Of a DNA stretch of 64,000 bases, positions 1-64,000 are shown piece by piece. A program made the translations under genes and the position numbers. Location: NCBI GenBank assembly GCA_963798485.1, contig CAWCTR010000021.1:64001-128000 (forward strand). Direction: 5' to 3'. Each line of letters opens with the position of its first letter. Position 1 is the stretch's first letter. The notes below the pieces were generated by a model. It worked only from the letters and a program-made list of their open reading frames with translations, was not told the origin of the DNA and searched no databases. The DNA comes from an uncultured delta proteobacterium. GTDB taxonomy: Bacteria > Desulfobacterota > Desulfomonilia > UBA1062.

Positions 1-6
1 CGGCAT
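1..6 (-). CDS. Probable start of a divergent gene running off the left edge
   Basis: Minus strand reads GGGGAGaagataacATGCCG: SD-like motif plus ATG at 6-4; only two codons visible. Confidence 0.35.
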
Positions 7-324
7 GTTATCTTCTCCCCTTGAACATTCTCTCAATAAGTGTTGCACAAGTGGTGCACTTTGTCAACTAAGTTTGCACATTAATATTTTAGAACCAACG
101 CCCTCGTCATTGACAACTTTGGTTAGCGGTTCATGAATATGCACATGAACTGCATGGTGGGTGTTCAGGTTTCATGAAGGCGAGATGGGCTAGGATGGAT
201 AGGAAAAATCGCTCCAGTTTTTGTATGTTGTAGAACGGGATCATGTAATGTATTGTTCAACCATTAGAATTTACAACTTAAGATCGACTTCTGAGATGAA
301 ATGATTATGGGGTAAGGAGTTCTC

Positions 325-1440
325 TTGCCTGATATCGTCTTGAGAATCATGGTGGAGATAATCACCTTCGGCGTCGGGTTTTCCCTTGTTTTTGCGATTG
401 CCCAAATCTGCAGAAAAGACCCGGACCTGTCGAACTATCTCAACTTCCTGGTTTTTCTGGGGAACAGCATCATCCAGCTGTTTGTAGTGCTGAAGGTGAA
501 GAACGTCATCCAGGAATACCCCCTTGCTACCTTTCTTTCCCTGTCGGCGATTTTCTTTATCGGCCCTGCAAATTATCTGTATCATTATATTCTGCTGAAT
601 CCGGCAAAGACGGTGTCGGTCAGGTTGAAGATTCAATTCGTCCCTGCAGCAGCCGCCCTCATCTGCGAGATTCTCTTCCAGCTCCTGCCGCTGGATCTGA
701 AAAGACAATACCTGACCGAGCTGATCGACTCGCCGCTGTACCATTGGTTCACGCTCGTACTGGCGTCCGGTGCGATCTTTAACTTTGTCTATTTCCTGAT
801 TATGTTCAGGCTGGGGCTCACAGTCCTGAAGAGTGAGAACATACGGACGCAGGTCCTTATGATACTGGCTGCCTTTTTCTCAACGCTGGTATCCATTATC
901 CTTCTCTCCCTGGGTTTTCTGCTCGGTTCGGACCCCATGCTGCTCATGGGCGGGACGATTATAACTTTCATAAATATCTCTATGTTCCTGTCCAATATGA
1001 GGTATCCCAACTTCTACCGGCTCATCGAGAATGAGATCAAGAAGAACAGGTACGAAAGGTCTCTTCTCAAAGGGCTGGACACCGAGGTCGTCTTTGAGCG
1101 CCTGACCTATCTGATGGGTGTAGAAAATATCTATAAGGATTTTGACTTGAGCCTTGAAGGCCTTGCGCAGATGATGTCCATCACCCCCCACCAGCTGTCC
1201 CAGTTCATGAACGAGAGGCTGGGTACCAATTTTCGTAATTATATAAACTCGTACCGGATCGAGGAGGCGAAGAAGATACTCATCAGTGAGTCGGACAAGA
1301 ATATTCTCACGATCTGTTACGATGTCGGGTTCAACTCGAAATCTACCTTCAACCATTGTTTCAAAAAATATACGAACAAAACACCCTCCGAGTTCCGCCT
1401 GGAGTATCAGTCAGAGGATAAGAACGGACCGGATCTATAA
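325..1440 (+). CDS. AraC-family transcriptional regulator with N-terminal multi-pass membrane domain
   Basis: About 225 aa of hydrophobic helices, then AraC HTH (LSLEGLAQ...NFRNYINSYRIEEAK...VGFNSKSTFNHCFKKYTNKTPSEFR); TTG start with AAGGAG at 314-319. Confidence 0.9.
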   Translation: MPDIVLRIMVEIITFGVGFSLVFAIAQICRKDPDLSNYLNFLVFLGNSIIQLFVVLKVKNVIQEYPLATFLSLSAIFFIGPANYLYHYILLNPAKTVSVRLKIQFVPAAAALICEILFQLLPLDLKRQYLTELIDSPLYHWFTLVLASGAIFNFVYFLIMFRLGLTVLKSENIRTQVLMILAAFFSTLVSIILLSLGFLLGSDPMLLMGGTIITFINISMFLSNMRYPNFYRLIENEIKKNRYERSLLKGLDTEVVFERLTYLMGVENIYKDFDLSLEGLAQMMSITPHQLSQFMNERLGTNFRNYINSYRIEEAKKILISESDKNILTICYDVGFNSKSTFNHCFKKYTNKTPSEFRLEYQSEDKNGPDL

Positions 1441-1627
1441 ATCCGTCTGTCTGCACTGCCATTATCGACAGGTCTGGTGCAAGGCCATGAGCCGGTAAAC
1501 CACAAAATCATACAAAAATAATTATCCCGGAGTGCGGATTTATAAACCCAGGCGACAGGAGCCTTCCCAACGCCTAATCTTTGGAACAAAATTTAGAACT
1601 GAAATTATTTGAAAGGAGGTATTTATC

Positions 1628-3145
1628 ATGGGTTTAACCAGACCGGAGACATCCGGATATCCTTCGGCAAGCCTCGGCTTCATAGATACCCTGAACAGTC
1701 TTGAGGCACAGCATCGTCTTCCTGCACGGATCAAGGCGGATTTTCATGAGGCCATACGGTTGGCTAGGGAGTTCAATGACGAGGTCCTCCGCCCGGTCTA
1801 CTTAGGAGTAGACAGAAAGGTCATGGAAGACAACGAATACCTGCCCCTGGATTTCATCAGAGAGGCGAACGAATGGGGCCTGTACACCCTCTGGATACCC
1901 AAGATGTATGGCGGTCAGGGGATGAATATGCTTTCCCTGTATACCTTCATGGAGGAGCTGTCATCGGTCTGTGCGGGGCTGGCAAACCTCATCGGAGCCC
2001 ATTATCTGGGGGTTTCTGTGTTGTGCTCGTCGTGCAACATGAAGATCACCAACAGGATACTCCGTGATGTGGTGAGCGAGGCGAAAAAGGGAAACCCCTG
2101 CCTCATCTCGCTGGCCTGGACAGAGCCCGGTGCAGGGACCGACCAGGTGGAGGCCCCGCTTCTTGACAAGGCAAAGGTCAGGACGCAGGCCTCTAAAGTT
2201 GCAGGGGGCTATGTGGTTAACGGAAGCAAGGTGTTCATCTCTGCCGGACATCTGAGCACCTGGCACATGCTCATCTGCTATGAGGATGTAAAGAAGCCTG
2301 CAGATTCCCTGATCATGCTTGCCGTAAAGACCGGGATGAAGGGGTTCACCTTCGGCCATAAAGAGCACAAAATGGGGCAGAAGGCATGCGTGGCCAGCGA
2401 GCTGATCTTTGAAGACTGCTTTGTGCCGGATGAAAATGTCTGCTTTTCAAAGGATCAGGTCAGGCGTCTTAACATCACGGCAAAAGAGGCCGGCCTGAAA
2501 ATGATCGGCATGTTCCCTAGCGTGACCCAGCCCGGGGTCGCTTCCATTTCCACCGGCATTGCCCGCGCTGCCTGTGAGGCGGCCATAGAATATGCCGCGA
2601 AAAAGAAGGTCGCAGGCGAATTGCTGATCAACCAGGAATGGGTGCAGATGGTCATTGCGGACATGTATACGAATGTGGTGGCGGCACGGACCATATACAT
2701 GGAGGCTGCCTATGCCGCCGGGCTTATGAGCATGCTCCGGCTGCTTTTCAACAAGGCGTTGTTCTACCTCACGCTCTATACACCTGCCTGGGTCTTTACC
2801 CTGTTTGTTTCACCCTTGTTCAACCTGGAGATTGTCAATCATATCTACCGGAAGCTGAACTTCGAATGGACCAGCGCCGAGGATGAAAGGCACATGTCAG
2901 GGCTCGGCTCCCTGACGAAATTCTCGTGCAGCGACATGGCTGTGGCCAATTGCAACATGGCCCTGGATCTTATGGGTGCAGACGGAACAAGGCACGATGT
3001 CGGGGCGGAGAAGCTGCTCCGCGATGCAAAGCTGCTCCAGATCTATGAGGGGACGAACGAGGCCAACAGGATCAATCTCTTTTCCCAGCACATCGCACAT
3101 ACCATGCCCGGTGTCCGGGTATTCGAAGAAGGATTAAGGGGGTAG
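1628..3145 (+). CDS. Acyl-CoA dehydrogenase (catalytic Glu retained, hydrophobic insertion)
   Basis: AWTEPGAGTD, VNGSKVFIS, KMGQKA, MGADG, LLRDAKLLQIYEGTNE motifs; GGAGG RBS. Confidence 0.9.
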   Translation: MGLTRPETSGYPSASLGFIDTLNSLEAQHRLPARIKADFHEAIRLAREFNDEVLRPVYLGVDRKVMEDNEYLPLDFIREANEWGLYTLWIPKMYGGQGMNMLSLYTFMEELSSVCAGLANLIGAHYLGVSVLCSSCNMKITNRILRDVVSEAKKGNPCLISLAWTEPGAGTDQVEAPLLDKAKVRTQASKVAGGYVVNGSKVFISAGHLSTWHMLICYEDVKKPADSLIMLAVKTGMKGFTFGHKEHKMGQKACVASELIFEDCFVPDENVCFSKDQVRRLNITAKEAGLKMIGMFPSVTQPGVASISTGIARAACEAAIEYAAKKKVAGELLINQEWVQMVIADMYTNVVAARTIYMEAAYAAGLMSMLRLLFNKALFYLTLYTPAWVFTLFVSPLFNLEIVNHIYRKLNFEWTSAEDERHMSGLGSLTKFSCSDMAVANCNMALDLMGADGTRHDVGAEKLLRDAKLLQIYEGTNEANRINLFSQHIAHTMPGVRVFEEGLRG

Positions 3146-3148
3146 ACC

Positions 3149-4291
3149 ATGAACAATCCGGCATTTGCGGAACAAATTGAAGAGCTCAGGGCGTTCAATG
3201 ACATGGCGCACAGCTTTGCGAAAAAAGAGCTCTCTGCGCATGTTCACGAATATGAATTTCCCTATGAAATCGGGATAGCCGGTGTGATGGAGACAGCCAG
3301 GGAGGCCGGGCTGTTCGGCATCAACCTCCCCATGGAATGGGGCGGGACCGGGCTGAATGCATCTGCCCTTTCCGGCATCATGGAAGAGATCAGCGGCATA
3401 GATGCAGCCATGGCAGGGGTGCTCTTTACCCATGCAGCAGCACTGGAGGTCATATCCGTTGCCGCAGAGTCGGATAAAGGGAACTGCGGGTCCGTTTACA
3501 AGCCGGCAACAGGGCCGGATAGTGTCCCCCTGGCATTCCAGTCCTATGCATCTCCTGACGAAATCGATCTCCCCGAAGTTTCGGGAGAGGGCACACTGCT
3601 GTTGAACGGCAAGCTACCATTCCTCGCTCTCGGAGGCATTGCCCGCTATGCGGTCGCAGTCGGAGCCAGGAAGGGAGACAAGGCATTTTCCTACTATCTC
3701 ATCGATCTGTCGGAACACGGTGTGACGAAGTCAGAACCCATACTCACCCTGGGCTTTCAGGCCTGCCAGGCCGTCGACATCGACATGAAGGATGTGCCGG
3801 GTCTGCTGATCGGGTCTGAAGGCAAAGGAGAGATCTATTTTCATACCATGCTCTCACGCATGTCCCTGCCGGCTGCCGCAATTTCGCTGGGCATCATGGA
3901 GGGTTCATTCAAAGAGGCCATTGATTATGCCGGAGAGCGTTATCAGGGGGGGCGCAACATCGTGGACTGGTCAGCGGTCCGTATGAAACTCGCCGATATG
4001 GCAATCGGGGTAGAGGTGGGCATGAGCTGCCTCTTCGGAATCCGTTGCGCATGGGATGCGAACTCAACGAATGGAGACAGGTCTGCCCTTGCGGCGGCAA
4101 TCCACATCGGCGATCTGGCCTGCAGCATGGCTTCCGAGGGTGTCCAGCTGCTGGGGGGCAACGGGTACATGAAGGACTACGGCCAGGAAAAGAGGATGAG
4201 GGATGCCAGGCAGGCCAGATCCCTGCTGGGAATGAGCGGCTTGAAAAAGATGAAATATATCGAGAGAATCATCGAGGAGGCAAAGGTATGA
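3149..4291 (+). CDS. Acyl-CoA dehydrogenase-like protein lacking the YEGT motif (probable heteromer partner)
   Basis: PMEWGGTG, ERYQGG, VQLLGGNGYMKDYGQEKRMRDAR; SLLG where YEG is expected. Confidence 0.85.
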   Translation: MNNPAFAEQIEELRAFNDMAHSFAKKELSAHVHEYEFPYEIGIAGVMETAREAGLFGINLPMEWGGTGLNASALSGIMEEISGIDAAMAGVLFTHAAALEVISVAAESDKGNCGSVYKPATGPDSVPLAFQSYASPDEIDLPEVSGEGTLLLNGKLPFLALGGIARYAVAVGARKGDKAFSYYLIDLSEHGVTKSEPILTLGFQACQAVDIDMKDVPGLLIGSEGKGEIYFHTMLSRMSLPAAAISLGIMEGSFKEAIDYAGERYQGGRNIVDWSAVRMKLADMAIGVEVGMSCLFGIRCAWDANSTNGDRSALAAAIHIGDLACSMASEGVQLLGGNGYMKDYGQEKRMRDARQARSLLGMSGLKKMKYIERIIEEAKV

Positions 4292-5068
4292 AAAAGGGCA
4301 TACTGGATAGAAACAATTTTTTTAATGGCCTGGACCAGATCGAGCACAAGGACTACGATGTCAAGCTGCCGATCTTCTATTATGACAACACTGCTATGAG
4401 CGCCATCTACACAGCCTCTACCAGGAAGGTGAGAAAGGAGCTCCCTTCAGCCGACATGCATCCTGTGGAGATGTTCCCGGGCAGGTGTCTGATGGTGTTT
4501 ACCGCCTTCGAGTACCGCAAGACGGATATCGACCCGTACAATGAATTCAGCATCGCAGCAGTCATATCCTATGGCAAGAGGGCCATCCCGGGATTGACCT
4601 CCCTTTCGTATATGCTCAAGGATTGTTTCACCGCCTACATACTCCACCTTCCCGTAACCTCCGAGAGGGCGCGCCGTGGAGGGGTCGAGATGGCGGGATA
4701 TCCGAAATTCCTGGCCGACATCTCCTTTGCCCAGGAGAAAGGATACACCACGTGCACGGTAGCGGAGAACGGTAAGAGGATCCTGTCGCTGAGGGGAAAG
4801 AATATAAAGACATCACGGGGCAGGCTTACGAAGTATATCATCCACACCATGAAGAATGGTATTCCGCTGAAGGCGAATCTCTATATAAACCCAAAACAGT
4901 ATTGCCAGACCATCGGATTTGGCGCCGCCAGGCTGGATATCGGAAGCGGCCACAGGATATGCACCGAACTGCAGTGACATGGGATTGAGCCGGCTGCCGG
5001 TCTTGTATCAGTACATGCCGTCTTATGAGGCAATCCTTTTCAATTCAAAAAATCTCATCGACGATTAG
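4288..5068 (+). pseudogene. Acetoacetate decarboxylase (ADC)-family protein with a +1 frameshift near 4975 (real or sequencing error)
   Basis: ATG 4288 overlaps upstream stop (ATGA); LPIFYYD, FEYRKTDIDPYNE, HLPVT, GYPK motifs; TGA 4975-4977, while the +1 frame continues DMGLSRLPVLYQYMPSYEAILFNSKNLIDD* to TAG 5066-5068, just before the next gene. Confidence 0.7.
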
Positions 5069-5077
5069 GGGGGGGTC

Positions 5078-5929
5078 ATGGGCAAGAGAGACATCAGTGG
5101 AAAAACGGCGGTCATCACCGGGGCGGCCTCGGGAATAGGAAGAGGGCTGGCCCTTGCTTTGGCAAAAGAGCAATGCACCATTCTCCTGGCCGATATCAAT
5201 GAGGCAGGACTCAAGCAGACATGCGAGATGGTACGGCAGCAAGGGGGCAAACCAGAGGTGTTTCTCTGCGATGTATCCAAACTCGATGATGTCATAAGGA
5301 TGGCCGACCATTGCTTTCATGCATGGGGAAAGGTCGACCTCCTCATCAACAACGCAGGCGTAGCCTCAGTCGGATTCATGGGCGACATCCCGATCAAGGA
5401 TTGGGAGTGGATCGTTTCCATCAACTTCTGGGGCGTGGTGTACGGCTGTCATGCCTTTGTCCCGAGGATGAAGAAACAGGGGAGCGGGCATATCGTGAAC
5501 GTGGCCTCCGCTGCGGGCATCCTCTCTTCCTCTGAGATGGCCCCGTACAATGCGACAAAGGCCGCGGTCATCTCCATTTCAGAGACACTCAAGAGCGAGC
5601 TCGCCCCGTATAACATCGGGGTGACGGTGATCTGCCCCACATTCATCAAGACAAATCTCATGGAGAAGCTGAGATGCACGGACGAGTTCCAGAGGCAGTG
5701 CTCAACTACAGGCGTGGACAATGCGAGGTGGACACCGGAGATGATTGCCAATCAGGTGGTCGATGCCGTGAAAAAGGACAAGATGTATGTGGTTCCGCAG
5801 GCGGCAGCGAAGATATTATGGATATCCAAGCGCATATCCCCTTCTGGCTTCTTTGGATTCCAGGCATTTCTCATGCGTATGGGATGGGCGAGAAAACTCA
5901 TGTTCCATATGGCGAAGATGGGGTTCTGA
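5078..5929 (+). CDS. Short-chain dehydrogenase/reductase (SDR)
   Basis: TGAASGIG, NNAG, YNATK (YxxxK). Confidence 0.93.
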   Translation: MGKRDISGKTAVITGAASGIGRGLALALAKEQCTILLADINEAGLKQTCEMVRQQGGKPEVFLCDVSKLDDVIRMADHCFHAWGKVDLLINNAGVASVGFMGDIPIKDWEWIVSINFWGVVYGCHAFVPRMKKQGSGHIVNVASAAGILSSSEMAPYNATKAAVISISETLKSELAPYNIGVTVICPTFIKTNLMEKLRCTDEFQRQCSTTGVDNARWTPEMIANQVVDAVKKDKMYVVPQAAAKILWISKRISPSGFFGFQAFLMRMGWARKLMFHMAKMGF

Positions 5930-5940
5930 AATCTTCCCCC

Positions 5941-5988
5941 TGGAGTCCCCTCTCCCCGTGCGGGAGAGGGACAGGGTGAGGGGTAAAT
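5941..5988 (+). repeat. REP-like palindromic repeat, family A copy 1
   Basis: TGGAGTCCCCTCTCCCCGTGCGGGAGAGGGACAGGGTGAGGGGTAAAT; 46/48 identical to 6628-6675. Confidence 0.85.
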
Positions 5989-6023
5989 CACCTTGTTCAT
6001 TGAAGGCTCTGAAGTTGAGGAAG

Positions 6024-6078
6024 AAATGGGAACGGGTTCATATTGAAGGTGTGAGAAATGTGAACCTGTTTCCAATTT
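6024..6078. repeat. Imperfect inverted repeat (REP-like doublet)
   Basis: AAATGGGAACGGGTTCATATT ... AATGTGAACCTGTTTCCAATTT; related half-site GTGAACCCGTCCCCCAATT near 6603-6621. Confidence 0.65.
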
Positions 6079-6151
6079 CTTCCACTCACGGCACTTGATT
6101 TCCATTCGCAAACCCCTATGAAACTACCATCCGGTAGCAAGGAGGTGCCTC

Positions 6152-6451
6152 ATGAGCAGTGCTGAAGTATTCAATCGATCGTGGTTTTCACGATTCATCA
6201 ATAGCCGGGCAGGCCGCGTTTTTCGCCTGGTCGCCGGTACGCTGTTTCTCGTTGTCGGGTATCTGTATCGGGATCATACGCTAGGCGTTATCTCCATGGT
6301 GTGGAGCGTGGTCCCGTTGAGCGCCGGGGCGTTCGACATGTGCTTTATCAGTGCGATCCTGGGAGGCCCGTTGTTCGGGGCAAAGATCCGCGATTCACTA
6401 GATCAGCAGCACGACAATCAGCCCCACATGGCGGCCCAGAATACGAAGTAG
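6152..6451 (+). CDS. Small membrane protein, YgaP/DUF2892-like
   Basis: GRVFRLVAG...two TM helices...PLSAGAFDMC pattern; AAGGAGG RBS. Confidence 0.75.
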   Translation: MSSAEVFNRSWFSRFINSRAGRVFRLVAGTLFLVVGYLYRDHTLGVISMVWSVVPLSAGAFDMCFISAILGGPLFGAKIRDSLDQQHDNQPHMAAQNTK

Positions 6452-6517
6452 CCGTAGCGGTATTTCTGCCCCAAGTCGGCGAAGGAGTGGCCATGTCGGC
6501 CTTCGCGAAGAGGAAAT
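6449..6517 (+). repeat. Imperfect ~69-bp direct repeat, copy 1 (family D)
   Basis: TAGCCGTAGCGGTATTTCTGCCCCAAG...GGCGAAGGAGT...CGGCCTTC...GAGGAAAT; ~59/69 identical by eye to 7455-7522. Confidence 0.8.
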
Positions 6518-6627
6518 CTACACATTGGAACGAGATTCATAATCAAAAATAATTTCCGCATCTTTCTCTATCAAAATATACCTGCACGAAATGATCGAAA
6601 TGGTGAACCCGTCCCCCAATTCCTCCA

Positions 6628-6675
6628 TGGAGTCCCCTCTCCCCTTGCGGGAGAGGGACAGGGAGAGGGGTAAAT
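6628..6675 (+). repeat. REP-like palindromic repeat, family A copy 2
   Basis: Two mismatches versus 5941-5988. Confidence 0.85.
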
Positions 6676-6740
6676 TATCTAATGCCCTAGTACCATCCTT
6701 ACATAAAGCCATTACTATTTTAATACTAACGCACTCATCA

Positions 6741-6769
6741 TTGACAGCCGATACCAATATTGATACTAT
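6741..6769 (+). promoter_or_regulatory. Sigma70 promoter of hicAB, probably giving a leaderless mRNA
   Basis: TTGACA (6741-6746)-17 nt-TACTAT (6764-6769); ATG at 6776 with no SD. Confidence 0.7.
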
Positions 6770-6775
6770 AGAGTC

Positions 6776-7037
6776 ATGGGTGATATAAAAACCCTTATGG
6801 AGCAGATGAAGAATGCTCCGGCCAATGTTCGGTATACAGACCTGTGCAAGGTATGTGACCATTACTTTGGCAAGGCAAGGCAGGAGTCAAGCAGCCATAG
6901 GGTTTATAAAACGCCATGGCCGGGAGACCCGAGGGTGAACATTCTAAGGTGAAAAAGGGAAGGCCAAGGCATATCAAGTAAGGCAGGTATTGAAGGCAAT
7001 CGAGAAGATGGAGAGCAGACATGACTCTAAGGAATGA
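6776..7037 (+). pseudogene. hicA: HicA-like toxin, frameshifted (not in the ORF track)
   Basis: MGDIKTLMEQMKNAPANVRYTDLCKVCDHYFGKARQESSSHRVYKTPWPGDPRVNI then stop at 6950-6952; removing T6945 restores Q-GEKGKAKAYQVRQVLKAIEKME... Confidence 0.8.
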
Positions 7038-7350
7038 TCACTATACCTATCGTGTTACCTGGCTTGAAGAAGACGGGGAATATGTCGGCCTGTGCGCTGA
7101 GTTCCCAAGTCTGAGCTGGCTTGCACAAACACCCGAGGCTGCTTTGAAGGGCATCCGTCAGGTTGTGGCAGATGTGGTTAAGGATATGAAAACATCCGGA
7201 GAGGAACCCCCGAAGGCACTGGCTTCTCGTCGATTCAGCGGTAAATTCTTGGTGCGCGTACCTCCAGAGGTTCACAAAAAACTCGCATTAGAAGCTGCCG
7301 AGAACGGCATAAGCCTTAACCGTCTGGCAAGTTTGAAACTCACCGGGTGA
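7021..7350 (+). CDS. hicB: HicB-family antitoxin
   Basis: YTYRVTW.EEDGEYVGLCAEFPSLSWLA..PEAAL; C-terminal FSGKFLVRVPPEVH...GISLN DNA-binding domain. Confidence 0.9.
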   Translation: MTLRNDHYTYRVTWLEEDGEYVGLCAEFPSLSWLAQTPEAALKGIRQVVADVVKDMKTSGEEPPKALASRRFSGKFLVRVPPEVHKKLALEAAENGISLNRLASLKLTG

Positions 7351-7454
7351 TAGACAAGAAGGAAGAAGGTTAGAGGTAAATGGGATCATGATTGAACAAA
7401 ACTTCTAACCAAATTTTCTTATAAACTAGTATGGTGTCCTCAGATTTTCAGAAA

Positions 7455-7522
7455 TAGCCGTAGCGGCATTTCTGCCCCAAGGTGGCGAAGGAGTTCCATA
7501 GCGGCCTTCTCATAGAGGAAAT
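7455..7522 (+). repeat. Imperfect direct repeat, copy 2 (family D)
   Basis: TAGCCGTAGCGGCATTTCTGCCCCAAGGTGGCGAAGGAGTTCCATAGCGGCCTTCTCATAGAGGAAAT. Confidence 0.8.
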
Positions 7523-7565
7523 GCACGCGTAACTCCCCAATTTCCCTCCCACGAAGGTGCTCTTC

Positions 7566-8759
7566 CTAAAAAAAGGCGCTCCTGGTAGTGCCCATGAGCC
7601 CCCAGGCGATGTGGGGCCGGGCAAGCCGCCGGTAAAAGATGGAAAACGGCGTTGCCACTGTTTCACCCAGGGCCGAGAGCACGCCCTCAAGGAGATAGTG
7701 CGATCGATACCCGGGCTGGAAATAATGGTTCACGAGGTGGCATCCCGGGCAGTAGCTCACCACATGTTTTTTCCCGCTTGCTGAGAGTTCCTTGCGTTTG
7801 ATCCTGGCAACCTGTACGACCCTTGCTATCTTGCCGTCCGTGTATAATCCGCCGTATCCGCAGCACAGGGAGTTTTCCCGGTTGTGAGGCAGCTCGGATA
7901 CACTCATTCCAATAGCAGCTGCAATGCGGCGGACAGTGTCCAGGTAATCCGTACCATTCTCATATCCGAAACACGGGTCCGATATGGCCGCATCGATGTG
8001 CAAAGGGTTCGTGACCTGGGCGGAACCGGATTCGATCAGTTCCAGGAAGTAGTCATAGAGGCCTACGATCGGAAACGGCAGCTCTATGCCCAGAGTCTCG
8101 GGTATGATCCTGGTGAGCACTTTCTGGCAGTGCCCGCATCCCACCACCAGGCGCTCGAAACGGTTTTCAAGCAGGCGGTTCACCAGCCTCCTTGCAACCC
8201 GGTATCCTTCATCCAGCAGCCCGGCCTGAATCGCCCACACCCCGCAGCAGTCGTCAGGACCGCCGAACTTGGCGATATTCCGCAGCGCTGGCGATTCCTC
8301 CAGCGTGCGCGGCATCATCCGGTCGGTGCAACCCACCCAGAGGAGGTCCTTGCTCTTCTTGGGAGACGCCCAGTTACGCAGGATCATTCTCTCCGGTTTT
8401 CCAAAGCCCTTGTACACGTCCTTGAAGAAATTCGGTCCCCAGCCTTCCAGCCCCAGGCCGTTGATGCCGTATGACATGGAAGCGGGGTGCTCGGGCTCTG
8501 CACGCCGCTTGTGCTCGAGGCACTCACGCATCAGGCTGCTGGGGTGCGCATCGTTCGGGCAGCGATGGTCGCACTTGCCGCACCGGATGCAGGTGGCGAG
8601 CTCCGGATACCACAGTGGCCTGGCCGTGACCTTCTTCATTACATCCCGGGCCTGCTGCCTCGTGAGGTGCGCGTATTGGCAGCCGGCAAGGCATTCCCCA
8701 CATTGAACGCATTTCTCTGAAGAAAAACCCTTCGTATAGGTGCTCTGTTCAGTATGCAT
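7566..8759 (-). CDS. Fe-S oxidoreductase with two 4Fe-4S motifs and CCG domains (HdrD/GlcF-like)
   Basis: CVQCGECLAGC, CIRCGKCDHRCP, DCCG...CGHC, SDPC...LCCG...CPGC. Confidence 0.85.
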   Translation of the reverse strand: MHTEQSTYTKGFSSEKCVQCGECLAGCQYAHLTRQQARDVMKKVTARPLWYPELATCIRCGKCDHRCPNDAHPSSLMRECLEHKRRAEPEHPASMSYGINGLGLEGWGPNFFKDVYKGFGKPERMILRNWASPKKSKDLLWVGCTDRMMPRTLEESPALRNIAKFGGPDDCCGVWAIQAGLLDEGYRVARRLVNRLLENRFERLVVGCGHCQKVLTRIIPETLGIELPFPIVGLYDYFLELIESGSAQVTNPLHIDAAISDPCFGYENGTDYLDTVRRIAAAIGMSVSELPHNRENSLCCGYGGLYTDGKIARVVQVARIKRKELSASGKKHVVSYCPGCHLVNHYFQPGYRSHYLLEGVLSALGETVATPFSIFYRRLARPHIAWGLMGTTRSAFF

Positions 8760-8946
8760 ACGTATGATCCGCCCTCTCTCTTACAGCATGTCGATCCCGG
8801 CAGATCTTATCATGAAGCTCTTTTGAAAAATATATCCATTCAGTGCAGGAAAATGCGCTCAGAGATGATTTTCACATTCACCTGAACTAACCCTAATGAA
8901 GAAAATGGTATCTGACCACATTTATACTGTGAATATGTGTGGAAAT

Positions 8947-9022
8947 GAGATTCTTCACTTCGTTCAGAATGACAATCGTTATTATGATAGAGAGTGTCAT
9001 CCTGAGCGTAGCGAAGGATCTC
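8947..9022. repeat. REP-like inverted doublet, family B
   Basis: GAGATTCTTCACTTCGTTCAGAATGACA / TGTCATCCTGAGCGTAGCGAAGGATCTC; 23/28 complementary. Confidence 0.8.
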
Positions 9023-9675
9023 ATAAGTCATTCTATGGTTTAGGCAAGAGCCCGACAAGACCTGGCCCTCTTTTTACCCCTATTCTCCGAAGACTCCGAA
9101 GATAGGGAATACTCCAGCCTTATAAAAATCAAATAGTTATACCTGAAATCTAAAATCTGATATGGAACTGATATAACGCTTATGATATAGTATTGAAATT
9201 AGGCAATTACCCACCTTTGATTCCACATCAAGAAATTGCCGGACATGTCCAAAGAGAAGAGGAGGTAATTCATTTAATCCATGTTAATGAGAACGAGAAA
9301 CCTGTCTGAGTCATTAAACACGTAAAGGACGTAAACGGGGTCGGACCAAGCTAACCATCTGATATCCATTATTTTATGCACCAGAATAAGCCGTTTTTAA
9401 GGCTTAGAATGTCCATTTTGGGGTAAAAAACAGAGCTATAAGATTCAGGAGGAACTGAGGTCAGAGACCATTTTCTTTCTTCTTCGGTCTCTCCTTTCTT
9501 CCAGGCCTTACCTTCCTCTTTAACATCTCCTCTATCTCTCCCCGAAACCTGTCCCCTCCCAATACGAGTCCATTCTGTTTAGTGCGCGAACGGATACGGG
9601 CATTGGGTAATAGATATTACCGTTATGTTGTGTTACAGTCGACAGAGAAATCAAACATCGGGGGAGGTAATCATC

Positions 9676-10911
9676 ATGTGGGCATTGAAGAAAGCGTATT
9701 ATCGTACGTATCAGTTCGTTCAGGGCTTTGGGATGAATTTTCTTCCCTGGATTGAACCCGAAATCATCCAAGGCGCTGGCAGCATACTAAAACTTCCCCT
9801 GGTCATCAGAAACAAAGGTATCAGGAGCGTTCTTATCGTTACCGACCCCGGCCTTATGGCACTACGCCTTCTCGATTCTCTCTTTGAGGCCCTCGATTCC
9901 GCAGGTATCACGTATTCACTCTATGACCAGGTACAACCCAACCCTACCATCGAGAACATCGAAGCGGCACTGAAAATTTATAATGAAAACCGTTGTCAGG
10001 CTATCATAGCTTTCGGCGGCGGTTCACCCATGGATTGTGCAAAGGTTACAGGCGCACGGGTTGCACGCCCGAACCGTTCGGTTACCAAGATGAGAGGTTT
10101 GTTCAAGGTAATACTGCCCGATATAAAAATGGGATCTCTTTTCCCCCCGGCCCTTTTCGCAGTTCCGACAACAGCAGGTACAGGTTCAGAAACCACCATA
10201 ACAGCCGTGGTATCGAACACCCAAACGCATGAAAAATATCCCATCAACGACCCTGTTATCCGCCCGAGATACGCGGTTCTTGACCCGGTACTAACCGTCG
10301 GTCTGCCGCCTCACATTACCGCAACAACAGGCATGGATGCCTTGACACATGCCGTCGAGTCCTACATCGGTAAATTCTATAACAGTGAAGCTACCCGTAT
10401 GAAGGCTATTCTGGCAGTCGGAATGATTTTCAACAATGTTGAAAAGGCTTACCATGACGGGAAAGACCTTGAAGCACGCGGGCAGATGCTCCTTGCTTCC
10501 TATTATGCAGGATATTCATTCACGCGCGGCGCAGTCGGCTATGTTCACGGGATCGGTCATAACCTCGGCGGTATGTACGGCGTTCCCCATGGTCTCGCAA
10601 TGTCTGTCATTATGCCTTATGTCCTTGAGTGGTACGGTGAAGCGGCGCACAAACCCCTGGCTGAACTTGCGGAGGTTGCCGGTGTTTCCAGGTTCGGCAT
10701 GAGCCGGGCTCAGAAGGCCAGGGCCTTTATCGAAGCCGTTAAAGCGCTGAACAGCAGATTGAACATTCCGAACAAGTTTGATTGCATTCAAGACAAAGAC
10801 ATCCCGACAATCGCAGAACGTGCATTGTATGAATGCAACCCTATGTATCCGGTTCCCAAGATCATGGGCAAAGAGGATTGCATGGCGGTTATTAGATCTC
10901 TTAAGGCATAA
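9676..10911 (+). CDS. Iron-containing alcohol dehydrogenase
   Basis: FGGGSPMD, PTTAGTGSE, GMDALTHAVES, HGIGH, HG motifs; start set at ATG 9676 after GGGGAGG. Confidence 0.92.
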   Translation: MWALKKAYYRTYQFVQGFGMNFLPWIEPEIIQGAGSILKLPLVIRNKGIRSVLIVTDPGLMALRLLDSLFEALDSAGITYSLYDQVQPNPTIENIEAALKIYNENRCQAIIAFGGGSPMDCAKVTGARVARPNRSVTKMRGLFKVILPDIKMGSLFPPALFAVPTTAGTGSETTITAVVSNTQTHEKYPINDPVIRPRYAVLDPVLTVGLPPHITATTGMDALTHAVESYIGKFYNSEATRMKAILAVGMIFNNVEKAYHDGKDLEARGQMLLASYYAGYSFTRGAVGYVHGIGHNLGGMYGVPHGLAMSVIMPYVLEWYGEAAHKPLAELAEVAGVSRFGMSRAQKARAFIEAVKALNSRLNIPNKFDCIQDKDIPTIAERALYECNPMYPVPKIMGKEDCMAVIRSLKA

Positions 10912-10989
10912 GGTTGCCTCTCATAATTGATAAGTTTGCTTGAGGGTAAAGAAATCCAATCCCGGGCGTCATTCCTACGAAAATAAGGA

Positions 10990-11031
10990 ACCCCCTCACC
11001 GAAGTCCCTTTCCCGCGAGGGGAGAGGGGAC
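10990..11031 (-). repeat. REP-like repeat family A, inverted diverged copy 3
   Basis: Minus strand GTCCCCTCTCCCCTCGCGGGAAAGGGACTTCGGTGAGGGGGT. Confidence 0.7.
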
Positions 11032-11084
11032 ATAGCATGAAACGATACCGTCTTTTCATATTTCGGGGTGATCCCTTTTCATGC

Positions 11085-11152
11085 GTCATTCCCGCGGATG
11101 CGGGAATCCAGTATTTTGAACACTTCTGGCCCCCCGCCTTCGCGGGGGCGAC
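11085..11152. repeat. REP-like inverted doublet, family C
   Basis: GTCATTCCCGCGGATGCGGGAATCCAG ... CTGGCCCCCCGCCTTCGCGGGGGCGAC. Confidence 0.8.
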
Positions 11153-11181
11153 ACTCGTGAAAAAACATACCTAATCCCTGC

Positions 11182-11216
11182 TTGACCTTCAGGAAGGTAT
11201 GATTAAATATCATACC
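11182..11216 (+). promoter_or_regulatory. Promoter/operator of the RHH antitoxin gene
   Basis: TTGACC at 11182; perfect 8-bp-arm inverted repeat GGTATGAT-taaat-ATCATACC (11196-11216) over the -10 region. Confidence 0.65.
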
Positions 11217-11227
11217 GGAGGTGGAAA

Positions 11228-11470
11228 ATGGGTTCATCCAAGGTGGCGATCACGATTGATGACGAAACTCTTCAAAGAATCGACCGTCTGGTAAAGGAGC
11301 ATGTCTTTCCAAATCGAAGCAAGGCGATACAAGAGGCCGTACTGGATAAAATCAAACGTCTTGAAAAATCCAGGCTCGCCCGGGAATGCGCAAAGCTTGA
11401 CCCTTTATATGAGCAGGCACTCGCTGACGAAGGAATTCCCGAGGATGTGAATGGATTGCCAGAATATTAA
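11228..11470 (+). CDS. CopG/ribbon-helix-helix antitoxin
   Basis: KVAITID...[11 protein letters not shown]...[20 protein letters not shown]; GGAGG RBS. Confidence 0.85.
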
Positions 11471-11505
11471 GGGGTGATGTCCGTTGGGCTGATTTAAGTC
11501 CCTAA
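11455..11505 (+). pseudogene. mazF: MazF/PemK toxin remnant (16 codons)
   Basis: ATT GCC AGA ATA TTA AGG GGT GAT GTC CGT TGG GCT GAT TTA AGT CCC TAA = (M)[15 protein letters not shown], a PemK-type N-terminus overlapping the antitoxin end. Confidence 0.75.
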
Positions 11506-11632
11506 GTTTTCTGTATCTGCATTTTAATCACTTGAATCTAAGTTTTGTTTGCTGATTAGTATCATTAATAAAAGACATTAATGTTGAATATAATAATATA
11601 GGATCATTTTAGTTATTATTTAAATTGTCGAA

Positions 11633-11655
11633 ACAAATATGTATCATATTAAACA
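11633..11655. promoter_or_regulatory. Candidate enhancer site for a sigma54 activator
   Basis: ACAAATATGT(ATCA) at 11633-11642, overlapping TGT-N10-ACA at 11640-11655. Confidence 0.4.
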
Positions 11656-12058
11656 CTCGATATACCCATTAATAACGCATATGAACCTCCAGGATCTGCC
11701 CTCATGCATTATTTCCTTAAAAGATAACAAGCACAGGTGTATTGAACTCGTTGCCTGATATCCCGCAATTTAACATGATCATGGGTGGATTGAACACTGA
11801 AAGTGATTGTTACTTACACCAGGTCAATCTGGTAGATAGCCGGCTAATGTATCGACCTGCGATTTGAAGATATGTTCAATCAAGTTTCATATTGAGGATC
11901 CCATCCAAGATTATATTCTCATGATCCATTAATGTATGAATTTGCATGTCCCAAGAAAGCTCAATCGGCTTAAAAGAAGGTCAAAGCCATAGGTAATCGC
12001 CTTTAATAAATTGTATTAATTAACTAATTAAAGTCATCATGGAACTTATTCATTACAC

Positions 12059-12073
12059 TGGCATGCTACTTGC
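12059..12073 (+). promoter_or_regulatory. Sigma54 -24/-12 promoter of the permease-PII operon
   Basis: TGGCATGCTACTTGC (GG-N10-GC), 46 nt before ATG 12120. Confidence 0.8.
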
Positions 12074-12119
12074 CCTAGCTATTATCTATAATCGAGCTTG
12101 TGGAAAGGAGGTATTTACC

Positions 12120-14051
12120 ATGGCCCTAAAAAAAAGATTACCTTTAACCGAACCTACCCTTGAAGTGGTAAGCTCTGCCAAGACTGAAGTTAAAAATTCG
12201 CCGTTAGTCACGCCTACTCTCGGATTGCTCGGTGCAACCGTGAACGCCATGGCGTTAATAGCACCCGGGGCGTTTTTATGGATCACTTACCAGATGCAGG
12301 CAGCCGCTACAGCGCCAAGCGGGGCATCGGTTGCAGGCGATATATGGGCAGGGATTGTGGTTGCCTTGATAATCGCATTTCTCACAGCCCTTTCCTATTC
12401 TCAACTGGCGAAGATATATCCTGAAGCCGGCTTTGCCAGCGTGACCTATTTCGCGGAAAAGGCATTCCTCGACAACTCGGGCACGAAAAGGGCCGCACCG
12501 AATTCCATGGCCCGCATGTCAAAGCTTGCAACCGGCTGGGCCGCACATTTGTTCTACTGGGTATATCCGGGTGTCATGGTGGCCATGTTCGCTATCATGA
12601 TAGGTTACATCTATACGCAATTCACCGGTGGAACGTTATCCAATATAGCCCTGACGCTTATCGGGGTCATCATTGCGGCTGTAATCGGATATATTGCCTA
12701 TCGCGGCGTGAACGGCTCGACCAAAACCTCCATCTGGATCAATGTGATACAGCTCATAACCCTTGTTGTTTTCAGCGGCCTGGCCATATGGTACAGGCTG
12801 GGCAACCCTCAAGGGGCCGCTACATGGGCATCTAGCGGCGCATGGGATGTTATTCGTCCTCACACGTTTAGCGGGGTCCTGGTCCAATCAACGCTGGCCA
12901 TCCTGATATTGGTAGGTTTTGAGAGCTGCACTGCCTTGGCGGCTGAAACCAAGGAGCCGGAGAAGAATATTCCCAAGGCCATCATCATCTCACTGGTGAT
13001 TCAGGGGTTGTTCGCCTACCTTATCGAGTATTTTGCCACGGGCACCATGATCAGTGAAAAACTGACAAACGGCAGCGGCAAAACTCTTGTTACCGGAATG
13101 GCTGCCGCCGCTGCCTCTTCGGCACCGATCGGCGACCTGGCGAAGCTCATCGGCGACAACCTGCTTCACGGTGTCGGATTCGGCCTGATGATCACCATGG
13201 CGGTTACCGTGGTAATTGCGATCATAGGCACGACGCTCAGCTGCATGAACACCGCCATCAGGGTAAGCGCGGGCATGGCAGGGGATCGTGAACTGCCGAA
13301 CATGATGGGTTTCATCCATCAGAAATTCAGCACCCCGCATGTGGCAATCGGGGCCATGGTTATCGTCTCTGCGGTCATCGCTGCGATCGGTGTGAGGTCG
13401 GTGGTAGGCCTCACCGGCATCGCGCTGGCATCGAACTTCGGGACCTTCGTGCTCTACGGCCTGACCTGCGTGTGGACCATTATCGCCTTCAAGAACAGGG
13501 ACGACTTCAGCGTGCTCAAGCACGGCATTATCCCGGTGCTCGGCATCATCGGTAACGTGGTTATGGTTGTGGCCATCGTCTATCTGTACTCCATAGGCAA
13601 TGCCGACTCCAAGGCCGAAGCGGACATCTGCTTCCTTATCGCGGGAGCCTGGGCCTTGATCAGCCTTGCCTACGTTGCGTTAACGGGTGTGAAACGGTCG
13701 TACAGCTTGAAAATGATTTCCGCCATGATCCGTCCTGATATGCTCAATGTCCTGGTGGAGATCCTGAAAGATGAAGAGCTCATCCTGGGGATGACCGTGA
13801 CCAGAGTCAAGGGGTTCGGTAGGCAAAAAGGCCAAAAGGACAAAGATGCGGAGCCCATTAACGACAAGATTTCCTTTATTCCCAAGGTGAGGGTCGACCT
13901 CGTCGTGAATGACTGGGATGTCCCGGGTGTGATGGAAATCATGCGGGATGCCCTCTTTACCGGCAATGTAGGTGACGGCAAGATCTTTGTGCTGGATGCC
14001 AAAGACGCCATGAGGATTCGGACAGGTGAAAAAGGGGTATACGCCTTATAG
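12120..14051 (+). CDS. APC-superfamily amino acid/amine permease fused to a C-terminal PII domain
   Basis: About 12 TM with APC motifs (IAPGAF, YPEAG, GFES..ALAAET.EPEKNIPKA, HQKFSTPH), then LKMISAMIRP...KGFGRQKG...PK...TGNVGDGKIF...RIRTGE; start at ATG 12120 after AAGGAGG. Confidence 0.88.
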   Translation: MALKKRLPLTEPTLEVVSSAKTEVKNSPLVTPTLGLLGATVNAMALIAPGAFLWITYQMQAAATAPSGASVAGDIWAGIVVALIIAFLTALSYSQLAKIYPEAGFASVTYFAEKAFLDNSGTKRAAPNSMARMSKLATGWAAHLFYWVYPGVMVAMFAIMIGYIYTQFTGGTLSNIALTLIGVIIAAVIGYIAYRGVNGSTKTSIWINVIQLITLVVFSGLAIWYRLGNPQGAATWASSGAWDVIRPHTFSGVLVQSTLAILILVGFESCTALAAETKEPEKNIPKAIIISLVIQGLFAYLIEYFATGTMISEKLTNGSGKTLVTGMAAAAASSAPIGDLAKLIGDNLLHGVGFGLMITMAVTVVIAIIGTTLSCMNTAIRVSAGMAGDRELPNMMGFIHQKFSTPHVAIGAMVIVSAVIAAIGVRSVVGLTGIALASNFGTFVLYGLTCVWTIIAFKNRDDFSVLKHGIIPVLGIIGNVVMVVAIVYLYSIGNADSKAEADICFLIAGAWALISLAYVALTGVKRSYSLKMISAMIRPDMLNVLVEILKDEELILGMTVTRVKGFGRQKGQKDKDAEPINDKISFIPKVRVDLVVNDWDVPGVMEIMRDALFTGNVGDGKIFVLDAKDAMRIRTGEKGVYAL

Positions 14052-14096
14052 GGTGATAATCCTCGGATTAAAATAATCAGACAAGGGAGATGCAAG

Positions 14097-14435
14097 ATGA
14101 AAAGGATTGAAGCGATTATTCGGCCGGACAAGGTGAGCGCAGTATTCAATGCATTGAAAAAATTAGGTCATCCCGGCGTGATGATCTCAGAGATTGAGGG
14201 CCATGGAAGCCAGGAAGGCATAAATATCCAGGTTCGCGGCAATACCTATAAAGTTGACTTGATCACCAAGGCCAGGGTTGAGGTGATCGTAAAAGAAAAT
14301 GAAATGGAACTGATCATCAAGGCAATCTGCGATGCGGCTTTCACCGGTAAGATAGGGGATGGGAAAATATTCATCCATCCAGTGGACGATGCCTTGAGGG
14401 TGCGTACCGGCGAACGGGGAGAAATAGCTGTCTAA
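14097..14435 (+). CDS. PII nitrogen regulatory protein (GlnB/GlnK family)
   Basis: MKRIEAIIRP, GHGSQEG, Tyr51, Lys58, [16 protein letters not shown]; 112 aa. Confidence 0.93.
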   Translation: MKRIEAIIRPDKVSAVFNALKKLGHPGVMISEIEGHGSQEGINIQVRGNTYKVDLITKARVEVIVKENEMELIIKAICDAAFTGKIGDGKIFIHPVDDALRVRTGERGEIAV

Positions 14436-14473
14436 CCTTACATCGAACGTTAAGATAATTATGCGGTTAAGGT

Positions 14474-16012
14474 ATGGAACCTTTTACCTACAATGATCTC
14501 GATGTTCTCCATGATCTTGCAAAGATCCTGGCGTCGCCCCTCGACTTAAGGGACCAGCTTGAACAAGGTATCAACGAACTCTGTGCCCGCACCGGGATGA
14601 ATAGGGCTATGATCTCCATACTCGACCGGGACAGCGGGATTGCCATCCTTGATGTCACTCACGGCGTGGATATCAACAGCAGAGAGATTATCTACAAACC
14701 CGGAGAGGGAATCACCGGCCAAGTGGCACAGACCGGAAAACCTTTAGTCATTACCAACCTCGATGAGGAGAAGCGCTTCCTCGACAGGACCGAATCCAGG
14801 CGGTCGTTGAATCGGTCGGAGTTTGTGTTTTTCTGTGTTCCCATCATCCATGATGACAAGGTGGTGGGTGTTCTCTCGGCTGATAAGGCTGCCATTGAGA
14901 CGGTCAACCAGGAGTATGAGCTGAAGCTTCTTTGTGAGGTTGCTGAACTGATAGCCAATGCCGTACACATGAGAGTTCTCGAGGAAGAGAACATCATGTT
15001 GAAAAACGTTCTTGAAAAAAGCGGGCTACCTTCAAAGGATCTTATCGGCAACTCTAAGGTCATGAAAGACGTATCCGACCTCATCTTTCAGGTTTCCGGA
15101 TCCGATGCTACTGTGCTTATCCATGGGGAGACAGGGACTGGGAAAGAACTTGTTGCCAGGGCCATCCATATGAATAGTCCCAGGGTTAATAACCCGTTTA
15201 TTGAGGTGAACTGCGCCGCCATTCCGGATACCCTTATAGAAAGCGTGCTATTCGGACATGAGAGAGGGGCCTTTACCGGCGCTGACAAGAGGAAGAAAGG
15301 AAGGTTCGAGGAGGCAAACCACGGGACCCTGTTTCTCGATGAAGTAGGGGAGCTCTCTTCCCTTGCACAAGCCAAGCTTCTGAAGGTGATCGAGCAGCGT
15401 AATTTCCAACCCCTGGGATCGAACACTATTGTGAAGGTCAATGTGCGTATCATTGCCGCCACCAACCGCGACCTTGAACAGGATGTGGCCGCCGACGAGT
15501 TCAGAGCGGACTTATACTACAGGCTCAATGTGTTCCCTATTTACATGCCTCCATTGCGGGATCGCGGTGGAGATATCATACTGCTTGCAAATTACTTTGT
15601 GGAGAAATATTCCAGGAAGTTCAGAAGATCCATTCATTACATCTCCACACCGGCCATTGATCTCCTGATTGCACACCATTGGCCCGGCAACGTGCGCGAG
15701 CTTGAGAATTGCATCGAAAGGGCCGTTCTGCTCACAAGAGGTGATACTATCGATGGTATGCATCTGCCCATCTCGATGCAGAAACAAATGGCAAGCACGG
15801 AGGAAAATCAGTACAGGAGACTGGAAAGCCTCATAGCAGCCTATGAGCGCTCAATAATCATGGATGCCATGAAAGCCGCCAGGGGTAACCAAAGCAAGGC
15901 AGCTCAACTCCTTGGAACCACCAAGCGCATCATGCAGTACAAGGTAGGGAAACATAATATCGACAGAAACCTTTTTAAGATAATAAAACCGAGGGCGACG
16001 AACCGGCATTGA
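14474..16012 (+). CDS. GAF-AAA+-Fis sigma54 activator (NifA-like), paralogue 1
   Basis: GAF (PGEGITGQVAQTG...FCVPI), GETGTGKE, GAFTGA, FLDEV, WPGNVREL, Fis HTH. Confidence 0.93.
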   Translation: MEPFTYNDLDVLHDLAKILASPLDLRDQLEQGINELCARTGMNRAMISILDRDSGIAILDVTHGVDINSREIIYKPGEGITGQVAQTGKPLVITNLDEEKRFLDRTESRRSLNRSEFVFFCVPIIHDDKVVGVLSADKAAIETVNQEYELKLLCEVAELIANAVHMRVLEEENIMLKNVLEKSGLPSKDLIGNSKVMKDVSDLIFQVSGSDATVLIHGETGTGKELVARAIHMNSPRVNNPFIEVNCAAIPDTLIESVLFGHERGAFTGADKRKKGRFEEANHGTLFLDEVGELSSLAQAKLLKVIEQRNFQPLGSNTIVKVNVRIIAATNRDLEQDVAADEFRADLYYRLNVFPIYMPPLRDRGGDIILLANYFVEKYSRKFRRSIHYISTPAIDLLIAHHWPGNVRELENCIERAVLLTRGDTIDGMHLPISMQKQMASTEENQYRRLESLIAAYERSIIMDAMKAARGNQSKAAQLLGTTKRIMQYKVGKHNIDRNLFKIIKPRATNRH

Positions 16013-16063
16013 TTTCTGCAGAAGCTTGGCCCCGACAATTCTATGACAACACCATAATACGTG

Positions 16064-16732
16064 TTACACCCGGTGGTCTTCACGGATGATGGTGCGGCAG
16101 CCTCCGGACAGGCTTGGACGCCAGTTCTTGGGCGGCCTGATCTCGTTGAGCCGGTCCAGCTGCCCAATATCTTTGAGCCGTTTGTAAATGAGCTGCCAGG
16201 CGCAGGGAAGGCTGGGGTTGACTTCGCACCGGTCTTCACGCGAGCCGCTGCACGGGCCGTTCATCATGTGCTTCGCGCAGCGGGTGACCGGGCAAATGCC
16301 GCCGTAAAGATGGAGCACACACGCGCCGCAGGCCGCACATTTTTCCGTCCAGATACCTCGTTCTTCCAGAATGCCGATGAAGGCGGTATCGAGGCCCGCG
16401 TAAACCGGTTTGTCTGCAAAACGTTCGGCCAGTGCCTGAACGCCGGCACCGCAGCCCAGGGACAGCACGGCGTCGACCTTCATGGCCGCCTCGGCGGCCT
16501 GTTCGAGGAAAACGTTGTCGCACTGGCGTTCTATGGTGAGTTCCTCGACGTCCAGGGGAAGATCATTCAATTTGGCCGCCATGCGTAGCGCCGAGGCGAT
16601 GATGCTGACTTCGCGCTGGCCGCCGGCGAGGCAGACCGTGACGCAGGTGCCGCAGCCGAGTACGAGCACCTTGCGGTGCTTTTCAACGATGGACAATAAG
16701 TCGGGAATGCTTTTTCTTTGAGCAACGATCAT
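16064..16732 (-). CDS. metV: MetV (methylene-THF reductase C-terminal/Zn-finger partner)
   Basis: GCGTCVTVC, RQCD, CGAGVQ, CAACGAC...GGICPVTRCAKHMMNGPCSG...CEV...CAW; start 16732 overlaps mvhD stop. Confidence 0.85.
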   Translation of the reverse strand: MIVAQRKSIPDLLSIVEKHRKVLVLGCGTCVTVCLAGGQREVSIIASALRMAAKLNDLPLDVEELTIERQCDNVFLEQAAEAAMKVDAVLSLGCGAGVQALAERFADKPVYAGLDTAFIGILEERGIWTEKCAACGACVLHLYGGICPVTRCAKHMMNGPCSGSREDRCEVNPSLPCAWQLIYKRLKDIGQLDRLNEIRPPKNWRPSLSGGCRTIIREDHRV

Positions 16733-17175
16733 GAGCGACACTCCTGTTTTAATTTGCCGGTGGATTGTATCGGGCTGGGGCCCAGTTTGCGGACCGTTTC
16801 CACCATGTCGATGATGATATCCGCCAGGGGCCGCGCCATGGCGGCGGAAACGTTGACCATGCGGAGGCGTTCCTTTTCCATACCGATCTCATCGAGCATG
16901 TCCCGGATGTAGTTTACCCGGCGTTTGGCGCAGAGGTTGCCTTCGATGAAATGACAGCCCCCTTCGAGACAGCCTGCCACCAGCACGCCGTCCGCGCCGT
17001 TTTCAAATGCCTTCATGAAGTATTCGGTTTCCAGCCGTCCCGTACAGGGGGTGCGGATGATGAGCACGTTTGGCGGGTACTGGATGCGCATGGACCCCGC
17101 CAGATCGGCCGAGGAATAGGCGCAGTAGTGGCAGCAGAAGGCCACGATCTTGGGTTCAAATATGTCGGATTTCAT
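16729..17175 (-). CDS. mvhD: MvhD/FlpD [2Fe-2S] subunit
   Basis: IVAFCCHYCAYSSADLAG, PCTGR, GADGV.VAGC..G.CHF.EGN, ERL; start MKSDIF at 17175. Confidence 0.9.
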   Translation of the reverse strand: MKSDIFEPKIVAFCCHYCAYSSADLAGSMRIQYPPNVLIIRTPCTGRLETEYFMKAFENGADGVLVAGCLEGGCHFIEGNLCAKRRVNYIRDMLDEIGMEKERLRMVNVSAAMARPLADIIIDMVETVRKLGPSPIQSTGKLKQECRS

Positions 17176-17186
17176 GGATTGAGCTT

Positions 17187-20100
17187 TTACCTCCCACCAA
17201 TTGCCGAGCAGGCCGTGATTGTACTGTCTTCCCGGTCTTCTCCGAGGTTGCCGGCGAACAGTTCCTTGATCATCACCACAAACTGGTCTGTCTCGAAATG
17301 ATGCAGCTCTATGGCGCAGGCAGGACATTCGGCCGCGCAGATGCCGCAGCCCATACACTTGGCTGCCTCGATCTGCCCCTTGCCGTCCTTGTTGCAGTAG
17401 GGCGCGGAATACGGGCAGACCGTTACGCAGGTCATGCAGGAGATGCACTTTTGCTGGTCCACGTATGAGATCTGGGCGCTGACGTCGAGATGCGTCTTGG
17501 ATAGCACCGTGGCCGCACGCGATGCTGCTGCGCGCGCCTGCGAAATGTTTTCGTCAATGAACTTAGGCGAATGGGCCATGCCGCAGAGGAAAACGCCCTC
17601 GGTCGTAAAATCCACCGGCCGCAGCTTCATGTGCGCTTCCACATAGAAACCGTCGGTGTTGAGCGGCACCTTGAGCATGTCGGATATGCGCTTGTTGTTC
17701 TTAAAGTCCACTTCCACGCCCGTGCTGAGCACGACATTGTCGGCTTCGATCGCGAGCGGTTCGGCGAAGTCCGGGCTCTTGAGCGTGACGACCAAACCGC
17801 CTTCTTCTTTCACCGTCGGCGGCGCCTCGGGCGTGTACCGGATAAAGACCACGCCGGCCTCGCGCGCCTGCTGATAGTAGATTTCCCGGAAACCGTAGGT
17901 CCTCACATCACGGTAGAGAACATATACATTGGCTTGGGGGTCCTCCTTTTTGATGGCCAGCGCGTTTTTAACGGCCATGGAGCAGCAGATGCGGCTGCAA
18001 TAGGGATGCTTTTCGTCGCGCGAACCGACGCACTGGATCATGACGATGTTCTGTCCCAGGGCAGGCCACGACTTCTCATGCAGCCGCTTCTCAAGTTCGA
18101 CCTGCGTCAGAACTTTCTCGGAGCGGCCGTATAGATATTCGCCGGTCCTGGCCGCCTGCGCGCCCGTGGCAACAATGATGGTGCCACCGGTGACCTCCTG
18201 AATTTTGCCACCCTGGTCAAACGACACGTGGAACTTTCCGATGTGGCCTTTGATGCCTGCGACCTCGGCCTGGAGATACGTCTTGATATGGGAATGGTTC
18301 CTGACCTGGTCGATGAGACCGGTGGCGAAGGCGGCGATGTCCGCTTGCTCCAAGGTCCGGTATATATCGTGCAGGGTACCTCCCAGACGATTAGCCTGTT
18401 CGATCAAGTGGACGTCAAACCCCTGGTCGGCGAGCGCCAGCGCGGCTGTCATGCCGGAGAGGCCTCCGCCGATGACGATGCCGGTTTGGTCCACCGTGAG
18501 CGTTCCGCCTTCTAACGGCAAGAGCCTGCGGGCCCGGGCGATTGACATCTTCACGAGCTCAGCCGCCTTAACGGTAGCAGGTTCCGGCTCGGTAGAATGC
18601 ACCCAGGAGCACTGGTCGCGGATGTTTGTCATTTCGAACAGATAAGGGTTCAGGCCTGCTTCGCGGAGCGTCTCGCGGAACAGAGGCTCGTGCGTCCGCG
18701 GGGTGCACGAGGCCACCACGATGCGATTGAGCCGGTGCTGATGGATCATGTCCTTGATGTTCGACAGGCTCGTGTCGGAACAGGTGAACATGGTGTGCGT
18801 CGCTAAAACCACATTCGGCTCATGTTCCACGCGCTTGACCACTTCCTCGACGTCCACCACCGACCCGATGTTCATGCCGCAGTGGCAGACAAACACACCG
18901 AGGCGCGGTTCTTCATCGGTGACATCGTGCTCGATGGGATAGCTCTTTTTGGTGACCAGCGAATTACGGGCCGGCGCGAGCAGTTCCATGGCCATGGACG
19001 CCGCGGCGCTGGCCTGGGTCACGGTCTCGGGAATGTCCTTAGGCTCCTGGAAGGCGCCTCCCACGAACACGCCGGGCCGGGAAGTGCACAACGGCTGGAG
19101 CCGGTCGGTGTCGCAGAAACCGAACTCGTTGAGCTTGATGTTCATACCGGCGGCCATCTCCGCCATGCTGTGCGGCGGCTCCATGCCCACGGACAACACG
19201 ACCAGGTCGAACTCCTTGTGCGAAAGCCCGCCGTTTTCGTCGAAATATGTAAGCTGAAGGTCCTTGCTGCCGGGCAGCTGGACGATCCGCGAGGGGATGC
19301 TCTTGATGTATTGGATGTTGTCCTTGGCCCTGGCGCGCTCGTAATACTGATCGAAATCCTTGCCGTGGGCGCGGATGTCCATGTAGAAAATCGTGGCATC
19401 CAGGCTCTCGACGTGGTCGCCCGTGACGAGCGCCTGCTTGGTGGCCATCATGCAGCAGATGGATGAGCAGTATTCGTTGTTGCACGCCTTGTCGCGCGAA
19501 CCCACGCATTGGATCCAGGCGATGCGCCGGGCCTCGCGCCTGTCCGACAGGCGGATCACATGCCCTTCAAACGGCCCTGCGGCGGACAGCATCCGTTCAT
19601 ACTGGACGGAGGTGACCACGTTGGGATAGCGGCCGTAGCCGAACTCACCTTTAAGCGATGCATCGAACTCGTCAAAGCCCGGGGTCAGGATGACCGAGCC
19701 AACTTCGAGGGTGATTGTCCGTTCTTGCATGGCGTGGTCAATGGCGTTCTGCTTGCAGGTATCGACGCACCGGTTGCATTCCGAGCACAGGGCGCAATTG
19801 AGACACCGCTCGGCCTCAGAAAGGGCCTGCTCTTCGGTGAGCCCTTTCTCAACCTCGTCGAAATTCCTTAGACGGATGGAGGGCGAGAGCTCTTCCGGGC
19901 GAGGACGTGATCTTTTCTCGACCTTGTCGAGTTCAGGCAGGAGTTCTTCGGGAAGAGGGCTTAAGCTTTCCTCAAACCGGCCGCCGAGCAGATCCGTGCC
20001 CTTCAGATACCTCTCGATGGACTCGGCCACCCGTTTACCCGCGGCCACGGCATCGATCACGGAAGCTGGACCGCTCGTATTGTCGCCGCCTGCAAAAATG

Positions 20101-21686
20101 CTCTCAATGGACGTCTGCCCGGTCACCGGATCGGCCTTGAAACAGCCGCGCTCGGTCTGGACGCTGATGTGACTCACGGTCTGCTCGTCCACCATCTGTC
20201 CGATGGCCACGATGATCTGGTCGGCATCGATGGTGGTGAGAGCGTTTTCGTCAAAGGCCGGGCTGAAGCGTTTTTTCTCGTCGAAGACCCGGGTGCAGCG
20301 TTTGAGCTCGATGCCGGTGACTTTTCCGTTGCCGAGGATGCGCTTTGGGCCCCAGCCGTTACGGATCTTGATGTTTTCCGCGAGGGTGGCCTCGATCTCC
20401 TCTTCGTAGGCGGGCATCTCGTGGGGTCCTTCGAGGCAGACCATCTCGACATTTCTTGCGCCCAGGCGTAGCGCGGTACGGGCCACGTCGATGGCCACGT
20501 TGCCGCCGCCGATGACCAGCACCCGTTCCTTCACCTCGGGTTTATTGGCCGAAGCCGCTTCTCTTAAGAATTCTACGCCGTGCAGGACGCCCTCGATGTC
20601 CTCGCCTTGAACGCCGAGTTTGCGGCTCTTCTGGGCGCCGGCCGAAATGAAGATGGCTGCATAATCATTGCGCAGCGTCTGGAAGGTGACGTCCTGGCCG
20701 ATGCGGCAGCCATAGATGAACCTGACGCCCTTGCGGCGGATGATTTCGATCTCGTGGTCGAGCACCTTCTTGGGCAGGCGATACTCTGGGATCCCGTATC
20801 GGAGCATGCCGCCGGCTGCGGGCATGGCTTCGTAAACCGTGACGGCAAACCCTGCGTCAGCAAGATCATTGGCTGCTGTAAGCCCGGCCGGGCCGCCACC
20901 GATGATCGCGACCTTCTTGGCATCGGGTGCGATTACCTTTTCCTCCGGCAGAGCCAGATCGCCCGCCGCGAGCATCTCCATTTCCCTGTCCGATGCGAAG
21001 CGCTTCAACAGCCGGATGGCGATAGGGGCGTCGGCACCCGCCCTCGTGCATTCACTCTCGCAGGGATGGGTGCAGATGCGGCCGCAGATGGCCGAAAGCG
21101 GGTTCCTCTGACGGATGAGCTCTACCGCCTTGACATATTCCTTCTGCTTGATGAGCTGGACGTAGCCCTGGACGTTCACCCTGGCCGGGCATGTCATTTT
21201 GCAGGGAGAATGGCCGTTTTTAAGGATGCCGAAAATGTTCGGGGTGGCCTGGGCGTAAAGCTTTGCAATGCCCTTGCGGGTTCCCAGGCAGCGGTTGAAC
21301 TCGTCCGGGATGTCTACGGGGCAGACTAAAGTGCATTCGCTGCATCCGGTGCATTTGTCCTCGTACACAAACCGCGGATACCGCTTGACTCTTGCCCTGA
21401 AACGGCCCGGCCCGCCTTCGAGGCCCACCAGTTCGGAAAGCGTCAGAATCTCTATATTCAGGTTCCGCGCGCATTCGACGAGCTTGGGCGAGACGATGCA
21501 GGTGGCGCAGTCGCCGGTCGGGAAGGTCTTGTCCAGATGCGCCATCATACCCCCGATGGCTGCGTCGCGCTCGACGAGATACACCTTGAAGCCACTGTTT
21601 GCCAGATCGAGCGATGCCTGTACGCCGGCAATGCCGCCGCCCTGCACCAGCACCGCGCCGATTTTCTTGTCGTCCGATCTACTCAT
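17187..21686 (-). CDS. hdrA: Large HdrA-like flavoprotein (HdrL type) with an inserted GltD/NfnB-like NAD(P)H oxidoreductase module
   Basis: GGGIAG...LDKTFPT.DC..C; inserted CP..VNVQGY...CGRICTHPCE..C.R, GGGPAG, GGMLRYGIPEYRLP, GGGNVA.D.AR; two QCVGSRD...YCS..CC motifs; GVFVCHCG; second GGGLSG; C-terminal 2x4Fe-4S. Confidence 0.9.
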   Translation of the reverse strand: MSRSDDKKIGAVLVQGGGIAGVQASLDLANSGFKVYLVERDAAIGGMMAHLDKTFPTGDCATCIVSPKLVECARNLNIEILTLSELVGLEGGPGRFRARVKRYPRFVYEDKCTGCSECTLVCPVDIPDEFNRCLGTRKGIAKLYAQATPNIFGILKNGHSPCKMTCPARVNVQGYVQLIKQKEYVKAVELIRQRNPLSAICGRICTHPCESECTRAGADAPIAIRLLKRFASDREMEMLAAGDLALPEEKVIAPDAKKVAIIGGGPAGLTAANDLADAGFAVTVYEAMPAAGGMLRYGIPEYRLPKKVLDHEIEIIRRKGVRFIYGCRIGQDVTFQTLRNDYAAIFISAGAQKSRKLGVQGEDIEGVLHGVEFLREAASANKPEVKERVLVIGGGNVAIDVARTALRLGARNVEMVCLEGPHEMPAYEEEIEATLAENIKIRNGWGPKRILGNGKVTGIELKRCTRVFDEKKRFSPAFDENALTTIDADQIIVAIGQMVDEQTVSHISVQTERGCFKADPVTGQTSIESIFAGGDNTSGPASVIDAVAAGKRVAESIERYLKGTDLLGGRFEESLSPLPEELLPELDKVEKRSRPRPEELSPSIRLRNFDEVEKGLTEEQALSEAERCLNCALCSECNRCVDTCKQNAIDHAMQERTITLEVGSVILTPGFDEFDASLKGEFGYGRYPNVVTSVQYERMLSAAGPFEGHVIRLSDRREARRIAWIQCVGSRDKACNNEYCSSICCMMATKQALVTGDHVESLDATIFYMDIRAHGKDFDQYYERARAKDNIQYIKSIPSRIVQLPGSKDLQLTYFDENGGLSHKEFDLVVLSVGMEPPHSMAEMAAGMNIKLNEFGFCDTDRLQPLCTSRPGVFVGGAFQEPKDIPETVTQASAAASMAMELLAPARNSLVTKKSYPIEHDVTDEEPRLGVFVCHCGMNIGSVVDVEEVVKRVEHEPNVVLATHTMFTCSDTSLSNIKDMIHQHRLNRIVVASCTPRTHEPLFRETLREAGLNPYLFEMTNIRDQCSWVHSTEPEPATVKAAELVKMSIARARRLLPLEGGTLTVDQTGIVIGGGLSGMTAALALADQGFDVHLIEQANRLGGTLHDIYRTLEQADIAAFATGLIDQVRNHSHIKTYLQAEVAGIKGHIGKFHVSFDQGGKIQEVTGGTIIVATGAQAARTGEYLYGRSEKVLTQVELEKRLHEKSWPALGQNIVMIQCVGSRDEKHPYCSRICCSMAVKNALAIKKEDPQANVYVLYRDVRTYGFREIYYQQAREAGVVFIRYTPEAPPTVKEEGGLVVTLKSPDFAEPLAIEADNVVLSTGVEVDFKNNKRISDMLKVPLNTDGFYVEAHMKLRPVDFTTEGVFLCGMAHSPKFIDENISQARAAASRAATVLSKTHLDVSAQISYVDQQKCISCMTCVTVCPYSAPYCNKDGKGQIEAAKCMGCGICAAECPACAIELHHFETDQFVVMIKELFAGNLGEDREDSTITACSAIGGR

Positions 21687-22557
21687 GGCTGTTTACTTCC
21701 ATTTTATTTAAGACGTTTTCAGCGGGGACCATCAGCTTTTCAAACCCGAGCTCGCTCGCGTCAAGTCCCAGGCAAAGCCCGAGGAGCTGGGTGATGTAAA
21801 TCACCGGCATACGGTAGTTCCTGCCCATCTCTTTGTTGATGTCCTGCTGCCGCACATCGAGGTTGATCTGGCACATGGGGCAGCTGACCGCGATGCACTC
21901 CGCGCCCACCTGGACGGCCATGTCGATAATGGACTCGGTGAGCCTGAGCACCACGTCGGTCCGTGACAGCGACAAACTGCCGCCGCAGCAATCGACCTTG
22001 CAGGGCCATTCGAGGCTGAGGCCGCCCATAGCGGTCACCAGACGGTCGAGCGACTTCGGATTTTCCGCATCATCGAACCTGAGAATCTCCGGCGGCCGGA
22101 CCAGAAGGCAGCCGTAGTAGCAGGCAACCTTGAGGCCGTTAAGCGTTCTTTTGAGGGACTTGGTGATGGTCGGCAGGCCGACATCTTCGAGGAGCACCTC
22201 AAGGAGGTGGCGGACCTTGACGGAGCCGTCGTAATCCCTATCGAGCGCGTCACGTACATCCCTGCGGACCTCGGCGTGGGTGGAAATCTCGTGGTTGGCC
22301 ACCTTCATCCTATTGTAGCAGGCGGCACAGTTGACGACCATGTCCAGGTTCATGTCCTGGACCTTGGTCAGGTTGGCGGCGGGCAGTGCAACGGCGAGCA
22401 GGCGGTCGGTCTGGTGGCCGGCGGTGGCGCCGCAGCAGGTCCAGCCTTTGGGTTCCTCGAAATCGAGCTTAAGCGCCCGTGCGACCGCATACGTGGACTG
22501 GTTCATGTCGCGGGCCGTGGATTCTGCCGAGCATCCGGGATAGTAGGCGTATTTCAT
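21679..22557 (-). CDS. hdrB: Heterodisulfide reductase subunit B-like
   Basis: YYPGC, WTCCGA, CAACY, YYGCLL.RP, DCCGG, CPMCQ.NLD, PV.YITQL. Confidence 0.92.
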   Translation of the reverse strand: MKYAYYPGCSAESTARDMNQSTYAVARALKLDFEEPKGWTCCGATAGHQTDRLLAVALPAANLTKVQDMNLDMVVNCAACYNRMKVANHEISTHAEVRRDVRDALDRDYDGSVKVRHLLEVLLEDVGLPTITKSLKRTLNGLKVACYYGCLLVRPPEILRFDDAENPKSLDRLVTAMGGLSLEWPCKVDCCGGSLSLSRTDVVLRLTESIIDMAVQVGAECIAVSCPMCQINLDVRQQDINKEMGRNYRMPVIYITQLLGLCLGLDASELGFEKLMVPAENVLNKMEVNSHE

Positions 22558-23120
22558 GCTCGGGTTCCTCGTTTTTGTTTTGCGTTCTTGAAAATGCGTC
22601 TCACGGTTTTCCTGTCGCCTTCCATGGGAGGCAGCAGCGCAATTTTTCCCTTCTTCAGCATGGCCGGGAATTTTTCCGTATCTTCCATCAGTTTGCCCGT
22701 GCCGATCTTGTAGGCTGTGATCATGGCGATATCGTAGGGGCGGCCGAAGATCTCGACCGTCTTCAAGAATGCGCGGTTGAACAGCGGCATATCGCCTTGA
22801 GGTTTCGGCGCGCCCCGATCTAAGGCCAGAGAGCGCAGCGAGTCCATGACAGAAGCCACGTCAATACCCATGGGGCAGCGGGCCGAGCAGGTTTCGCACG
22901 AGGCGCACAGCCAGATGAGGTCGCACTCGAGCAGTTCCTCACCGGCGCTGAGGTGCAGCATCCGCATGATTTCCGACGGCCTGGTTGTGGCCAGCTTTGC
23001 CACCGGACAGCCGCTCGAGCATTTCTTGCACTGTAAACAGACGCTCAGGTTCACGCCGGCCAGCTTCTCGACGGCATTCTTCAGACCATGGCCTATCCTT
23101 GCTTTTTTGATGGTTAGCAC
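22554..23120 (-). CDS. hdrC: Heterodisulfide reductase subunit C-like
   Basis: CLQCKKCSSGCP and WLCASCETCSARCP. Confidence 0.9.
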   Translation of the reverse strand: MLTIKKARIGHGLKNAVEKLAGVNLSVCLQCKKCSSGCPVAKLATTRPSEIMRMLHLSAGEELLECDLIWLCASCETCSARCPMGIDVASVMDSLRSLALDRGAPKPQGDMPLFNRAFLKTVEIFGRPYDIAMITAYKIGTGKLMEDTEKFPAMLKKGKIALLPPMEGDRKTVRRIFKNAKQKRGTRA

Positions 23121-23139
23121 GATAATGTTCTCCAGCTAT

Positions 23140-25797
23140 TCATGCCAGTTCTTCAACTGTTTCTTCAGCCCGGACATCGTCGGTGTCCTCCAGGACAATA
23201 TCCTTGATGTTGCCGGGGACAACCTTGCGATACACCCGGCACGGTTTGAGCTGCTTGCCGTTCACGGTTAAAAGTTCCTTGACGGTTATCCCGAAATGTT
23301 TCTGGTTTTCCTCCAAAAACGGCAGGATCAGCTCCCAGTCGGCGTCGGTCACCTTGGCAAACTGGCCGCTGTTCAACTGCTGGTCCACCAGGGTCTTTCC
23401 CGGGTCACGGACAAAAATGGCGCCGCCCGAAGCCAGCGAAAACAGGTTGCTGCCCGGGTAAGGATCAACAAGCGGAACAGGTTTCCCTTCGTCGTCGAGC
23501 TTGACGCCGTTCAGGATCACGAAGCCGCCGCCGTTAAGCGGGTCGCCGGCCATGAAGGACTCGGCGAGAAAGTCGAGGCAGGTGCCGTTGATGACTACCT
23601 TGGGCCGTCCCACGGAGTTTATGAGCGGTCGTCCCGCTGCGTTGCCGAGCACATAGACCTCGCCGCCCTTGGCGCCGTACATGAAGGTCTGGCCCACGTC
23701 GCCATGAATGACCATTTTCCCCTGCTTGACGATCTGACCCAACTGGTCCTGGGCGTTGCCGTGCACCGTGATCGTCAGCCCGTCAATGCCCGAACCGAGA
23801 TAGTCGCCGCTGCTGCCGTACACGTCGATGAGAACACCCTCGGTTTCCGGACCGAGGCCGCAGCCGGTGTACCGCTGGCCGATGCAATTGAAGCAGATGA
23901 AACGGCGCCAGCCTAACATAAAAGCGTCAACCAGCAGCGCGGCGTCACAGTCATCTCCTTCTGGTGGAAACTGGGCAGCGTCGATCACCAGCGTGGTTTC
24001 CATGCCTTGCGGCCCTCGAAGGTGTCCGCGCGACATGAAATCAACCAGGCGATACGCGCCCTTTGCGGCATCCTTGTCGCTTATTTTGGGGAGGCTCGAG
24101 AAAAGCCGGCTCAGCGCGGTGCGCACGATGTGGAGCACATGGCTGCGTCTCTTCGCGCCGGTCGAGTAACGCCGGTCATTGAGCAGCGTCAGGACTTCTA
24201 TCGACGTGGCCGTCTTGGAAGGGTCCTTCGCCTGATTGATGATCTGCCGGCACGCCAGATCGATCTCGTCAAACGTCGATTCGGGTATGAGGTCGCGTAT
24301 CATTTCAAAAATCGTGACGCTGTTGCCGGGCACAAATCTCTCGCTGATTATTGTCTGTATAGTCTCCCTCGATTCGGAGGATACTGAAAATTCCTTGGAA
24401 AAATCGAACGACTCGGTGCCGCCAGGCATAGCGACCTGCGTACCGAATTTGTCCGTGCAAGTGATCCGGATTTTGCCGGCCGGATCTTTTTTCAGGTTGA
24501 AAATGAACGCCCCGCCGTCGTCATAGCTGCCACCGCGCGCGTTCCAGTAGCGGTCCGCAACGGGGCAGATCCGTTTATCATCCTTTGACAGGCTCATGAG
24601 TGTGGCATCAATGGCCTGTTTTTCCGAGGCGATCAGCCCCACCTGGACAACGCCATCGGTAAAGGCGAACACTTGGGGTCGCAGCATGGCGGTGTCGGTG
24701 ATGCCCATCAACTGGAACTGCCGCTGGCGGGCGAGGCTGCGGGCTATGATGAAGAACCAGGGGCCGTCGGGCGAGCCGTGCATGTGGGTGGCCTGGATGG
24801 CCCGGTAAACCTTCTGCTTTTCAAGGCCGAGCCGGTCGAAGTCAAGTTCCGTGGTCGGCGCCAGGGCTTCGATGATGTATTCCAGCGGGTAGTGGTAGGT
24901 CCTGCTGAGCAGGTCGAACAGCTGCGCGGACACTTCCGTATCGGTGAGAAACTGGGGATAGATATGGCGCTGTTTGAGATATTCGGTAACCGAATGGTAG
25001 TTGGCAAAGTCGCCGTTGTGCACCAGCGCCATGTCAATGGCAGCGAACGGATGGGCGCCGCCGGGGTGCCAGACACGACCCTTGGTGGGGAAACGCTGGT
25101 GGGCGATCCAAACGTGGGCGCACAGGTCCTCGATCTTGTAATACTTCACGATGGCCTCGGCATAGCCGACCACCTTGAGGATCATGATGTCCCTGCCGTG
25201 CGAGAGCACGAAGGCGCGTTTTTCGCCCAGGGACGCGTAATACTTCTGATTGAGGCTGAAGCTGTTCTGGCTGACGAATTCGTCCTCCGCCGCATCGCTC
25301 TCGAGCGCCTGCAGATTGTTCTTTTCGATGAACTCGCCCAGCACTTCCGGCTTGACGCGGACAAAGTATCGGCAAACATCCGGGGGGAGCACCTCGAGGC
25401 CCGGCACGGTCTTCCAATCCTCCATCTTGTCGAACTGCGCGGAGGCGGCAACGTCGAAGAAAGGCTTGATGAACTCCTCCTCGATTTCCGGACGCAAAGA
25501 AGTGTCGATGAAGGCTACATTCAGCAGGTAATAGTTGTCGAGCACCTCTCTGCTGACGCCGAGTTGCTCCGGGACGAGCCCCACCGCGGCGATTCCGCCT
25601 CCCTTGCCGTTCCCACGGTTGTGCATCTGGCGCGACGGCTCGTAAATGTGCCGGCCCGCCACCGGCTCGCTGCAGCAGAAACCGACCACGCCGCAGCCGC
25701 CTTCCTCCGCCTCCTTCCGAAGGATCGGGGGTAACCTGAGACTCTCAGCGAGCCTTTTTCTTGAACCGGTCAGCTTCTGGATCAATTCAGTGTTCAT
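23140..25797 (-). CDS. Glutamate synthase-like subunit: class II glutamine amidotransferase plus GXGXG domain
   Basis: EGG|CGVVG (Ntn Cys after ~34-aa propeptide), NRGNGKGGG, HQRFPT, HPF, HNGD, TDTE, DGP, LRP; C-terminal GXGXG beta-helix (GDYLGSG, HGNAQD, GDVG, AESFMAG). Confidence 0.85.
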   Translation of the reverse strand: MNTELIQKLTGSRKRLAESLRLPPILRKEAEEGGCGVVGFCCSEPVAGRHIYEPSRQMHNRGNGKGGGIAAVGLVPEQLGVSREVLDNYYLLNVAFIDTSLRPEIEEEFIKPFFDVAASAQFDKMEDWKTVPGLEVLPPDVCRYFVRVKPEVLGEFIEKNNLQALESDAAEDEFVSQNSFSLNQKYYASLGEKRAFVLSHGRDIMILKVVGYAEAIVKYYKIEDLCAHVWIAHQRFPTKGRVWHPGGAHPFAAIDMALVHNGDFANYHSVTEYLKQRHIYPQFLTDTEVSAQLFDLLSRTYHYPLEYIIEALAPTTELDFDRLGLEKQKVYRAIQATHMHGSPDGPWFFIIARSLARQRQFQLMGITDTAMLRPQVFAFTDGVVQVGLIASEKQAIDATLMSLSKDDKRICPVADRYWNARGGSYDDGGAFIFNLKKDPAGKIRITCTDKFGTQVAMPGGTESFDFSKEFSVSSESRETIQTIISERFVPGNSVTIFEMIRDLIPESTFDEIDLACRQIINQAKDPSKTATSIEVLTLLNDRRYSTGAKRRSHVLHIVRTALSRLFSSLPKISDKDAAKGAYRLVDFMSRGHLRGPQGMETTLVIDAAQFPPEGDDCDAALLVDAFMLGWRRFICFNCIGQRYTGCGLGPETEGVLIDVYGSSGDYLGSGIDGLTITVHGNAQDQLGQIVKQGKMVIHGDVGQTFMYGAKGGEVYVLGNAAGRPLINSVGRPKVVINGTCLDFLAESFMAGDPLNGGGFVILNGVKLDDEGKPVPLVDPYPGSNLFSLASGGAIFVRDPGKTLVDQQLNSGQFAKVTDADWELILPFLEENQKHFGITVKELLTVNGKQLKPCRVYRKVVPGNIKDIVLEDTDDVRAEETVEELA

Positions 25798-27362
25798 TTT
25801 TCTGTCGTTCCCTCGTTGGTGTAATCCAAATGTATCATGAGGTCGGTGCGTCCGCGCAGCTCGCTCACGCTCTTGAGGCCGAGGCGCTTAAGAATTTTGA
25901 TCAGCGTTTTCTGCCAGGCGCTGTAAAGGTTGATGAGACGCTGGGCGCCCCATTCAGTAGTCATTTTGGCGGCAAGCACGGGGTCGGTCGTGGCGATGCC
26001 ACGCGGGCAGCCCCGCCCGCTCTCGCAGCGGCTGCAACGAACACAGCCCAGCGCCACCATTTCCGCGGTCCCGATGACCACCCCGTCCGCGCCCAAGGCG
26101 ATGGCCTTGGCGATGTCGTGGGCCGTGCGGATCCCGCCGCTGGCGATCAGCGTCACCTTGTCGCGGACGCCCTCGTCTGTAAGGAAATTGTGCACCTTGC
26201 CGATGGCGTATTCGATGGGCATGGCGATGTTCTTCTTGGCGATGTCCGGCGCCGCGCCGGTCCCGCCATAACCGCCGTCGATGTGGACGATGTGCGTGCC
26301 GGCGGAATAGCTCCCCACAGCCACCATGTCCACGTCCGTCGGGGTTGAAACCTTCGTCGAGATCAAGGCGCGCCGGTTCACGTGCTTGATCCATTCAATG
26401 TGCTTGGCGTGGTCTTCGATGGAATAGACGCTGTGGAACGGGAACGGGGAGAACAGGGAGATGCCGAGCACCGCCTCGCGCATGCGGGCCACGACGACGG
26501 TGTTTTTGTCGCCGAGCAGATGGCCGCCCAGGCCGGGCTTGGCGCCCTGGGCATACTTGAATTCCACGATGGGTACCCGCTGGATGGTTTCCTCGCGCAC
26601 GCCGAACAGGCCTGTGGCGACCTGTGTGATGACGTGGTCGTCATACGGTCGCATGCGTTCCATGTAGCCGCCCTCTCCTGTGCAGGTAAACGTGTTGAAC
26701 GCCACGCACGCCCGGGCCTTTGAAAGCTGGGTTACGTTGCTCACCGAGCCGAACGACATTCCGCCGCCGTACCAGGGAACGTCAATTTTGATTTCGGGTC
26801 GGCCGTCGCCGCGCTTGTTCAGCGAGATGCTCGTGTCGATCTCGCTCTCGTCGAGCAGGGCGGGCGGTTTGTCCGGGAATTTGAACCGGAGCCGGTCAAA
26901 GCCGCCGCCGGAATTGCCGCATTCGTAGTTGTAATCGTAGGCCTCATCCGGCACATCTCCGGTCTCGGCCATCTTCCATGTGGCCAAGATCAGATCCGCG
27001 GTCCAGCGATAATCGCCGAGCGCGGTGAACATGGGATTTTCCCGGATCGACAAGGCCCCTTGAGGGCAATGGGCCACGCAATACTTATCCGTCTTTTCGC
27101 AGGAAGGCCCGATGCACAGGTGATGCTCGGGCTCGCCGAAATATTTAAACCCGGGTTTGTGGACGTGGACGCCGTAGGAGCAGACCTCCACGCACTTGCC
27201 GCAACGTTTGCAATCCAAACTGCGGTGGACGATGTACTTGGCAATTTCGTTGCGATAGCGGGACGGCGCTGGTTTGACGAGGCGCTGCACCTGCTCCTGC
27301 GGCACGCGCGTCTTCAGCGTGTTCTCAGGCAGAATGTCCTCAAGACGGCTTTCTTTTTCCAT
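25794..27362 (-). CDS. FMN-binding glutamate synthase subunit with N-terminal Fe-S domain (motifs intact)
   Basis: GGMSFGS, TGEGG, QVATGLFG, EFKYAQGAKPGLGGHL, DGGYGGTGA, ASGGIR, C..C..C.....CP.GIAT.D; start uncertain (ATG 27362 chosen). Confidence 0.87.
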   Translation of the reverse strand: MEKESRLEDILPENTLKTRVPQEQVQRLVKPAPSRYRNEIAKYIVHRSLDCKRCGKCVEVCSYGVHVHKPGFKYFGEPEHHLCIGPSCEKTDKYCVAHCPQGALSIRENPMFTALGDYRWTADLILATWKMAETGDVPDEAYDYNYECGNSGGGFDRLRFKFPDKPPALLDESEIDTSISLNKRGDGRPEIKIDVPWYGGGMSFGSVSNVTQLSKARACVAFNTFTCTGEGGYMERMRPYDDHVITQVATGLFGVREETIQRVPIVEFKYAQGAKPGLGGHLLGDKNTVVVARMREAVLGISLFSPFPFHSVYSIEDHAKHIEWIKHVNRRALISTKVSTPTDVDMVAVGSYSAGTHIVHIDGGYGGTGAAPDIAKKNIAMPIEYAIGKVHNFLTDEGVRDKVTLIASGGIRTAHDIAKAIALGADGVVIGTAEMVALGCVRCSRCESGRGCPRGIATTDPVLAAKMTTEWGAQRLINLYSAWQKTLIKILKRLGLKSVSELRGRTDLMIHLDYTNEGTTEK

Positions 27363-28734
27363 AGAGCCTGCCAAAGGTCTCCTCCTCGAGGTTCTCGAAA
27401 AACATGGCGCGGCCGACCTCGCCCCGCAGGCGACGGGCCTCGCGCATGCCCATGGCACCCATCAGTTCGATCAACTGGTCGTGCCATGCCGCGATCAGGT
27501 TCGTCATCCGGCCCACACCGTAGTTGAAATCGATTTCCTGAAGCCTGGCCGGACACGGCGACCCGGGCTCGCAACTGTTACACAGATGACATTCAAGCGC
27601 GATCATAAGCGGCAGGTTGATGGTAACCAGGTCGGCACCGCAGATGATGGCCTTGGCCATGTGCTCCGGCAGCGCGATACCGCCTCCGGCCATGAGCGTG
27701 ATTTCATCCCGGATGCCCCTCTCGATGAGCGCGGTATGAATCTGACGGATCATGTCCTTTATAAACCGCGGCTTTTTCGCCAAGAGTTCATTGCCGTCGG
27801 CATCGGAAACGAGGTGGATCACTTCAATCTCTTCCAGAGCGGCCAGATCTATGGCGCGGCCGATTCCCGCATCGGTCAGTTCCATCCGGATGGCTACGAC
27901 AATTTCCGGGTGGATTTTTTTGATTTCCCTGATGCGCTCCGCCACGGCGGGGCTGTCGGCGATTTCCACCAGGCGGGTTTTTTTCAGCAACGCATCCGGC
28001 ACGCTCGGGCTATCCGGGCCAAGATAAAACGCGATGTTCTCCAGGTGGGCGTCACTGGACGGCCGGTATTTTGAGTCCATAAGGGCGATCAGGCCGGTGT
28101 CGGCGGCGGTCTGTTCGATGATCGGGTCAAGCTTCGGCAGCGTGTGCGCTGGCGAACTCAAATCAAGGATCAACGGCATCGGAAGCGAGACCAGCGGCGG
28201 CAAGGCCGTTGATTTGTTTCCATTCACCACCAGAAACGGCGGCTTGCGGCCGATGTCGACCGAAGTGCTGATGTATTCCCGCCCGTGAATGCCGTCGCGG
28301 GTCGGGCGGACAATCTCCGACATGTCCGTCCACATGGAATCGAAGCCCTGGCCGGAAAACGGCCCCCGGTAGCCTGCGCCGGAAACCGGAATTTTTGCGG
28401 TTTCGGCCTGAAGCCATGTCGTTTTGATGATATCGGGTTTCCAATAACTGTTCCCGAGCTTTTCATACTCCGGGTTTACTGAAAGGCGCAAGATGCCTTT
28501 GGTGCAGTCCTGCACGCAGGAAAAACAACCCATGCAGTCAAAAAACAATGCCTCTACATCGCTTAAGTTGCGGATGTATTCCGCCTCCTGTCTGTAGCGG
28601 TCATAGACACAGGCCTTTTTAACGCAGTTATGACACCGGGCGCAGTCTTCCCGCCAGTCCACCACTCCATGTTTGCCTATGCGCGGCCGCAACGGCGGAA
28701 CCGGCTGGGTCTTGATGTGATATTTCTCCGGCAT
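27340..28734 (-). CDS. Degenerate FMN-type glutamate synthase paralogue with Fe-S motifs
   Basis: CARCHNC..C, CMGCFSC...C, AGGGI...AKAIICGAD...CHLCNSC..CP...MG...LRG; lacks MSFG, TGEGG and QGAKPG. Confidence 0.75.
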   Translation of the reverse strand: MPEKYHIKTQPVPPLRPRIGKHGVVDWREDCARCHNCVKKACVYDRYRQEAEYIRNLSDVEALFFDCMGCFSCVQDCTKGILRLSVNPEYEKLGNSYWKPDIIKTTWLQAETAKIPVSGAGYRGPFSGQGFDSMWTDMSEIVRPTRDGIHGREYISTSVDIGRKPPFLVVNGNKSTALPPLVSLPMPLILDLSSPAHTLPKLDPIIEQTAADTGLIALMDSKYRPSSDAHLENIAFYLGPDSPSVPDALLKKTRLVEIADSPAVAERIREIKKIHPEIVVAIRMELTDAGIGRAIDLAALEEIEVIHLVSDADGNELLAKKPRFIKDMIRQIHTALIERGIRDEITLMAGGGIALPEHMAKAIICGADLVTINLPLMIALECHLCNSCEPGSPCPARLQEIDFNYGVGRMTNLIAAWHDQLIELMGAMGMREARRLRGEVGRAMFFENLEEETFGRLYGKRKPS

Positions 28735-28749
28735 AATCTCTCCAAGCGC

Positions 28750-29649
28750 CTACAGTCCGGAAGCGGCGACCAATTCGGGCACAATTGCTTCCTTGCCGCC
28801 CGAAAGGATGTGTATTCCGCGCAAACCAGTAAGCGCCTTGAGCTGCTTGATGGTTTCAGCGCAAATAGCCAAGCCTTCCTTCTTACCGGCATCGCCTGCT
28901 TTTTCCAGCCGTTCAATGACTTCGTCCGGAATACGGAATTCGGCATACGTATTGCGGAGTTTTTGGGCTTCCGTTACACTTTCCAAGGGATATACACCGG
29001 CCAAGATGGCGGCCTTTTTGGTGATGCCTTCCTTGCGGGCGGCGTCGAGCCAAAGGCCAAAGGACTGGATGTCAAACACCGCATGAGTCTGAATGAACCT
29101 GGCGCCGGCTTCGACTTTTTTACCCAGCCTGAACAGGTTAAGTTCCAGCGGTTTCATGAATGGATTTACCACCGCACCCACCAGCATCGAAAACTGCCCG
29201 TCTATGCCGGTTCCGTCGGCCAGCACGCCGTTTTCGGTCATCCGGTTGGCCAACTCGATTAACTGAATGGAATCGATATCATATACATTAACTGATTCCG
29301 GACATCCGATCAGTGTCTGATGATAACCGGACATGCAGAGCACATTCTTGATTCCCAGGCTGGCGGCCCCCAGCAGATCGGACTGTAACGCGATGCGATT
29401 CCGGTCGCGGGTGACCATTTGAAGGACCGGTTCAACACCCAATCTCATCGCTGCCGCGGATGCGGCCATCGACGACAGCGCCACGCCGTGTGAATTGTCA
29501 GCCATGCCCACGGCCACCGGTTTGCCGCCAAAATACTTCAAAGCCGCTTCAACGGTTGCGCCTGATGCAGTGGCGCCGGGCGCACACTCAGCGGTGACGA
29601 TAAAATCTCCCGTCTCGATTTTTTTTGCGAGTTTGCTGTCGACTTTCAT
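28750..29649 (-). CDS. metF: Methylenetetrahydrofolate reductase MetF-like (atypical)
   Basis: VTAE, DN, QMVTRDRNRIALQSDLLGA, KKVEAGARFIQT, GIHI; SGYH in place of the usual GD motif. Confidence 0.82.
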   Translation of the reverse strand: MKVDSKLAKKIETGDFIVTAECAPGATASGATVEAALKYFGGKPVAVGMADNSHGVALSSMAASAAAMRLGVEPVLQMVTRDRNRIALQSDLLGAASLGIKNVLCMSGYHQTLIGCPESVNVYDIDSIQLIELANRMTENGVLADGTGIDGQFSMLVGAVVNPFMKPLELNLFRLGKKVEAGARFIQTHAVFDIQSFGLWLDAARKEGITKKAAILAGVYPLESVTEAQKLRNTYAEFRIPDEVIERLEKAGDAGKKEGLAICAETIKQLKALTGLRGIHILSGGKEAIVPELVAASGL

Positions 29650-29663
29650 GCTACCGTGCTCTC

Positions 29664-30086
29664 CTATTTGTTGGCGGCGCCGCTTCGAGCATACGTCGGG
29701 GGTAGAGTTCTTAGGCGTTCAATGAACTGTTTGATTTCGCCGAGGACTTCTCCGGCGTCGGGTTTCCCGCACTCAAAAACGGCCATCCGGCCCGCGGCCA
29801 CGCCGATTTCATCCAGCAGCGCTTCAACGGCCTCGGCGCGTTTGCGCGCCCGCAGATTGCCCTCGAAGTGGCGACACTCGTTCTTTTTGCAGGTCACAAT
29901 CGCCACACCGTCCGCACCTGTTTCAAAGGATTTAATCAAATAAGGGATATCCACCTTTCCGGAACAGGGCAGACTGATGATCTTGATCGTATCGCCATCG
30001 TGTATAGTGCATAAACCCGAAAACTGGCTTGCTTCAAGATTGTTTGAGCAATAAAAAATATAAGTTTTCAACGCCTGATTGTTCAT
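29664..30086 (-). CDS. Second, divergent MvhD-like [2Fe-2S] protein
   Basis: YCSN, LPCSGKV, FETGADGV..V.C....C.H.EGN.RA. Confidence 0.8.
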   Translation of the reverse strand: MNNQALKTYIFYCSNNLEASQFSGLCTIHDGDTIKIISLPCSGKVDIPYLIKSFETGADGVAIVTCKKNECRHFEGNLRARKRAEAVEALLDEIGVAAGRMAVFECGKPDAGEVLGEIKQFIERLRTLPPTYARSGAANK

Positions 30087-30157
30087 AAATCTTGTTTCCT
30101 TTGGTGAAAAAAATCAATCAAGCCAGTTGGGCCGTTCACACTCTTCACCGGCGCAAG

Positions 30158-30172
30158 GCAGGCCATATGCCT
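30158..30172 (-). promoter_or_regulatory. Candidate sigma54 promoter of the mvhD-metF-glt-hdr-metV operon
   Basis: Minus strand AGGCATATGGCCTGC (GG-N10-GC), ~70 nt before ATG 30086; imperfect consensus. Confidence 0.45.
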
Positions 30173-30270
30173 TTCAAGGTCCCAGCACCATCGTGGTTGA
30201 TCGTCGCCTGCATAAAACATGAGACATATAAAAGAACATGACAGCGAAGTCCATAACTTTCTTAATAACA

Positions 30271-30315
30271 TGGGTATACCCAACATTTTATTACGATTAT
30301 TACGAATTATTACGG
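30271..30315. promoter_or_regulatory. Candidate operator elements upstream of the Hdr/Met/Glt operon
   Basis: Perfect palindrome TGGGTATACCCA (30271-30282) and three tandem TTATTACG(A/G) units (30288, 30297, 30307). Confidence 0.45.
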
Positions 30316-30352
30316 ATCTCACCCCCTGCTCGTAGCAGTAAAGAAAGCTGGC

Positions 30353-32020
30353 CTACTTATAGCTGTCTTTATGCACATCCTTGACCGCCCGGCCTGACGG
30401 GTCGATCATATTGGCAAACTGGGCATCCCACTTGATGGCCGTAGGTGTGGAACAGGCTACCGAAGGCCCTTCAGGTACGCAGCGGGCGGCACTGTCCAGT
30501 GGAAAGAATTCCTGGAAGATTGACCGGTAATAATATCCCTCTTTGGTGACGGGTGTATTGATGGGGAAACGGAAACGGGCGTTTTCCATCTGCGTATCGC
30601 TGACCATTTTCTCAGCCACCTCGCGAAGGGTATCGATCCAGTTGTAACCCACGCCGTCGGAAAACTGTTCTTTCTGGCGCCAGGCAACCTCGGATGGCAG
30701 ATAATCCTCGAATGCCTTTCTTAAGATATGTTTCTCCATACGGCCATCCTTGCACATCTTGTCTTCCGGGTTGAGGCGCATGGCAACGTCCATGAATTCT
30801 TTGTCCAGGAAAGGTACCCTGCCTTCCACACCCCAGGCGGCCAGAGACTTGTTGGCGCGCAGACAGTCATATTTGCTGAGCATGGAGAGTTTGCGCACGG
30901 TTTCTTCGTGAAGCTCTTTAGCATCGGGCGCCTTGTGGAAATACAGATAACCGCCGAAGATTTCGTCTGCCCCTTCACCGGAGAGCACCATCTTGACCCC
31001 CATGGACTTGATCTTGCGGGACATCAGATACATGGGAGTGGAAGCCCTGATCGTGGTAACATCGTAGGTTTCTATGTGGTATATCACGTCGCGCACGGCA
31101 TCCAGGCCTTCCTGGATGGTGAAGGTGAAATTATGGTGAATGGAGCCGATATGGTCGGCCACCTTCTGGGCTGCCGCCAGATCCGGTGAACCGTCCAGGC
31201 CGATGGCAAAGGAGTGCAGCTGGGGCCACCAGGCATCCTTCAAGCCGCTGGTCTCAACGCGCTTGGCCGAATACTTCTTTGCAACGGCCGCAGTAATCGA
31301 ACTGTCCAAACCGCCTGAAAGCAGCACACCGTACGGCACGTCGGACATCAGTTGGCGTTCCACCGCCTCTTCCAGCGCCCGTCTGAGATCTTTTATGCTG
31401 CTTTTGTTGTCTTTGACATTGTCATATTCCATCCAGTCCCGCTTGTAATATTCCTTTGGGGAGCCGTCTTTGCTGTAGAGATAATGCCCGGGAGGAAATT
31501 CGCTTACCGTGTTGCACACCCCAATCAGGCCCTTCATTTCAGAAGCCACATAGAAATTGCCGTGCTCGTCGTAACCGGTATACAAGGGACAAATTCCGAT
31601 ATGGTCGCGGCCGATCATGTAGACATCGTTCTGGCTGTCATAGAGAGCAAAGGCAAAGATTCCGTTCAGGTCTTCCAGAAAATCAATGCCCTTCTGGCAA
31701 TAAAGGGCCAGAATGATCTCACAGTCCGATTCGGTCAGAAAATTATAAGGTTCTCTCAAGGTCTTCTTGAGATCCTTATGATTATAGATCTCACCGTTGA
31801 CCGCCAAGGCTACCTTGCCGTCAGGGGTGTAAAGCGGCTGGGCTCCCTTGTTGACATCAACAATTGAAAGCCGCTCATGGGCCAGAATGGCCTTTTCATT
31901 TACATAGATGCCGCTCCAGTCCGGTCCGCGATGCCGCATCGTGCGACTCATCTCCAGGGCCTGGGACCGGAGTTCCTTCACATCTGTCTTGATATCAAAA
32001 ATACCGAGTATGGAACACAT
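30353..32020 (-). CDS. asnB: Asparagine synthetase B (glutamine-hydrolysing)
   Basis: MCSI.G, RHRGPDWSG, NGEIYNH, LLSGGLDSS, ETYDVTTIRASTPM, SGEGADE, WRQKEQFSDGVG. Confidence 0.97.
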   Translation of the reverse strand: MCSILGIFDIKTDVKELRSQALEMSRTMRHRGPDWSGIYVNEKAILAHERLSIVDVNKGAQPLYTPDGKVALAVNGEIYNHKDLKKTLREPYNFLTESDCEIILALYCQKGIDFLEDLNGIFAFALYDSQNDVYMIGRDHIGICPLYTGYDEHGNFYVASEMKGLIGVCNTVSEFPPGHYLYSKDGSPKEYYKRDWMEYDNVKDNKSSIKDLRRALEEAVERQLMSDVPYGVLLSGGLDSSITAAVAKKYSAKRVETSGLKDAWWPQLHSFAIGLDGSPDLAAAQKVADHIGSIHHNFTFTIQEGLDAVRDVIYHIETYDVTTIRASTPMYLMSRKIKSMGVKMVLSGEGADEIFGGYLYFHKAPDAKELHEETVRKLSMLSKYDCLRANKSLAAWGVEGRVPFLDKEFMDVAMRLNPEDKMCKDGRMEKHILRKAFEDYLPSEVAWRQKEQFSDGVGYNWIDTLREVAEKMVSDTQMENARFRFPINTPVTKEGYYYRSIFQEFFPLDSAARCVPEGPSVACSTPTAIKWDAQFANMIDPSGRAVKDVHKDSYK

Positions 32021-32099
32021 GTCGTATCCTTCATTTGTTGTAGGTTACTTTCAAGGAGACTATAAGTATTTATTATGCCACGCAAGCGATTTCTACAGA

Positions 32100-34594
32100 T
32101 CAGCTTATCCGATTGCTGCTCTGGCGTTCACCAAGCTTTTCAATTGCATTGGTAATCTCGACTACTATTCGAAAATCCAGTTCCTCATCGGTAATCTTCT
32201 CGCCGAACTCATCAACTACATAGAATACATCCGTGCATGGGTCACCGGTGTGGGATAGGAATGCCCGGTGTATATTAAGACCCAGCTTTGCAATTGCCTG
32301 GGCTACATGAAAGAGAAGGCCGAACCTTTGCGGTGCATGCACATCGATTATGGTAAAGAAGTCTGAACTGTCATTGTCCAGATTGACAACAGGGATAGAT
32401 GAAGAGAGGATCGTTGATCCATTTTTAAGCGGCTTTGTTGAGGAGATCCGATCATTGATATCAAACTGATCTTTTGCTGCAAGTTTGAACTGCTCGCTGA
32501 TCTTTCCCCAGTTTGCATAATTCTTCCAAGGGGTAAGGACCGTGAACTCATCTACCGCTATGCCGTCAAGCCAGGTAAAGATCTTTGCAGAGACAATGTC
32601 CAGGTGATTGATAGTGAATATCCCCGTTAGCATGGCAAACAGGCCGGGCCTGTCCCGGGTTATGATGGTAACGGCAGCATGCTCACCCTTGGCCTGGACA
32701 TCTACCATGATTTCGTCCTTATTCTTCAACGCACCGCTTAGTTCGAGATGGTGTTTAATATCAAAGAACTCGGTATGGAGGATATAGGCCTGCGGCAGCA
32801 CCCATAACCTTCCACCCTGACGGGATTTCTGCTCGGTGGGCACCTCTGATATGAGCCGGTTCCATCTCTCTTCAAGTATGGTCATGTTATTCGGATCTCT
32901 CAATATGCCGCGCTGCAGGCTGTGGGCGGCCTTTATGAAAAGCTCGCGCAGCAGGGATGCCTTCCATTCATCCCATGCGCGGGGACCTGTGGCGCGTGCA
33001 TCGGCAACACTGATGAGATAAAGCATGGCCAGGACCTGTTCATTTTGAGCCAGCCTTGCACAATCAAGGGCCACCTTTTCCTCGGAGAGGTCCCTCCTAT
33101 AAGCTGTGTCGGGCAAGAGGAGATGATGAGCGCACAAGGAAATCAACAAGCTCCGCACGCTGGTGTGAAAATCCGAACCGTTTCGCAATATTCCCTGCTA
33201 ACAGGGGCACCGGTAATGGCATGTGGTCTACCCAATCCTTTGCCGATGTCGTGGAGGAGTGCGGCGAGATACAGCACCTCTTTATCCTCAACTGCAGCAA
33301 ATAGATTCGATTCTTCCTTTTCAAGTGCATTGAGCTCATCAACGGTTTTTATGCTGTGCACATCAGTAGTATAGGTATGGTAGACATCGAAGTGTGTACG
33401 GCCCTTGATGGACCCGAACTCGGGGATGAGTCGCTCGAGTACACCGGTTTCAAGCATAGCGGTCAGCGCCATGGCAGGATACTTACCGCTCATGATCTTA
33501 AAAAAGGTCTCTTTGGCCTCTATGCTGTCCCGTTCATGGTCCAGTTGAGAAAGGGAGTTCCGCACATGATGCCGGGTCTCGATGGACATGGCAGCGCCGA
33601 GTGATGATATGTGCGAGAATACCTTGAAGATCAACTCCGACCTATCCGGGATTTTTCCCTGACCGCAAAAGCTGATCTGGCCGGAGGTGAGCCTGAAATC
33701 TTGGTCCAGAAGGACATCACCTTTACTGCTCCTGAGGCCAAATGCAAGATAATACTGAGAAAGAACGGCCTCTGATATGGATTTCACCGTCAGGGCGCTG
33801 CTGTGGAACTGCTTCATGAGCAGCTCGGCTGCTGATTCATACCCAGTGTCTCGATAGCCCATTTTCGAGGCCAATGGTCCTTGATACTCAAAATACAACC
33901 GGTCATTCTTTCTGCCGGACATTTCATGAAGATCATAGCGTATTGTAAGGAGATGATCCAGGGCGGCATCAAGCTCATCTTTGTCTACCTGGCTGAAATA
34001 CGAAGGGAGAGAGCGCCCTTTCGGGTCGGAAGATGCAACTTTGATTACCCACATAAGGCTGTGGTAATCTCTCAAACTTCCATAGCCTTCCTTTATGTCG
34101 GGCTCGAGGTAATAAGAGGCATCCCCACACTTGGTATGACGTTTTTCCATGTGTGCATTGAGGTCTAAAAGGAAACCTTTCGTATCTCTCAAGCGCTTTT
34201 CTTTACTCATTGCATGGATCATTTCATTGAAGAGCTCCTTGGATCCACAGACAAATCGCACATCGAGCAAGGATGTGCGGAAGAAGAAGTCATCTTTTGT
34301 ATCCCGTATGACCTGCTTTACTGTGCGTACACTATAACTTACGGTATAACCCTCATCCCATAAGGGGTACATCATATCCTGCAGGGCCTTTTCTATATCC
34401 GTATGGGCTGTTCTGCGATGAGCAAGAAGCAACAGGTCGATATCCGAGAAAGGGCAGAGGTCATTCCTGCCGTATCCTCCTATGGCAACGATTGACCATT
34501 GCGGCTTGCTCATGCCGAACCTGGTTTCGAAAAGACGGGAAATGGTCCTGTCAGTCTTTTGGGAAAGCTCTAAACAAAGGCTTCTTCCGTCCAT
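32100..34594 (-). pseudogene. glnD: PII uridylyltransferase/uridylyl-removing enzyme GlnD, interrupted by two single-base insertions (real or sequencing error)
   Basis: GGYGR..L.PFSDIDL, EPDIKEG.G.LRD, YH.YT.D.H, LLHDIGKG, then shifts near 33203 and 33129 (GAP/LAGNIAKRFGFSHQRAELVDFLVR/HHLLLPDTAYRRDL); ADARATGP..W..WK; two ACT domains. Confidence 0.85.
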
Positions 34595-34608
34595 GTTCTT
34601 AAAGTGTA

Positions 34609-34950
<342 letters not shown>

Positions 34951-34965
34951 TCACCTCTATTGTTT

Positions 34966-34986
34966 GTAGGAGCGGCTTTAGCCGCT
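34966..34986 (+). repeat. GTAG-type REP hairpin between amtB and glnB
   Basis: GTAGG-AGCGGCT-TT-AGCCGCT. Confidence 0.6.
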
Positions 34987-35035
34987 ATTTTGTAAATATT
35001 CTAATTCCTTTTTTCCCGTATCATGTGCCTGGCGC

Positions 35036-36241
35036 CTATCTGAGGTAATACCCTGCCTCGCCGTGCATGCTCTGATCAAGGCCGACCTCTTCTTCATCCT
35101 CTTCAACCCTCAGACCTGTGATCCTTTTCACGACGAACAGGATTATGCCGGTCATGATGGCGGAGAATACGATTGCAGTACCGCATGCTATCAACTGCAC
35201 AACGAGCTGATGCGGATTACCATAGAAGAGACCGGTCCCGCCTACAGAAGCAAACAGCCCGGTTGCGATCGCTCCCCACAGACCGCCTACCCCATGGACA
35301 CCCACGACATCGAGTGAATCATCATAGCCGAACTTCTCTTTGGCAAGCACGGCAAAATAACAGATCGTTCCTGCCACAATTCCGATAATCATAGCCGGCA
35401 ACGGCGTGACAAAACCCGAAGCCGGAGTGATGGCCACCAGACCGGCAACCGCGCCAGAGGCAAAACCTAATGTTGTGGGCTTCTTTCTGATGATCTTCTC
35501 ACAAATGATCCATGAAAGCGCTGCCGTAGCGGTTGCTACCTGCGTAGCGAAGAATGCGACCGCAGCTGTTCCGTTGGCGGCAACAGCACTACCGGCATTG
35601 AAACCGAACCATCCAAACCAGAGAAGACCTGCCCCGAGCATGGTCATGGTGAGGTTGTGGGGATAGATCGGCCCCTGATGATAACCTTTCCTTTTCCCCA
35701 TGATGAGTACGGCTACCAGCGCTGCAACCCCTGCGTTGAGGTGGATGACCGTCCCTCCTGCAAAGTCAAGGGCCCCCATCTTTGCAAGCCAGCCCCCACC
35801 CCATACCCAGTGGCACAGCGGGAAGTACACAAAGCTTGACCAGAGAATGGTAAAAAGTACAAAAGCCGAGAACTTCATGCGCTCTGCAAAGGCTCCCGTG
35901 ATGAGTGCCGGGGTAATGATGGCGAACATGAGCTGGAATGCGCAGTAAATAAGATGGGGAACCGTGCTCGAATACGGCCCAGGTTTCACCCCAACCCCGG
36001 CAAGGCCCAGCCAGTCAAGAGATCCGATAAGTCCGCCCTGGTCCGGCCCAAAGGATAGACTGTATCCGAAAATCACCCAGAGAACGGATACGATACCCAG
36101 GCACATGAAACTCTGCATTATAGTTCCAAGGACATTCTTAGTACGTACCATCCCTCCGTAAAACAGACCGAGGCCCGGTGTCATGAGCATGACGAGCGCC
36201 GTTGCAACAAGCATCCAAGCTGTATCCCCTGAATTGACCAT
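35036..36241 (-). CDS. amtB: Ammonium transporter AmtB
   Basis: GDTAW, MTPGL..FYGG, FQLMFAIITPALI.GA.AER, DFAGG.VIH, LLWFGWFGFNAGS, DDSLDV.GVHG; start MVNSGD 36241. Confidence 0.96.
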   Translation of the reverse strand: MVNSGDTAWMLVATALVMLMTPGLGLFYGGMVRTKNVLGTIMQSFMCLGIVSVLWVIFGYSLSFGPDQGGLIGSLDWLGLAGVGVKPGPYSSTVPHLIYCAFQLMFAIITPALITGAFAERMKFSAFVLFTILWSSFVYFPLCHWVWGGGWLAKMGALDFAGGTVIHLNAGVAALVAVLIMGKRKGYHQGPIYPHNLTMTMLGAGLLWFGWFGFNAGSAVAANGTAAVAFFATQVATATAALSWIICEKIIRKKPTTLGFASGAVAGLVAITPASGFVTPLPAMIIGIVAGTICYFAVLAKEKFGYDDSLDVVGVHGVGGLWGAIATGLFASVGGTGLFYGNPHQLVVQLIACGTAIVFSAIMTGIILFVVKRITGLRVEEDEEEVGLDQSMHGEAGYYLR

Positions 36242-36280
36242 GTTATATCCCCCTTTCATGAGTTATGACTCAGTGTCATA

Positions 36281-36295
36281 GCAATAGGGGGGCCA
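36281..36295 (-). promoter_or_regulatory. Sigma54 promoter of amtB-glnB-glnD
   Basis: Minus strand TGGCCCCCCTATTGC (GG-N10-GC). Confidence 0.75.
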
Positions 36296-36488
36296 TCCAG
36301 GATGATTATTGATATCCTATTGATATCAAAAAGCTAAATACAATTATCACTGATTTTGAAGGACACATAATTGTTTATAAGCAGATATAGTGGTACCAAA
36401 TTGAATAAAATTGATGTACATGTACCAATATTGTATATATTGAAGGTAACAAATATACTTGATTGACACCAAACCTGGGAGAATAGAC

Positions 36489-38009
36489 ATGATGCCGTTC
36501 TGTTACGAAGACCTTGAAGTGCTGCACGACCTGGCAAAGATACTTGCAACCACGGTTGATCTGAGGGAACAGCTTGAGAAGGTGCTCAACGAGCTGAGCT
36601 CCGGAACAGGTATGAACAGGGCTATGATCTCCATACTTGACCGTGATACGGGAATGGCCATCCTTGATGTAGCGCATGGTGTTGAAATCGATGGTCTGGA
36701 TATAACCTATATGCCCGGCGAGGGTATCACCGGTCAGGTGGCCCAGACCGGCAAGCCCATGGTCATCACCAACCTTGGCAAGGATAAACATTTTCTCGAC
36801 CGGACCGGTGCCCGTCGGGGGCTCAACCAGTCTGAGCTCTCATTCCTGTGCGTCCCGATTATATATGACGATAAGGTTGTGGGGGTTCTTTCAGCAGACA
36901 AGGTTGCCCGGGAGGTTGACAACCAGGAGTATGAGCTGCAGCTCTTAGGCGAGGTGGCTGAGCTTATTGCCAAGGCGGTACATATGCGGGCCATTGAGGA
37001 GGAGAACCGCAGGCTGCGGAATATACTAGGTAAAACCCAGAGACCCTCTGATGACATCATAGGCAATTCCAAAACCATGAAGGAAGTCTTTGGTCTTATT
37101 TCACAAGTAGCCGATTCCGGCACCACAGTGTTCATCCATGGAGAGACCGGCACGGGAAAAGAACTCGTGGCACGTGCCATTCACAAGAACAGCCCCAGGG
37201 AAAAAGGGCCTTTTGTAGAAGTAAACTGTGCGGCAATGCCGGATACCCTTATTGAGAGTGAGTTGTTTGGGCATGAAAGGGGGGCCTTCACAGGGGCGAA
37301 TCAGAAAAGGCGCGGGCGTTTCGAGGAAGCAAACGGCGGGACTATCTTCCTTGACGAGGTAGGAGAGCTTTCCCCTTTGGCCCAGGCCAAACTTTTAAGG
37401 GTGATTCAGGAAAGGCAATTTCAACCCCTTGGCTCAAACAGCATGGTCAAGGTAAATGTGAGGATAATTACCGCTACGAACAGTGATCTGGCCCAGGATG
37501 TCGCCTCAGGGAAATTCAGATCGGACCTTTATTACAGGCTTAACGTTTTTCCCATCTACATGCCTCCTCTGCGGGATAGGGGAGGGGATGTTATCCTGCT
37601 CTCAGACTACTTTGTTGAGAAATACTCGAAGCAGTTCAAGAAATCTATAAAACGCATTTCCACCCCGGCCATAGACCTTCTGCTCGCATATCACTGGCCC
37701 GGCAATGTGAGAGAGCTTGAAAACTGCCTTGAAAGGGCGGTTCTCATCACCAGGAATGATACCATTGACAGCATGCATCTTCCCCCCTCCCTGCAAATGA
37801 AGGTGGCTATCCCTGAAAGGAAAGAGCATGGCAAGCTGACAAGCCTGGTAAACATATACGAACGGTCATTAATCATTGATGCGATGAAGACCGCCAAAGG
37901 CAACCAAAGCCAGGCAGCCAGACTTCTCGGTACGACCAAGCGCATTATCCAATATAAGGTTGAGAAGTACTCCATTGATACAAAGAGGTTTAAATTAAAA
38001 AAGACATAA
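36489..38009 (+). CDS. GAF-AAA+-Fis sigma54 activator (NifA-like), paralogue 2
   Basis: Same architecture and long identical stretches with 14474-16012; ESELFGHERGAFTGA; start set at ATG 36489 by alignment with the paralogue. Confidence 0.94.
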   Translation: MMPFCYEDLEVLHDLAKILATTVDLREQLEKVLNELSSGTGMNRAMISILDRDTGMAILDVAHGVEIDGLDITYMPGEGITGQVAQTGKPMVITNLGKDKHFLDRTGARRGLNQSELSFLCVPIIYDDKVVGVLSADKVAREVDNQEYELQLLGEVAELIAKAVHMRAIEEENRRLRNILGKTQRPSDDIIGNSKTMKEVFGLISQVADSGTTVFIHGETGTGKELVARAIHKNSPREKGPFVEVNCAAMPDTLIESELFGHERGAFTGANQKRRGRFEEANGGTIFLDEVGELSPLAQAKLLRVIQERQFQPLGSNSMVKVNVRIITATNSDLAQDVASGKFRSDLYYRLNVFPIYMPPLRDRGGDVILLSDYFVEKYSKQFKKSIKRISTPAIDLLLAYHWPGNVRELENCLERAVLITRNDTIDSMHLPPSLQMKVAIPERKEHGKLTSLVNIYERSLIIDAMKTAKGNQSQAARLLGTTKRIIQYKVEKYSIDTKRFKLKKT

Positions 38010-38175
38010 ATGTATCAATTGAACCCTTCTGCACAATAATGATTTGTTATACGTGCCGTACTTTCGCAATAAATTATTCTAAAAAAGTGTATTCATAAAT
38101 AATTTTGTATGTAACTAACAATGATTAAATAAGAAACCCCCAATAAATGATGAACTGCGATGTATCCTTGAATCG

Positions 38176-38190
38176 TGGCATGGTTTTGGC
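38176..38190 (+). promoter_or_regulatory. Sigma54 promoter of the glutamate synthase(-glnA) operon
   Basis: TGGCATGGTTTTGGC (GG-N10-GC), 41 nt before ATG 38232. Confidence 0.75.
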
Positions 38191-38231
38191 TATCTTATAA
38201 TATAAAAAGATCATAAATAGGAGGACCGACA

Positions 38232-39362
38232 ATGTGCCGTCTGTTTGCCATGACCAGTGAAGAACCGAAATCACCTCTGGTGGCATTACAGGCCTTGGAT
38301 GTGATGAAGGAAGGCCATGACGGCTCCGGTGTGGGAATATTCATGACTGATCTGGGTGGAGACCTGGAGCAGTTCAAGGGTTCGCCTATTCTTTCAGGGA
38401 TCTTCTCCCAGGAAGGAATCAAAAGGCTGGACCGGTATATGATGGAGCTTGGCCTGCTTACTAAATTCAAATTCTCCATACGCCCATCCAAAAAGCCCCC
38501 TGAAGGGACACCGAAGCGGGATGTCTATCTCGTCCGTGTATATGAGTATCCCTATGAATGGGATGGGCTCTCGATCTCTGAAATAGAAAATCGTCTTATG
38601 CAGATAAGGGTTGATCTCAGGAAAATGGGTGAGGAAGACCAGTCCATAGTGATCTTTTCCTTCTGGCCCGATGTGATCATGATCAAAGAGGTTGGAGACC
38701 CCATGGACATAGCTGAATACCTCGGTCTCGACCTTAAGGGTCTCAAGGCGAGAATTATCCTTGCCCAAGGCAGACAGAACACGAATTACGATATTACCCT
38801 GTATGCCTGCCACCCGTTTTTTATTCAGGGTTTCGCAACCATGACCAATGGTGAGAACACGGCGTTTATCCCTAACAAGGAGTATCTCATCTCCAGGGGA
38901 ATTCCAGGATACATGGGCTACCAATCGGATTCCGAGGTATTTACCCATATCCTCCATTATACACAGAATGTTCTTGGTCTCGGGCTTCAAGAGTATAAGC
39001 ACATCATAACACCTCTGAGGGATGAAGAACTCGTAAGGCATCCCGACGGATCTTTTTTGCGAAAGCTCAAACATTCTTGCAGGTTCCTCACTATTGACGG
39101 GCCGAACTGCATCATTGGGTGCCTTCCAAACAAGACACTTTTTATGGTCCAGGACAGCAAGAAGCTCAGGCCCGGGATAGTGGGAGGGAAGCCCGGCATG
39201 TTCGCCTTCTCTTCAGAGATGTGCGGCTTGGATAAAGCAATACCCGGCCACGAAAGGATCTCTGAGTTTCAGCCCATGAAGTATGATGTGGCGTATGTTG
39301 ACTCTGCGCGTTCAGAGGTAAAGAAATGGAATCAATGGGAAACCTGCACCCCTCTTCATTAA
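38232..39362 (+). CDS. Split glutamate synthase, glutamine amidotransferase subunit
   Basis: N-terminal MCRL, GHDGSG, RQNTN, HPF, NGEN, SDSE, DGP, LRP, SSE. Confidence 0.88.
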   Translation: MCRLFAMTSEEPKSPLVALQALDVMKEGHDGSGVGIFMTDLGGDLEQFKGSPILSGIFSQEGIKRLDRYMMELGLLTKFKFSIRPSKKPPEGTPKRDVYLVRVYEYPYEWDGLSISEIENRLMQIRVDLRKMGEEDQSIVIFSFWPDVIMIKEVGDPMDIAEYLGLDLKGLKARIILAQGRQNTNYDITLYACHPFFIQGFATMTNGENTAFIPNKEYLISRGIPGYMGYQSDSEVFTHILHYTQNVLGLGLQEYKHIITPLRDEELVRHPDGSFLRKLKHSCRFLTIDGPNCIIGCLPNKTLFMVQDSKKLRPGIVGGKPGMFAFSSEMCGLDKAIPGHERISEFQPMKYDVAYVDSARSEVKKWNQWETCTPLH

Positions 39363-40960
39363 GCATTCGCGATTTGCTATGGCGGGTACTGTGGGATAAA
39401 GAAAAATGCACCCTGTGCGGCAAGTGCACTGCAGTCTGCCCGGTGCGTGCCATTGAGCTGGGGGTACATCGCAAGCGTACTCTTGACATACAAATCGGTC
39501 TCACAACGACACCATCCAACCTCCTAACGGTATATCACGGCATAGATCAGGTAACAGACCCCTTACATGCCTGTATCGGATGCGGTATGTGCACGTATGT
39601 ATGCCCTAACAGCGCAATATTTCCCGTTCGAGACGACGAGATTGACAAGCTCAGATTCCATCTCAACAAGGGAGGTGAACCGAGGCGCAGGGGCGGGAGA
39701 AGAAATGATTCAGGGGGCATCCTTGACCGCATAAAGTTCATCAGGATCTCCATGCTCACCGACCCTGCCTTGGATGCCGGCCGTCATGAGTTCGAAGTGA
39801 GAACGCTGCTCGGAAGGATCCTCCCTCCGGAGGACTCTATAAAGGCTACAGCTAAAAATGAATGGATCCCACCTGTACGAGAGATCTACCCCCTCATAAT
39901 AGGCAGCATGTCTTTTGGCGCCCTGTCTCCCAATATGTGGGAAGGGCTCCAGATGGGTGTTGCATATCTCAACGAGGAGCTTGGTATGCCGGTAAGGATG
40001 TGCACAGGGGAGGGAGGTTGTCCCCCGCGCCTTTTGAAATCGAGATTCATCAAGTATGTCATCCTCCAGATTGCCAGCGGCTATTTCGGATGGGATGAGA
40101 TCCTGCATGCCCTGCCGGAGATGAAGGAAGATCCTTGCGCTATCGAGATAAAGTATGGACAGGGGGCTAAACCCGGGGATGGCGGCCTCCTCATGTGGTA
40201 CAAGGTCAACAAGCTCATCGCTGCCATACGCGGGGTGCCTGAGGGTATAAACCTGCCGTCACCCCCTACACATCAGACCAAATATTCCATAGAGGAAGCG
40301 GTGGCAAAGATGATACAGTCAATGTATATGGCATGGGGATTCAGGGTGCCGGTGTACCCGAAGATTTCAGCCACCACCACTTCATTGGCCGTTCTGAACA
40401 ATCTAGCTCGAAACCCTTATGCTGCGGGCCTGGCCATTGATGGAGAGGATGGTGGCACCGGGGCGGCTTACAACGTATCCATGAATCACATGGGTCATCC
40501 CATCGCAAGCAACATCAGGGACGCCTACTTGAACCTCGTCAAGATCGGCAAGCAGAACGAGATCCCCTTGTTTGCAGGGGGAGGTATCGGCAAGAACGGA
40601 AATTTGGCAGCCAATGCTGCAGCGCTTATTATGCTGGGTGCAAGCGGAGTTCAGGTAGGAAAATACATCATGCAGGCAGCAAGCGGTTGCGTAGGTTCCG
40701 AAGGAGATCGATGCAACATCTGCAACATGGACCTATGCCCCAAGGGCATCACTTCGCAAGATCCCCGCCTCTATCGCAGGCTGGATCCCGAGGATGTTGC
40801 ACAGAGGTTGGTGGACATATATAAAAGCTTCGATTCTGAACTCAAGAAGATCCTTGCGCCGCTTGGCAGGTCAACAGCCCTGCCCATAGGCATGTCTGAT
40901 GCCATTGGCATCGACGACCGTGAAGTGGCGGATCGCTTGGGCTTACGGTATGTTGTATAG
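39326..40960 (+). CDS. Split glutamate synthase, ferredoxin plus FMN-binding subunit
   Basis: Two CxxCxxCxxxCP, MSFGALS, TGEGG, QIASG.FG, EIKYGQGAKPG.GG, DG..GGTGA, CP.GITSQDP; start may be 39335. Confidence 0.9.
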   Translation: MESMGNLHPSSLSIRDLLWRVLWDKEKCTLCGKCTAVCPVRAIELGVHRKRTLDIQIGLTTTPSNLLTVYHGIDQVTDPLHACIGCGMCTYVCPNSAIFPVRDDEIDKLRFHLNKGGEPRRRGGRRNDSGGILDRIKFIRISMLTDPALDAGRHEFEVRTLLGRILPPEDSIKATAKNEWIPPVREIYPLIIGSMSFGALSPNMWEGLQMGVAYLNEELGMPVRMCTGEGGCPPRLLKSRFIKYVILQIASGYFGWDEILHALPEMKEDPCAIEIKYGQGAKPGDGGLLMWYKVNKLIAAIRGVPEGINLPSPPTHQTKYSIEEAVAKMIQSMYMAWGFRVPVYPKISATTTSLAVLNNLARNPYAAGLAIDGEDGGTGAAYNVSMNHMGHPIASNIRDAYLNLVKIGKQNEIPLFAGGGIGKNGNLAANAAALIMLGASGVQVGKYIMQAASGCVGSEGDRCNICNMDLCPKGITSQDPRLYRRLDPEDVAQRLVDIYKSFDSELKKILAPLGRSTALPIGMSDAIGIDDREVADRLGLRYVV

Positions 40961-41018
40961 AAAAGAAAACCAGACGAGATACTCATGGAATTATAGGAAA
41001 TCACTTTAGGTATTCACA

Positions 41019-43355
41019 ATGATTCAACATGGAAAAATAGTAATATCCGGCATGGAAGATGGTAAGAGGGTGCAATCCCGTATCCTTGAAGAGCGCATCC
41101 AGGATGCTGTACAAAGCGGCTGCCTCAATATAGAGATCGAGGCCTTCGGTCAGCATGGTATCGGCGGAAGGCTCTGGAATACCAATTCTGAACAGGTCAA
41201 GGTGGATATCCACGGATATCCGGGCCAGCGCGTAGGCGCCATGGGCTCCCCATGTACTACCATAGAAGTACACGCACCGGCCTCCGATGATGTAGGCTGG
41301 CTGAATGCCGGGTCCCGCATCATTGTTCACGGCAATGCAACCAACGGCGTAGCCAATGCCATGGCCCAGGGGAAGATATACATCGGGGGAGATATCGGAG
41401 CCAGGGGCATGACCATGACCAAGAGCAACCCGCGTTTTGACCCTCCCGAACTCTGGGTGCTTGGTGGAGCGGGTGACTCCTTTGCCGAATTCATGGCCGG
41501 CGGCATTGCCGTAGTATGCGGGTCCGGGTCTCAATACAAGAAGAACATACTGGGCCACCGTCCGTGTGTCGGCATGGTCGGGGGAAAGATCTTCTTCAAG
41601 GGGACACAAAAGAGCTTTAGTGAGGCTGATGCCAGGCTCGTCCGCATCACGGATGATGAATGGAACTGGCTGAAGGAGAATTTGAAGGAATTTCTCAAGG
41701 CCGTTCATAAAAGCGAGATATATGATCTCCTCACCATGGACCGGGCCTTGTGGCAGCTCCTGACGGCACGGAGACCATCCGAGAAAGTCACCTCCAGGAG
41801 GCTTACCATAAGCCAGTTTCGTAAGGATGTGTGGGAGAGAGAACTTGGAAAAGGTGGACTTATCGGTGACCTTACGGATATCGACAGAAGCCCTGTAGCC
41901 CTTATTGCCACTGGAGAAATGCGCAGATTCGTCCCTTTATGGGAAAATGGGAAATACCTGCCGCCATGCCAGACGAGCTGTCCGACCGGGATACCGGTTC
42001 AGCAACGGTGGACGCATATCAGGAAAGGTGAGGTGGATAAGGCTGTGGATCTCTCCCTTCAATACACCCCTTTCCCCACCACTGTCTGCGGTTATCTGTG
42101 CCCGAATCTGTGCATGAAAAGCTGTACCCGGGCTGTGAATAACCTTGCCGCAATCGATATAACACTCCTGGGCAAGGCGAGCCTTGATGCCAAAGAACCA
42201 ACACCCTTGGCCCCCACGGGTAGGAAGGTAGCTATTATCGGCGGCGGACCTGCAGGGCTCTCAGTGGCATGGCAGCTCTGGATGAAAGGTCATGAACCCG
42301 TGGTGTTTGACCGTTCTGATGACCTCGGCGGCAAGATCAGGAGTGTCATCCCTTTCAGCAGGATCCCCAAGGACGTATTCGAGCACGAGCTTAATAGGGT
42401 TACAAAAAAGATCACGAGACAAAAGATTGAAGGTGATGGTATCACTGAAGAGCTTTTTATGGACATACGCGACCGCTATGAGTATACGGTCATAGCAGTA
42501 GGTGCGCAAAACCCGAAGGGACTGAAATTCAAGGGACATGAGAAGACCATCTCAGCCCTTGAATTTTTGGAGCATGCCAAGAGAGACAAGATCGAAGTGG
42601 GTAAGAACGTAGTCATTATTGGGGCAGGAAATGTTGGGTGCGATGCCGCTACTGAGGCAAGACGCCTCGGTGCAAACAATATTACCCTCATCGATATACA
42701 GAAACCTGCTTCATTTGGAGCGGAACGCGCAGCGGCTGAGGCCATCGGTGCGAAATTCATGTGGCCGGTTTCCATCGAATCCATTACAAAGAAAAGTGTG
42801 GCGCTCTCCACTGGTGAAGTCATACCGGCCGATACTGTAGTTGTATCCATCGGGGACCAACCTGACTTGAGCTTTTTGCCTGATTCCATAGATACCGAAA
42901 AGGGGTTTATAAAGGTAAACGATTCATTCCAGACCTCTGATCCGCAGGTTTTCGCCATCGGCGACAGCGTTAGGCTGGGACTCATTACAGACGCCATCGG
43001 CGCCGGAAGGAGGGTCGCTAACACCATCGATACGTTCATAAGAGGCCTGGAAGAGGAGTACGACCGGTTGCCAACCATAAATCCGGAGCGCATCAAACTG
43101 GAATACTATGACCCCCGCATCAAGGATTTAACCGATATACAAACCTGTTCTTCACAATGCGCATCCTGCGGAGGATGCCGCGACTGCGGGCTCTGTGAAA
43201 CCTTGTGCCCGGAGCAGGCCATCTCCAGGAGGTCGCTTAAGGATGATGCATATGAGTATGTGGTGGATGATGATCGTTGCATCGGCTGTGGTTTCTGTGC
43301 AGGCGCATGCCCATGCGGTATCTGGGAATTAAAGGAGAATAACCCAATAGGGTAA
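41019..43355 (+). CDS. Split glutamate synthase, GXGXG plus GltD-like FAD/NAD(P)H plus ferredoxin subunit
   Basis: N-terminal GXGXG (GQHGIGG, HGNA.NG, AEFMAGG), C...CP.GIP...CG..CP..C...C.R, GGGPAG, GAGNVG.D, C-terminal 4Fe-4S motifs. Confidence 0.88.
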   Translation: MIQHGKIVISGMEDGKRVQSRILEERIQDAVQSGCLNIEIEAFGQHGIGGRLWNTNSEQVKVDIHGYPGQRVGAMGSPCTTIEVHAPASDDVGWLNAGSRIIVHGNATNGVANAMAQGKIYIGGDIGARGMTMTKSNPRFDPPELWVLGGAGDSFAEFMAGGIAVVCGSGSQYKKNILGHRPCVGMVGGKIFFKGTQKSFSEADARLVRITDDEWNWLKENLKEFLKAVHKSEIYDLLTMDRALWQLLTARRPSEKVTSRRLTISQFRKDVWERELGKGGLIGDLTDIDRSPVALIATGEMRRFVPLWENGKYLPPCQTSCPTGIPVQQRWTHIRKGEVDKAVDLSLQYTPFPTTVCGYLCPNLCMKSCTRAVNNLAAIDITLLGKASLDAKEPTPLAPTGRKVAIIGGGPAGLSVAWQLWMKGHEPVVFDRSDDLGGKIRSVIPFSRIPKDVFEHELNRVTKKITRQKIEGDGITEELFMDIRDRYEYTVIAVGAQNPKGLKFKGHEKTISALEFLEHAKRDKIEVGKNVVIIGAGNVGCDAATEARRLGANNITLIDIQKPASFGAERAAAEAIGAKFMWPVSIESITKKSVALSTGEVIPADTVVVSIGDQPDLSFLPDSIDTEKGFIKVNDSFQTSDPQVFAIGDSVRLGLITDAIGAGRRVANTIDTFIRGLEEEYDRLPTINPERIKLEYYDPRIKDLTDIQTCSSQCASCGGCRDCGLCETLCPEQAISRRSLKDDAYEYVVDDDRCIGCGFCAGACPCGIWELKENNPIG

Positions 43356-43417
43356 ATAGCGGAAATTTACCGGTGTGGATATGTCTATAAAATAATAATA
43401 TTATGGAGGACGGGTAC

Positions 43418-44749
43418 ATGTTCAATTGTAAGACAAGTAATGACGTACTCAAGGCAGTGAAGGAACATAAGGTCAGCTTTATTCAGTTCTGGTTCACCGA
43501 TGTTCTTGGCAGGCTTAAAAGCTTCAATATCACGCCATCAGAACTTGAGGAAGGGCTCGAAGAGGGCATGGGGTTTGATGGTTCATCCATAGAGGGTTTT
43601 GCCCGCATCCATGAGAGCGATATGATCGCCAAGCCCGATGTAACGACCTTCCAGCTGGTGCCTTGGAGGCCTTCGGAAAAGCCGGTTGCACGCATGATCT
43701 GTGATATCCTGAACCCTGACGGTACACCGTATGATGGTGACCCGCGCTATGCACTGAAAAGGGTGATCAAGAAGGCAACAGACAAGGGTTACACCTGTTA
43801 CCTGGGACCGGAGCTTGAATATTTCTACTTTGCCGATGACAAGGGCACTCAGATCCTTGACAAGGGCGGCTATTTCGACGGTCTTCCCATTGATGCAGGC
43901 ACCGAGATGAGGAGAGAGACCATCTTCGCACTCCAGAGCATGGGCTATGGCGTTGAGTACAGCCACCACGAGGTCGCTCCCTCCCAGCACGAGATCGATC
44001 TGAAGTACGCAGATGCCCTCAGGATGGCCGATATCGTCATGACCTACCGCACGGCAGTAAAAGAGATCGCCCGTCAGAAAGGCGTATACGCAACCTTCAT
44101 GCCCAAGCCCATAGCAGGCGAGAACGGCAGCGGCATGCACGTGCACCAGTCCCTGTTCAAGGGTAAGGAAAACGCCTTCTTCGATGCCAAAGATAAATAT
44201 CATCTTTCAAAAATCGGAAAATACTATATCGCCGGTATGCTGATACACGCACCTGAGATCTGCGCCGTCACGAGCCAGTGGGTGAACTCCTACAAGAGGC
44301 TTGTCCCGGGCTATGAAGCCCCTGTTTATGTATCCTGGGCCCGTAGAAACCGCTCAGCCATGGTGAGGGTCCCCATGTACAAACCGGGCAAGGCCAATGC
44401 CACAAGGGCTGAGTTCAGGGCACCTGACCCTGCCTGCAATCCGTACCTGGCATTTGCGGTACAGCTCGCTGCAGGCCTCGAAGGCATTGACAAGAAATAT
44501 GTTCTGCCCGAACCGATTGAAGAGGATATTTTCGAGATGGATGAGAAGGCACGCAAGAAGGCAGGCATTACTTCACTGCCCGGCAGTCTCTTCGAGGCTA
44601 TCCAGGAAGTCTCCAAGAGCAAGCTTGTGAGGACTGCCCTTGGCGATCATATCTTCGAGAAGTTCATAGAGAACAAGAAGAAGGAGTGGGACGCATTCCG
44701 GATTCATGTCAGCAAGTATGAGATTGACACGTATCTCCCTGTGCTATAG
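43418..44749 (+). CDS. glnA: Glutamine synthetase type I
   Basis: FDGSSI.GF..I.ESDM, GPELE, HHEVAP.QHEID, TFMPKP..GENGSGMH.HQS, NSYKRLVPGYEAP, RNRSA, EFR.PDP..NPYLA; start ATG 43418 after GGAGGA. Confidence 0.96.
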   Translation: MFNCKTSNDVLKAVKEHKVSFIQFWFTDVLGRLKSFNITPSELEEGLEEGMGFDGSSIEGFARIHESDMIAKPDVTTFQLVPWRPSEKPVARMICDILNPDGTPYDGDPRYALKRVIKKATDKGYTCYLGPELEYFYFADDKGTQILDKGGYFDGLPIDAGTEMRRETIFALQSMGYGVEYSHHEVAPSQHEIDLKYADALRMADIVMTYRTAVKEIARQKGVYATFMPKPIAGENGSGMHVHQSLFKGKENAFFDAKDKYHLSKIGKYYIAGMLIHAPEICAVTSQWVNSYKRLVPGYEAPVYVSWARRNRSAMVRVPMYKPGKANATRAEFRAPDPACNPYLAFAVQLAAGLEGIDKKYVLPEPIEEDIFEMDEKARKKAGITSLPGSLFEAIQEVSKSKLVRTALGDHIFEKFIENKKKEWDAFRIHVSKYEIDTYLPVL

Positions 44750-44762
44750 ATGATGACCTTAC

Positions 44763-44788
44763 CTGCCCGGGCACATACGTCCGGGCAG
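44763..44788 (+). terminator. Hairpin after glnA (terminator or mRNA stabiliser)
   Basis: CTGCCCGGGC-acatac-GTCCGGGCAG, weak U tract. Confidence 0.4.
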
Positions 44789-44832
44789 CTTAATAATAAA
44801 AAAGAAGAGAGCACTTTACAGGAGTCGGGCAG

Positions 44833-45975
44833 TTGTTTGGAAAGCTGAAGAATCCCGCAGTTCTGGTACTTGAGGATGGTGCCATTTTTCGTGGGAGTGC
44901 TTTTGCCGGTACAGGAGACTGCCTTGGAGAGGTCGTTTTCAATACCGGCATGACCGGCTACCAGGAAATTCTTACCGACCCATCGTATAAAGAACAAATC
45001 CTTGTCATGACCTATCCCCTTATGGGGAATTACGGGATCAGTGTCGAAGACATGGAATCTGAGCGTATCCACATGGAAGGGTTCATTGTAAGGGAATATC
45101 AATATTATCCAAGCAATTGGCGTTGCCGAAAAACATTGCAAGAATTCCTCGAAGACAATGGCAAGATAGGCGTTGAAGATATAGATACCAGGGCATTGAC
45201 GCGCCGTATCCGCACCCAAGGGGCCATGCGTGGTATAATCTCCACGAGGGTAGGGCACACAGACGAGCTCCTTGAAAAACTCCGCGAATACCCCGGGCTC
45301 GTAGGCAGAGATATCGTGAAGGATGTCACCTGTTCGGCGCCTTATATCTGGCGTGACAATGCAAAAGTGACCATTGAAGCCCTGTCCACAAAATCAAACA
45401 GGCTTCGCGTGGTGGTATTGGACTGCGGGGTCAAGCTCAACATCTTAAGGATGCTCGATGGACATGGCTGTGAAGTTATTGTTGTACCTGCAGGGACTCC
45501 ATCAAAGGCTATTATGTCCATGAGCCCCGACGGTGTGCTCCTCACGAACGGCCCGGGTGACCCGGCACCACTTGCTTATCTGATCGATACTGTGAAAGAA
45601 CTGCTTGGAAGGATCCCCATTTTCGGTATCTGTCTTGGTCATCAAATCCTGGGCCAGGCTGTTGGAGGAAAAACTGCAAAGCTGAAATTCGGACATCACG
45701 GCATTAACCAGCCTGTCAAAAACGTAAAGACAGGCCGGGTGGAGATCTCATCCCAGAATCACGGATTTGTTGTCCTGGCTGAAACATTACCGAAAGATAC
45801 ACAGGTCACTCATATCAATTTAAACGACAATACGCTGGAGGGTCTCGGTTACCCCGGTATGAAGGCCTTCAGTGTGCAGTATCACCCCGAGGCTGCACCC
45901 GGTCCGAAAGATTCCCTCTATCTGTTCCGCGAATTCATCGAACTGATGGAGCAGCATATTGCGAGAGCAGCCTAG
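44833..45975 (+). CDS. carA: Carbamoyl-phosphate synthase small subunit
   Basis: GEVVFNTGMTGYQE.LTDPSY, NGPGDP, GICLGHQ, SQNHGF, QYHPEA.PGP; TTG start after AGGAG. Confidence 0.96.
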   Translation: MFGKLKNPAVLVLEDGAIFRGSAFAGTGDCLGEVVFNTGMTGYQEILTDPSYKEQILVMTYPLMGNYGISVEDMESERIHMEGFIVREYQYYPSNWRCRKTLQEFLEDNGKIGVEDIDTRALTRRIRTQGAMRGIISTRVGHTDELLEKLREYPGLVGRDIVKDVTCSAPYIWRDNAKVTIEALSTKSNRLRVVVLDCGVKLNILRMLDGHGCEVIVVPAGTPSKAIMSMSPDGVLLTNGPGDPAPLAYLIDTVKELLGRIPIFGICLGHQILGQAVGGKTAKLKFGHHGINQPVKNVKTGRVEISSQNHGFVVLAETLPKDTQVTHINLNDNTLEGLGYPGMKAFSVQYHPEAAPGPKDSLYLFREFIELMEQHIARAA

Positions 45976-46001
45976 ACACTTGCCCCATATACCGCTACAA
46001 T
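45973..46001 (+). promoter_or_regulatory. Candidate internal sigma70 promoter for glmS-like/carB
   Basis: TAGACA-17 nt-TACAAT. Confidence 0.45.
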
Positions 46002-46040
46002 GATATACAAGGCAACCCAAGAGGTGGAGGTTGGTGAGCC

Positions 46041-49000
46041 TTGAAGGCACGAACCCTTGAAAAGTCCTGTGGAAAAGGGGCATCCATGTTGAATGGCCTT
46101 ATGAGCATGCTGCAAGAGATAAAAAGGTGGAAGGTCTCCGCGGGAACACGCCCAAGGGATCTTTCAGGACCGGGTATAATATTTTTCCCGATCCTTGATA
46201 ATTGCCTTTCTTGCGGGCTTGCCGGGTTTATCACTATCAAGGGCGGGGGGATTACCGCTCATAATGGCATCCCCGAAAGGATAGCAGCACATATCGACGC
46301 CGTGTGTAGCAACGATATCAGCAAGATGACCAAAGGAAAGACGGATTGCAGTAATTACCTCAAACCCGATGCGCTCCAGGCCCTTGAGAAAGACCTCCAT
46401 TATCTTAAACAGGACGCTTGTCTCCAGCATAAACTGTGCTGTGGAAAAGGCATAGAACTTCTGAAAAAGATATCCGACAAGCTCGTAGTATTCATTGATA
46501 ATGAAGACTCTCTCATCGAAAAGGAGGCAAAGGGATTCCCTTCGGGTGATCTTGAGGTCATTGCCTCGCGTATGATTGCGCTAAAGGATTTTGCCTGGGC
46601 ATTAAGGGAGGATATCCTTAAGAATCAGGATAAGATCCTGATTCTTGCAGGAACCAAGGCCCTGGAAGATGAAAATTACTACTGCCGCTATCATAAGATC
46701 AATTCCTGTTTGAATGCACTGGACAGGCTTGAGGTAAGGGGCCGGGACTCGGCAGGGTTGCAGGTGATGGTGCAATTCAAGAATAGCCAGGCTATGGATT
46801 CCCTGCGGAATGCCCTTGACCAGCAGGGCCTCTCTGACCAGTTCATCTTAAGGAACGGGCCGAGTGATCTTCTTGGCGGTTCCATTCATTACTCTGATAC
46901 AGTAATTGCATTCACCTACAAGACCGCCCAGATCACCGGCCAGCTTGGAGACAATACCTCCAAGCTGAGAAATTATATCAAGAACGATAGCATCCTGAAG
47001 ACGGCGCTTTCCTTGGATGCCGAATCGGAAGCGTACCTGTCACACACAAGGTGGGCATCCGTAGGCGCCATCAACGAGATCAACTGCCACCCGGTCAACA
47101 GCCACACCATTGACATGCCGACCACCTCCATACACGGCGTCCTGGCAGTGGTAAAGACCTATCCTTTTTATGGTAAAGGCGCCTGGGCCATCAGTGCGGC
47201 CTTAAACGGCGATATCGACAACTACCACCTCATCATGGGCACCCTCGAGACAGAGAAGAAAGTAGCCGATCCGAATGTGACAACAGATACCAAGGTGATC
47301 CCCCTTCAGATCGAGCGATACCTTTACCAGGGGCATGACCTGAAAGAGGCCTTTCGAAGGGCTGTGAATGATTTCGAGGGGTCACAAGCCATTGCAATGG
47401 AGAGTAACCTGGAGCCCGGCAAGATATTCCTTTCACTCAAGGGCAGCGGCCAGACTATCTATGTCGGACTCATGCAAAGTGGGTACATGTTCGCCTCCGA
47501 GGTCTATGGACTCGTTGAAGAGACCCCCAATTTCATCAAGATGGATGGAGAGTCATTCCATGACCCGGGCAATCCCCATACTCAGGGTCAGATCTTTATC
47601 CTGAGTAATGACAAGGGCACAGGACTCTTTGGGATTGAGGCTATGTCATTTGACGGGCATCCGCTTGACCTGACTGAGAAGGATATCAACATCGCCCAGA
47701 TTACCACCCGTGATATCAACCGTGGTGAACACTCACATTTCCTTATCAAGGAGATCATGGATGCCCCTTTGTCCATCCATAAGACCCTTCTGGGCAAGTA
47801 CCGCATCACCGATAGTAAAGAGGTAATATTCAACCTGGACGAGGGCGTTGTATCTAAAAGGACCCGCGAGTACTTAATTCAGGGTAGGATCAGAAATATC
47901 TATGTTGTGGGCCAGGGCACGGCGGCGGTTGCGGCTTCCGCGGTTGCCGAAGCCATATCGGCCTACCTCAAGGACTCACCCATAAGTGTTCAGTCCAGGA
48001 AGGCCACTGACCTCTCCGGATTCATGCTTGATGACGATATGTCGGACACCATCGTGATCGCCATCACCCAGTCAGGAACCACCACTGACACGAACCGGGC
48101 GGTCACCATGGCAAGGCAGCGTGGTGCGCATCTCATAGCCATTGTGAACCGCAGACAGTCGGATATCACGACCAAGGTCGACGGTGTGTTCTATACAAGC
48201 GACGGCCGGGATATCGAGATGTCGGTTGCCTCCACTAAGGCCTTCTATTCGCAGATCGTTGCTGGGTTTGTGATTGCGCTTTTCTTTGCCAAGCTCCTCA
48301 AAACACTGCCCGATAATGTAATAGCACATGATCTCATGGAGCTTGAAAAGGCCCCTGAACTCATGTTGAAGGTAATCAAGGAAAGGGAAGCAATCAGGAA
48401 TACGGCATGGGAACTGGTGAGGAGAAAGCAGTACTGGGCAGTGGTCGGAAGCGGCATTAATAAGGTGGCATCCGACGAGATCCGCATCAAGCTCTCCGAA
48501 CTCTGCTATAAGACCATCTCTTCGGACATAATCGAGGACAAGAAGCACATTGATCTGTCCTCCGAACCCCTTATCCTGGTATGTGCAGCCGGAAGTCCCG
48601 AGATAGTCCTGGAAGACATTGTGAAAGATGTGGCCATATTCAAGGCCCATTCCGCCAGCGTTGTTGTAATTACCGACGAAGGAGAGCACCGGTTTGATGC
48701 TGTCTGTGATGAGATCATCAGTGTCCCGAGGGCCGGTTTCCCCTTGTGCGTGATCTTCAATACCCTTGCAGGCCACCTCTTTGGATACTATGCCGCGTGC
48801 AGCCTTGATTACCTTGCACGGTCCATGAAGGCCTTCAGAACACGCCTGGCAGAGGTGTCGAAGGGACAGGAAAAGAAGGAATATACTATCTACGAGAGTA
48901 TTCAGGACAGGGAATTGCATAGTGTTGTAGATGAATTTGCATTGGACTTCAATGGATGGCGCAACAGCGGAGCGCTTACCTCTCTGAGTGTGGAGGTTGC

Positions 49001-49790
49001 CTGCGACATGTCATTGCTGCTGAAGTATGCCAAGGGGAAGCTCCCTGTGGAGGATTTCTGGTCGGAGTTCGAGGACAAGCGCTTTTCTTCGTCACCCATA
49101 GACATGCTTGACCTCACCTTGAAAAGGGCCATTGACGAGCTCTCACGGCCGGTAGATGCCATACGGCACCAGGCAAAGACCGTTACCGTAGGCACGAGCA
49201 GGAAGGCTGAGGCACAGCATGGAGAGATATTCGATGTATTCGGTGAGCTTGGATTTTCTTTAGAGAATGTCCGGGCCAAGGATGTTATCATCATCAAGAG
49301 ATTACAGAATGCGCTTGTGGGGGTTAAGGGATACACCCTCTATGAGGTCGGTGATCTCGATGAACAAGGGATACCTACGAATGCATCCACTTTGACCATT
49401 ATATCCAGGCACGGGATAACAACCTCCATGCCTTCCCGGTATGACAAACCGGGGCCCTTAAGGGGCACCAAGAATACCATTGTAAGGACAGGGAAGGTGT
49501 ATGCAGGCATAGGCAGGTCTGATAATGCCTCTATCGTTATCGTACCTATATTCGGGCAGCAGCGCATCATTACTCATCTTCTTCTGCTCCAGGTGGACTT
49601 TGACGAGGGGCTCGGCATTGAACAGAAGAAGGAGACACTGGGCTTGAAGCTTAATGATATTACGAATCTTATTAATGAGTATAACATACCATGGAAAGAT
49701 GAATTTCTTAAAGGCTTGTCACTCAAATATCTCCTCAATGAAGATGTCGAGGTCATAGCCGAAAAGATCAGGTCTTCCTTGAAAGGTTAG
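46041..49790 (+). CDS. Giant GlmS-like glutamine:fructose-6-phosphate amidotransferase (Ntn plus two SIS domains, with insertions and extensions)
   Basis: [23 protein letters not shown].....[50 protein letters not shown]; start uncertain (46041 TTG or 46086 ATG). Confidence 0.8.
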
Positions 49791-49854
49791 ACAGGCCTCC
49801 TTAAGTTATGATGCCCCCACAGAACGATACAAGCACGAAGCAATAAGGTACGGC

Positions 49855-52800
49855 ATGCCCAAGCGGACAGACATCAAGAAGATTCTCATTATAGGCAGCG
49901 GGCCCATTATCATATCCCAGGCATGTGAATTCGACTATTCCGGGGTACAGGCCTGCAAGGCGCTCAGAGAAGAAGGTTATTCCGTAGTGCTCATCAACTC
50001 CAACCCTGCCACCATTATGACGGATCCCGGCATGTCAGATCGGACCTATATCGAGCCCATCACCCCCGAGATGATTGAACTGATCATCGAAAAGGAAAGG
50101 CCGGACGCCATCCTTCCCACCCTGGGCGGTCAGACGGGTCTCAACGTTTCGGTTGAACTCGCTTCCCGCGGGGTGCTCGAACACTATAACGTGGAGATGA
50201 TCGGGGCGAACCCGGAGGTCATTCACAAGGCCGAAGACCGTGAGCAGTTCCGCAAGGCCATGGAAAAGATCGGCCTGAGGGTTCCCAGGAGCGGTTTTGC
50301 CCGGGGCATGGATGATGTTTACACCATTGCACAGGACATCGGTTATCCCATTATCATACGGCCGTCATTCACCCTGGGGGGTATCGGCGGGGGCATTGCG
50401 TACAATCCCGAAGACCTCGACGGCATCGCCAAGAGCGGGCTTGATGCCAGCATGATCCGAGAGATCATGCTGGAGGAGTCGGTTATCGGATGGAAGGAAT
50501 TTGAGCTCGAGGTCATGCGGGACAAGGCCGACAACGTGGTGATTATCTGTTCCATTGAAAACATGGATGCCATGGGCGTTCATACCGGGGACTCCATCAC
50601 CGTGGCACCTGCCCAGACACTTACGGACGTCGAATACCAGCGCCTGCGTGATGCGGCCATTGCCATCATGCGTGAGATAGGCGTGGAGACCGGCGGGTCC
50701 AATGTCCAATTCGCCATCAACCCTGCTGATGGCGAGCTTGTTGTGATCGAGATGAACCCACGCGTCTCCCGGTCGTCCGCCCTGGCATCCAAGGCAACGG
50801 GTTTCCCTATTGCCAAGATCGCGGCCAAGCTTGCCGTAGGTTATACCTTGGATGAGATACCTAATGACATCACCAAGGAGACCTTTGCCTCCTTTGAACC
50901 CACCATTGATTACTGTGTAGTGAAGATCCCCAGGTGGACCTTTGAAAAGTTCCCCGAGACCCCCGACCTTCTTACGACCTCCATGAAGTCGGTGGGAGAG
51001 ACAATGGCAATAGGGAGGACTTTCAAGGAGGCGCTGAACAAGGCGGTGCGGTCATTGGAGATCGGCCAGTCAGGCCTCGGCGGGATGCTCATGAAGGTGC
51101 CGCCCGAAGAGAAAAAGCAGCTCGTCACCGGGCTCACCTATCCTAACTCCAGGCGTCTGTTCTGGATCGCAGCGGCCTTCAGGTCCGGCTGGACCATAGA
51201 GGATGTCGCCAGGCTGACCAAGATAGACCCATGGTTTTTATATCATATCAAGGAGCTGGTTGATGCCGAGACTGGGATTGTATCCGCAGGGCTTGACGAA
51301 AACACCCTGTACGAGGCCAAGAGGCTCGGCTTCTCGGACCGTTATCTTGCCCATCTGTGGGACACGACCGAGAAGGCGGTCCGGGATCTCAGGTATGAGA
51401 CGGGTATAATCCCGGTCTATAAGCTCGTTGATACCTGCGCCGCCGAATTCGAGGCCTATACCCCCTATTATTACTCCACCTACGAAGATGAAGACGAGTC
51501 GAACCCGTCGTCACGGCCCAAGGTGATCATTTTGGGCGGCGGCCCCAACCGGATCGGCCAGGGCATTGAGTTCGATTACTGCTGCGTCCATGCGTCGTTT
51601 GCGCTTAAAGAGATGGGTTATGAGAGCATCATGATCAACTCCAACCCTGAAACCGTAAGCACCGACTATGATATCTCGGACAAACTTTTTTTCGAGCCGC
51701 TCACCCTCGAAGATGTCCTCCATGTGATCAGGCGTGAGAAGCCTATGGGGGTAATCGTACAGTTCGGCGGCCAGACCCCGTTGAACCTTGCGAAGGGCCT
51801 CTTTGAAGCTGGGGTGCCCATACTCGGCACATCGCCCGATGCCATAGACCGCTCCGAGGACCGGCAGCGGTTCCTTGAGATCGTGAAAAAGCTGAACCTG
51901 AAACAGCCGGCAAGCGGCACCGTGGTCAGCGTGGAAGAGGCGCTTAAGGTCGCCGACAGGATCGAATACCCGGTGCTCGTGAGACCTTCCTATGTGCTGG
52001 GCGGGCGGTCCATGGAGATCATCTACGATCCTGATACGTTAAAGATCTTTATGGCCCAGGTGCTTGAGCTCTTCCCAAATAACCAGATCCTCATCGACAA
52101 GTTCCTGGAAGACGCCATTGAGGTGGATGTGGATACCTTGAGCGACGGCAAGGATGCCGTCATCTGCGGAATTATGGAGCACATAGAGGAAGCGGGCATC
52201 CATTCCGGTGATTCCGCCTGCGTGCTCCCACCCATAACCTTGCCCCAAAAGATCGTAGAGCTCATTGAGAAACAGACGAAGATGATCGCATTCGAACTGG
52301 GCGTAGTAGGACTCATGAACATCCAGTATGCCATTAAGGACGGTGAATTATTTATCCTCGAGGTCAATCCCAGGGCATCGCGGACCGTGCCCTTTGTGAG
52401 CAAGGCAATCGGCATACCCATAGCCAAGCTTGCCACCAAGATAATGCTGGGCCACAGCCTCAAAGAGCTCGGCTTCACCAGGAAGATCATACCCACACAT
52501 GTATCGGTAAAGGAATCCGTGTTCCCGTTTAAGAGATTCCCCAATATCAACATCGCACTCGGGCCTGAGATGAAGTCTACGGGCGAGGTCATGGGCATTG
52601 ACACCTCCTTTGATCTGGCCTTCGCCAAGTCCCAGATTGCTGCCGGGGCTGATCTGCCCACATCCGGGGCCGTTTTTATCAGCGTCCACGATTTTTACAA
52701 AGAGCGGATCGTTCCGGTGGCGCGCTCATTCGCCGATCTCGGGTTCACCATTATGTCCACCACCGGCACGGCGGCATATCTGAATGCCCACGGGGTGGAT

Positions 52801-53055
52801 GTGCAGACCGTTCTCAAGGTGAGCGAGGGCAGGCCCAATGTGATGGATTATATCAAAAACGGGCAGATCCAGCTCATCATCAATGCGAGCATAGGAAGGA
52901 AGCCCACGGAAGACGCCCACCAGCTGCGTCAGAGCGCCATCAGGTACAATATACCCTATTCCACGACCATTTCCGCCTCACGCGCAACAAGCGAGGCCAT
53001 CAGGGCGCTCCAGGGCAATCATTTACAGGTCAGAGCACTGCAGGATTATTACTGA
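49855..53055 (+). CDS. carB: Carbamoyl-phosphate synthase large subunit
   Basis: [58 protein letters not shown] domain. Confidence 0.98.
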
Positions 53056-53131
53056 TGAGGGGGGGAGGCCGGAAATAGTTAATTTTCTCCGGCTCCTATC
53101 TTGACACCATAGAATCTATAGATTAGATTAG

Positions 53132-54784
<1,653 letters not shown>

Positions 54785-54852
54785 AATAGTAACCGGTTTC
54801 AGTAAGACAGTAAGAGAAGAAGTATATAATATCTTCCTTAAAAATAAGGGTT

Positions 54853-55827
54853 TTAATGCTCGCTGGTGCCGAACTTTTTCAACTGGTTACGGTCTTCGAT
54901 AGAGAGAAGGCAGTTGCCGGTGCATTCGTTGTCGCACGATCCATCGCATGGTTCCACATGGATGGTTACATTCGAATAAGGGAAACGATCGTATATCATA
55001 TGGGTGAGATCGTCCGTTATGCTGTGTGATTTTTCAACGCTCATTAGCGGGTCTACAAGCATATGAAATTCAATGAAACGGACGTTTCCCGCCTTCCTGG
55101 TTCTCAGCTTATGGTAGCCATGCACATCGGGGTGCATGGTGGTAATAAGTTCCCTGATCAAAGTCCTCTCAGCAACAGGTAATGTGTGATCCAGAAGGTC
55201 TCGCACAGACTGTATCGCAAGTCCCCATGCAGCATGGACGATGAGCAGTGCCACAGCTATGGCGGCAATGGGATCGATCCAGTTCAATGAGACTCCGGGC
55301 ATGATACGATTCCCGATCCATATAAGGAATAGCCCGGCCATGACACCCGCAGATGTGTATACATCGGTCCTCAGGTGCCAGGCATCAGCCTTTAATGCCA
55401 TGGAATCAGCTTTGTTCCCGATTGCAAAGAGCCTCTCCGAGACTAAGATATTCATAATACAGGACATAAGCATGGCGCCGACACCCCACGAGGCTGCTTC
55501 AAGAGGTTGCGGGTTCATGAGTCTCTTTATGGCTTCATAGATGATCCATCCTGCAGCAAGGAAGATCAGGAGTGCCTCAACCGCTCCTGAGATGTTCTCG
55601 ATCTTTCCGTGGCCGAAGGGATGTTCCCTGTCAGCGGGTTTGCCTGATTTCGTCACGGAAATATAGGCTATTACTGAAGCGATCAGATCAACACCCGAGT
55701 GGATCGCCTCTGATATGATGGACACAGCCCCTATCAAAATTCCGATAATGACCTTCATAATGATCAGCGCAGTATTGGAAAGTATTGATAATCGGGCAAC
55801 AGATATCTTTTCGTTTACATTTTCCAT
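54853..55827 (-). CDS. Cation diffusion facilitator (FieF-like) transporter
   Basis: EAIHS..D, PADREHPFGHGKIE, DAWHLRTD, LRTRKAG, IHVEP; Cys-rich tail. Confidence 0.92.
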   Translation of the reverse strand: MENVNEKISVARLSILSNTALIIMKVIIGILIGAVSIISEAIHSGVDLIASVIAYISVTKSGKPADREHPFGHGKIENISGAVEALLIFLAAGWIIYEAIKRLMNPQPLEAASWGVGAMLMSCIMNILVSERLFAIGNKADSMALKADAWHLRTDVYTSAGVMAGLFLIWIGNRIMPGVSLNWIDPIAAIAVALLIVHAAWGLAIQSVRDLLDHTLPVAERTLIRELITTMHPDVHGYHKLRTRKAGNVRFIEFHMLVDPLMSVEKSHSITDDLTHMIYDRFPYSNVTIHVEPCDGSCDNECTGNCLLSIEDRNQLKKFGTSEH

Positions 55828-55990
55828 CGGACCGTCCGGAAAGGGTATAGTCAGTTCAGGATTTATATATACCAGATATAAATGAATAGTGAATAGTATA
55901 CAATGTTGAATGACCGGGGATCAGATTTAAATCTCTTGAATATTCTCCCTGCATTTAGTACGCATGGATAAGTTCTTACATGAGGAGAAA

Positions 55991-57334
55991 ATGATGAAGA
56001 GCTCAAGAACGACAATCCAGGTTGTACTTTTGTTCATACTCATTGGGTCGATCATTGGCGCCGGATATCACTATCTCGAGTGGGAGAAGCCTACGATCGT
56101 CCTGGACAAATCATTTACAACCATCGGGAAGTCCAGGGATATTGCAATTACCCTGCAAGATAAACGCAGCGGCATCAGAAATTTCAAGGTTGCCATCGTT
56201 CAGAACAAGCATGAGTTTGAAGTGGCATCCGAACAGATACCGGTTAAGGGCACTTTTGAGAAGACTGTGGCAGTGAAGATCGTTCCCAAGGATCTCAGGA
56301 TAAGAGATGGGGAGGCTGTCTTCATTGTGAAGGCCACTGACTTCTCACCATTGAGGAATACCGCCGAACTTCAGACTAAGGTTACCATTGATTCCACACC
56401 GCCCAGGATTACGCTTCTCACGAGTGCACATAATATTAACCCCGGCGGGACCTGCCTTACCATCTACCGTGTGACAAAGGCAGTGCAGACAAGTGGGGTT
56501 AAGTGCGGTGATAAATTTTTTACCGGCTACCTTGTGCAGGGGCAGGGAAAACCGTATTATGTGTGTTATTTTGCCGTACCTCGCGATGTGAGCAGGAGTA
56601 CGCCCATGGTGGTAACGGCACAGGACAAGGGTGGTAATGAGGCCATTGCAGGTATTCCCTTCTACATCCGCAGTGTAAAACCCTTCAGAAGAGATACGAT
56701 TACTGTCGGTGATGCCTTTGTGCAGCAGAAGGCCGTAGAATTCCAGGAGCAGGACACGAAACTCTCCGGGAAGTCCCCTGAGGATGTCTTTGCCTATGTC
56801 AATACCCAGCTCCGTGTGGAAGACGACAAGCAAATACAGACCCTCTGTGCAAAGACCGATAGCAAGCAGCACTGGCAGGGAACATTCTTAAGATTGAAAA
56901 ATTCCGCACCCAAGGCGCTCTTCGGCGATGAACGGACATATCTTTATCATGGTAAATCTCTGGGAAACAGCATTCATCTGGGGATAGACCTCGCATCCAC
57001 CTCACATGCCCCAATAGAGGCGGCTAACAGCGGGATTGTCATCTTTGCCGGCAACCTGGGTATTTATGGGAACGCTGTAATCATTGACCATGGCCAGGGG
57101 ATCTCCACCCAGTACGGTCACATGAGCTCCATTGCGGTGAAGGAAGGCCGGCCGGTCACCAAGGGGCAGGTCATCGGAAAGACCGGGATGACGGGCTTCG
57201 CTGGGGGCGACCATCTGCATTTCAGCCTGCTCGTCGGCGGTGTCTTTGTCGATCCAAAAGAGTGGTGGGACCCGCACTGGATAAAAGACAACGTGGAGGG
57301 AAAATACAATACAGTGATAATCGGAGGGAATTAA
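55991..57334 (+). CDS. M23-family metallopeptidase with N-terminal membrane anchor
   Basis: HLGID (HxxxD), YGN..IIDHG, YGHMS, TG...G.HLHF; start ATG 55991 after GAGGAG. Confidence 0.9.
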   Translation: MMKSSRTTIQVVLLFILIGSIIGAGYHYLEWEKPTIVLDKSFTTIGKSRDIAITLQDKRSGIRNFKVAIVQNKHEFEVASEQIPVKGTFEKTVAVKIVPKDLRIRDGEAVFIVKATDFSPLRNTAELQTKVTIDSTPPRITLLTSAHNINPGGTCLTIYRVTKAVQTSGVKCGDKFFTGYLVQGQGKPYYVCYFAVPRDVSRSTPMVVTAQDKGGNEAIAGIPFYIRSVKPFRRDTITVGDAFVQQKAVEFQEQDTKLSGKSPEDVFAYVNTQLRVEDDKQIQTLCAKTDSKQHWQGTFLRLKNSAPKALFGDERTYLYHGKSLGNSIHLGIDLASTSHAPIEAANSGIVIFAGNLGIYGNAVIIDHGQGISTQYGHMSSIAVKEGRPVTKGQVIGKTGMTGFAGGDHLHFSLLVGGVFVDPKEWWDPHWIKDNVEGKYNTVIIGGN

Positions 57335-57799
57335 ATGGATAAGCTTAAACGTGGAGACAAGGCCCCTGATTTTGCGTTGAGGGACCAGAACGGAAACATC
57401 ATGAAGCTCACTGACTTCAAAGATAAAAAAAAGATCTTACTCTATTTCTATCCCAAGGCACTCACAGCGGGATGTACCGTCCAGGCACGGGAGGTCAGCG
57501 CTGCAAGGGAAGCGTTGGCTGATTTAGACGTAGAGGCTATCGGTATCAGCCCTGATATGCCGGAGGTTCTCAAGAAGTTTGATAACAACCTCGAACTTAA
57601 CTTTCCGCTCCTGTCCGATGCGGATCACCGTGTGGCCGAAGCTTTTGGTGTCTGGGGCGAGAAGAACATCTATGGCAAGACTCTCTATGGTATTATCCGC
57701 TCCTCGTTTCTGATTGATGAAAACTCTCAGATCATTCAGGCCTGGTACAAGGTGAGCCCGAAAGATACCGTTCCTAAGGCGCTGCAGGAGCTTAAATAA
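57335..57799 (+). CDS. bcp: Peroxiredoxin Bcp/PrxQ
   Basis: GDKAPDF, YFYPKALTAGCT, GISPD, FPLLSD. Confidence 0.92.
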   Translation: MDKLKRGDKAPDFALRDQNGNIMKLTDFKDKKKILLYFYPKALTAGCTVQAREVSAAREALADLDVEAIGISPDMPEVLKKFDNNLELNFPLLSDADHRVAEAFGVWGEKNIYGKTLYGIIRSSFLIDENSQIIQAWYKVSPKDTVPKALQELK

Positions 57800-57828
57800 A
57801 GAAAAACATCTTGATCACGGAGAGATCG

Positions 57829-59334
57829 ATGCACCTTCTTGCACGGATTATCATACCTGCACTGGTTTTCGGCATTGCGCTGCCGGGTTGTGCCGTCGGC
57901 CCTGACTTCAGGAGTCCTGGGGCCCCGGGGACCGCGACATACACAGCCAAGGCTATGCCTGAACAGACCGTTTCAGCACCGGTTGCGGGCGGCGGGGAAC
58001 AACACTTTGTATCAAAGCAGGACATTCCCGAGCAGTGGTGGACACTCTATCAATGCCCTGACCTCGATCAGCTGATCCGTCTGGCACTCAAGGACAATCC
58101 GACGCTCGCAGCAGCCAGGGCGACTCTGGGCCAGGCACAGGAGAACCTGAATGCAGGATATGGAGCACTCTTCCCGAGTGTGGATGCGCAAGCCTCGGTT
58201 TCCAGGCAGAAGGTCTCGGGGATATCAGCAGGAGAGCCGAACGTCAGTATCAGCCCGTTCACCCTATACAATGCATCGGTGAACGTATCATATACGCTTG
58301 AGCTTTTCGGAGGCACCAGGCGAGAACTGGAGACACTGCAATCTCAAGTCGATTACCAGCAGTTCCAGCTCGAGGCCGCTTATCTCACGCTCACGTCGAA
58401 TGTGGTTACGACAGCCGTGAAAGAGGCTTCTCTGCGTGCACAGATACACTCCTACAAGGACATCATAAGTGCCCAGGAGAAGCAGCTCGAAGTCGTGGAG
58501 GATCAATTCCGGATCGGAAGTGTATCGCTCCCGGACCTTCTAGCGCAGAAGGCACTGCTTGCCCAGACCCGTGCAATACTTCCTCCCCTTGAAAAGGAAC
58601 TCGCTCAGACCGGCCACCAGCTTGCAGTCCTCACCGGCAGGCTGCCGAGCGAGGCGAAGCTTCCCGATTTTGACCTCGATGGTTTGAAACTGCCCCGGGA
58701 ACTGCCGGTAAGCCTGCCGTCGGAACTGGTTCGGCAGCGCCCCGATATCCGTGCTTCCGAATCGCTCCTGCATGCGGCAAGTGCTCAAGTCGGCGTGGCA
58801 ACGGCGAATCTCTACCCGCAGGTCAACCTCTCCGGCAGCTATGGGTCGATGACCACAAAGGCCGGCGATCTGTTCACAAGCGGTATGGGTGTCTGGAGCC
58901 TTGGTGCCGGTGTGCTGCAGCCTGTGTTTCATGGCGGGGAGCTGACTGCCAGGAGGCGCGCCGCCGTTGCCGCCTACGATGCGGCATCTGCGCAGTACCG
59001 TCTGACGGTTTTACAGGCATTTCAGAACGTGGCCGATGTGCTGCGGGCGCTCGATGCAGACGCGCTTGCTCTCAAGGCACAGGCTGAGGCGGAGGCTGCT
59101 GCGCGAGATTTACGCGACATCACTGGCAAGCAGTTCAGTCTCGGAGCAGTAAGCTATCTTACGTTGCTCAATTCCGAGCGCCAGTATCAGCAGGCCAGGA
59201 TTGGCCTGGTTCAGGCACAGGCCATGCGTTATGCCGACACAGCCGCTCTTTTCCAGGCCCTCGGGGGAGGGTGGTGGAACCGGCAGGCACAGGGAGATGC
59301 AAAGATGAAAGTAAGGAGGGAATCCGGTGATTAA
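57829..59334 (+). CDS. RND efflux outer membrane factor lipoprotein (NodT/OprM family)
   Basis: Lipobox LPGC-AVGPDF, WW, PSELVRQRPDI, ALGGGWW; start ATG 57829. Confidence 0.92.
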   Translation: MHLLARIIIPALVFGIALPGCAVGPDFRSPGAPGTATYTAKAMPEQTVSAPVAGGGEQHFVSKQDIPEQWWTLYQCPDLDQLIRLALKDNPTLAAARATLGQAQENLNAGYGALFPSVDAQASVSRQKVSGISAGEPNVSISPFTLYNASVNVSYTLELFGGTRRELETLQSQVDYQQFQLEAAYLTLTSNVVTTAVKEASLRAQIHSYKDIISAQEKQLEVVEDQFRIGSVSLPDLLAQKALLAQTRAILPPLEKELAQTGHQLAVLTGRLPSEAKLPDFDLDGLKLPRELPVSLPSELVRQRPDIRASESLLHAASAQVGVATANLYPQVNLSGSYGSMTTKAGDLFTSGMGVWSLGAGVLQPVFHGGELTARRRAAVAAYDAASAQYRLTVLQAFQNVADVLRALDADALALKAQAEAEAAARDLRDITGKQFSLGAVSYLTLLNSERQYQQARIGLVQAQAMRYADTAALFQALGGGWWNRQAQGDAKMKVRRESGD

Positions 59335-59358
59335 CTCAGTGACACGGAGAGACGGCAG

Positions 59359-60489
59359 ATGACCAAGCGAATGGTGATCATGCTGGTGGTGGTAGGCCTG
59401 CTGTTCGGCGGCATATTTGGCTATAAGGCCTTTATGGGCATAATGATGAAAAAATTCATGTCTGCAGGCGGGATGCCTCCGGTTACGGTGTCGACGATTC
59501 ATGCCTCAAATGAGGCATGGCAGCCGCAACTTAAGGCCGTAGGCAGCCTAAGGGCCGTGCGCGGGGTAGATCTGGCCAGCGAAATTTCAGGCCTGGTAAG
59601 AAGTGTACATTTTAAATCAGGGGACGAGGCCAAGGCCGGCCAGCTGCTTGTGCAGCTCAATGCCGATTCCGATATTGCACAACTGCATGCGCTGGAGGCT
59701 GCGGCTGACCTGGCCGAGATAACCTATGAACGAGACATTAAACAAATCGAAGCACAGGCTATAAGCCAGTCCGCGCTGGATTCTGCATCTGCTGACCTTA
59801 AATCAAAACAGGCCCAGGTTACCCAGCAGGCAGCAGTTGTAGCCAAGAAGACCATTTGCGCACCCTTTGCCGGGCGGCTCGGCATCAGTTCCGTCAACCC
59901 AGGGCAATACTTGAACTCCGGTGATAAAATCGTCACCCTACAGTCACTCGATTCGATCTTTGTAGACTTTTCCCTGCCGCAGCAGGAACTCTCCATGGTT
60001 TCAACAGGGCAAACGGCCGTTGCTTTCACCGACGCATTCCCCGGCAAGACATTTACCGGCAAGATAACGGCCGTCAACCCGAAGGTGGACCCCGGTTCAC
60101 GCAATATCCAGGTCGAAGCGCTTATTGCCAATCCCGGCCGCAAACTGCTGCCGGGTATGTATGCCACTGTCGAGGTCCTCTACGGTGCGGTACAGCATTA
60201 CCTGACGCTGCCTCGTACAGCTGTTACCTTCAATCCCTACGGCGAGACCATCTACCTTGTGGAGGAAAAGGGCAAAGACAAAGCAGGCAAGCAGGCCCTG
60301 ATTGCCAGACAGACCTTCGTCACCCTCGGTCCTGCAAGGGGCGATCAGGTGGCGATCCTCTCCGGTGTCAGGGAAGGGGACCAGGTGGTCACAAGCGGCC
60401 AGCTCAAGATCAAGAACAACAGCCCGCTGATCATCAACAACCAGGTACAGCCCCTGAATGACGCAGCCCCCAAACCAGAGGAACAGTGA
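59359..60489 (+). CDS. RND efflux periplasmic adaptor (MFP)
   Basis: N-terminal TM, G.V....F.SG, APFAGRLG, LLPGM.A, GDQVVTSGQ.K. Confidence 0.93.
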   Translation: MTKRMVIMLVVVGLLFGGIFGYKAFMGIMMKKFMSAGGMPPVTVSTIHASNEAWQPQLKAVGSLRAVRGVDLASEISGLVRSVHFKSGDEAKAGQLLVQLNADSDIAQLHALEAAADLAEITYERDIKQIEAQAISQSALDSASADLKSKQAQVTQQAAVVAKKTICAPFAGRLGISSVNPGQYLNSGDKIVTLQSLDSIFVDFSLPQQELSMVSTGQTAVAFTDAFPGKTFTGKITAVNPKVDPGSRNIQVEALIANPGRKLLPGMYATVEVLYGAVQHYLTLPRTAVTFNPYGETIYLVEEKGKDKAGKQALIARQTFVTLGPARGDQVAILSGVREGDQVVTSGQLKIKNNSPLIINNQVQPLNDAAPKPEEQ

Positions 60490-60505
60490 TCAGTAAGGCA
60501 TACAT

Positions 60506-63500
60506 ATGAACTTCACCGACATCTTCATACGCCGTCCTGTGCTGGCCACCGTGGTCAGTCTGCTGATCCTGGTGCTGGGATTACGGTCCATTGACCTGCT
60601 GCCTGTCCGTCAGTACCCGCTAACGCAAAACGCAGTGGTAACGGTATCCACCGTATATACCGGGGCAGACCCCGATCTGGTATCCGGATTCATTACCACC
60701 CCGCTGGAAAACTCCATTGCCCAGGCCAACGGCATAGACTACCTCACCTCGTCGAGCACACAGAGCGTAAGCACCATCACGGCTAACCTGCGCCTGAACT
60801 ACGACGCGAACAAGGCCCTGACCGAGATCAATACAAAGGTCAACGCGGTTCTCAACCAGCTTCCCAAGGAATCGCAGCAGCCTGTGATCAATCTGTCCAC
60901 CGGTGAAACCATTGGCTCTATGATCATCGGTTTTTACAGCAAGGATCTGCCTTCGAACAAGATAACGGATTACCTCATCCGGGTGGTGCAGCCCAAATTG
61001 CAGACCGTCGAAGGCGTGCAGACGGCCGAGATCCTCGGCAAAAAAGAGTTCGCGCTAAGGGCCTGGCTCGACCCGGCAAAGATGGCCGCCTACGGTGTGA
61101 GTGCAACAGAGGTGAGCAGCGCGCTATCCGCCAATGACTTTATCTCGGCCCTGGGCCGGACAAAGGGGCAGATGGTGACCGTGAACCTCACCGCTGCCAC
61201 AGGTCTTCACTCGGCCGATGAGTTCCGCAACCTGGTTATCAAGTCGGTAAATGGCGCCATCGTCCGCCTGGGTGATGTGGCCAATGTCACGCTCGGTGCA
61301 GATAACTACGACATTTCGGTGCGTTTTGACGGCAAGAGCGCCGTGTTCATGAATATCAAGGTGGCGCCCAATGCAAACCTGCTCACGGTGGCGGACGGCG
61401 TGCGCAAGGTGTTCCCTCCAATCCAGAAGCAGTTGCCCCAAGGCCTTGATGCCCGTATCGTCTATGATGCCACGGATTATGTAAACAGCTCCATCAGAGA
61501 GGTGGTTACCACCCTCATAGAGGCCCTGCTCATAGTAACCCTGGTGATCTTCCTTTCCTTAGGCTCAATCAGATCAGTGATAATCCCGACCGTGGCCATC
61601 CCGCTGTCTCTGGTCGGTGCATTCTTCATTATGCTTGCGCTGGGCTATACCATCAATCTTATGACGTTGCTCGCACTGGTGCTCGCCATTGGCCTTGTGG
61701 TGGATGACGCCATTATCGTGGTGGAGAACGTGCACCGCCATATGGAGGAGGGGGTCCCGCTTCTGCAGGCGGCCATACAGGGAGCGCGTGAACTTGGGGG
61801 GCCCATTATCGCCATGACCGTTGTACTCATTGCCGTGTATGTCCCCATCGGTTTCATGGGCGGCCTCACCGGGGCGCTTTTCACCGAGTTCGCATACACA
61901 CTGGCCGGTGCCGTGCTGGTATCGGCCATTATAGCGCTGACGCTCTCGCCTATGATGTGTTCGCGTTATCTCAAGCACGCAGGCCCGGGTGAGCGGCACC
62001 GCTTCACGGACTTTATCGACGGCCAGTTCAACCGGCTGCGTTCGCGTTATGAGAGGATGCTCAAGGGTGCGCTCAACACGCTGAGCGTTCTCGGGGTGTT
62101 TGCTGCGATCATCCTGGCGAGCAATTACTTTTTATTTGCAAGCTCCAAGAGCGAGCTCGCGCCCCAGGAGGACCAAGGTTTCATCATCTCCATGATAACG
62201 GCAGCCCCTGACGCCAGCCTGCAGCAGACGCAGCTCTATTCGAAGCAAGTTGCAAAGATAGTGGCCCCGATACCGGAAATCGAGCATCTCTTCCAGGTCG
62301 AGGGTTTCAACGGGCTTAACTCGGGCTTTGCAGGCCTGGTGCTGAAGCCGTGGGATAAACGGACACGCACGACTAAGGTATTGCAGCCTGAAATACAAAC
62401 CAGGCTTCGAGAGATCACGGGTGCCAATGCCGTGGCGTTCCAGCCTGCGCCGCTGCCCGGAACCGGTCATGGCCTGCCGGTACAGTTCGTGATAGGCACC
62501 ACCGATTCCTTCGAGAGGCTGAACGTGGTTTCCCAGGCGTTCATAGACAAGGCGCATGCGAGCGGCTTGTTCATGTTCGTGGATACGGACCTCAAGATCG
62601 ACAGGCCGCAGACCATTGTGGAGTTCGACCGAGACAAGGCTGCACAAATGGGCCTGACAATGGCCGATGTAGGCAGTGCGCTGGCCTCCATGCTGGGGGG
62701 GGGGTATGTCAACTACTTCAGCCTGTCCGGGCGTTCGTATAAGGTGATTCCCCAGGTGATACAAAGCGAACGGCTTACCGCAGACCAGCTGGAGAATTAC
62801 TACATCAAAACTTCAAGCAGCGTATCCATACCTGTTTCCACTATAGCGAACTTGAAAAGCACGGTGGTGCCGGAATCCATCAACCACTTCCAGCAGCTCA
62901 ACAGCGCCACCATATCAGGGGTCCTCACACCGGGCATCACCCTGGGGCAGGCCCTTGACTCTCTTAAGATGATCGCCGACGACACACTGCCGGAAGGTTA
63001 CAGCATCGACTATGGGGGCGAGTCACGTCAGTATGTGCAGGAATCCAGTGCATTGCTTTTCACGTTCGTCTTTGCACTCATCATCATCTTCCTCGCACTG
63101 GCAGCCTTGTTCGAAAGCTTCCGCGACCCGATCATCGTGCTTATCAGCGTGCCAATGTCCATCTGCGGGGCGCTCATCTTCATCAGCCTCGGGATCGGTG
63201 GGGCGAGCTTGAACATCTATACCGAGGTTGGCATTGTGACGCTGATCGGGCTCATCAGCAAGCACGGCATCCTTATCGTGCAGTTTGCCAACGACCTGCA
63301 GCGCGAAGGCAGGAGCAAGCGCGATGCCATAGAGCAGGCCTCTGCAATCCGGTTACGGCCTATCCTCATGACCACAGCCGCCATGGTCTTGGGCATCATG
63401 CCATTGGTCTTTGCATCCGGCGCAGGCGCAGCGGGACGCTACAATATGGGCCTGGTAATTACCACCGGCATCGCCATCGGCACCCTGTTCACGCTGTTCG

Positions 63501-63595
63501 TGGTGCCTGCCATGTACCTGTTTCTTGCCACGGATCATGCCAGACAGAGGGTAAAAGAGATGGCAACAGAAGAGATCACTGGTAGCGTCGGCTGA
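60506..63595 (+). CDS. RND efflux permease (AcrB/MexW-like)
   Basis: FIRRPV.A, LAIGLVVDDAI.VVEN, IGLISKHGILIV, RLRPILMTT. Confidence 0.96.
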   Translation: MNFTDIFIRRPVLATVVSLLILVLGLRSIDLLPVRQYPLTQNAVVTVSTVYTGADPDLVSGFITTPLENSIAQANGIDYLTSSSTQSVSTITANLRLNYDANKALTEINTKVNAVLNQLPKESQQPVINLSTGETIGSMIIGFYSKDLPSNKITDYLIRVVQPKLQTVEGVQTAEILGKKEFALRAWLDPAKMAAYGVSATEVSSALSANDFISALGRTKGQMVTVNLTAATGLHSADEFRNLVIKSVNGAIVRLGDVANVTLGADNYDISVRFDGKSAVFMNIKVAPNANLLTVADGVRKVFPPIQKQLPQGLDARIVYDATDYVNSSIREVVTTLIEALLIVTLVIFLSLGSIRSVIIPTVAIPLSLVGAFFIMLALGYTINLMTLLALVLAIGLVVDDAIIVVENVHRHMEEGVPLLQAAIQGARELGGPIIAMTVVLIAVYVPIGFMGGLTGALFTEFAYTLAGAVLVSAIIALTLSPMMCSRYLKHAGPGERHRFTDFIDGQFNRLRSRYERMLKGALNTLSVLGVFAAIILASNYFLFASSKSELAPQEDQGFIISMITAAPDASLQQTQLYSKQVAKIVAPIPEIEHLFQVEGFNGLNSGFAGLVLKPWDKRTRTTKVLQPEIQTRLREITGANAVAFQPAPLPGTGHGLPVQFVIGTTDSFERLNVVSQAFIDKAHASGLFMFVDTDLKIDRPQTIVEFDRDKAAQMGLTMADVGSALASMLGGGYVNYFSLSGRSYKVIPQVIQSERLTADQLENYYIKTSSSVSIPVSTIANLKSTVVPESINHFQQLNSATISGVLTPGITLGQALDSLKMIADDTLPEGYSIDYGGESRQYVQESSALLFTFVFALIIIFLALAALFESFRDPIIVLISVPMSICGALIFISLGIGGASLNIYTEVGIVTLIGLISKHGILIVQFANDLQREGRSKRDAIEQASAIRLRPILMTTAAMVLGIMPLVFASGAGAAGRYNMGLVITTGIAIGTLFTLFVVPAMYLFLATDHARQRVKEMATEEITGSVG

Positions 63596-63614
63596 ACAAT
63601 CAGGCGTTCCCGTA

Positions 63615-64000
63615 CTACTTTTCCCAGTATGGTTTGTAGCTGTCCTTGATTGCAAGCTTCCGGTCAGTCATGAACTGCTCAAAGATATCTGATAGATAAA
63701 TGAACCTGTAGATGTCATTGATGCGCGAACAGAGCCTGGAAGCCCTGGGGCGCGATATCTCGACAAGAGAGCTCATGGTGCCGCCGGTTTTCATGTATCT
63801 GCCCAGGTCATACTTGGTGAGCATTCCCCCCATATGGAAATCTTTCTGGAGATAGAGAATGCCTGTCTTGGCATTTGCATATACCGGTACTGCACCATAA
63901 TGGGTGGCATGATGGCGTACGTCCAGTAGATTGTCGCAGTCGTTAATCATGGAGCTTATAGCAATATAGTCCTTATGCCGGTTAAGCTTGAGCCAGTATC
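63615..64000 (-). CDS. 3' part of a hypothetical protein entering from the right edge
   Basis: Frame of ORF 63615-63950 stays open to the window end (YWLKLNRHKDYIAISS-MIND...). Confidence 0.55.
   Translation of the reverse strand, partial: YWLKLNRHKDYIAISSMINDCDNLLDVRHHATHYGAVPVYANAKTGILYLQKDFHMGGMLTKYDLGRYMKTGGTMSSLVEISRPRASRLCSRINDIYRFIYLSDIFEQFMTDRKLAIKDSYKPYWEK

Follow-up and report, generated by a model that had tools for sequence, protein, structure and literature searches.

Glutamate synthase (GOGAT, GltS) is the main point of nitrogen entry into biomass, and it is known to take electrons from NAD(P)H via GltD, from ferredoxin and, as proposed, from F420. The GltBD and ferredoxin-dependent enzymes (A. 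brasilense 1ea0, 2vdc and 6s6s; B. subtilis 7mfm; Synechocystis 1ofd and 1ofe) combine an Ntn amidotransferase domain, which has a propeptide and Cys1, with a GltS-motif FMN synthase domain and a GXGXG beta-helix, all of which recur in the locus described here; beside their FMN they have an Fe-S cluster. Archaeal-type split synthases encode GATase, FMN and GXGXG parts as separate genes; their electron-input module is described as being exchanged by gene association, and F420-dependent forms with FrhB-like partners have been proposed (PMC9012536). Separately, MetFV-HdrABC-MvhD constitutes the methylene-THF reductase of Moorella thermoacetica (Mock et al., 2014, cited in PMC6085437 and PMC11094777), which oxidizes NADH and for which a second acceptor was not yet identified (PMC6085437). 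Lastly, HdrL of Desulfobacterium autotrophicum HRM2 is a large fusion of HdrA with a glutamate-synthase small subunit that has an NADH-binding site and is followed by mvhD; the HRM2 loci adjoin dsr, fdh or other genes, and the passages describing them mention no association with glt or metFV (PMC2702500).

Here we analyze a 64,000-nt stretch of an uncultured delta proteobacterium (the window; contig CAWCTR010000021.1) in which modules of all these kinds share one ten-gene operon, for which our literature search returned no descriptive paper. We regard as evenly balanced the reading that its products form one complex, which would convert glutamine and 2-oxoglutarate to glutamate, drawing its electrons from NAD(P)H by way of HdrA-L and possibly bifurcating to ferredoxin.

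Organization, spread and origin of the operon

Open reading frame and domain calls place ten minus-strand genes (30086..16064; Table 1) in the order given by the initial annotation, MvhD'-MetF-M'-M-G-HdrC-HdrB-HdrA-L-MvhD-MetV. The claimed tight packing is borne out by the junctions, which measure, in operon order, +14, +15, -23, -4, +19, -4, -8, -13 and -13 nt (extremes, a 23-nt overlap and a 19-nt gap). The ATG start of MvhD was read at 17175 and, as homologue alignments begin at residues 2–4, MetV may start at ATG 16732, in which case the last junction (MvhD/MetV) is about 0. Coordinates likewise confirm that metF and metV, 12 kb and eight genes apart, bracket the glt and hdr genes. Within the block, promoter-like and terminator-like sites are no commoner than in shuffled sequences. 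Upstream, in the region that separates asnB from the first gene, same-genus copies of the operon share no more than the proximal 70 nt with this one (flank blastn, 95.7% and 93.9% identity over 66–70 nt in loci L011 and L012, with no similarity beyond), and a sigma-54-like site, AGGCATATGGCCTGCC, whose end lies 71 nt ahead of the start codon, scored 7, no better than shuffles.

Table 1. Features of the operon and of the second GOGAT in the window
Feature	Position	Strand	Length and basis
Upstream intergenic region, asnB to first gene	30087..30352	-	sequence read
MvhD'	29664..30086	-	140 aa; Pfam FlpD 90.7 bits
MetF-like flavoprotein	28750..29649	-	299 aa; Pfam MTHFR 92.2 bits over whole profile
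M'	27340..28734	-	464 aa; Fer4 + last third of Glu_synthase profile, 50.8 bits
M	25794..27362	-	522 aa from ATG at 27362; Fer4 + Pfam Glu_synthase (PF01645) 303.3 bits
G	23140..25797	-	885 aa; Pfam GATase_6 + GXGXG
HdrC-like subunit, 2x[4Fe-4S]	22554..23120	-	188 aa; Pfam Fer4_17 + Fer4_8
HdrB-like subunit, two CCG motifs	21679..22557	-	292 aa; Pfam CCG, two stretches
HdrA-L	17187..21686	-	1499 aa; HdrA matches in four stretches
MvhD, canonical HdrA-associated [2Fe-2S] subunit	16729..17175	-	148 aa; Pfam FlpD 161.9 bits
MetV, Cys-rich MetF partner	16064..16741	-	225 aa from GTG; Pfam DUF5981 (MTHFR C-terminal) 125.2 bits
Second GOGAT, split archaeal-type	38232-43355		three genes

At least 566 related stretches were found, the ten-gene order often coming from peat and wetland anaerobes. 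Among the 80 related loci kept from genome contigs for gene-order counts, 34 reproduce the complete ten-gene order of the operon and fall under 10 phylum labels; in six the order is cyclically permuted, and 29 are partial, most of them broken off at contig ends. An identical order in so many loci and phylum labels argues that the block is not a chance neighborhood. The initial annotation had taken a lack of glt–hdr/met synteny elsewhere as grounds for giving up a joint function; such synteny is present across many phyla. Smaller clusters also occur: Hdr-less ones have the layouts D-V-F-M'-M-G and D-M'-M-G-V-F, with no NAD(P)H module within the loci examined, and the Glt core is found with neither MetVF nor Hdr nearby as D-M'-M-G (L096 and L099, where MvhD immediately precedes M') or as M'-M-G (L106).

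The operon was probably acquired horizontally, as it is GC-rich (0.56–0.61, versus about 0.49–0.51 in the flanks), patchy within its genus and nested among Verrucomicrobiota copies. Specifically, the window's G falls within a Verrucomicrobiota clade (support 97–100) at 84% identity, whereas housekeeping CarB reaches only 62–66%. From these comparisons the whole block appears to have been co-transferred between phyla. This joint movement, along with the splitting of metF from metV by intervening genes that is conserved in 34/80 loci, speaks against the mere co-transcription of two enzymes, one a methylene-THF reductase of the Moorella type (MetFV-HdrABC-MvhD), the other a split glutamate synthase that depends on ferredoxin and works independently. 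Favoring such co-transcription are the free-standing Glt cores of L096, L099 and L106, the presence in the operon of all six Moorella-type subunits (MetF, MetV, HdrA, HdrB, HdrC and MvhD) and the Wood–Ljungdahl markers ACS and FTHFS in the genome. Given also the MetF residues and the modeled docking described below, we consider it unlikely, if still of some weight.

The window as a whole is a glutamine/nitrogen island, encoding PII, sigma-54/GAF activators, AsnB, GlnD, Amt, a second GOGAT, GlnA, CarAB and PyrG, with an amino-acid permease–PII fusion near the operon. Unbiased ORF clustering across the 80 loci gave GS (10 loci), Amt (9), sigma-54/GAF activators (6) and PII (5) as the commonest flanking families. 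Against the one-complex reading, nitrogen genes flank only 18 of the 83 loci having at least 4 kb of flank. The second GOGAT had been called conventional; it exists but is of the archaeal-type split kind, comprising a 376-aa Met-Cys-start protein (no Pfam or NCBIfam match), a Fer4-FMN subunit (194 bits) and a GXGXG-GltD fusion. The specialized role that its presence had suggested stands up better: another glutamate-synthase FMN gene occurs in 8 of 10 other carrier genomes tested (two carrier MAGs have no other one above 25 bits), so the operon is not needed as sole GOGAT, and a specialized, accessory function fits.

The predicted glutamate synthase subunits and their iron-sulfur twin

G opens with a 34-residue propeptide that leads into an Ntn class-II glutamine amidotransferase domain, followed by a helical insert and then a GXGXG beta-helix (Pfam GXGXG 56.8 bits, residues 638–810). 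Its Cys35, in EEGGCGVxGF, is identical in 76/76 non-gap rows, and the motifs R-x-P-T (R235/P237/T238) and H-N-G (H260/N261/G262) are invariant in 51 rows. The AlphaFold2 model (pLDDT 82.5) aligns with GltS 7mfm_G over 587 residues (VIA Z 25.5, rmsd 3.4 Å), setting residue 35 on residue 1 (Cys1) of GltS chains at this Z, and its residues 35..871 match 1ofe_A chain 1..1507. Residues 601–867 match FwdC at Z 14.2 and also the GltS C-terminus within the Z 25.5 alignment.

M joins a 2x[4Fe-4S] ferredoxin domain to an FMN barrel and a C-x2-C-x2-C-x5-CP cluster motif. In phmmer it matches A. brasilense GltB residues 857–1169 at 182.5 bits with the GltS motifs kept; across 56 rows these signature motifs are at least 90% conserved and twelve cluster Cys are invariant. 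Four invariant Cys (440, 443, 446 and 452) align at the GltS Fe-S site next to the FMN, whereas the [3Fe-4S] site of solved GltS has three Cys. With an Ntn class-II amidotransferase bearing Cys1, an FMN synthase domain and a GXGXG beta-helix, G and M, judged from their sequences, would carry the full catalytic equipment of glutamate synthase. Unlike in GltBD, the large subunit is split between G (domains 1 and 4) and M (FMN domain plus the added 2x[4Fe-4S]), and HdrABC, two MvhD, MetFV and an extra, seemingly dead twin (M') are encoded alongside; unlike in archaeal-type split enzymes, GATase and GXGXG are fused and the input is HdrA-L/HdrBC/MvhD/MetFV rather than GltD alone or FrhB.

The twin, M', is putatively a catalytically dead Fe-S paralogue of M. 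Its Pfam match covers only profile positions 260–368 of 369, and it lacks the GMSFGS, GEGG, QVATG and GGTGAAP motifs as well as the 45-residue AQGAKPG...SIED block. Retained are eleven invariant cluster Cys, an invariant Cys365, Cys388 (84% of 58 rows) and an invariant block of its own (residues 116–164). M'-M fusions of about 980 aa are common (980 matches at E<=1e-10 among proteins of 813–2320 aa) and about 940–1070 aa long among the 120 matches listed; no MvhD-M' or MetF-M' fusion occurs among the 120 long homologues listed.

N-methylglutamate synthase is likewise composed of split GltB-like subunits, and the Glt-like part could in that manner be a related amidotransferase-coupled reductive aminase acting on another amine or 2-oxo acid. 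The weak GATase_6 match of G (29.8 bits), its unique helical insert (about residues 470–570) and the usual coexistence of the operon with another GOGAT are in line with this. Yet M keeps the GltS motifs and scores higher against GltB than the second GOGAT (NCBIfam PRK11750, 208.6 vs. 101.1 bits; Pfam, 303 vs. 194 bits), the recurrent neighbors are GS, Amt and PII, and the two carrier MAGs noted above have no other GltS FMN gene above 25 bits. Genes for N-methylglutamate synthase (MgsABC) associate with those for gamma-glutamylmethylamide synthetase (GMAS) and N-methylglutamate dehydrogenase, neither of which has a counterpart among the scanned window ORFs of at least 150 aa. We judge a different aminase rather improbable.

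How the Glt part might receive electrons is suggested by MvhD', a small [2Fe-2S]-type MvhD/FlpD protein (Cys13, 41, 66 and 71 invariant in 34 rows) that we propose as its connector. A complex model sets MvhD' on the ferredoxin domain of M' (residues 23–29, 51–63 and 83–89) with a score of 0.71, versus 0.00 for the best control; in calibration the mark was reached by 58/80 solved complexes and 2/110 mismatched pairs. At least 63% of contacts recur between runs, with a partner pLDDT of at least 76; one of the three runs, though, scored 0.36, and the score may in part stem from what the model has learned of how MvhD contacts the ferredoxin domain of HdrA. The model supports the suggested physical link between Glt and the electron-transfer subunits, and thereby argues against mere co-transcription.

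The Hdr subunits and an altered MetF

HdrA-L matches NCBIfam HdrA2 (960.8 bits over its four stretches) and HdrA 5odc_A (576 bits), and is interrupted at about residues 157–663 by a GltD/NfnB-like NAD(P)H/FAD/2x[4Fe-4S] module; the remaining HdrA follows, then a second HdrA-like unit with a C-terminal ferredoxin domain. The module exceeds the cut-off of NCBIfam PRK12771 NAD(P)-binding (552 vs. 516 bits), resembles NfnA/NfnB/GltD-type chains over residues 159–640 (4ylf_B, 258 bits; 9n5u_A, 348 bits) and is retained in all 46 full-length homologues aligned. The initial annotation was therefore right that a separate gltD is absent and that HdrA bears a GltD-like NAD(P)H module, so that what is a free subunit in GltBD lies here inside HdrA-L. 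This fusion, with mvhD next and overlapping the hdrA-L 3' end, is of the HdrL type. In the bifurcating transhydrogenase Nfn (NfnAB/NfnSL) the corresponding module carries the bifurcating FAD; here it is embedded in HdrA, and the operon has no NfnA/PyrK-like partner.

The remaining Hdr-type subunits keep their cluster ligands. HdrC (NCBIfam CoB_CoM_SS_C 61.3 bits, below cut-off) has eight Cys invariant in 56 rows, and MvhD has Cys9, 38, 63 and 68 invariant in as many. HdrB scores 197.4 bits to NCBIfam CoB_CoM_SS_B against a cut-off of 345, and its Cys9, 41, 42, 77, 80, 150, 190, 191, 226 and 229 are 98–100% conserved in 53 rows. That all noncubane-cluster Cys are kept in HdrBC hints at a catalytic thiol/disulfide substrate, which the one-complex reading leaves unexplained.

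MetV has thirteen Cys invariant in 55 rows, and no second MetV gene was found in the genome. The MetF-like protein belongs to the MetV-partnered MTHFR subfamily (NCBIfam PRK08645, 157.8 bits, below the 453 cut-off), and a canonical MetF (301 bits) is encoded elsewhere in the genome. In E. coli MetF, Glu28 is catalytic while Asp120 and Gln183 bind the pterin; a D120N variant retains 0.3% of kcat, and in Q183A/E variants Km is over 250-fold higher (PMC11094777). The window MetF has Glu/Tyr/His at these positions. The full triad is kept in 2 of 46 Hdr-containing clusters but in 22/22 Hdr-less ones, with the Asp position in the former occupied by Y (30), D (4), H (4), F (3), A (2) and, once each, L, R and N; a Moorella-like hdrCBA-mvhD-metVF copy in L102 has E/D/Q. 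What is new here is this loss, as read from alignments, of MetF folate-binding residues in Hdr-containing clusters. Despite the same six protein families, the operon departs from the Moorella set in its MetF and in the position of metF, as well as in the insert and second HdrA unit of HdrA-L, the second MvhD and three added Glt genes.

Without the folate-binding Asp and Gln, folate coupling is doubtful for this operon, and the suggested link to C1-folate redox finds no support in it. A glutamate synthesis (or oxidation) whose redox coupling lay at MetF, where methyl-THF would donate electrons or methylene-THF would serve as second acceptor, would have to proceed with residues whose mutation cripples the E. 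coli enzyme, in the window as in the 44 of 46 Hdr-containing clusters that lack the full triad; we hold it to be quite improbable here. With a CH2/CH3-THF potential of about -200 mV, methyl-THF could by our estimate drive the GOGAT reaction, and the intact E/D/Q of Hdr-less clusters, whose loci have no NAD(P)H module, suggests that folate may be the ancestral redox partner. That Asp and Gln are lost exactly where Hdr and Glt occur together, and a canonical MetF is encoded elsewhere, argues further against the co-transcription of two separate enzymes. MetF may still bind a pterin-like or other substrate, given the kept Glu28 equivalent and clear purifying selection, and with folate-binding residues lost in this clade it is more likely a flavin relay than a methylene-THF reductase.

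A candidate electron path to glutamate

In the one-complex reading, the ten products would assemble into a single large iron-sulfur flavoprotein complex that synthesizes glutamate in a glutamine-dependent reaction. G would hydrolyze glutamine at its Ntn Cys35, freed by loss of the 34-residue propeptide, and pass ammonia to M, where FMN would reduce 2-iminoglutarate to glutamate. NAD(P)H would deliver electrons at the GltD/NfnB-like module inside HdrA-L, and these would travel over HdrA-L, MvhD, HdrBC and MetV/MetF to MvhD', M' and M, with MvhD' docked on the ferredoxin domain of M' and M' contributing Fe-S clusters only, as adaptor and wire. We infer from the parts that there is one complex, that NAD(P)H is its donor, that electrons flow in this direction and that they may be bifurcated.

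Hdr-type and Nfn-type modules are reversible in principle, and together with the nearby amino-acid permease–PII fusion this would allow a catabolic complex running in reverse, in which glutamate is oxidized and electrons go to NAD(P)+ and/or are confurcated with ferredoxin. Glutamate oxidation, however, would make no use of the glutaminase site, whose Cys35 and motifs are invariant, and glutamine hydrolysis renders the overall GOGAT reaction effectively irreversible, so that we find this direction highly improbable.

With NAD(P)H, the GOGAT reaction is strongly exergonic (roughly -48 kJ/mol, estimated from standard values), such that an HdrA-type flavin may split the electron pair and co-reduce ferredoxin. 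A flavin-based bifurcating glutamate synthase might then oxidize NAD(P)H at HdrA-L, send one branch downhill to 2-iminoglutarate at M and the other uphill to ferredoxin, and use MetF as an ex-folate flavin relay, while Hdr-less ancestors with intact MetF may use methyl-THF as reductant—a scheme that we advance tentatively, as possible but doubtful in full.

The operon points to a hitherto undescribed means by which anaerobes may power nitrogen assimilation. For annotation, a "MetF" in these operons should not count as evidence of a Wood–Ljungdahl methyl branch. If true, a widely distributed glutamate synthase wired to HdrABC/MvhD/MetFV would be a fourth way of powering this enzyme and would give the poorly understood bacterial HdrABC and MetFV modules a concrete physiological partner. 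Should the complex bifurcate, nitrogen assimilation would for the first time be found coupled to energy conservation, and energy-starved anaerobes would thereby regain part of the free energy of this assimilation.

Composition and distribution of the operon

Ten minus-strand ORFs lie between 30086 and 16064, and their Pfam and NCBIfam domains match exactly the gene list proposed in the initial annotation (table below). The tight packing described there is also borne out: with gene starts set by homologue alignments and reading of the sequence, junctions range from 23 nt of overlap to a gap of 19 nt, and promoter-like and terminator-like sites within the operon are no more frequent than in shuffles. 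The noncubane-cluster motifs of HdrB are intact. In HdrA-L, residues 157–663 form a GltD/NfnB-like NAD(P)-binding module (PRK12771, 552 bits vs. a curated cut-off of 516)—the sole NCBIfam match in the operon above its curated cut-off—that also matches solved NfnB, NfnA, and GltD chains; a description of Desulfobacterium autotrophicum (PMC2702500) gave such fusions the name HdrL.

Features of the operon (ORF calling with Pfam/NCBIfam scan), the surrounding nitrogen island, and related loci
Feature	Coordinates	Strand	Size	Content
Operon	16064–30086	−		ten ORFs
MvhD′ (D′)		−		FlpD
MetF-like (F)		−		MTHFR
M′		−		Fer4 + last third of Glu_synthase
M		−		Fer4 + full Glu_synthase domain, 303 bits (Pfam)
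G		−	885 aa	class-II amidotransferase + GXGXG
HdrC (C)		−		operon ORF
HdrB (B)		−		two CCG motifs
HdrA-L (A)		−	1499 aa	HdrA with GltD/NfnB-like module
MvhD (D)		−		operon ORF
MetV (V)		−		DUF5981
Island: permease–PII fusion, free PII, activator	12039–16012			amino-acid permease with C-terminal PII domain (670 aa)
Free PII gene	14097–14435
Sigma-54/GAF activator	14474–16012
Island: AsnB, GlnD-like pair, Amt, second sigma-54/GAF activator
GlnD-like pair	32100–34594	−	483 and 362 aa	overlapping ORFs, jointly one GlnD-like: GlnD uridylyltransferase + HD; ACT domain
asnB-operon intergenic region	30271–30314			stretch of that region with palindrome and tandem words
Palindrome	30271–30282		12 bp	TGGGTATACCCA, perfect
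Island: split GOGAT				includes GXGXG–GltD fusion
First gene of second GOGAT	38232–39362			Met-Cys start
Island: GlnA, CarA, long GlmS-like protein, CarB, PyrG
GlmS-like protein	46041–49790		1249 aa	between carA and carB; SIS domain
L029, same-genus locus (G007:C7)	8704–14234			decayed M′-M-G
L102, related locus	4900–22043			MvhD-MetV-MetF-M′-M-G, then hdrC-hdrB-hdrA-mvhD-metV-metF
Glu_synthase-domain gene (G047:C1)	1426983–1427989			matches split over frames

A scan of one genome per species returned at least 566 related stretches, and our architecture counts rest on the 80 related loci kept. The window's ten-gene order is complete in 34 of these, and the same genes occur in cyclic permutation (G-C-B-A-D-V-D′-F-M′) in six; HdrCB are missing in one. 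Loci of other build include D-V-F-M′-M-G (4/80), D-M′-M-G-V-F (5/80), and D-V-F-M′-M-G followed by a Moorella-like C-B-A-D-V-F (1/80), with partial architectures, most of them cut by contig ends, in 29/80. Three of these partial loci have no MetVF nearby, i.e., L096 and L099 (D-M′-M-G) and L106 (M′-M-G). Ten-gene loci occur under 10 phylum labels (Verrucomicrobiota, Planctomycetota, Thermodesulfobacteriota, Chloroflexota, Bacteroidota, Ignavibacteriota, Spirochaetota, Myxococcota, Acidobacteriota, and Armatimonadota). Carriers include MAGs labeled Smithella, Syntrophus, Desulfosudis oleivorans, and Anaeromyxobacter. The synteny of glt with hdr and met genes, on which the initial annotation's reading of a single complex or pathway depended, is thus clearly found elsewhere, since the same architectures recur across loci, genomes, and phylum labels; the ten-gene arrangement is more than a chance neighborhood.

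Closer to the window, full-length G relatives were found in the genus (3 of 14 other genomes; 4/15 with the window's own), in the family (1 of 10 further genomes sampled), and in all 16 genomes of a sister family. The three same-genus carriers (G002, G003, and G006) have an identical ten-gene order at 72–95% protein identity. All 14 sister-family loci fetched hold the short variant V-F-M′-M-G, and their only recurring neighbors are an MvhD gene directly upstream (12/14) and a UbiE-type methyltransferase downstream (10/14); neither an NAD(P)H module nor methyl-transfer genes adjoin it in these loci.

Several features point to a foreign origin of the operon. GC content is 0.56–0.61 within the operon vs. 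~0.49–0.51 in the flanks, and G shares 84% identity with a copy from Verrucomicrobiota and is nested within that clade; CarB reaches at most 66% identity to any genome returned (lists that may omit close relatives) and 62% to Verrucomicrobiota. Upstream of the operon, the G002 and G003 copies match the window over just 70 nt and lie in different genomic surroundings; the G006 copy has no upstream sequence in common with it. A fifth genome of the genus, G007, carries M′-M-G pseudogenes beside the same asnB-glnD genes. There, at the site of the window's intact operon (L029), M′-M-G contain several stops and frame changes, and only ORF fragments occur in the 2.5 kb that separate them from asnB.

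The operon is accessory in most carriers: another GltS FMN gene is present in 8 of 10 other carrier genomes tested, and none above 25 bits was found in two carrier MAGs (labeled Smithella and Dehalococcoidales; completeness unstated). On the complete Chloroflexia chromosome that carries locus L077 (G047), the sole other Glu_synthase-domain gene may be broken.

A probable split glutamate synthase and its predicted MvhD′ contact

The FMN subunit M aligns to residues 857–1169 of Azospirillum brasilense GltB (182.5 bits), and the GltS synthase-domain motifs (GGMSFGS, CTGEGG, QVATGLFGV, KYAQGAKPGLGGHL, SPFPFHSVYSIEDH, GGTGAAP, and SGGIR...ALGADG) are at least 90% conserved in M across 56 family members. 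In G, ~34 N-terminal residues precede an invariant EEGGCGVxGF; Cys35 is identical in 76/76 non-gap rows, and 51 rows show no variation in the amidotransferase motifs R235-x-P237-T238 and H260-N261-G262. The AlphaFold2 model of G (pLDDT 82.5) resembles whole GltS large subunits (vs. 7mfm_G: Z 25.5, rmsd 3.4 Å, 587 residues aligned by VIA-align), with residues 35–871 covering chain residues 1–1507 of Synechocystis GltS, and Foldseek agrees. This structural match indicates that G corresponds to GltS domains 1 and 4, placed relative to each other as in the native enzyme. Cys35 is predicted to fall on the catalytic Cys1, and a helical insert at about residues 470–570 is extra to these domains. Taken together, the Glt part appears to be a complete glutamate synthase in pieces. 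An identity as N-methylglutamate synthase found no support from gene context.

The paralog M′ lacks GMSFGS, GEGG, QVATG, GGTGAAP, and an entire 45-residue block with AQGAKPG...SIED. Eight Cys of ferredoxin type are retained, as is the Cys cluster at the C terminus, and M′ has an invariant block of its own (residues 116–164). Judged by sequence, M′ is a dead twin of M. The two are a single polypeptide in many other organisms: searching proteins of 813–2320 aa with M′ gave 980 matches at E ≤ 1e-10, and the 120 listed are all M′-M fusions (~940–1070 aa; M′ coverage 84–100%, all but one at least 97%, then a Glu_synthase domain), with no fusion of M′ to MvhD or MetF among them.

An MvhD gene always heads the Glt block and directly precedes M′ in MetVF-less loci, an order that hints at a link between the Glt and electron-transfer parts. 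A structure model of Glt with MvhD′, as the initial annotation had proposed, predicts such a contact. Specifically, M′ plus MvhD′, each entered as its own alignment, gave a median score of 0.71 (runs 0.71, 0.73, and 0.36) vs. 0.00 for the best of three controls. In calibration, 58 of 80 solved complexes came up to the mark, as did 2 of 110 mismatched pairs; these counts are approximate here because own alignments were supplied. Across runs, contact agreement was at least 63% and partner pLDDT at least 76. The modeled interface sets the N-terminal ferredoxin domain of M′ (23–29, 51–63, and 83–89) against MvhD′ loops near the cluster cysteines (35–58 and 72–82). The model supports M′-MvhD′ binding; its pass may be owed in part to the solved MvhD-HdrA contact.

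Nitrogen setting and regulation

A domain scan of the window's ORFs places the operon within a glutamine/nitrogen island. The permease–PII, PII, and activator genes are co-directional and converge on the operon's 3′ end. The second GOGAT noted in the initial annotation is indeed present, though it is not conventional, being split with a GXGXG–GltD fusion. Its first product is a very divergent GATase-like subunit: similarity to G in the amidotransferase motifs is weak (E 6e-4), and neither Pfam nor NCBIfam gives a match. The GlnD-like pair may reflect gene splitting, a frameshift, or faulty assembly. The GlmS-like protein scores 229 bits to NCBIfam GlmS (below cut-off) over residues 324–922, with ~300 extra residues at each end.

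In unbiased ORF clustering of flanks at 80 loci, the families that recurred most often were GS (10), Amt (9), sigma-54/GAF activators (6), and PII (5), and no theme other than nitrogen recurs. Nitrogen-type genes, probed with the window's own proteins, flank a minority of loci (18/83 with at least 4 kb of flank). As for nitrogen fixation, the window's genome (97.5% complete) gave no NifD/K-family match.

A sigma-54 promoter upstream of the window's operon was considered and rejected: the best site matches 7/11 consensus positions, a score reached by 263 of 1200 shuffles, and the conserved 70-nt leader ends short of it. Scores of at least 9 occur in 6/60 loci vs. 20/1200 shuffles, such that a few relatives (L031-L034, L055, and L056), not the window, may carry such a promoter. 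Three tandem CGTAATAAT-like words lie just upstream of the palindrome in the asnB-operon intergenic region, and together these may be bound by a regulator. Same-genus copies of the operon do not conserve the region.

The MetF triad and a proposed electron path

The initial annotation coupled glutamate synthesis to C1-folate redox, and the folate-binding residues of MetF argue against this. Aligned with the genome's canonical MetF (on another contig, 301 bits) and with human and E. coli MTHFR, three residues are placed unambiguously, i.e., catalytic Glu28 (FxFEFFPP in the reference, TAEC in the window), Asp120 (LRGD, MSGY), and Gln183 (ITQ, QTH), so that the window's MetF reads Glu/Tyr/His. As described in PMC11094777, Asp120 contacts the pterin through a bidentate bond to its exocyclic amine and N3 (kcat of D120N falls to 0.3%), and Gln183 binds N8 and N1 (Q183A/E raises Km >250-fold).

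The triad E/D/Q is kept in 22/22 MetF of Hdr-less clusters, plus three "mixed" loci, but in only 2/46 of Hdr-containing clusters; because related loci are counted separately, these tallies exceed the number of underlying evolutionary events. The Asp position of the 46 holds Tyr (30), Asp (4), His (4), Phe (3), Ala (2), and Leu, Arg, and Asn (1 each). In a FastTree of G (SH-like supports, midpoint root, alternative topologies not compared), the aromatic/His state marks one clade of 49 rows (support 100), and D, A, L, or N stands at this position in another Hdr-containing clade, of 10 rows. The second MetF of L102, beside a Moorella-like hdrCBA-mvhD-metV, has E/D/Q intact, and triad loss therefore tracks the Glt-plus-Hdr combination, not Hdr as such. 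In L102, the Moorella-like genes directly follow the Glt-linked set and both MetF copies have the triad.

MetF is otherwise conserved (TRDRNRIA.QSD, DN, and G.HQ kept), and MetV shows no variation at any of its 13 Cys. Because the triad is lost in a protein conserved elsewhere, beside a MetV with its Cys intact, we read this MetF as a retained flavin and Fe-S relay and not as a folate enzyme.

The core would be MvhD-M′-M-G, an Fe-S-wired split glutamate synthase, to which MetVF, then HdrCBA-L and the second MvhD, appear to be added electron modules. As the NAD(P)H site of HdrA-L is the only recognizable substrate-level electron entry in the window's operon, we propose that NAD(P)H electrons would enter there, pass to MvhD, HdrBC, MetV, and MetF, and continue via MvhD′ and M′ to the FMN of M, which would reduce 2-iminoglutarate. 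NAD(P)H-driven GOGAT is estimated to release ~48 kJ/mol, energy that the HdrA or NfnB flavin could use to co-reduce ferredoxin.

In full-text literature, supplements aside, we found no account of glt genes combined with hdr and metFV. The main new result is the MetF-triad contrast of Hdr-less vs. Hdr-containing clusters; also new are the MvhD′-M′ model, the M′-M fusions, the MetVF-less core, and the probable horizontal-transfer history in the genus. The operon would be a glutamate synthase with a new electron-input machine.
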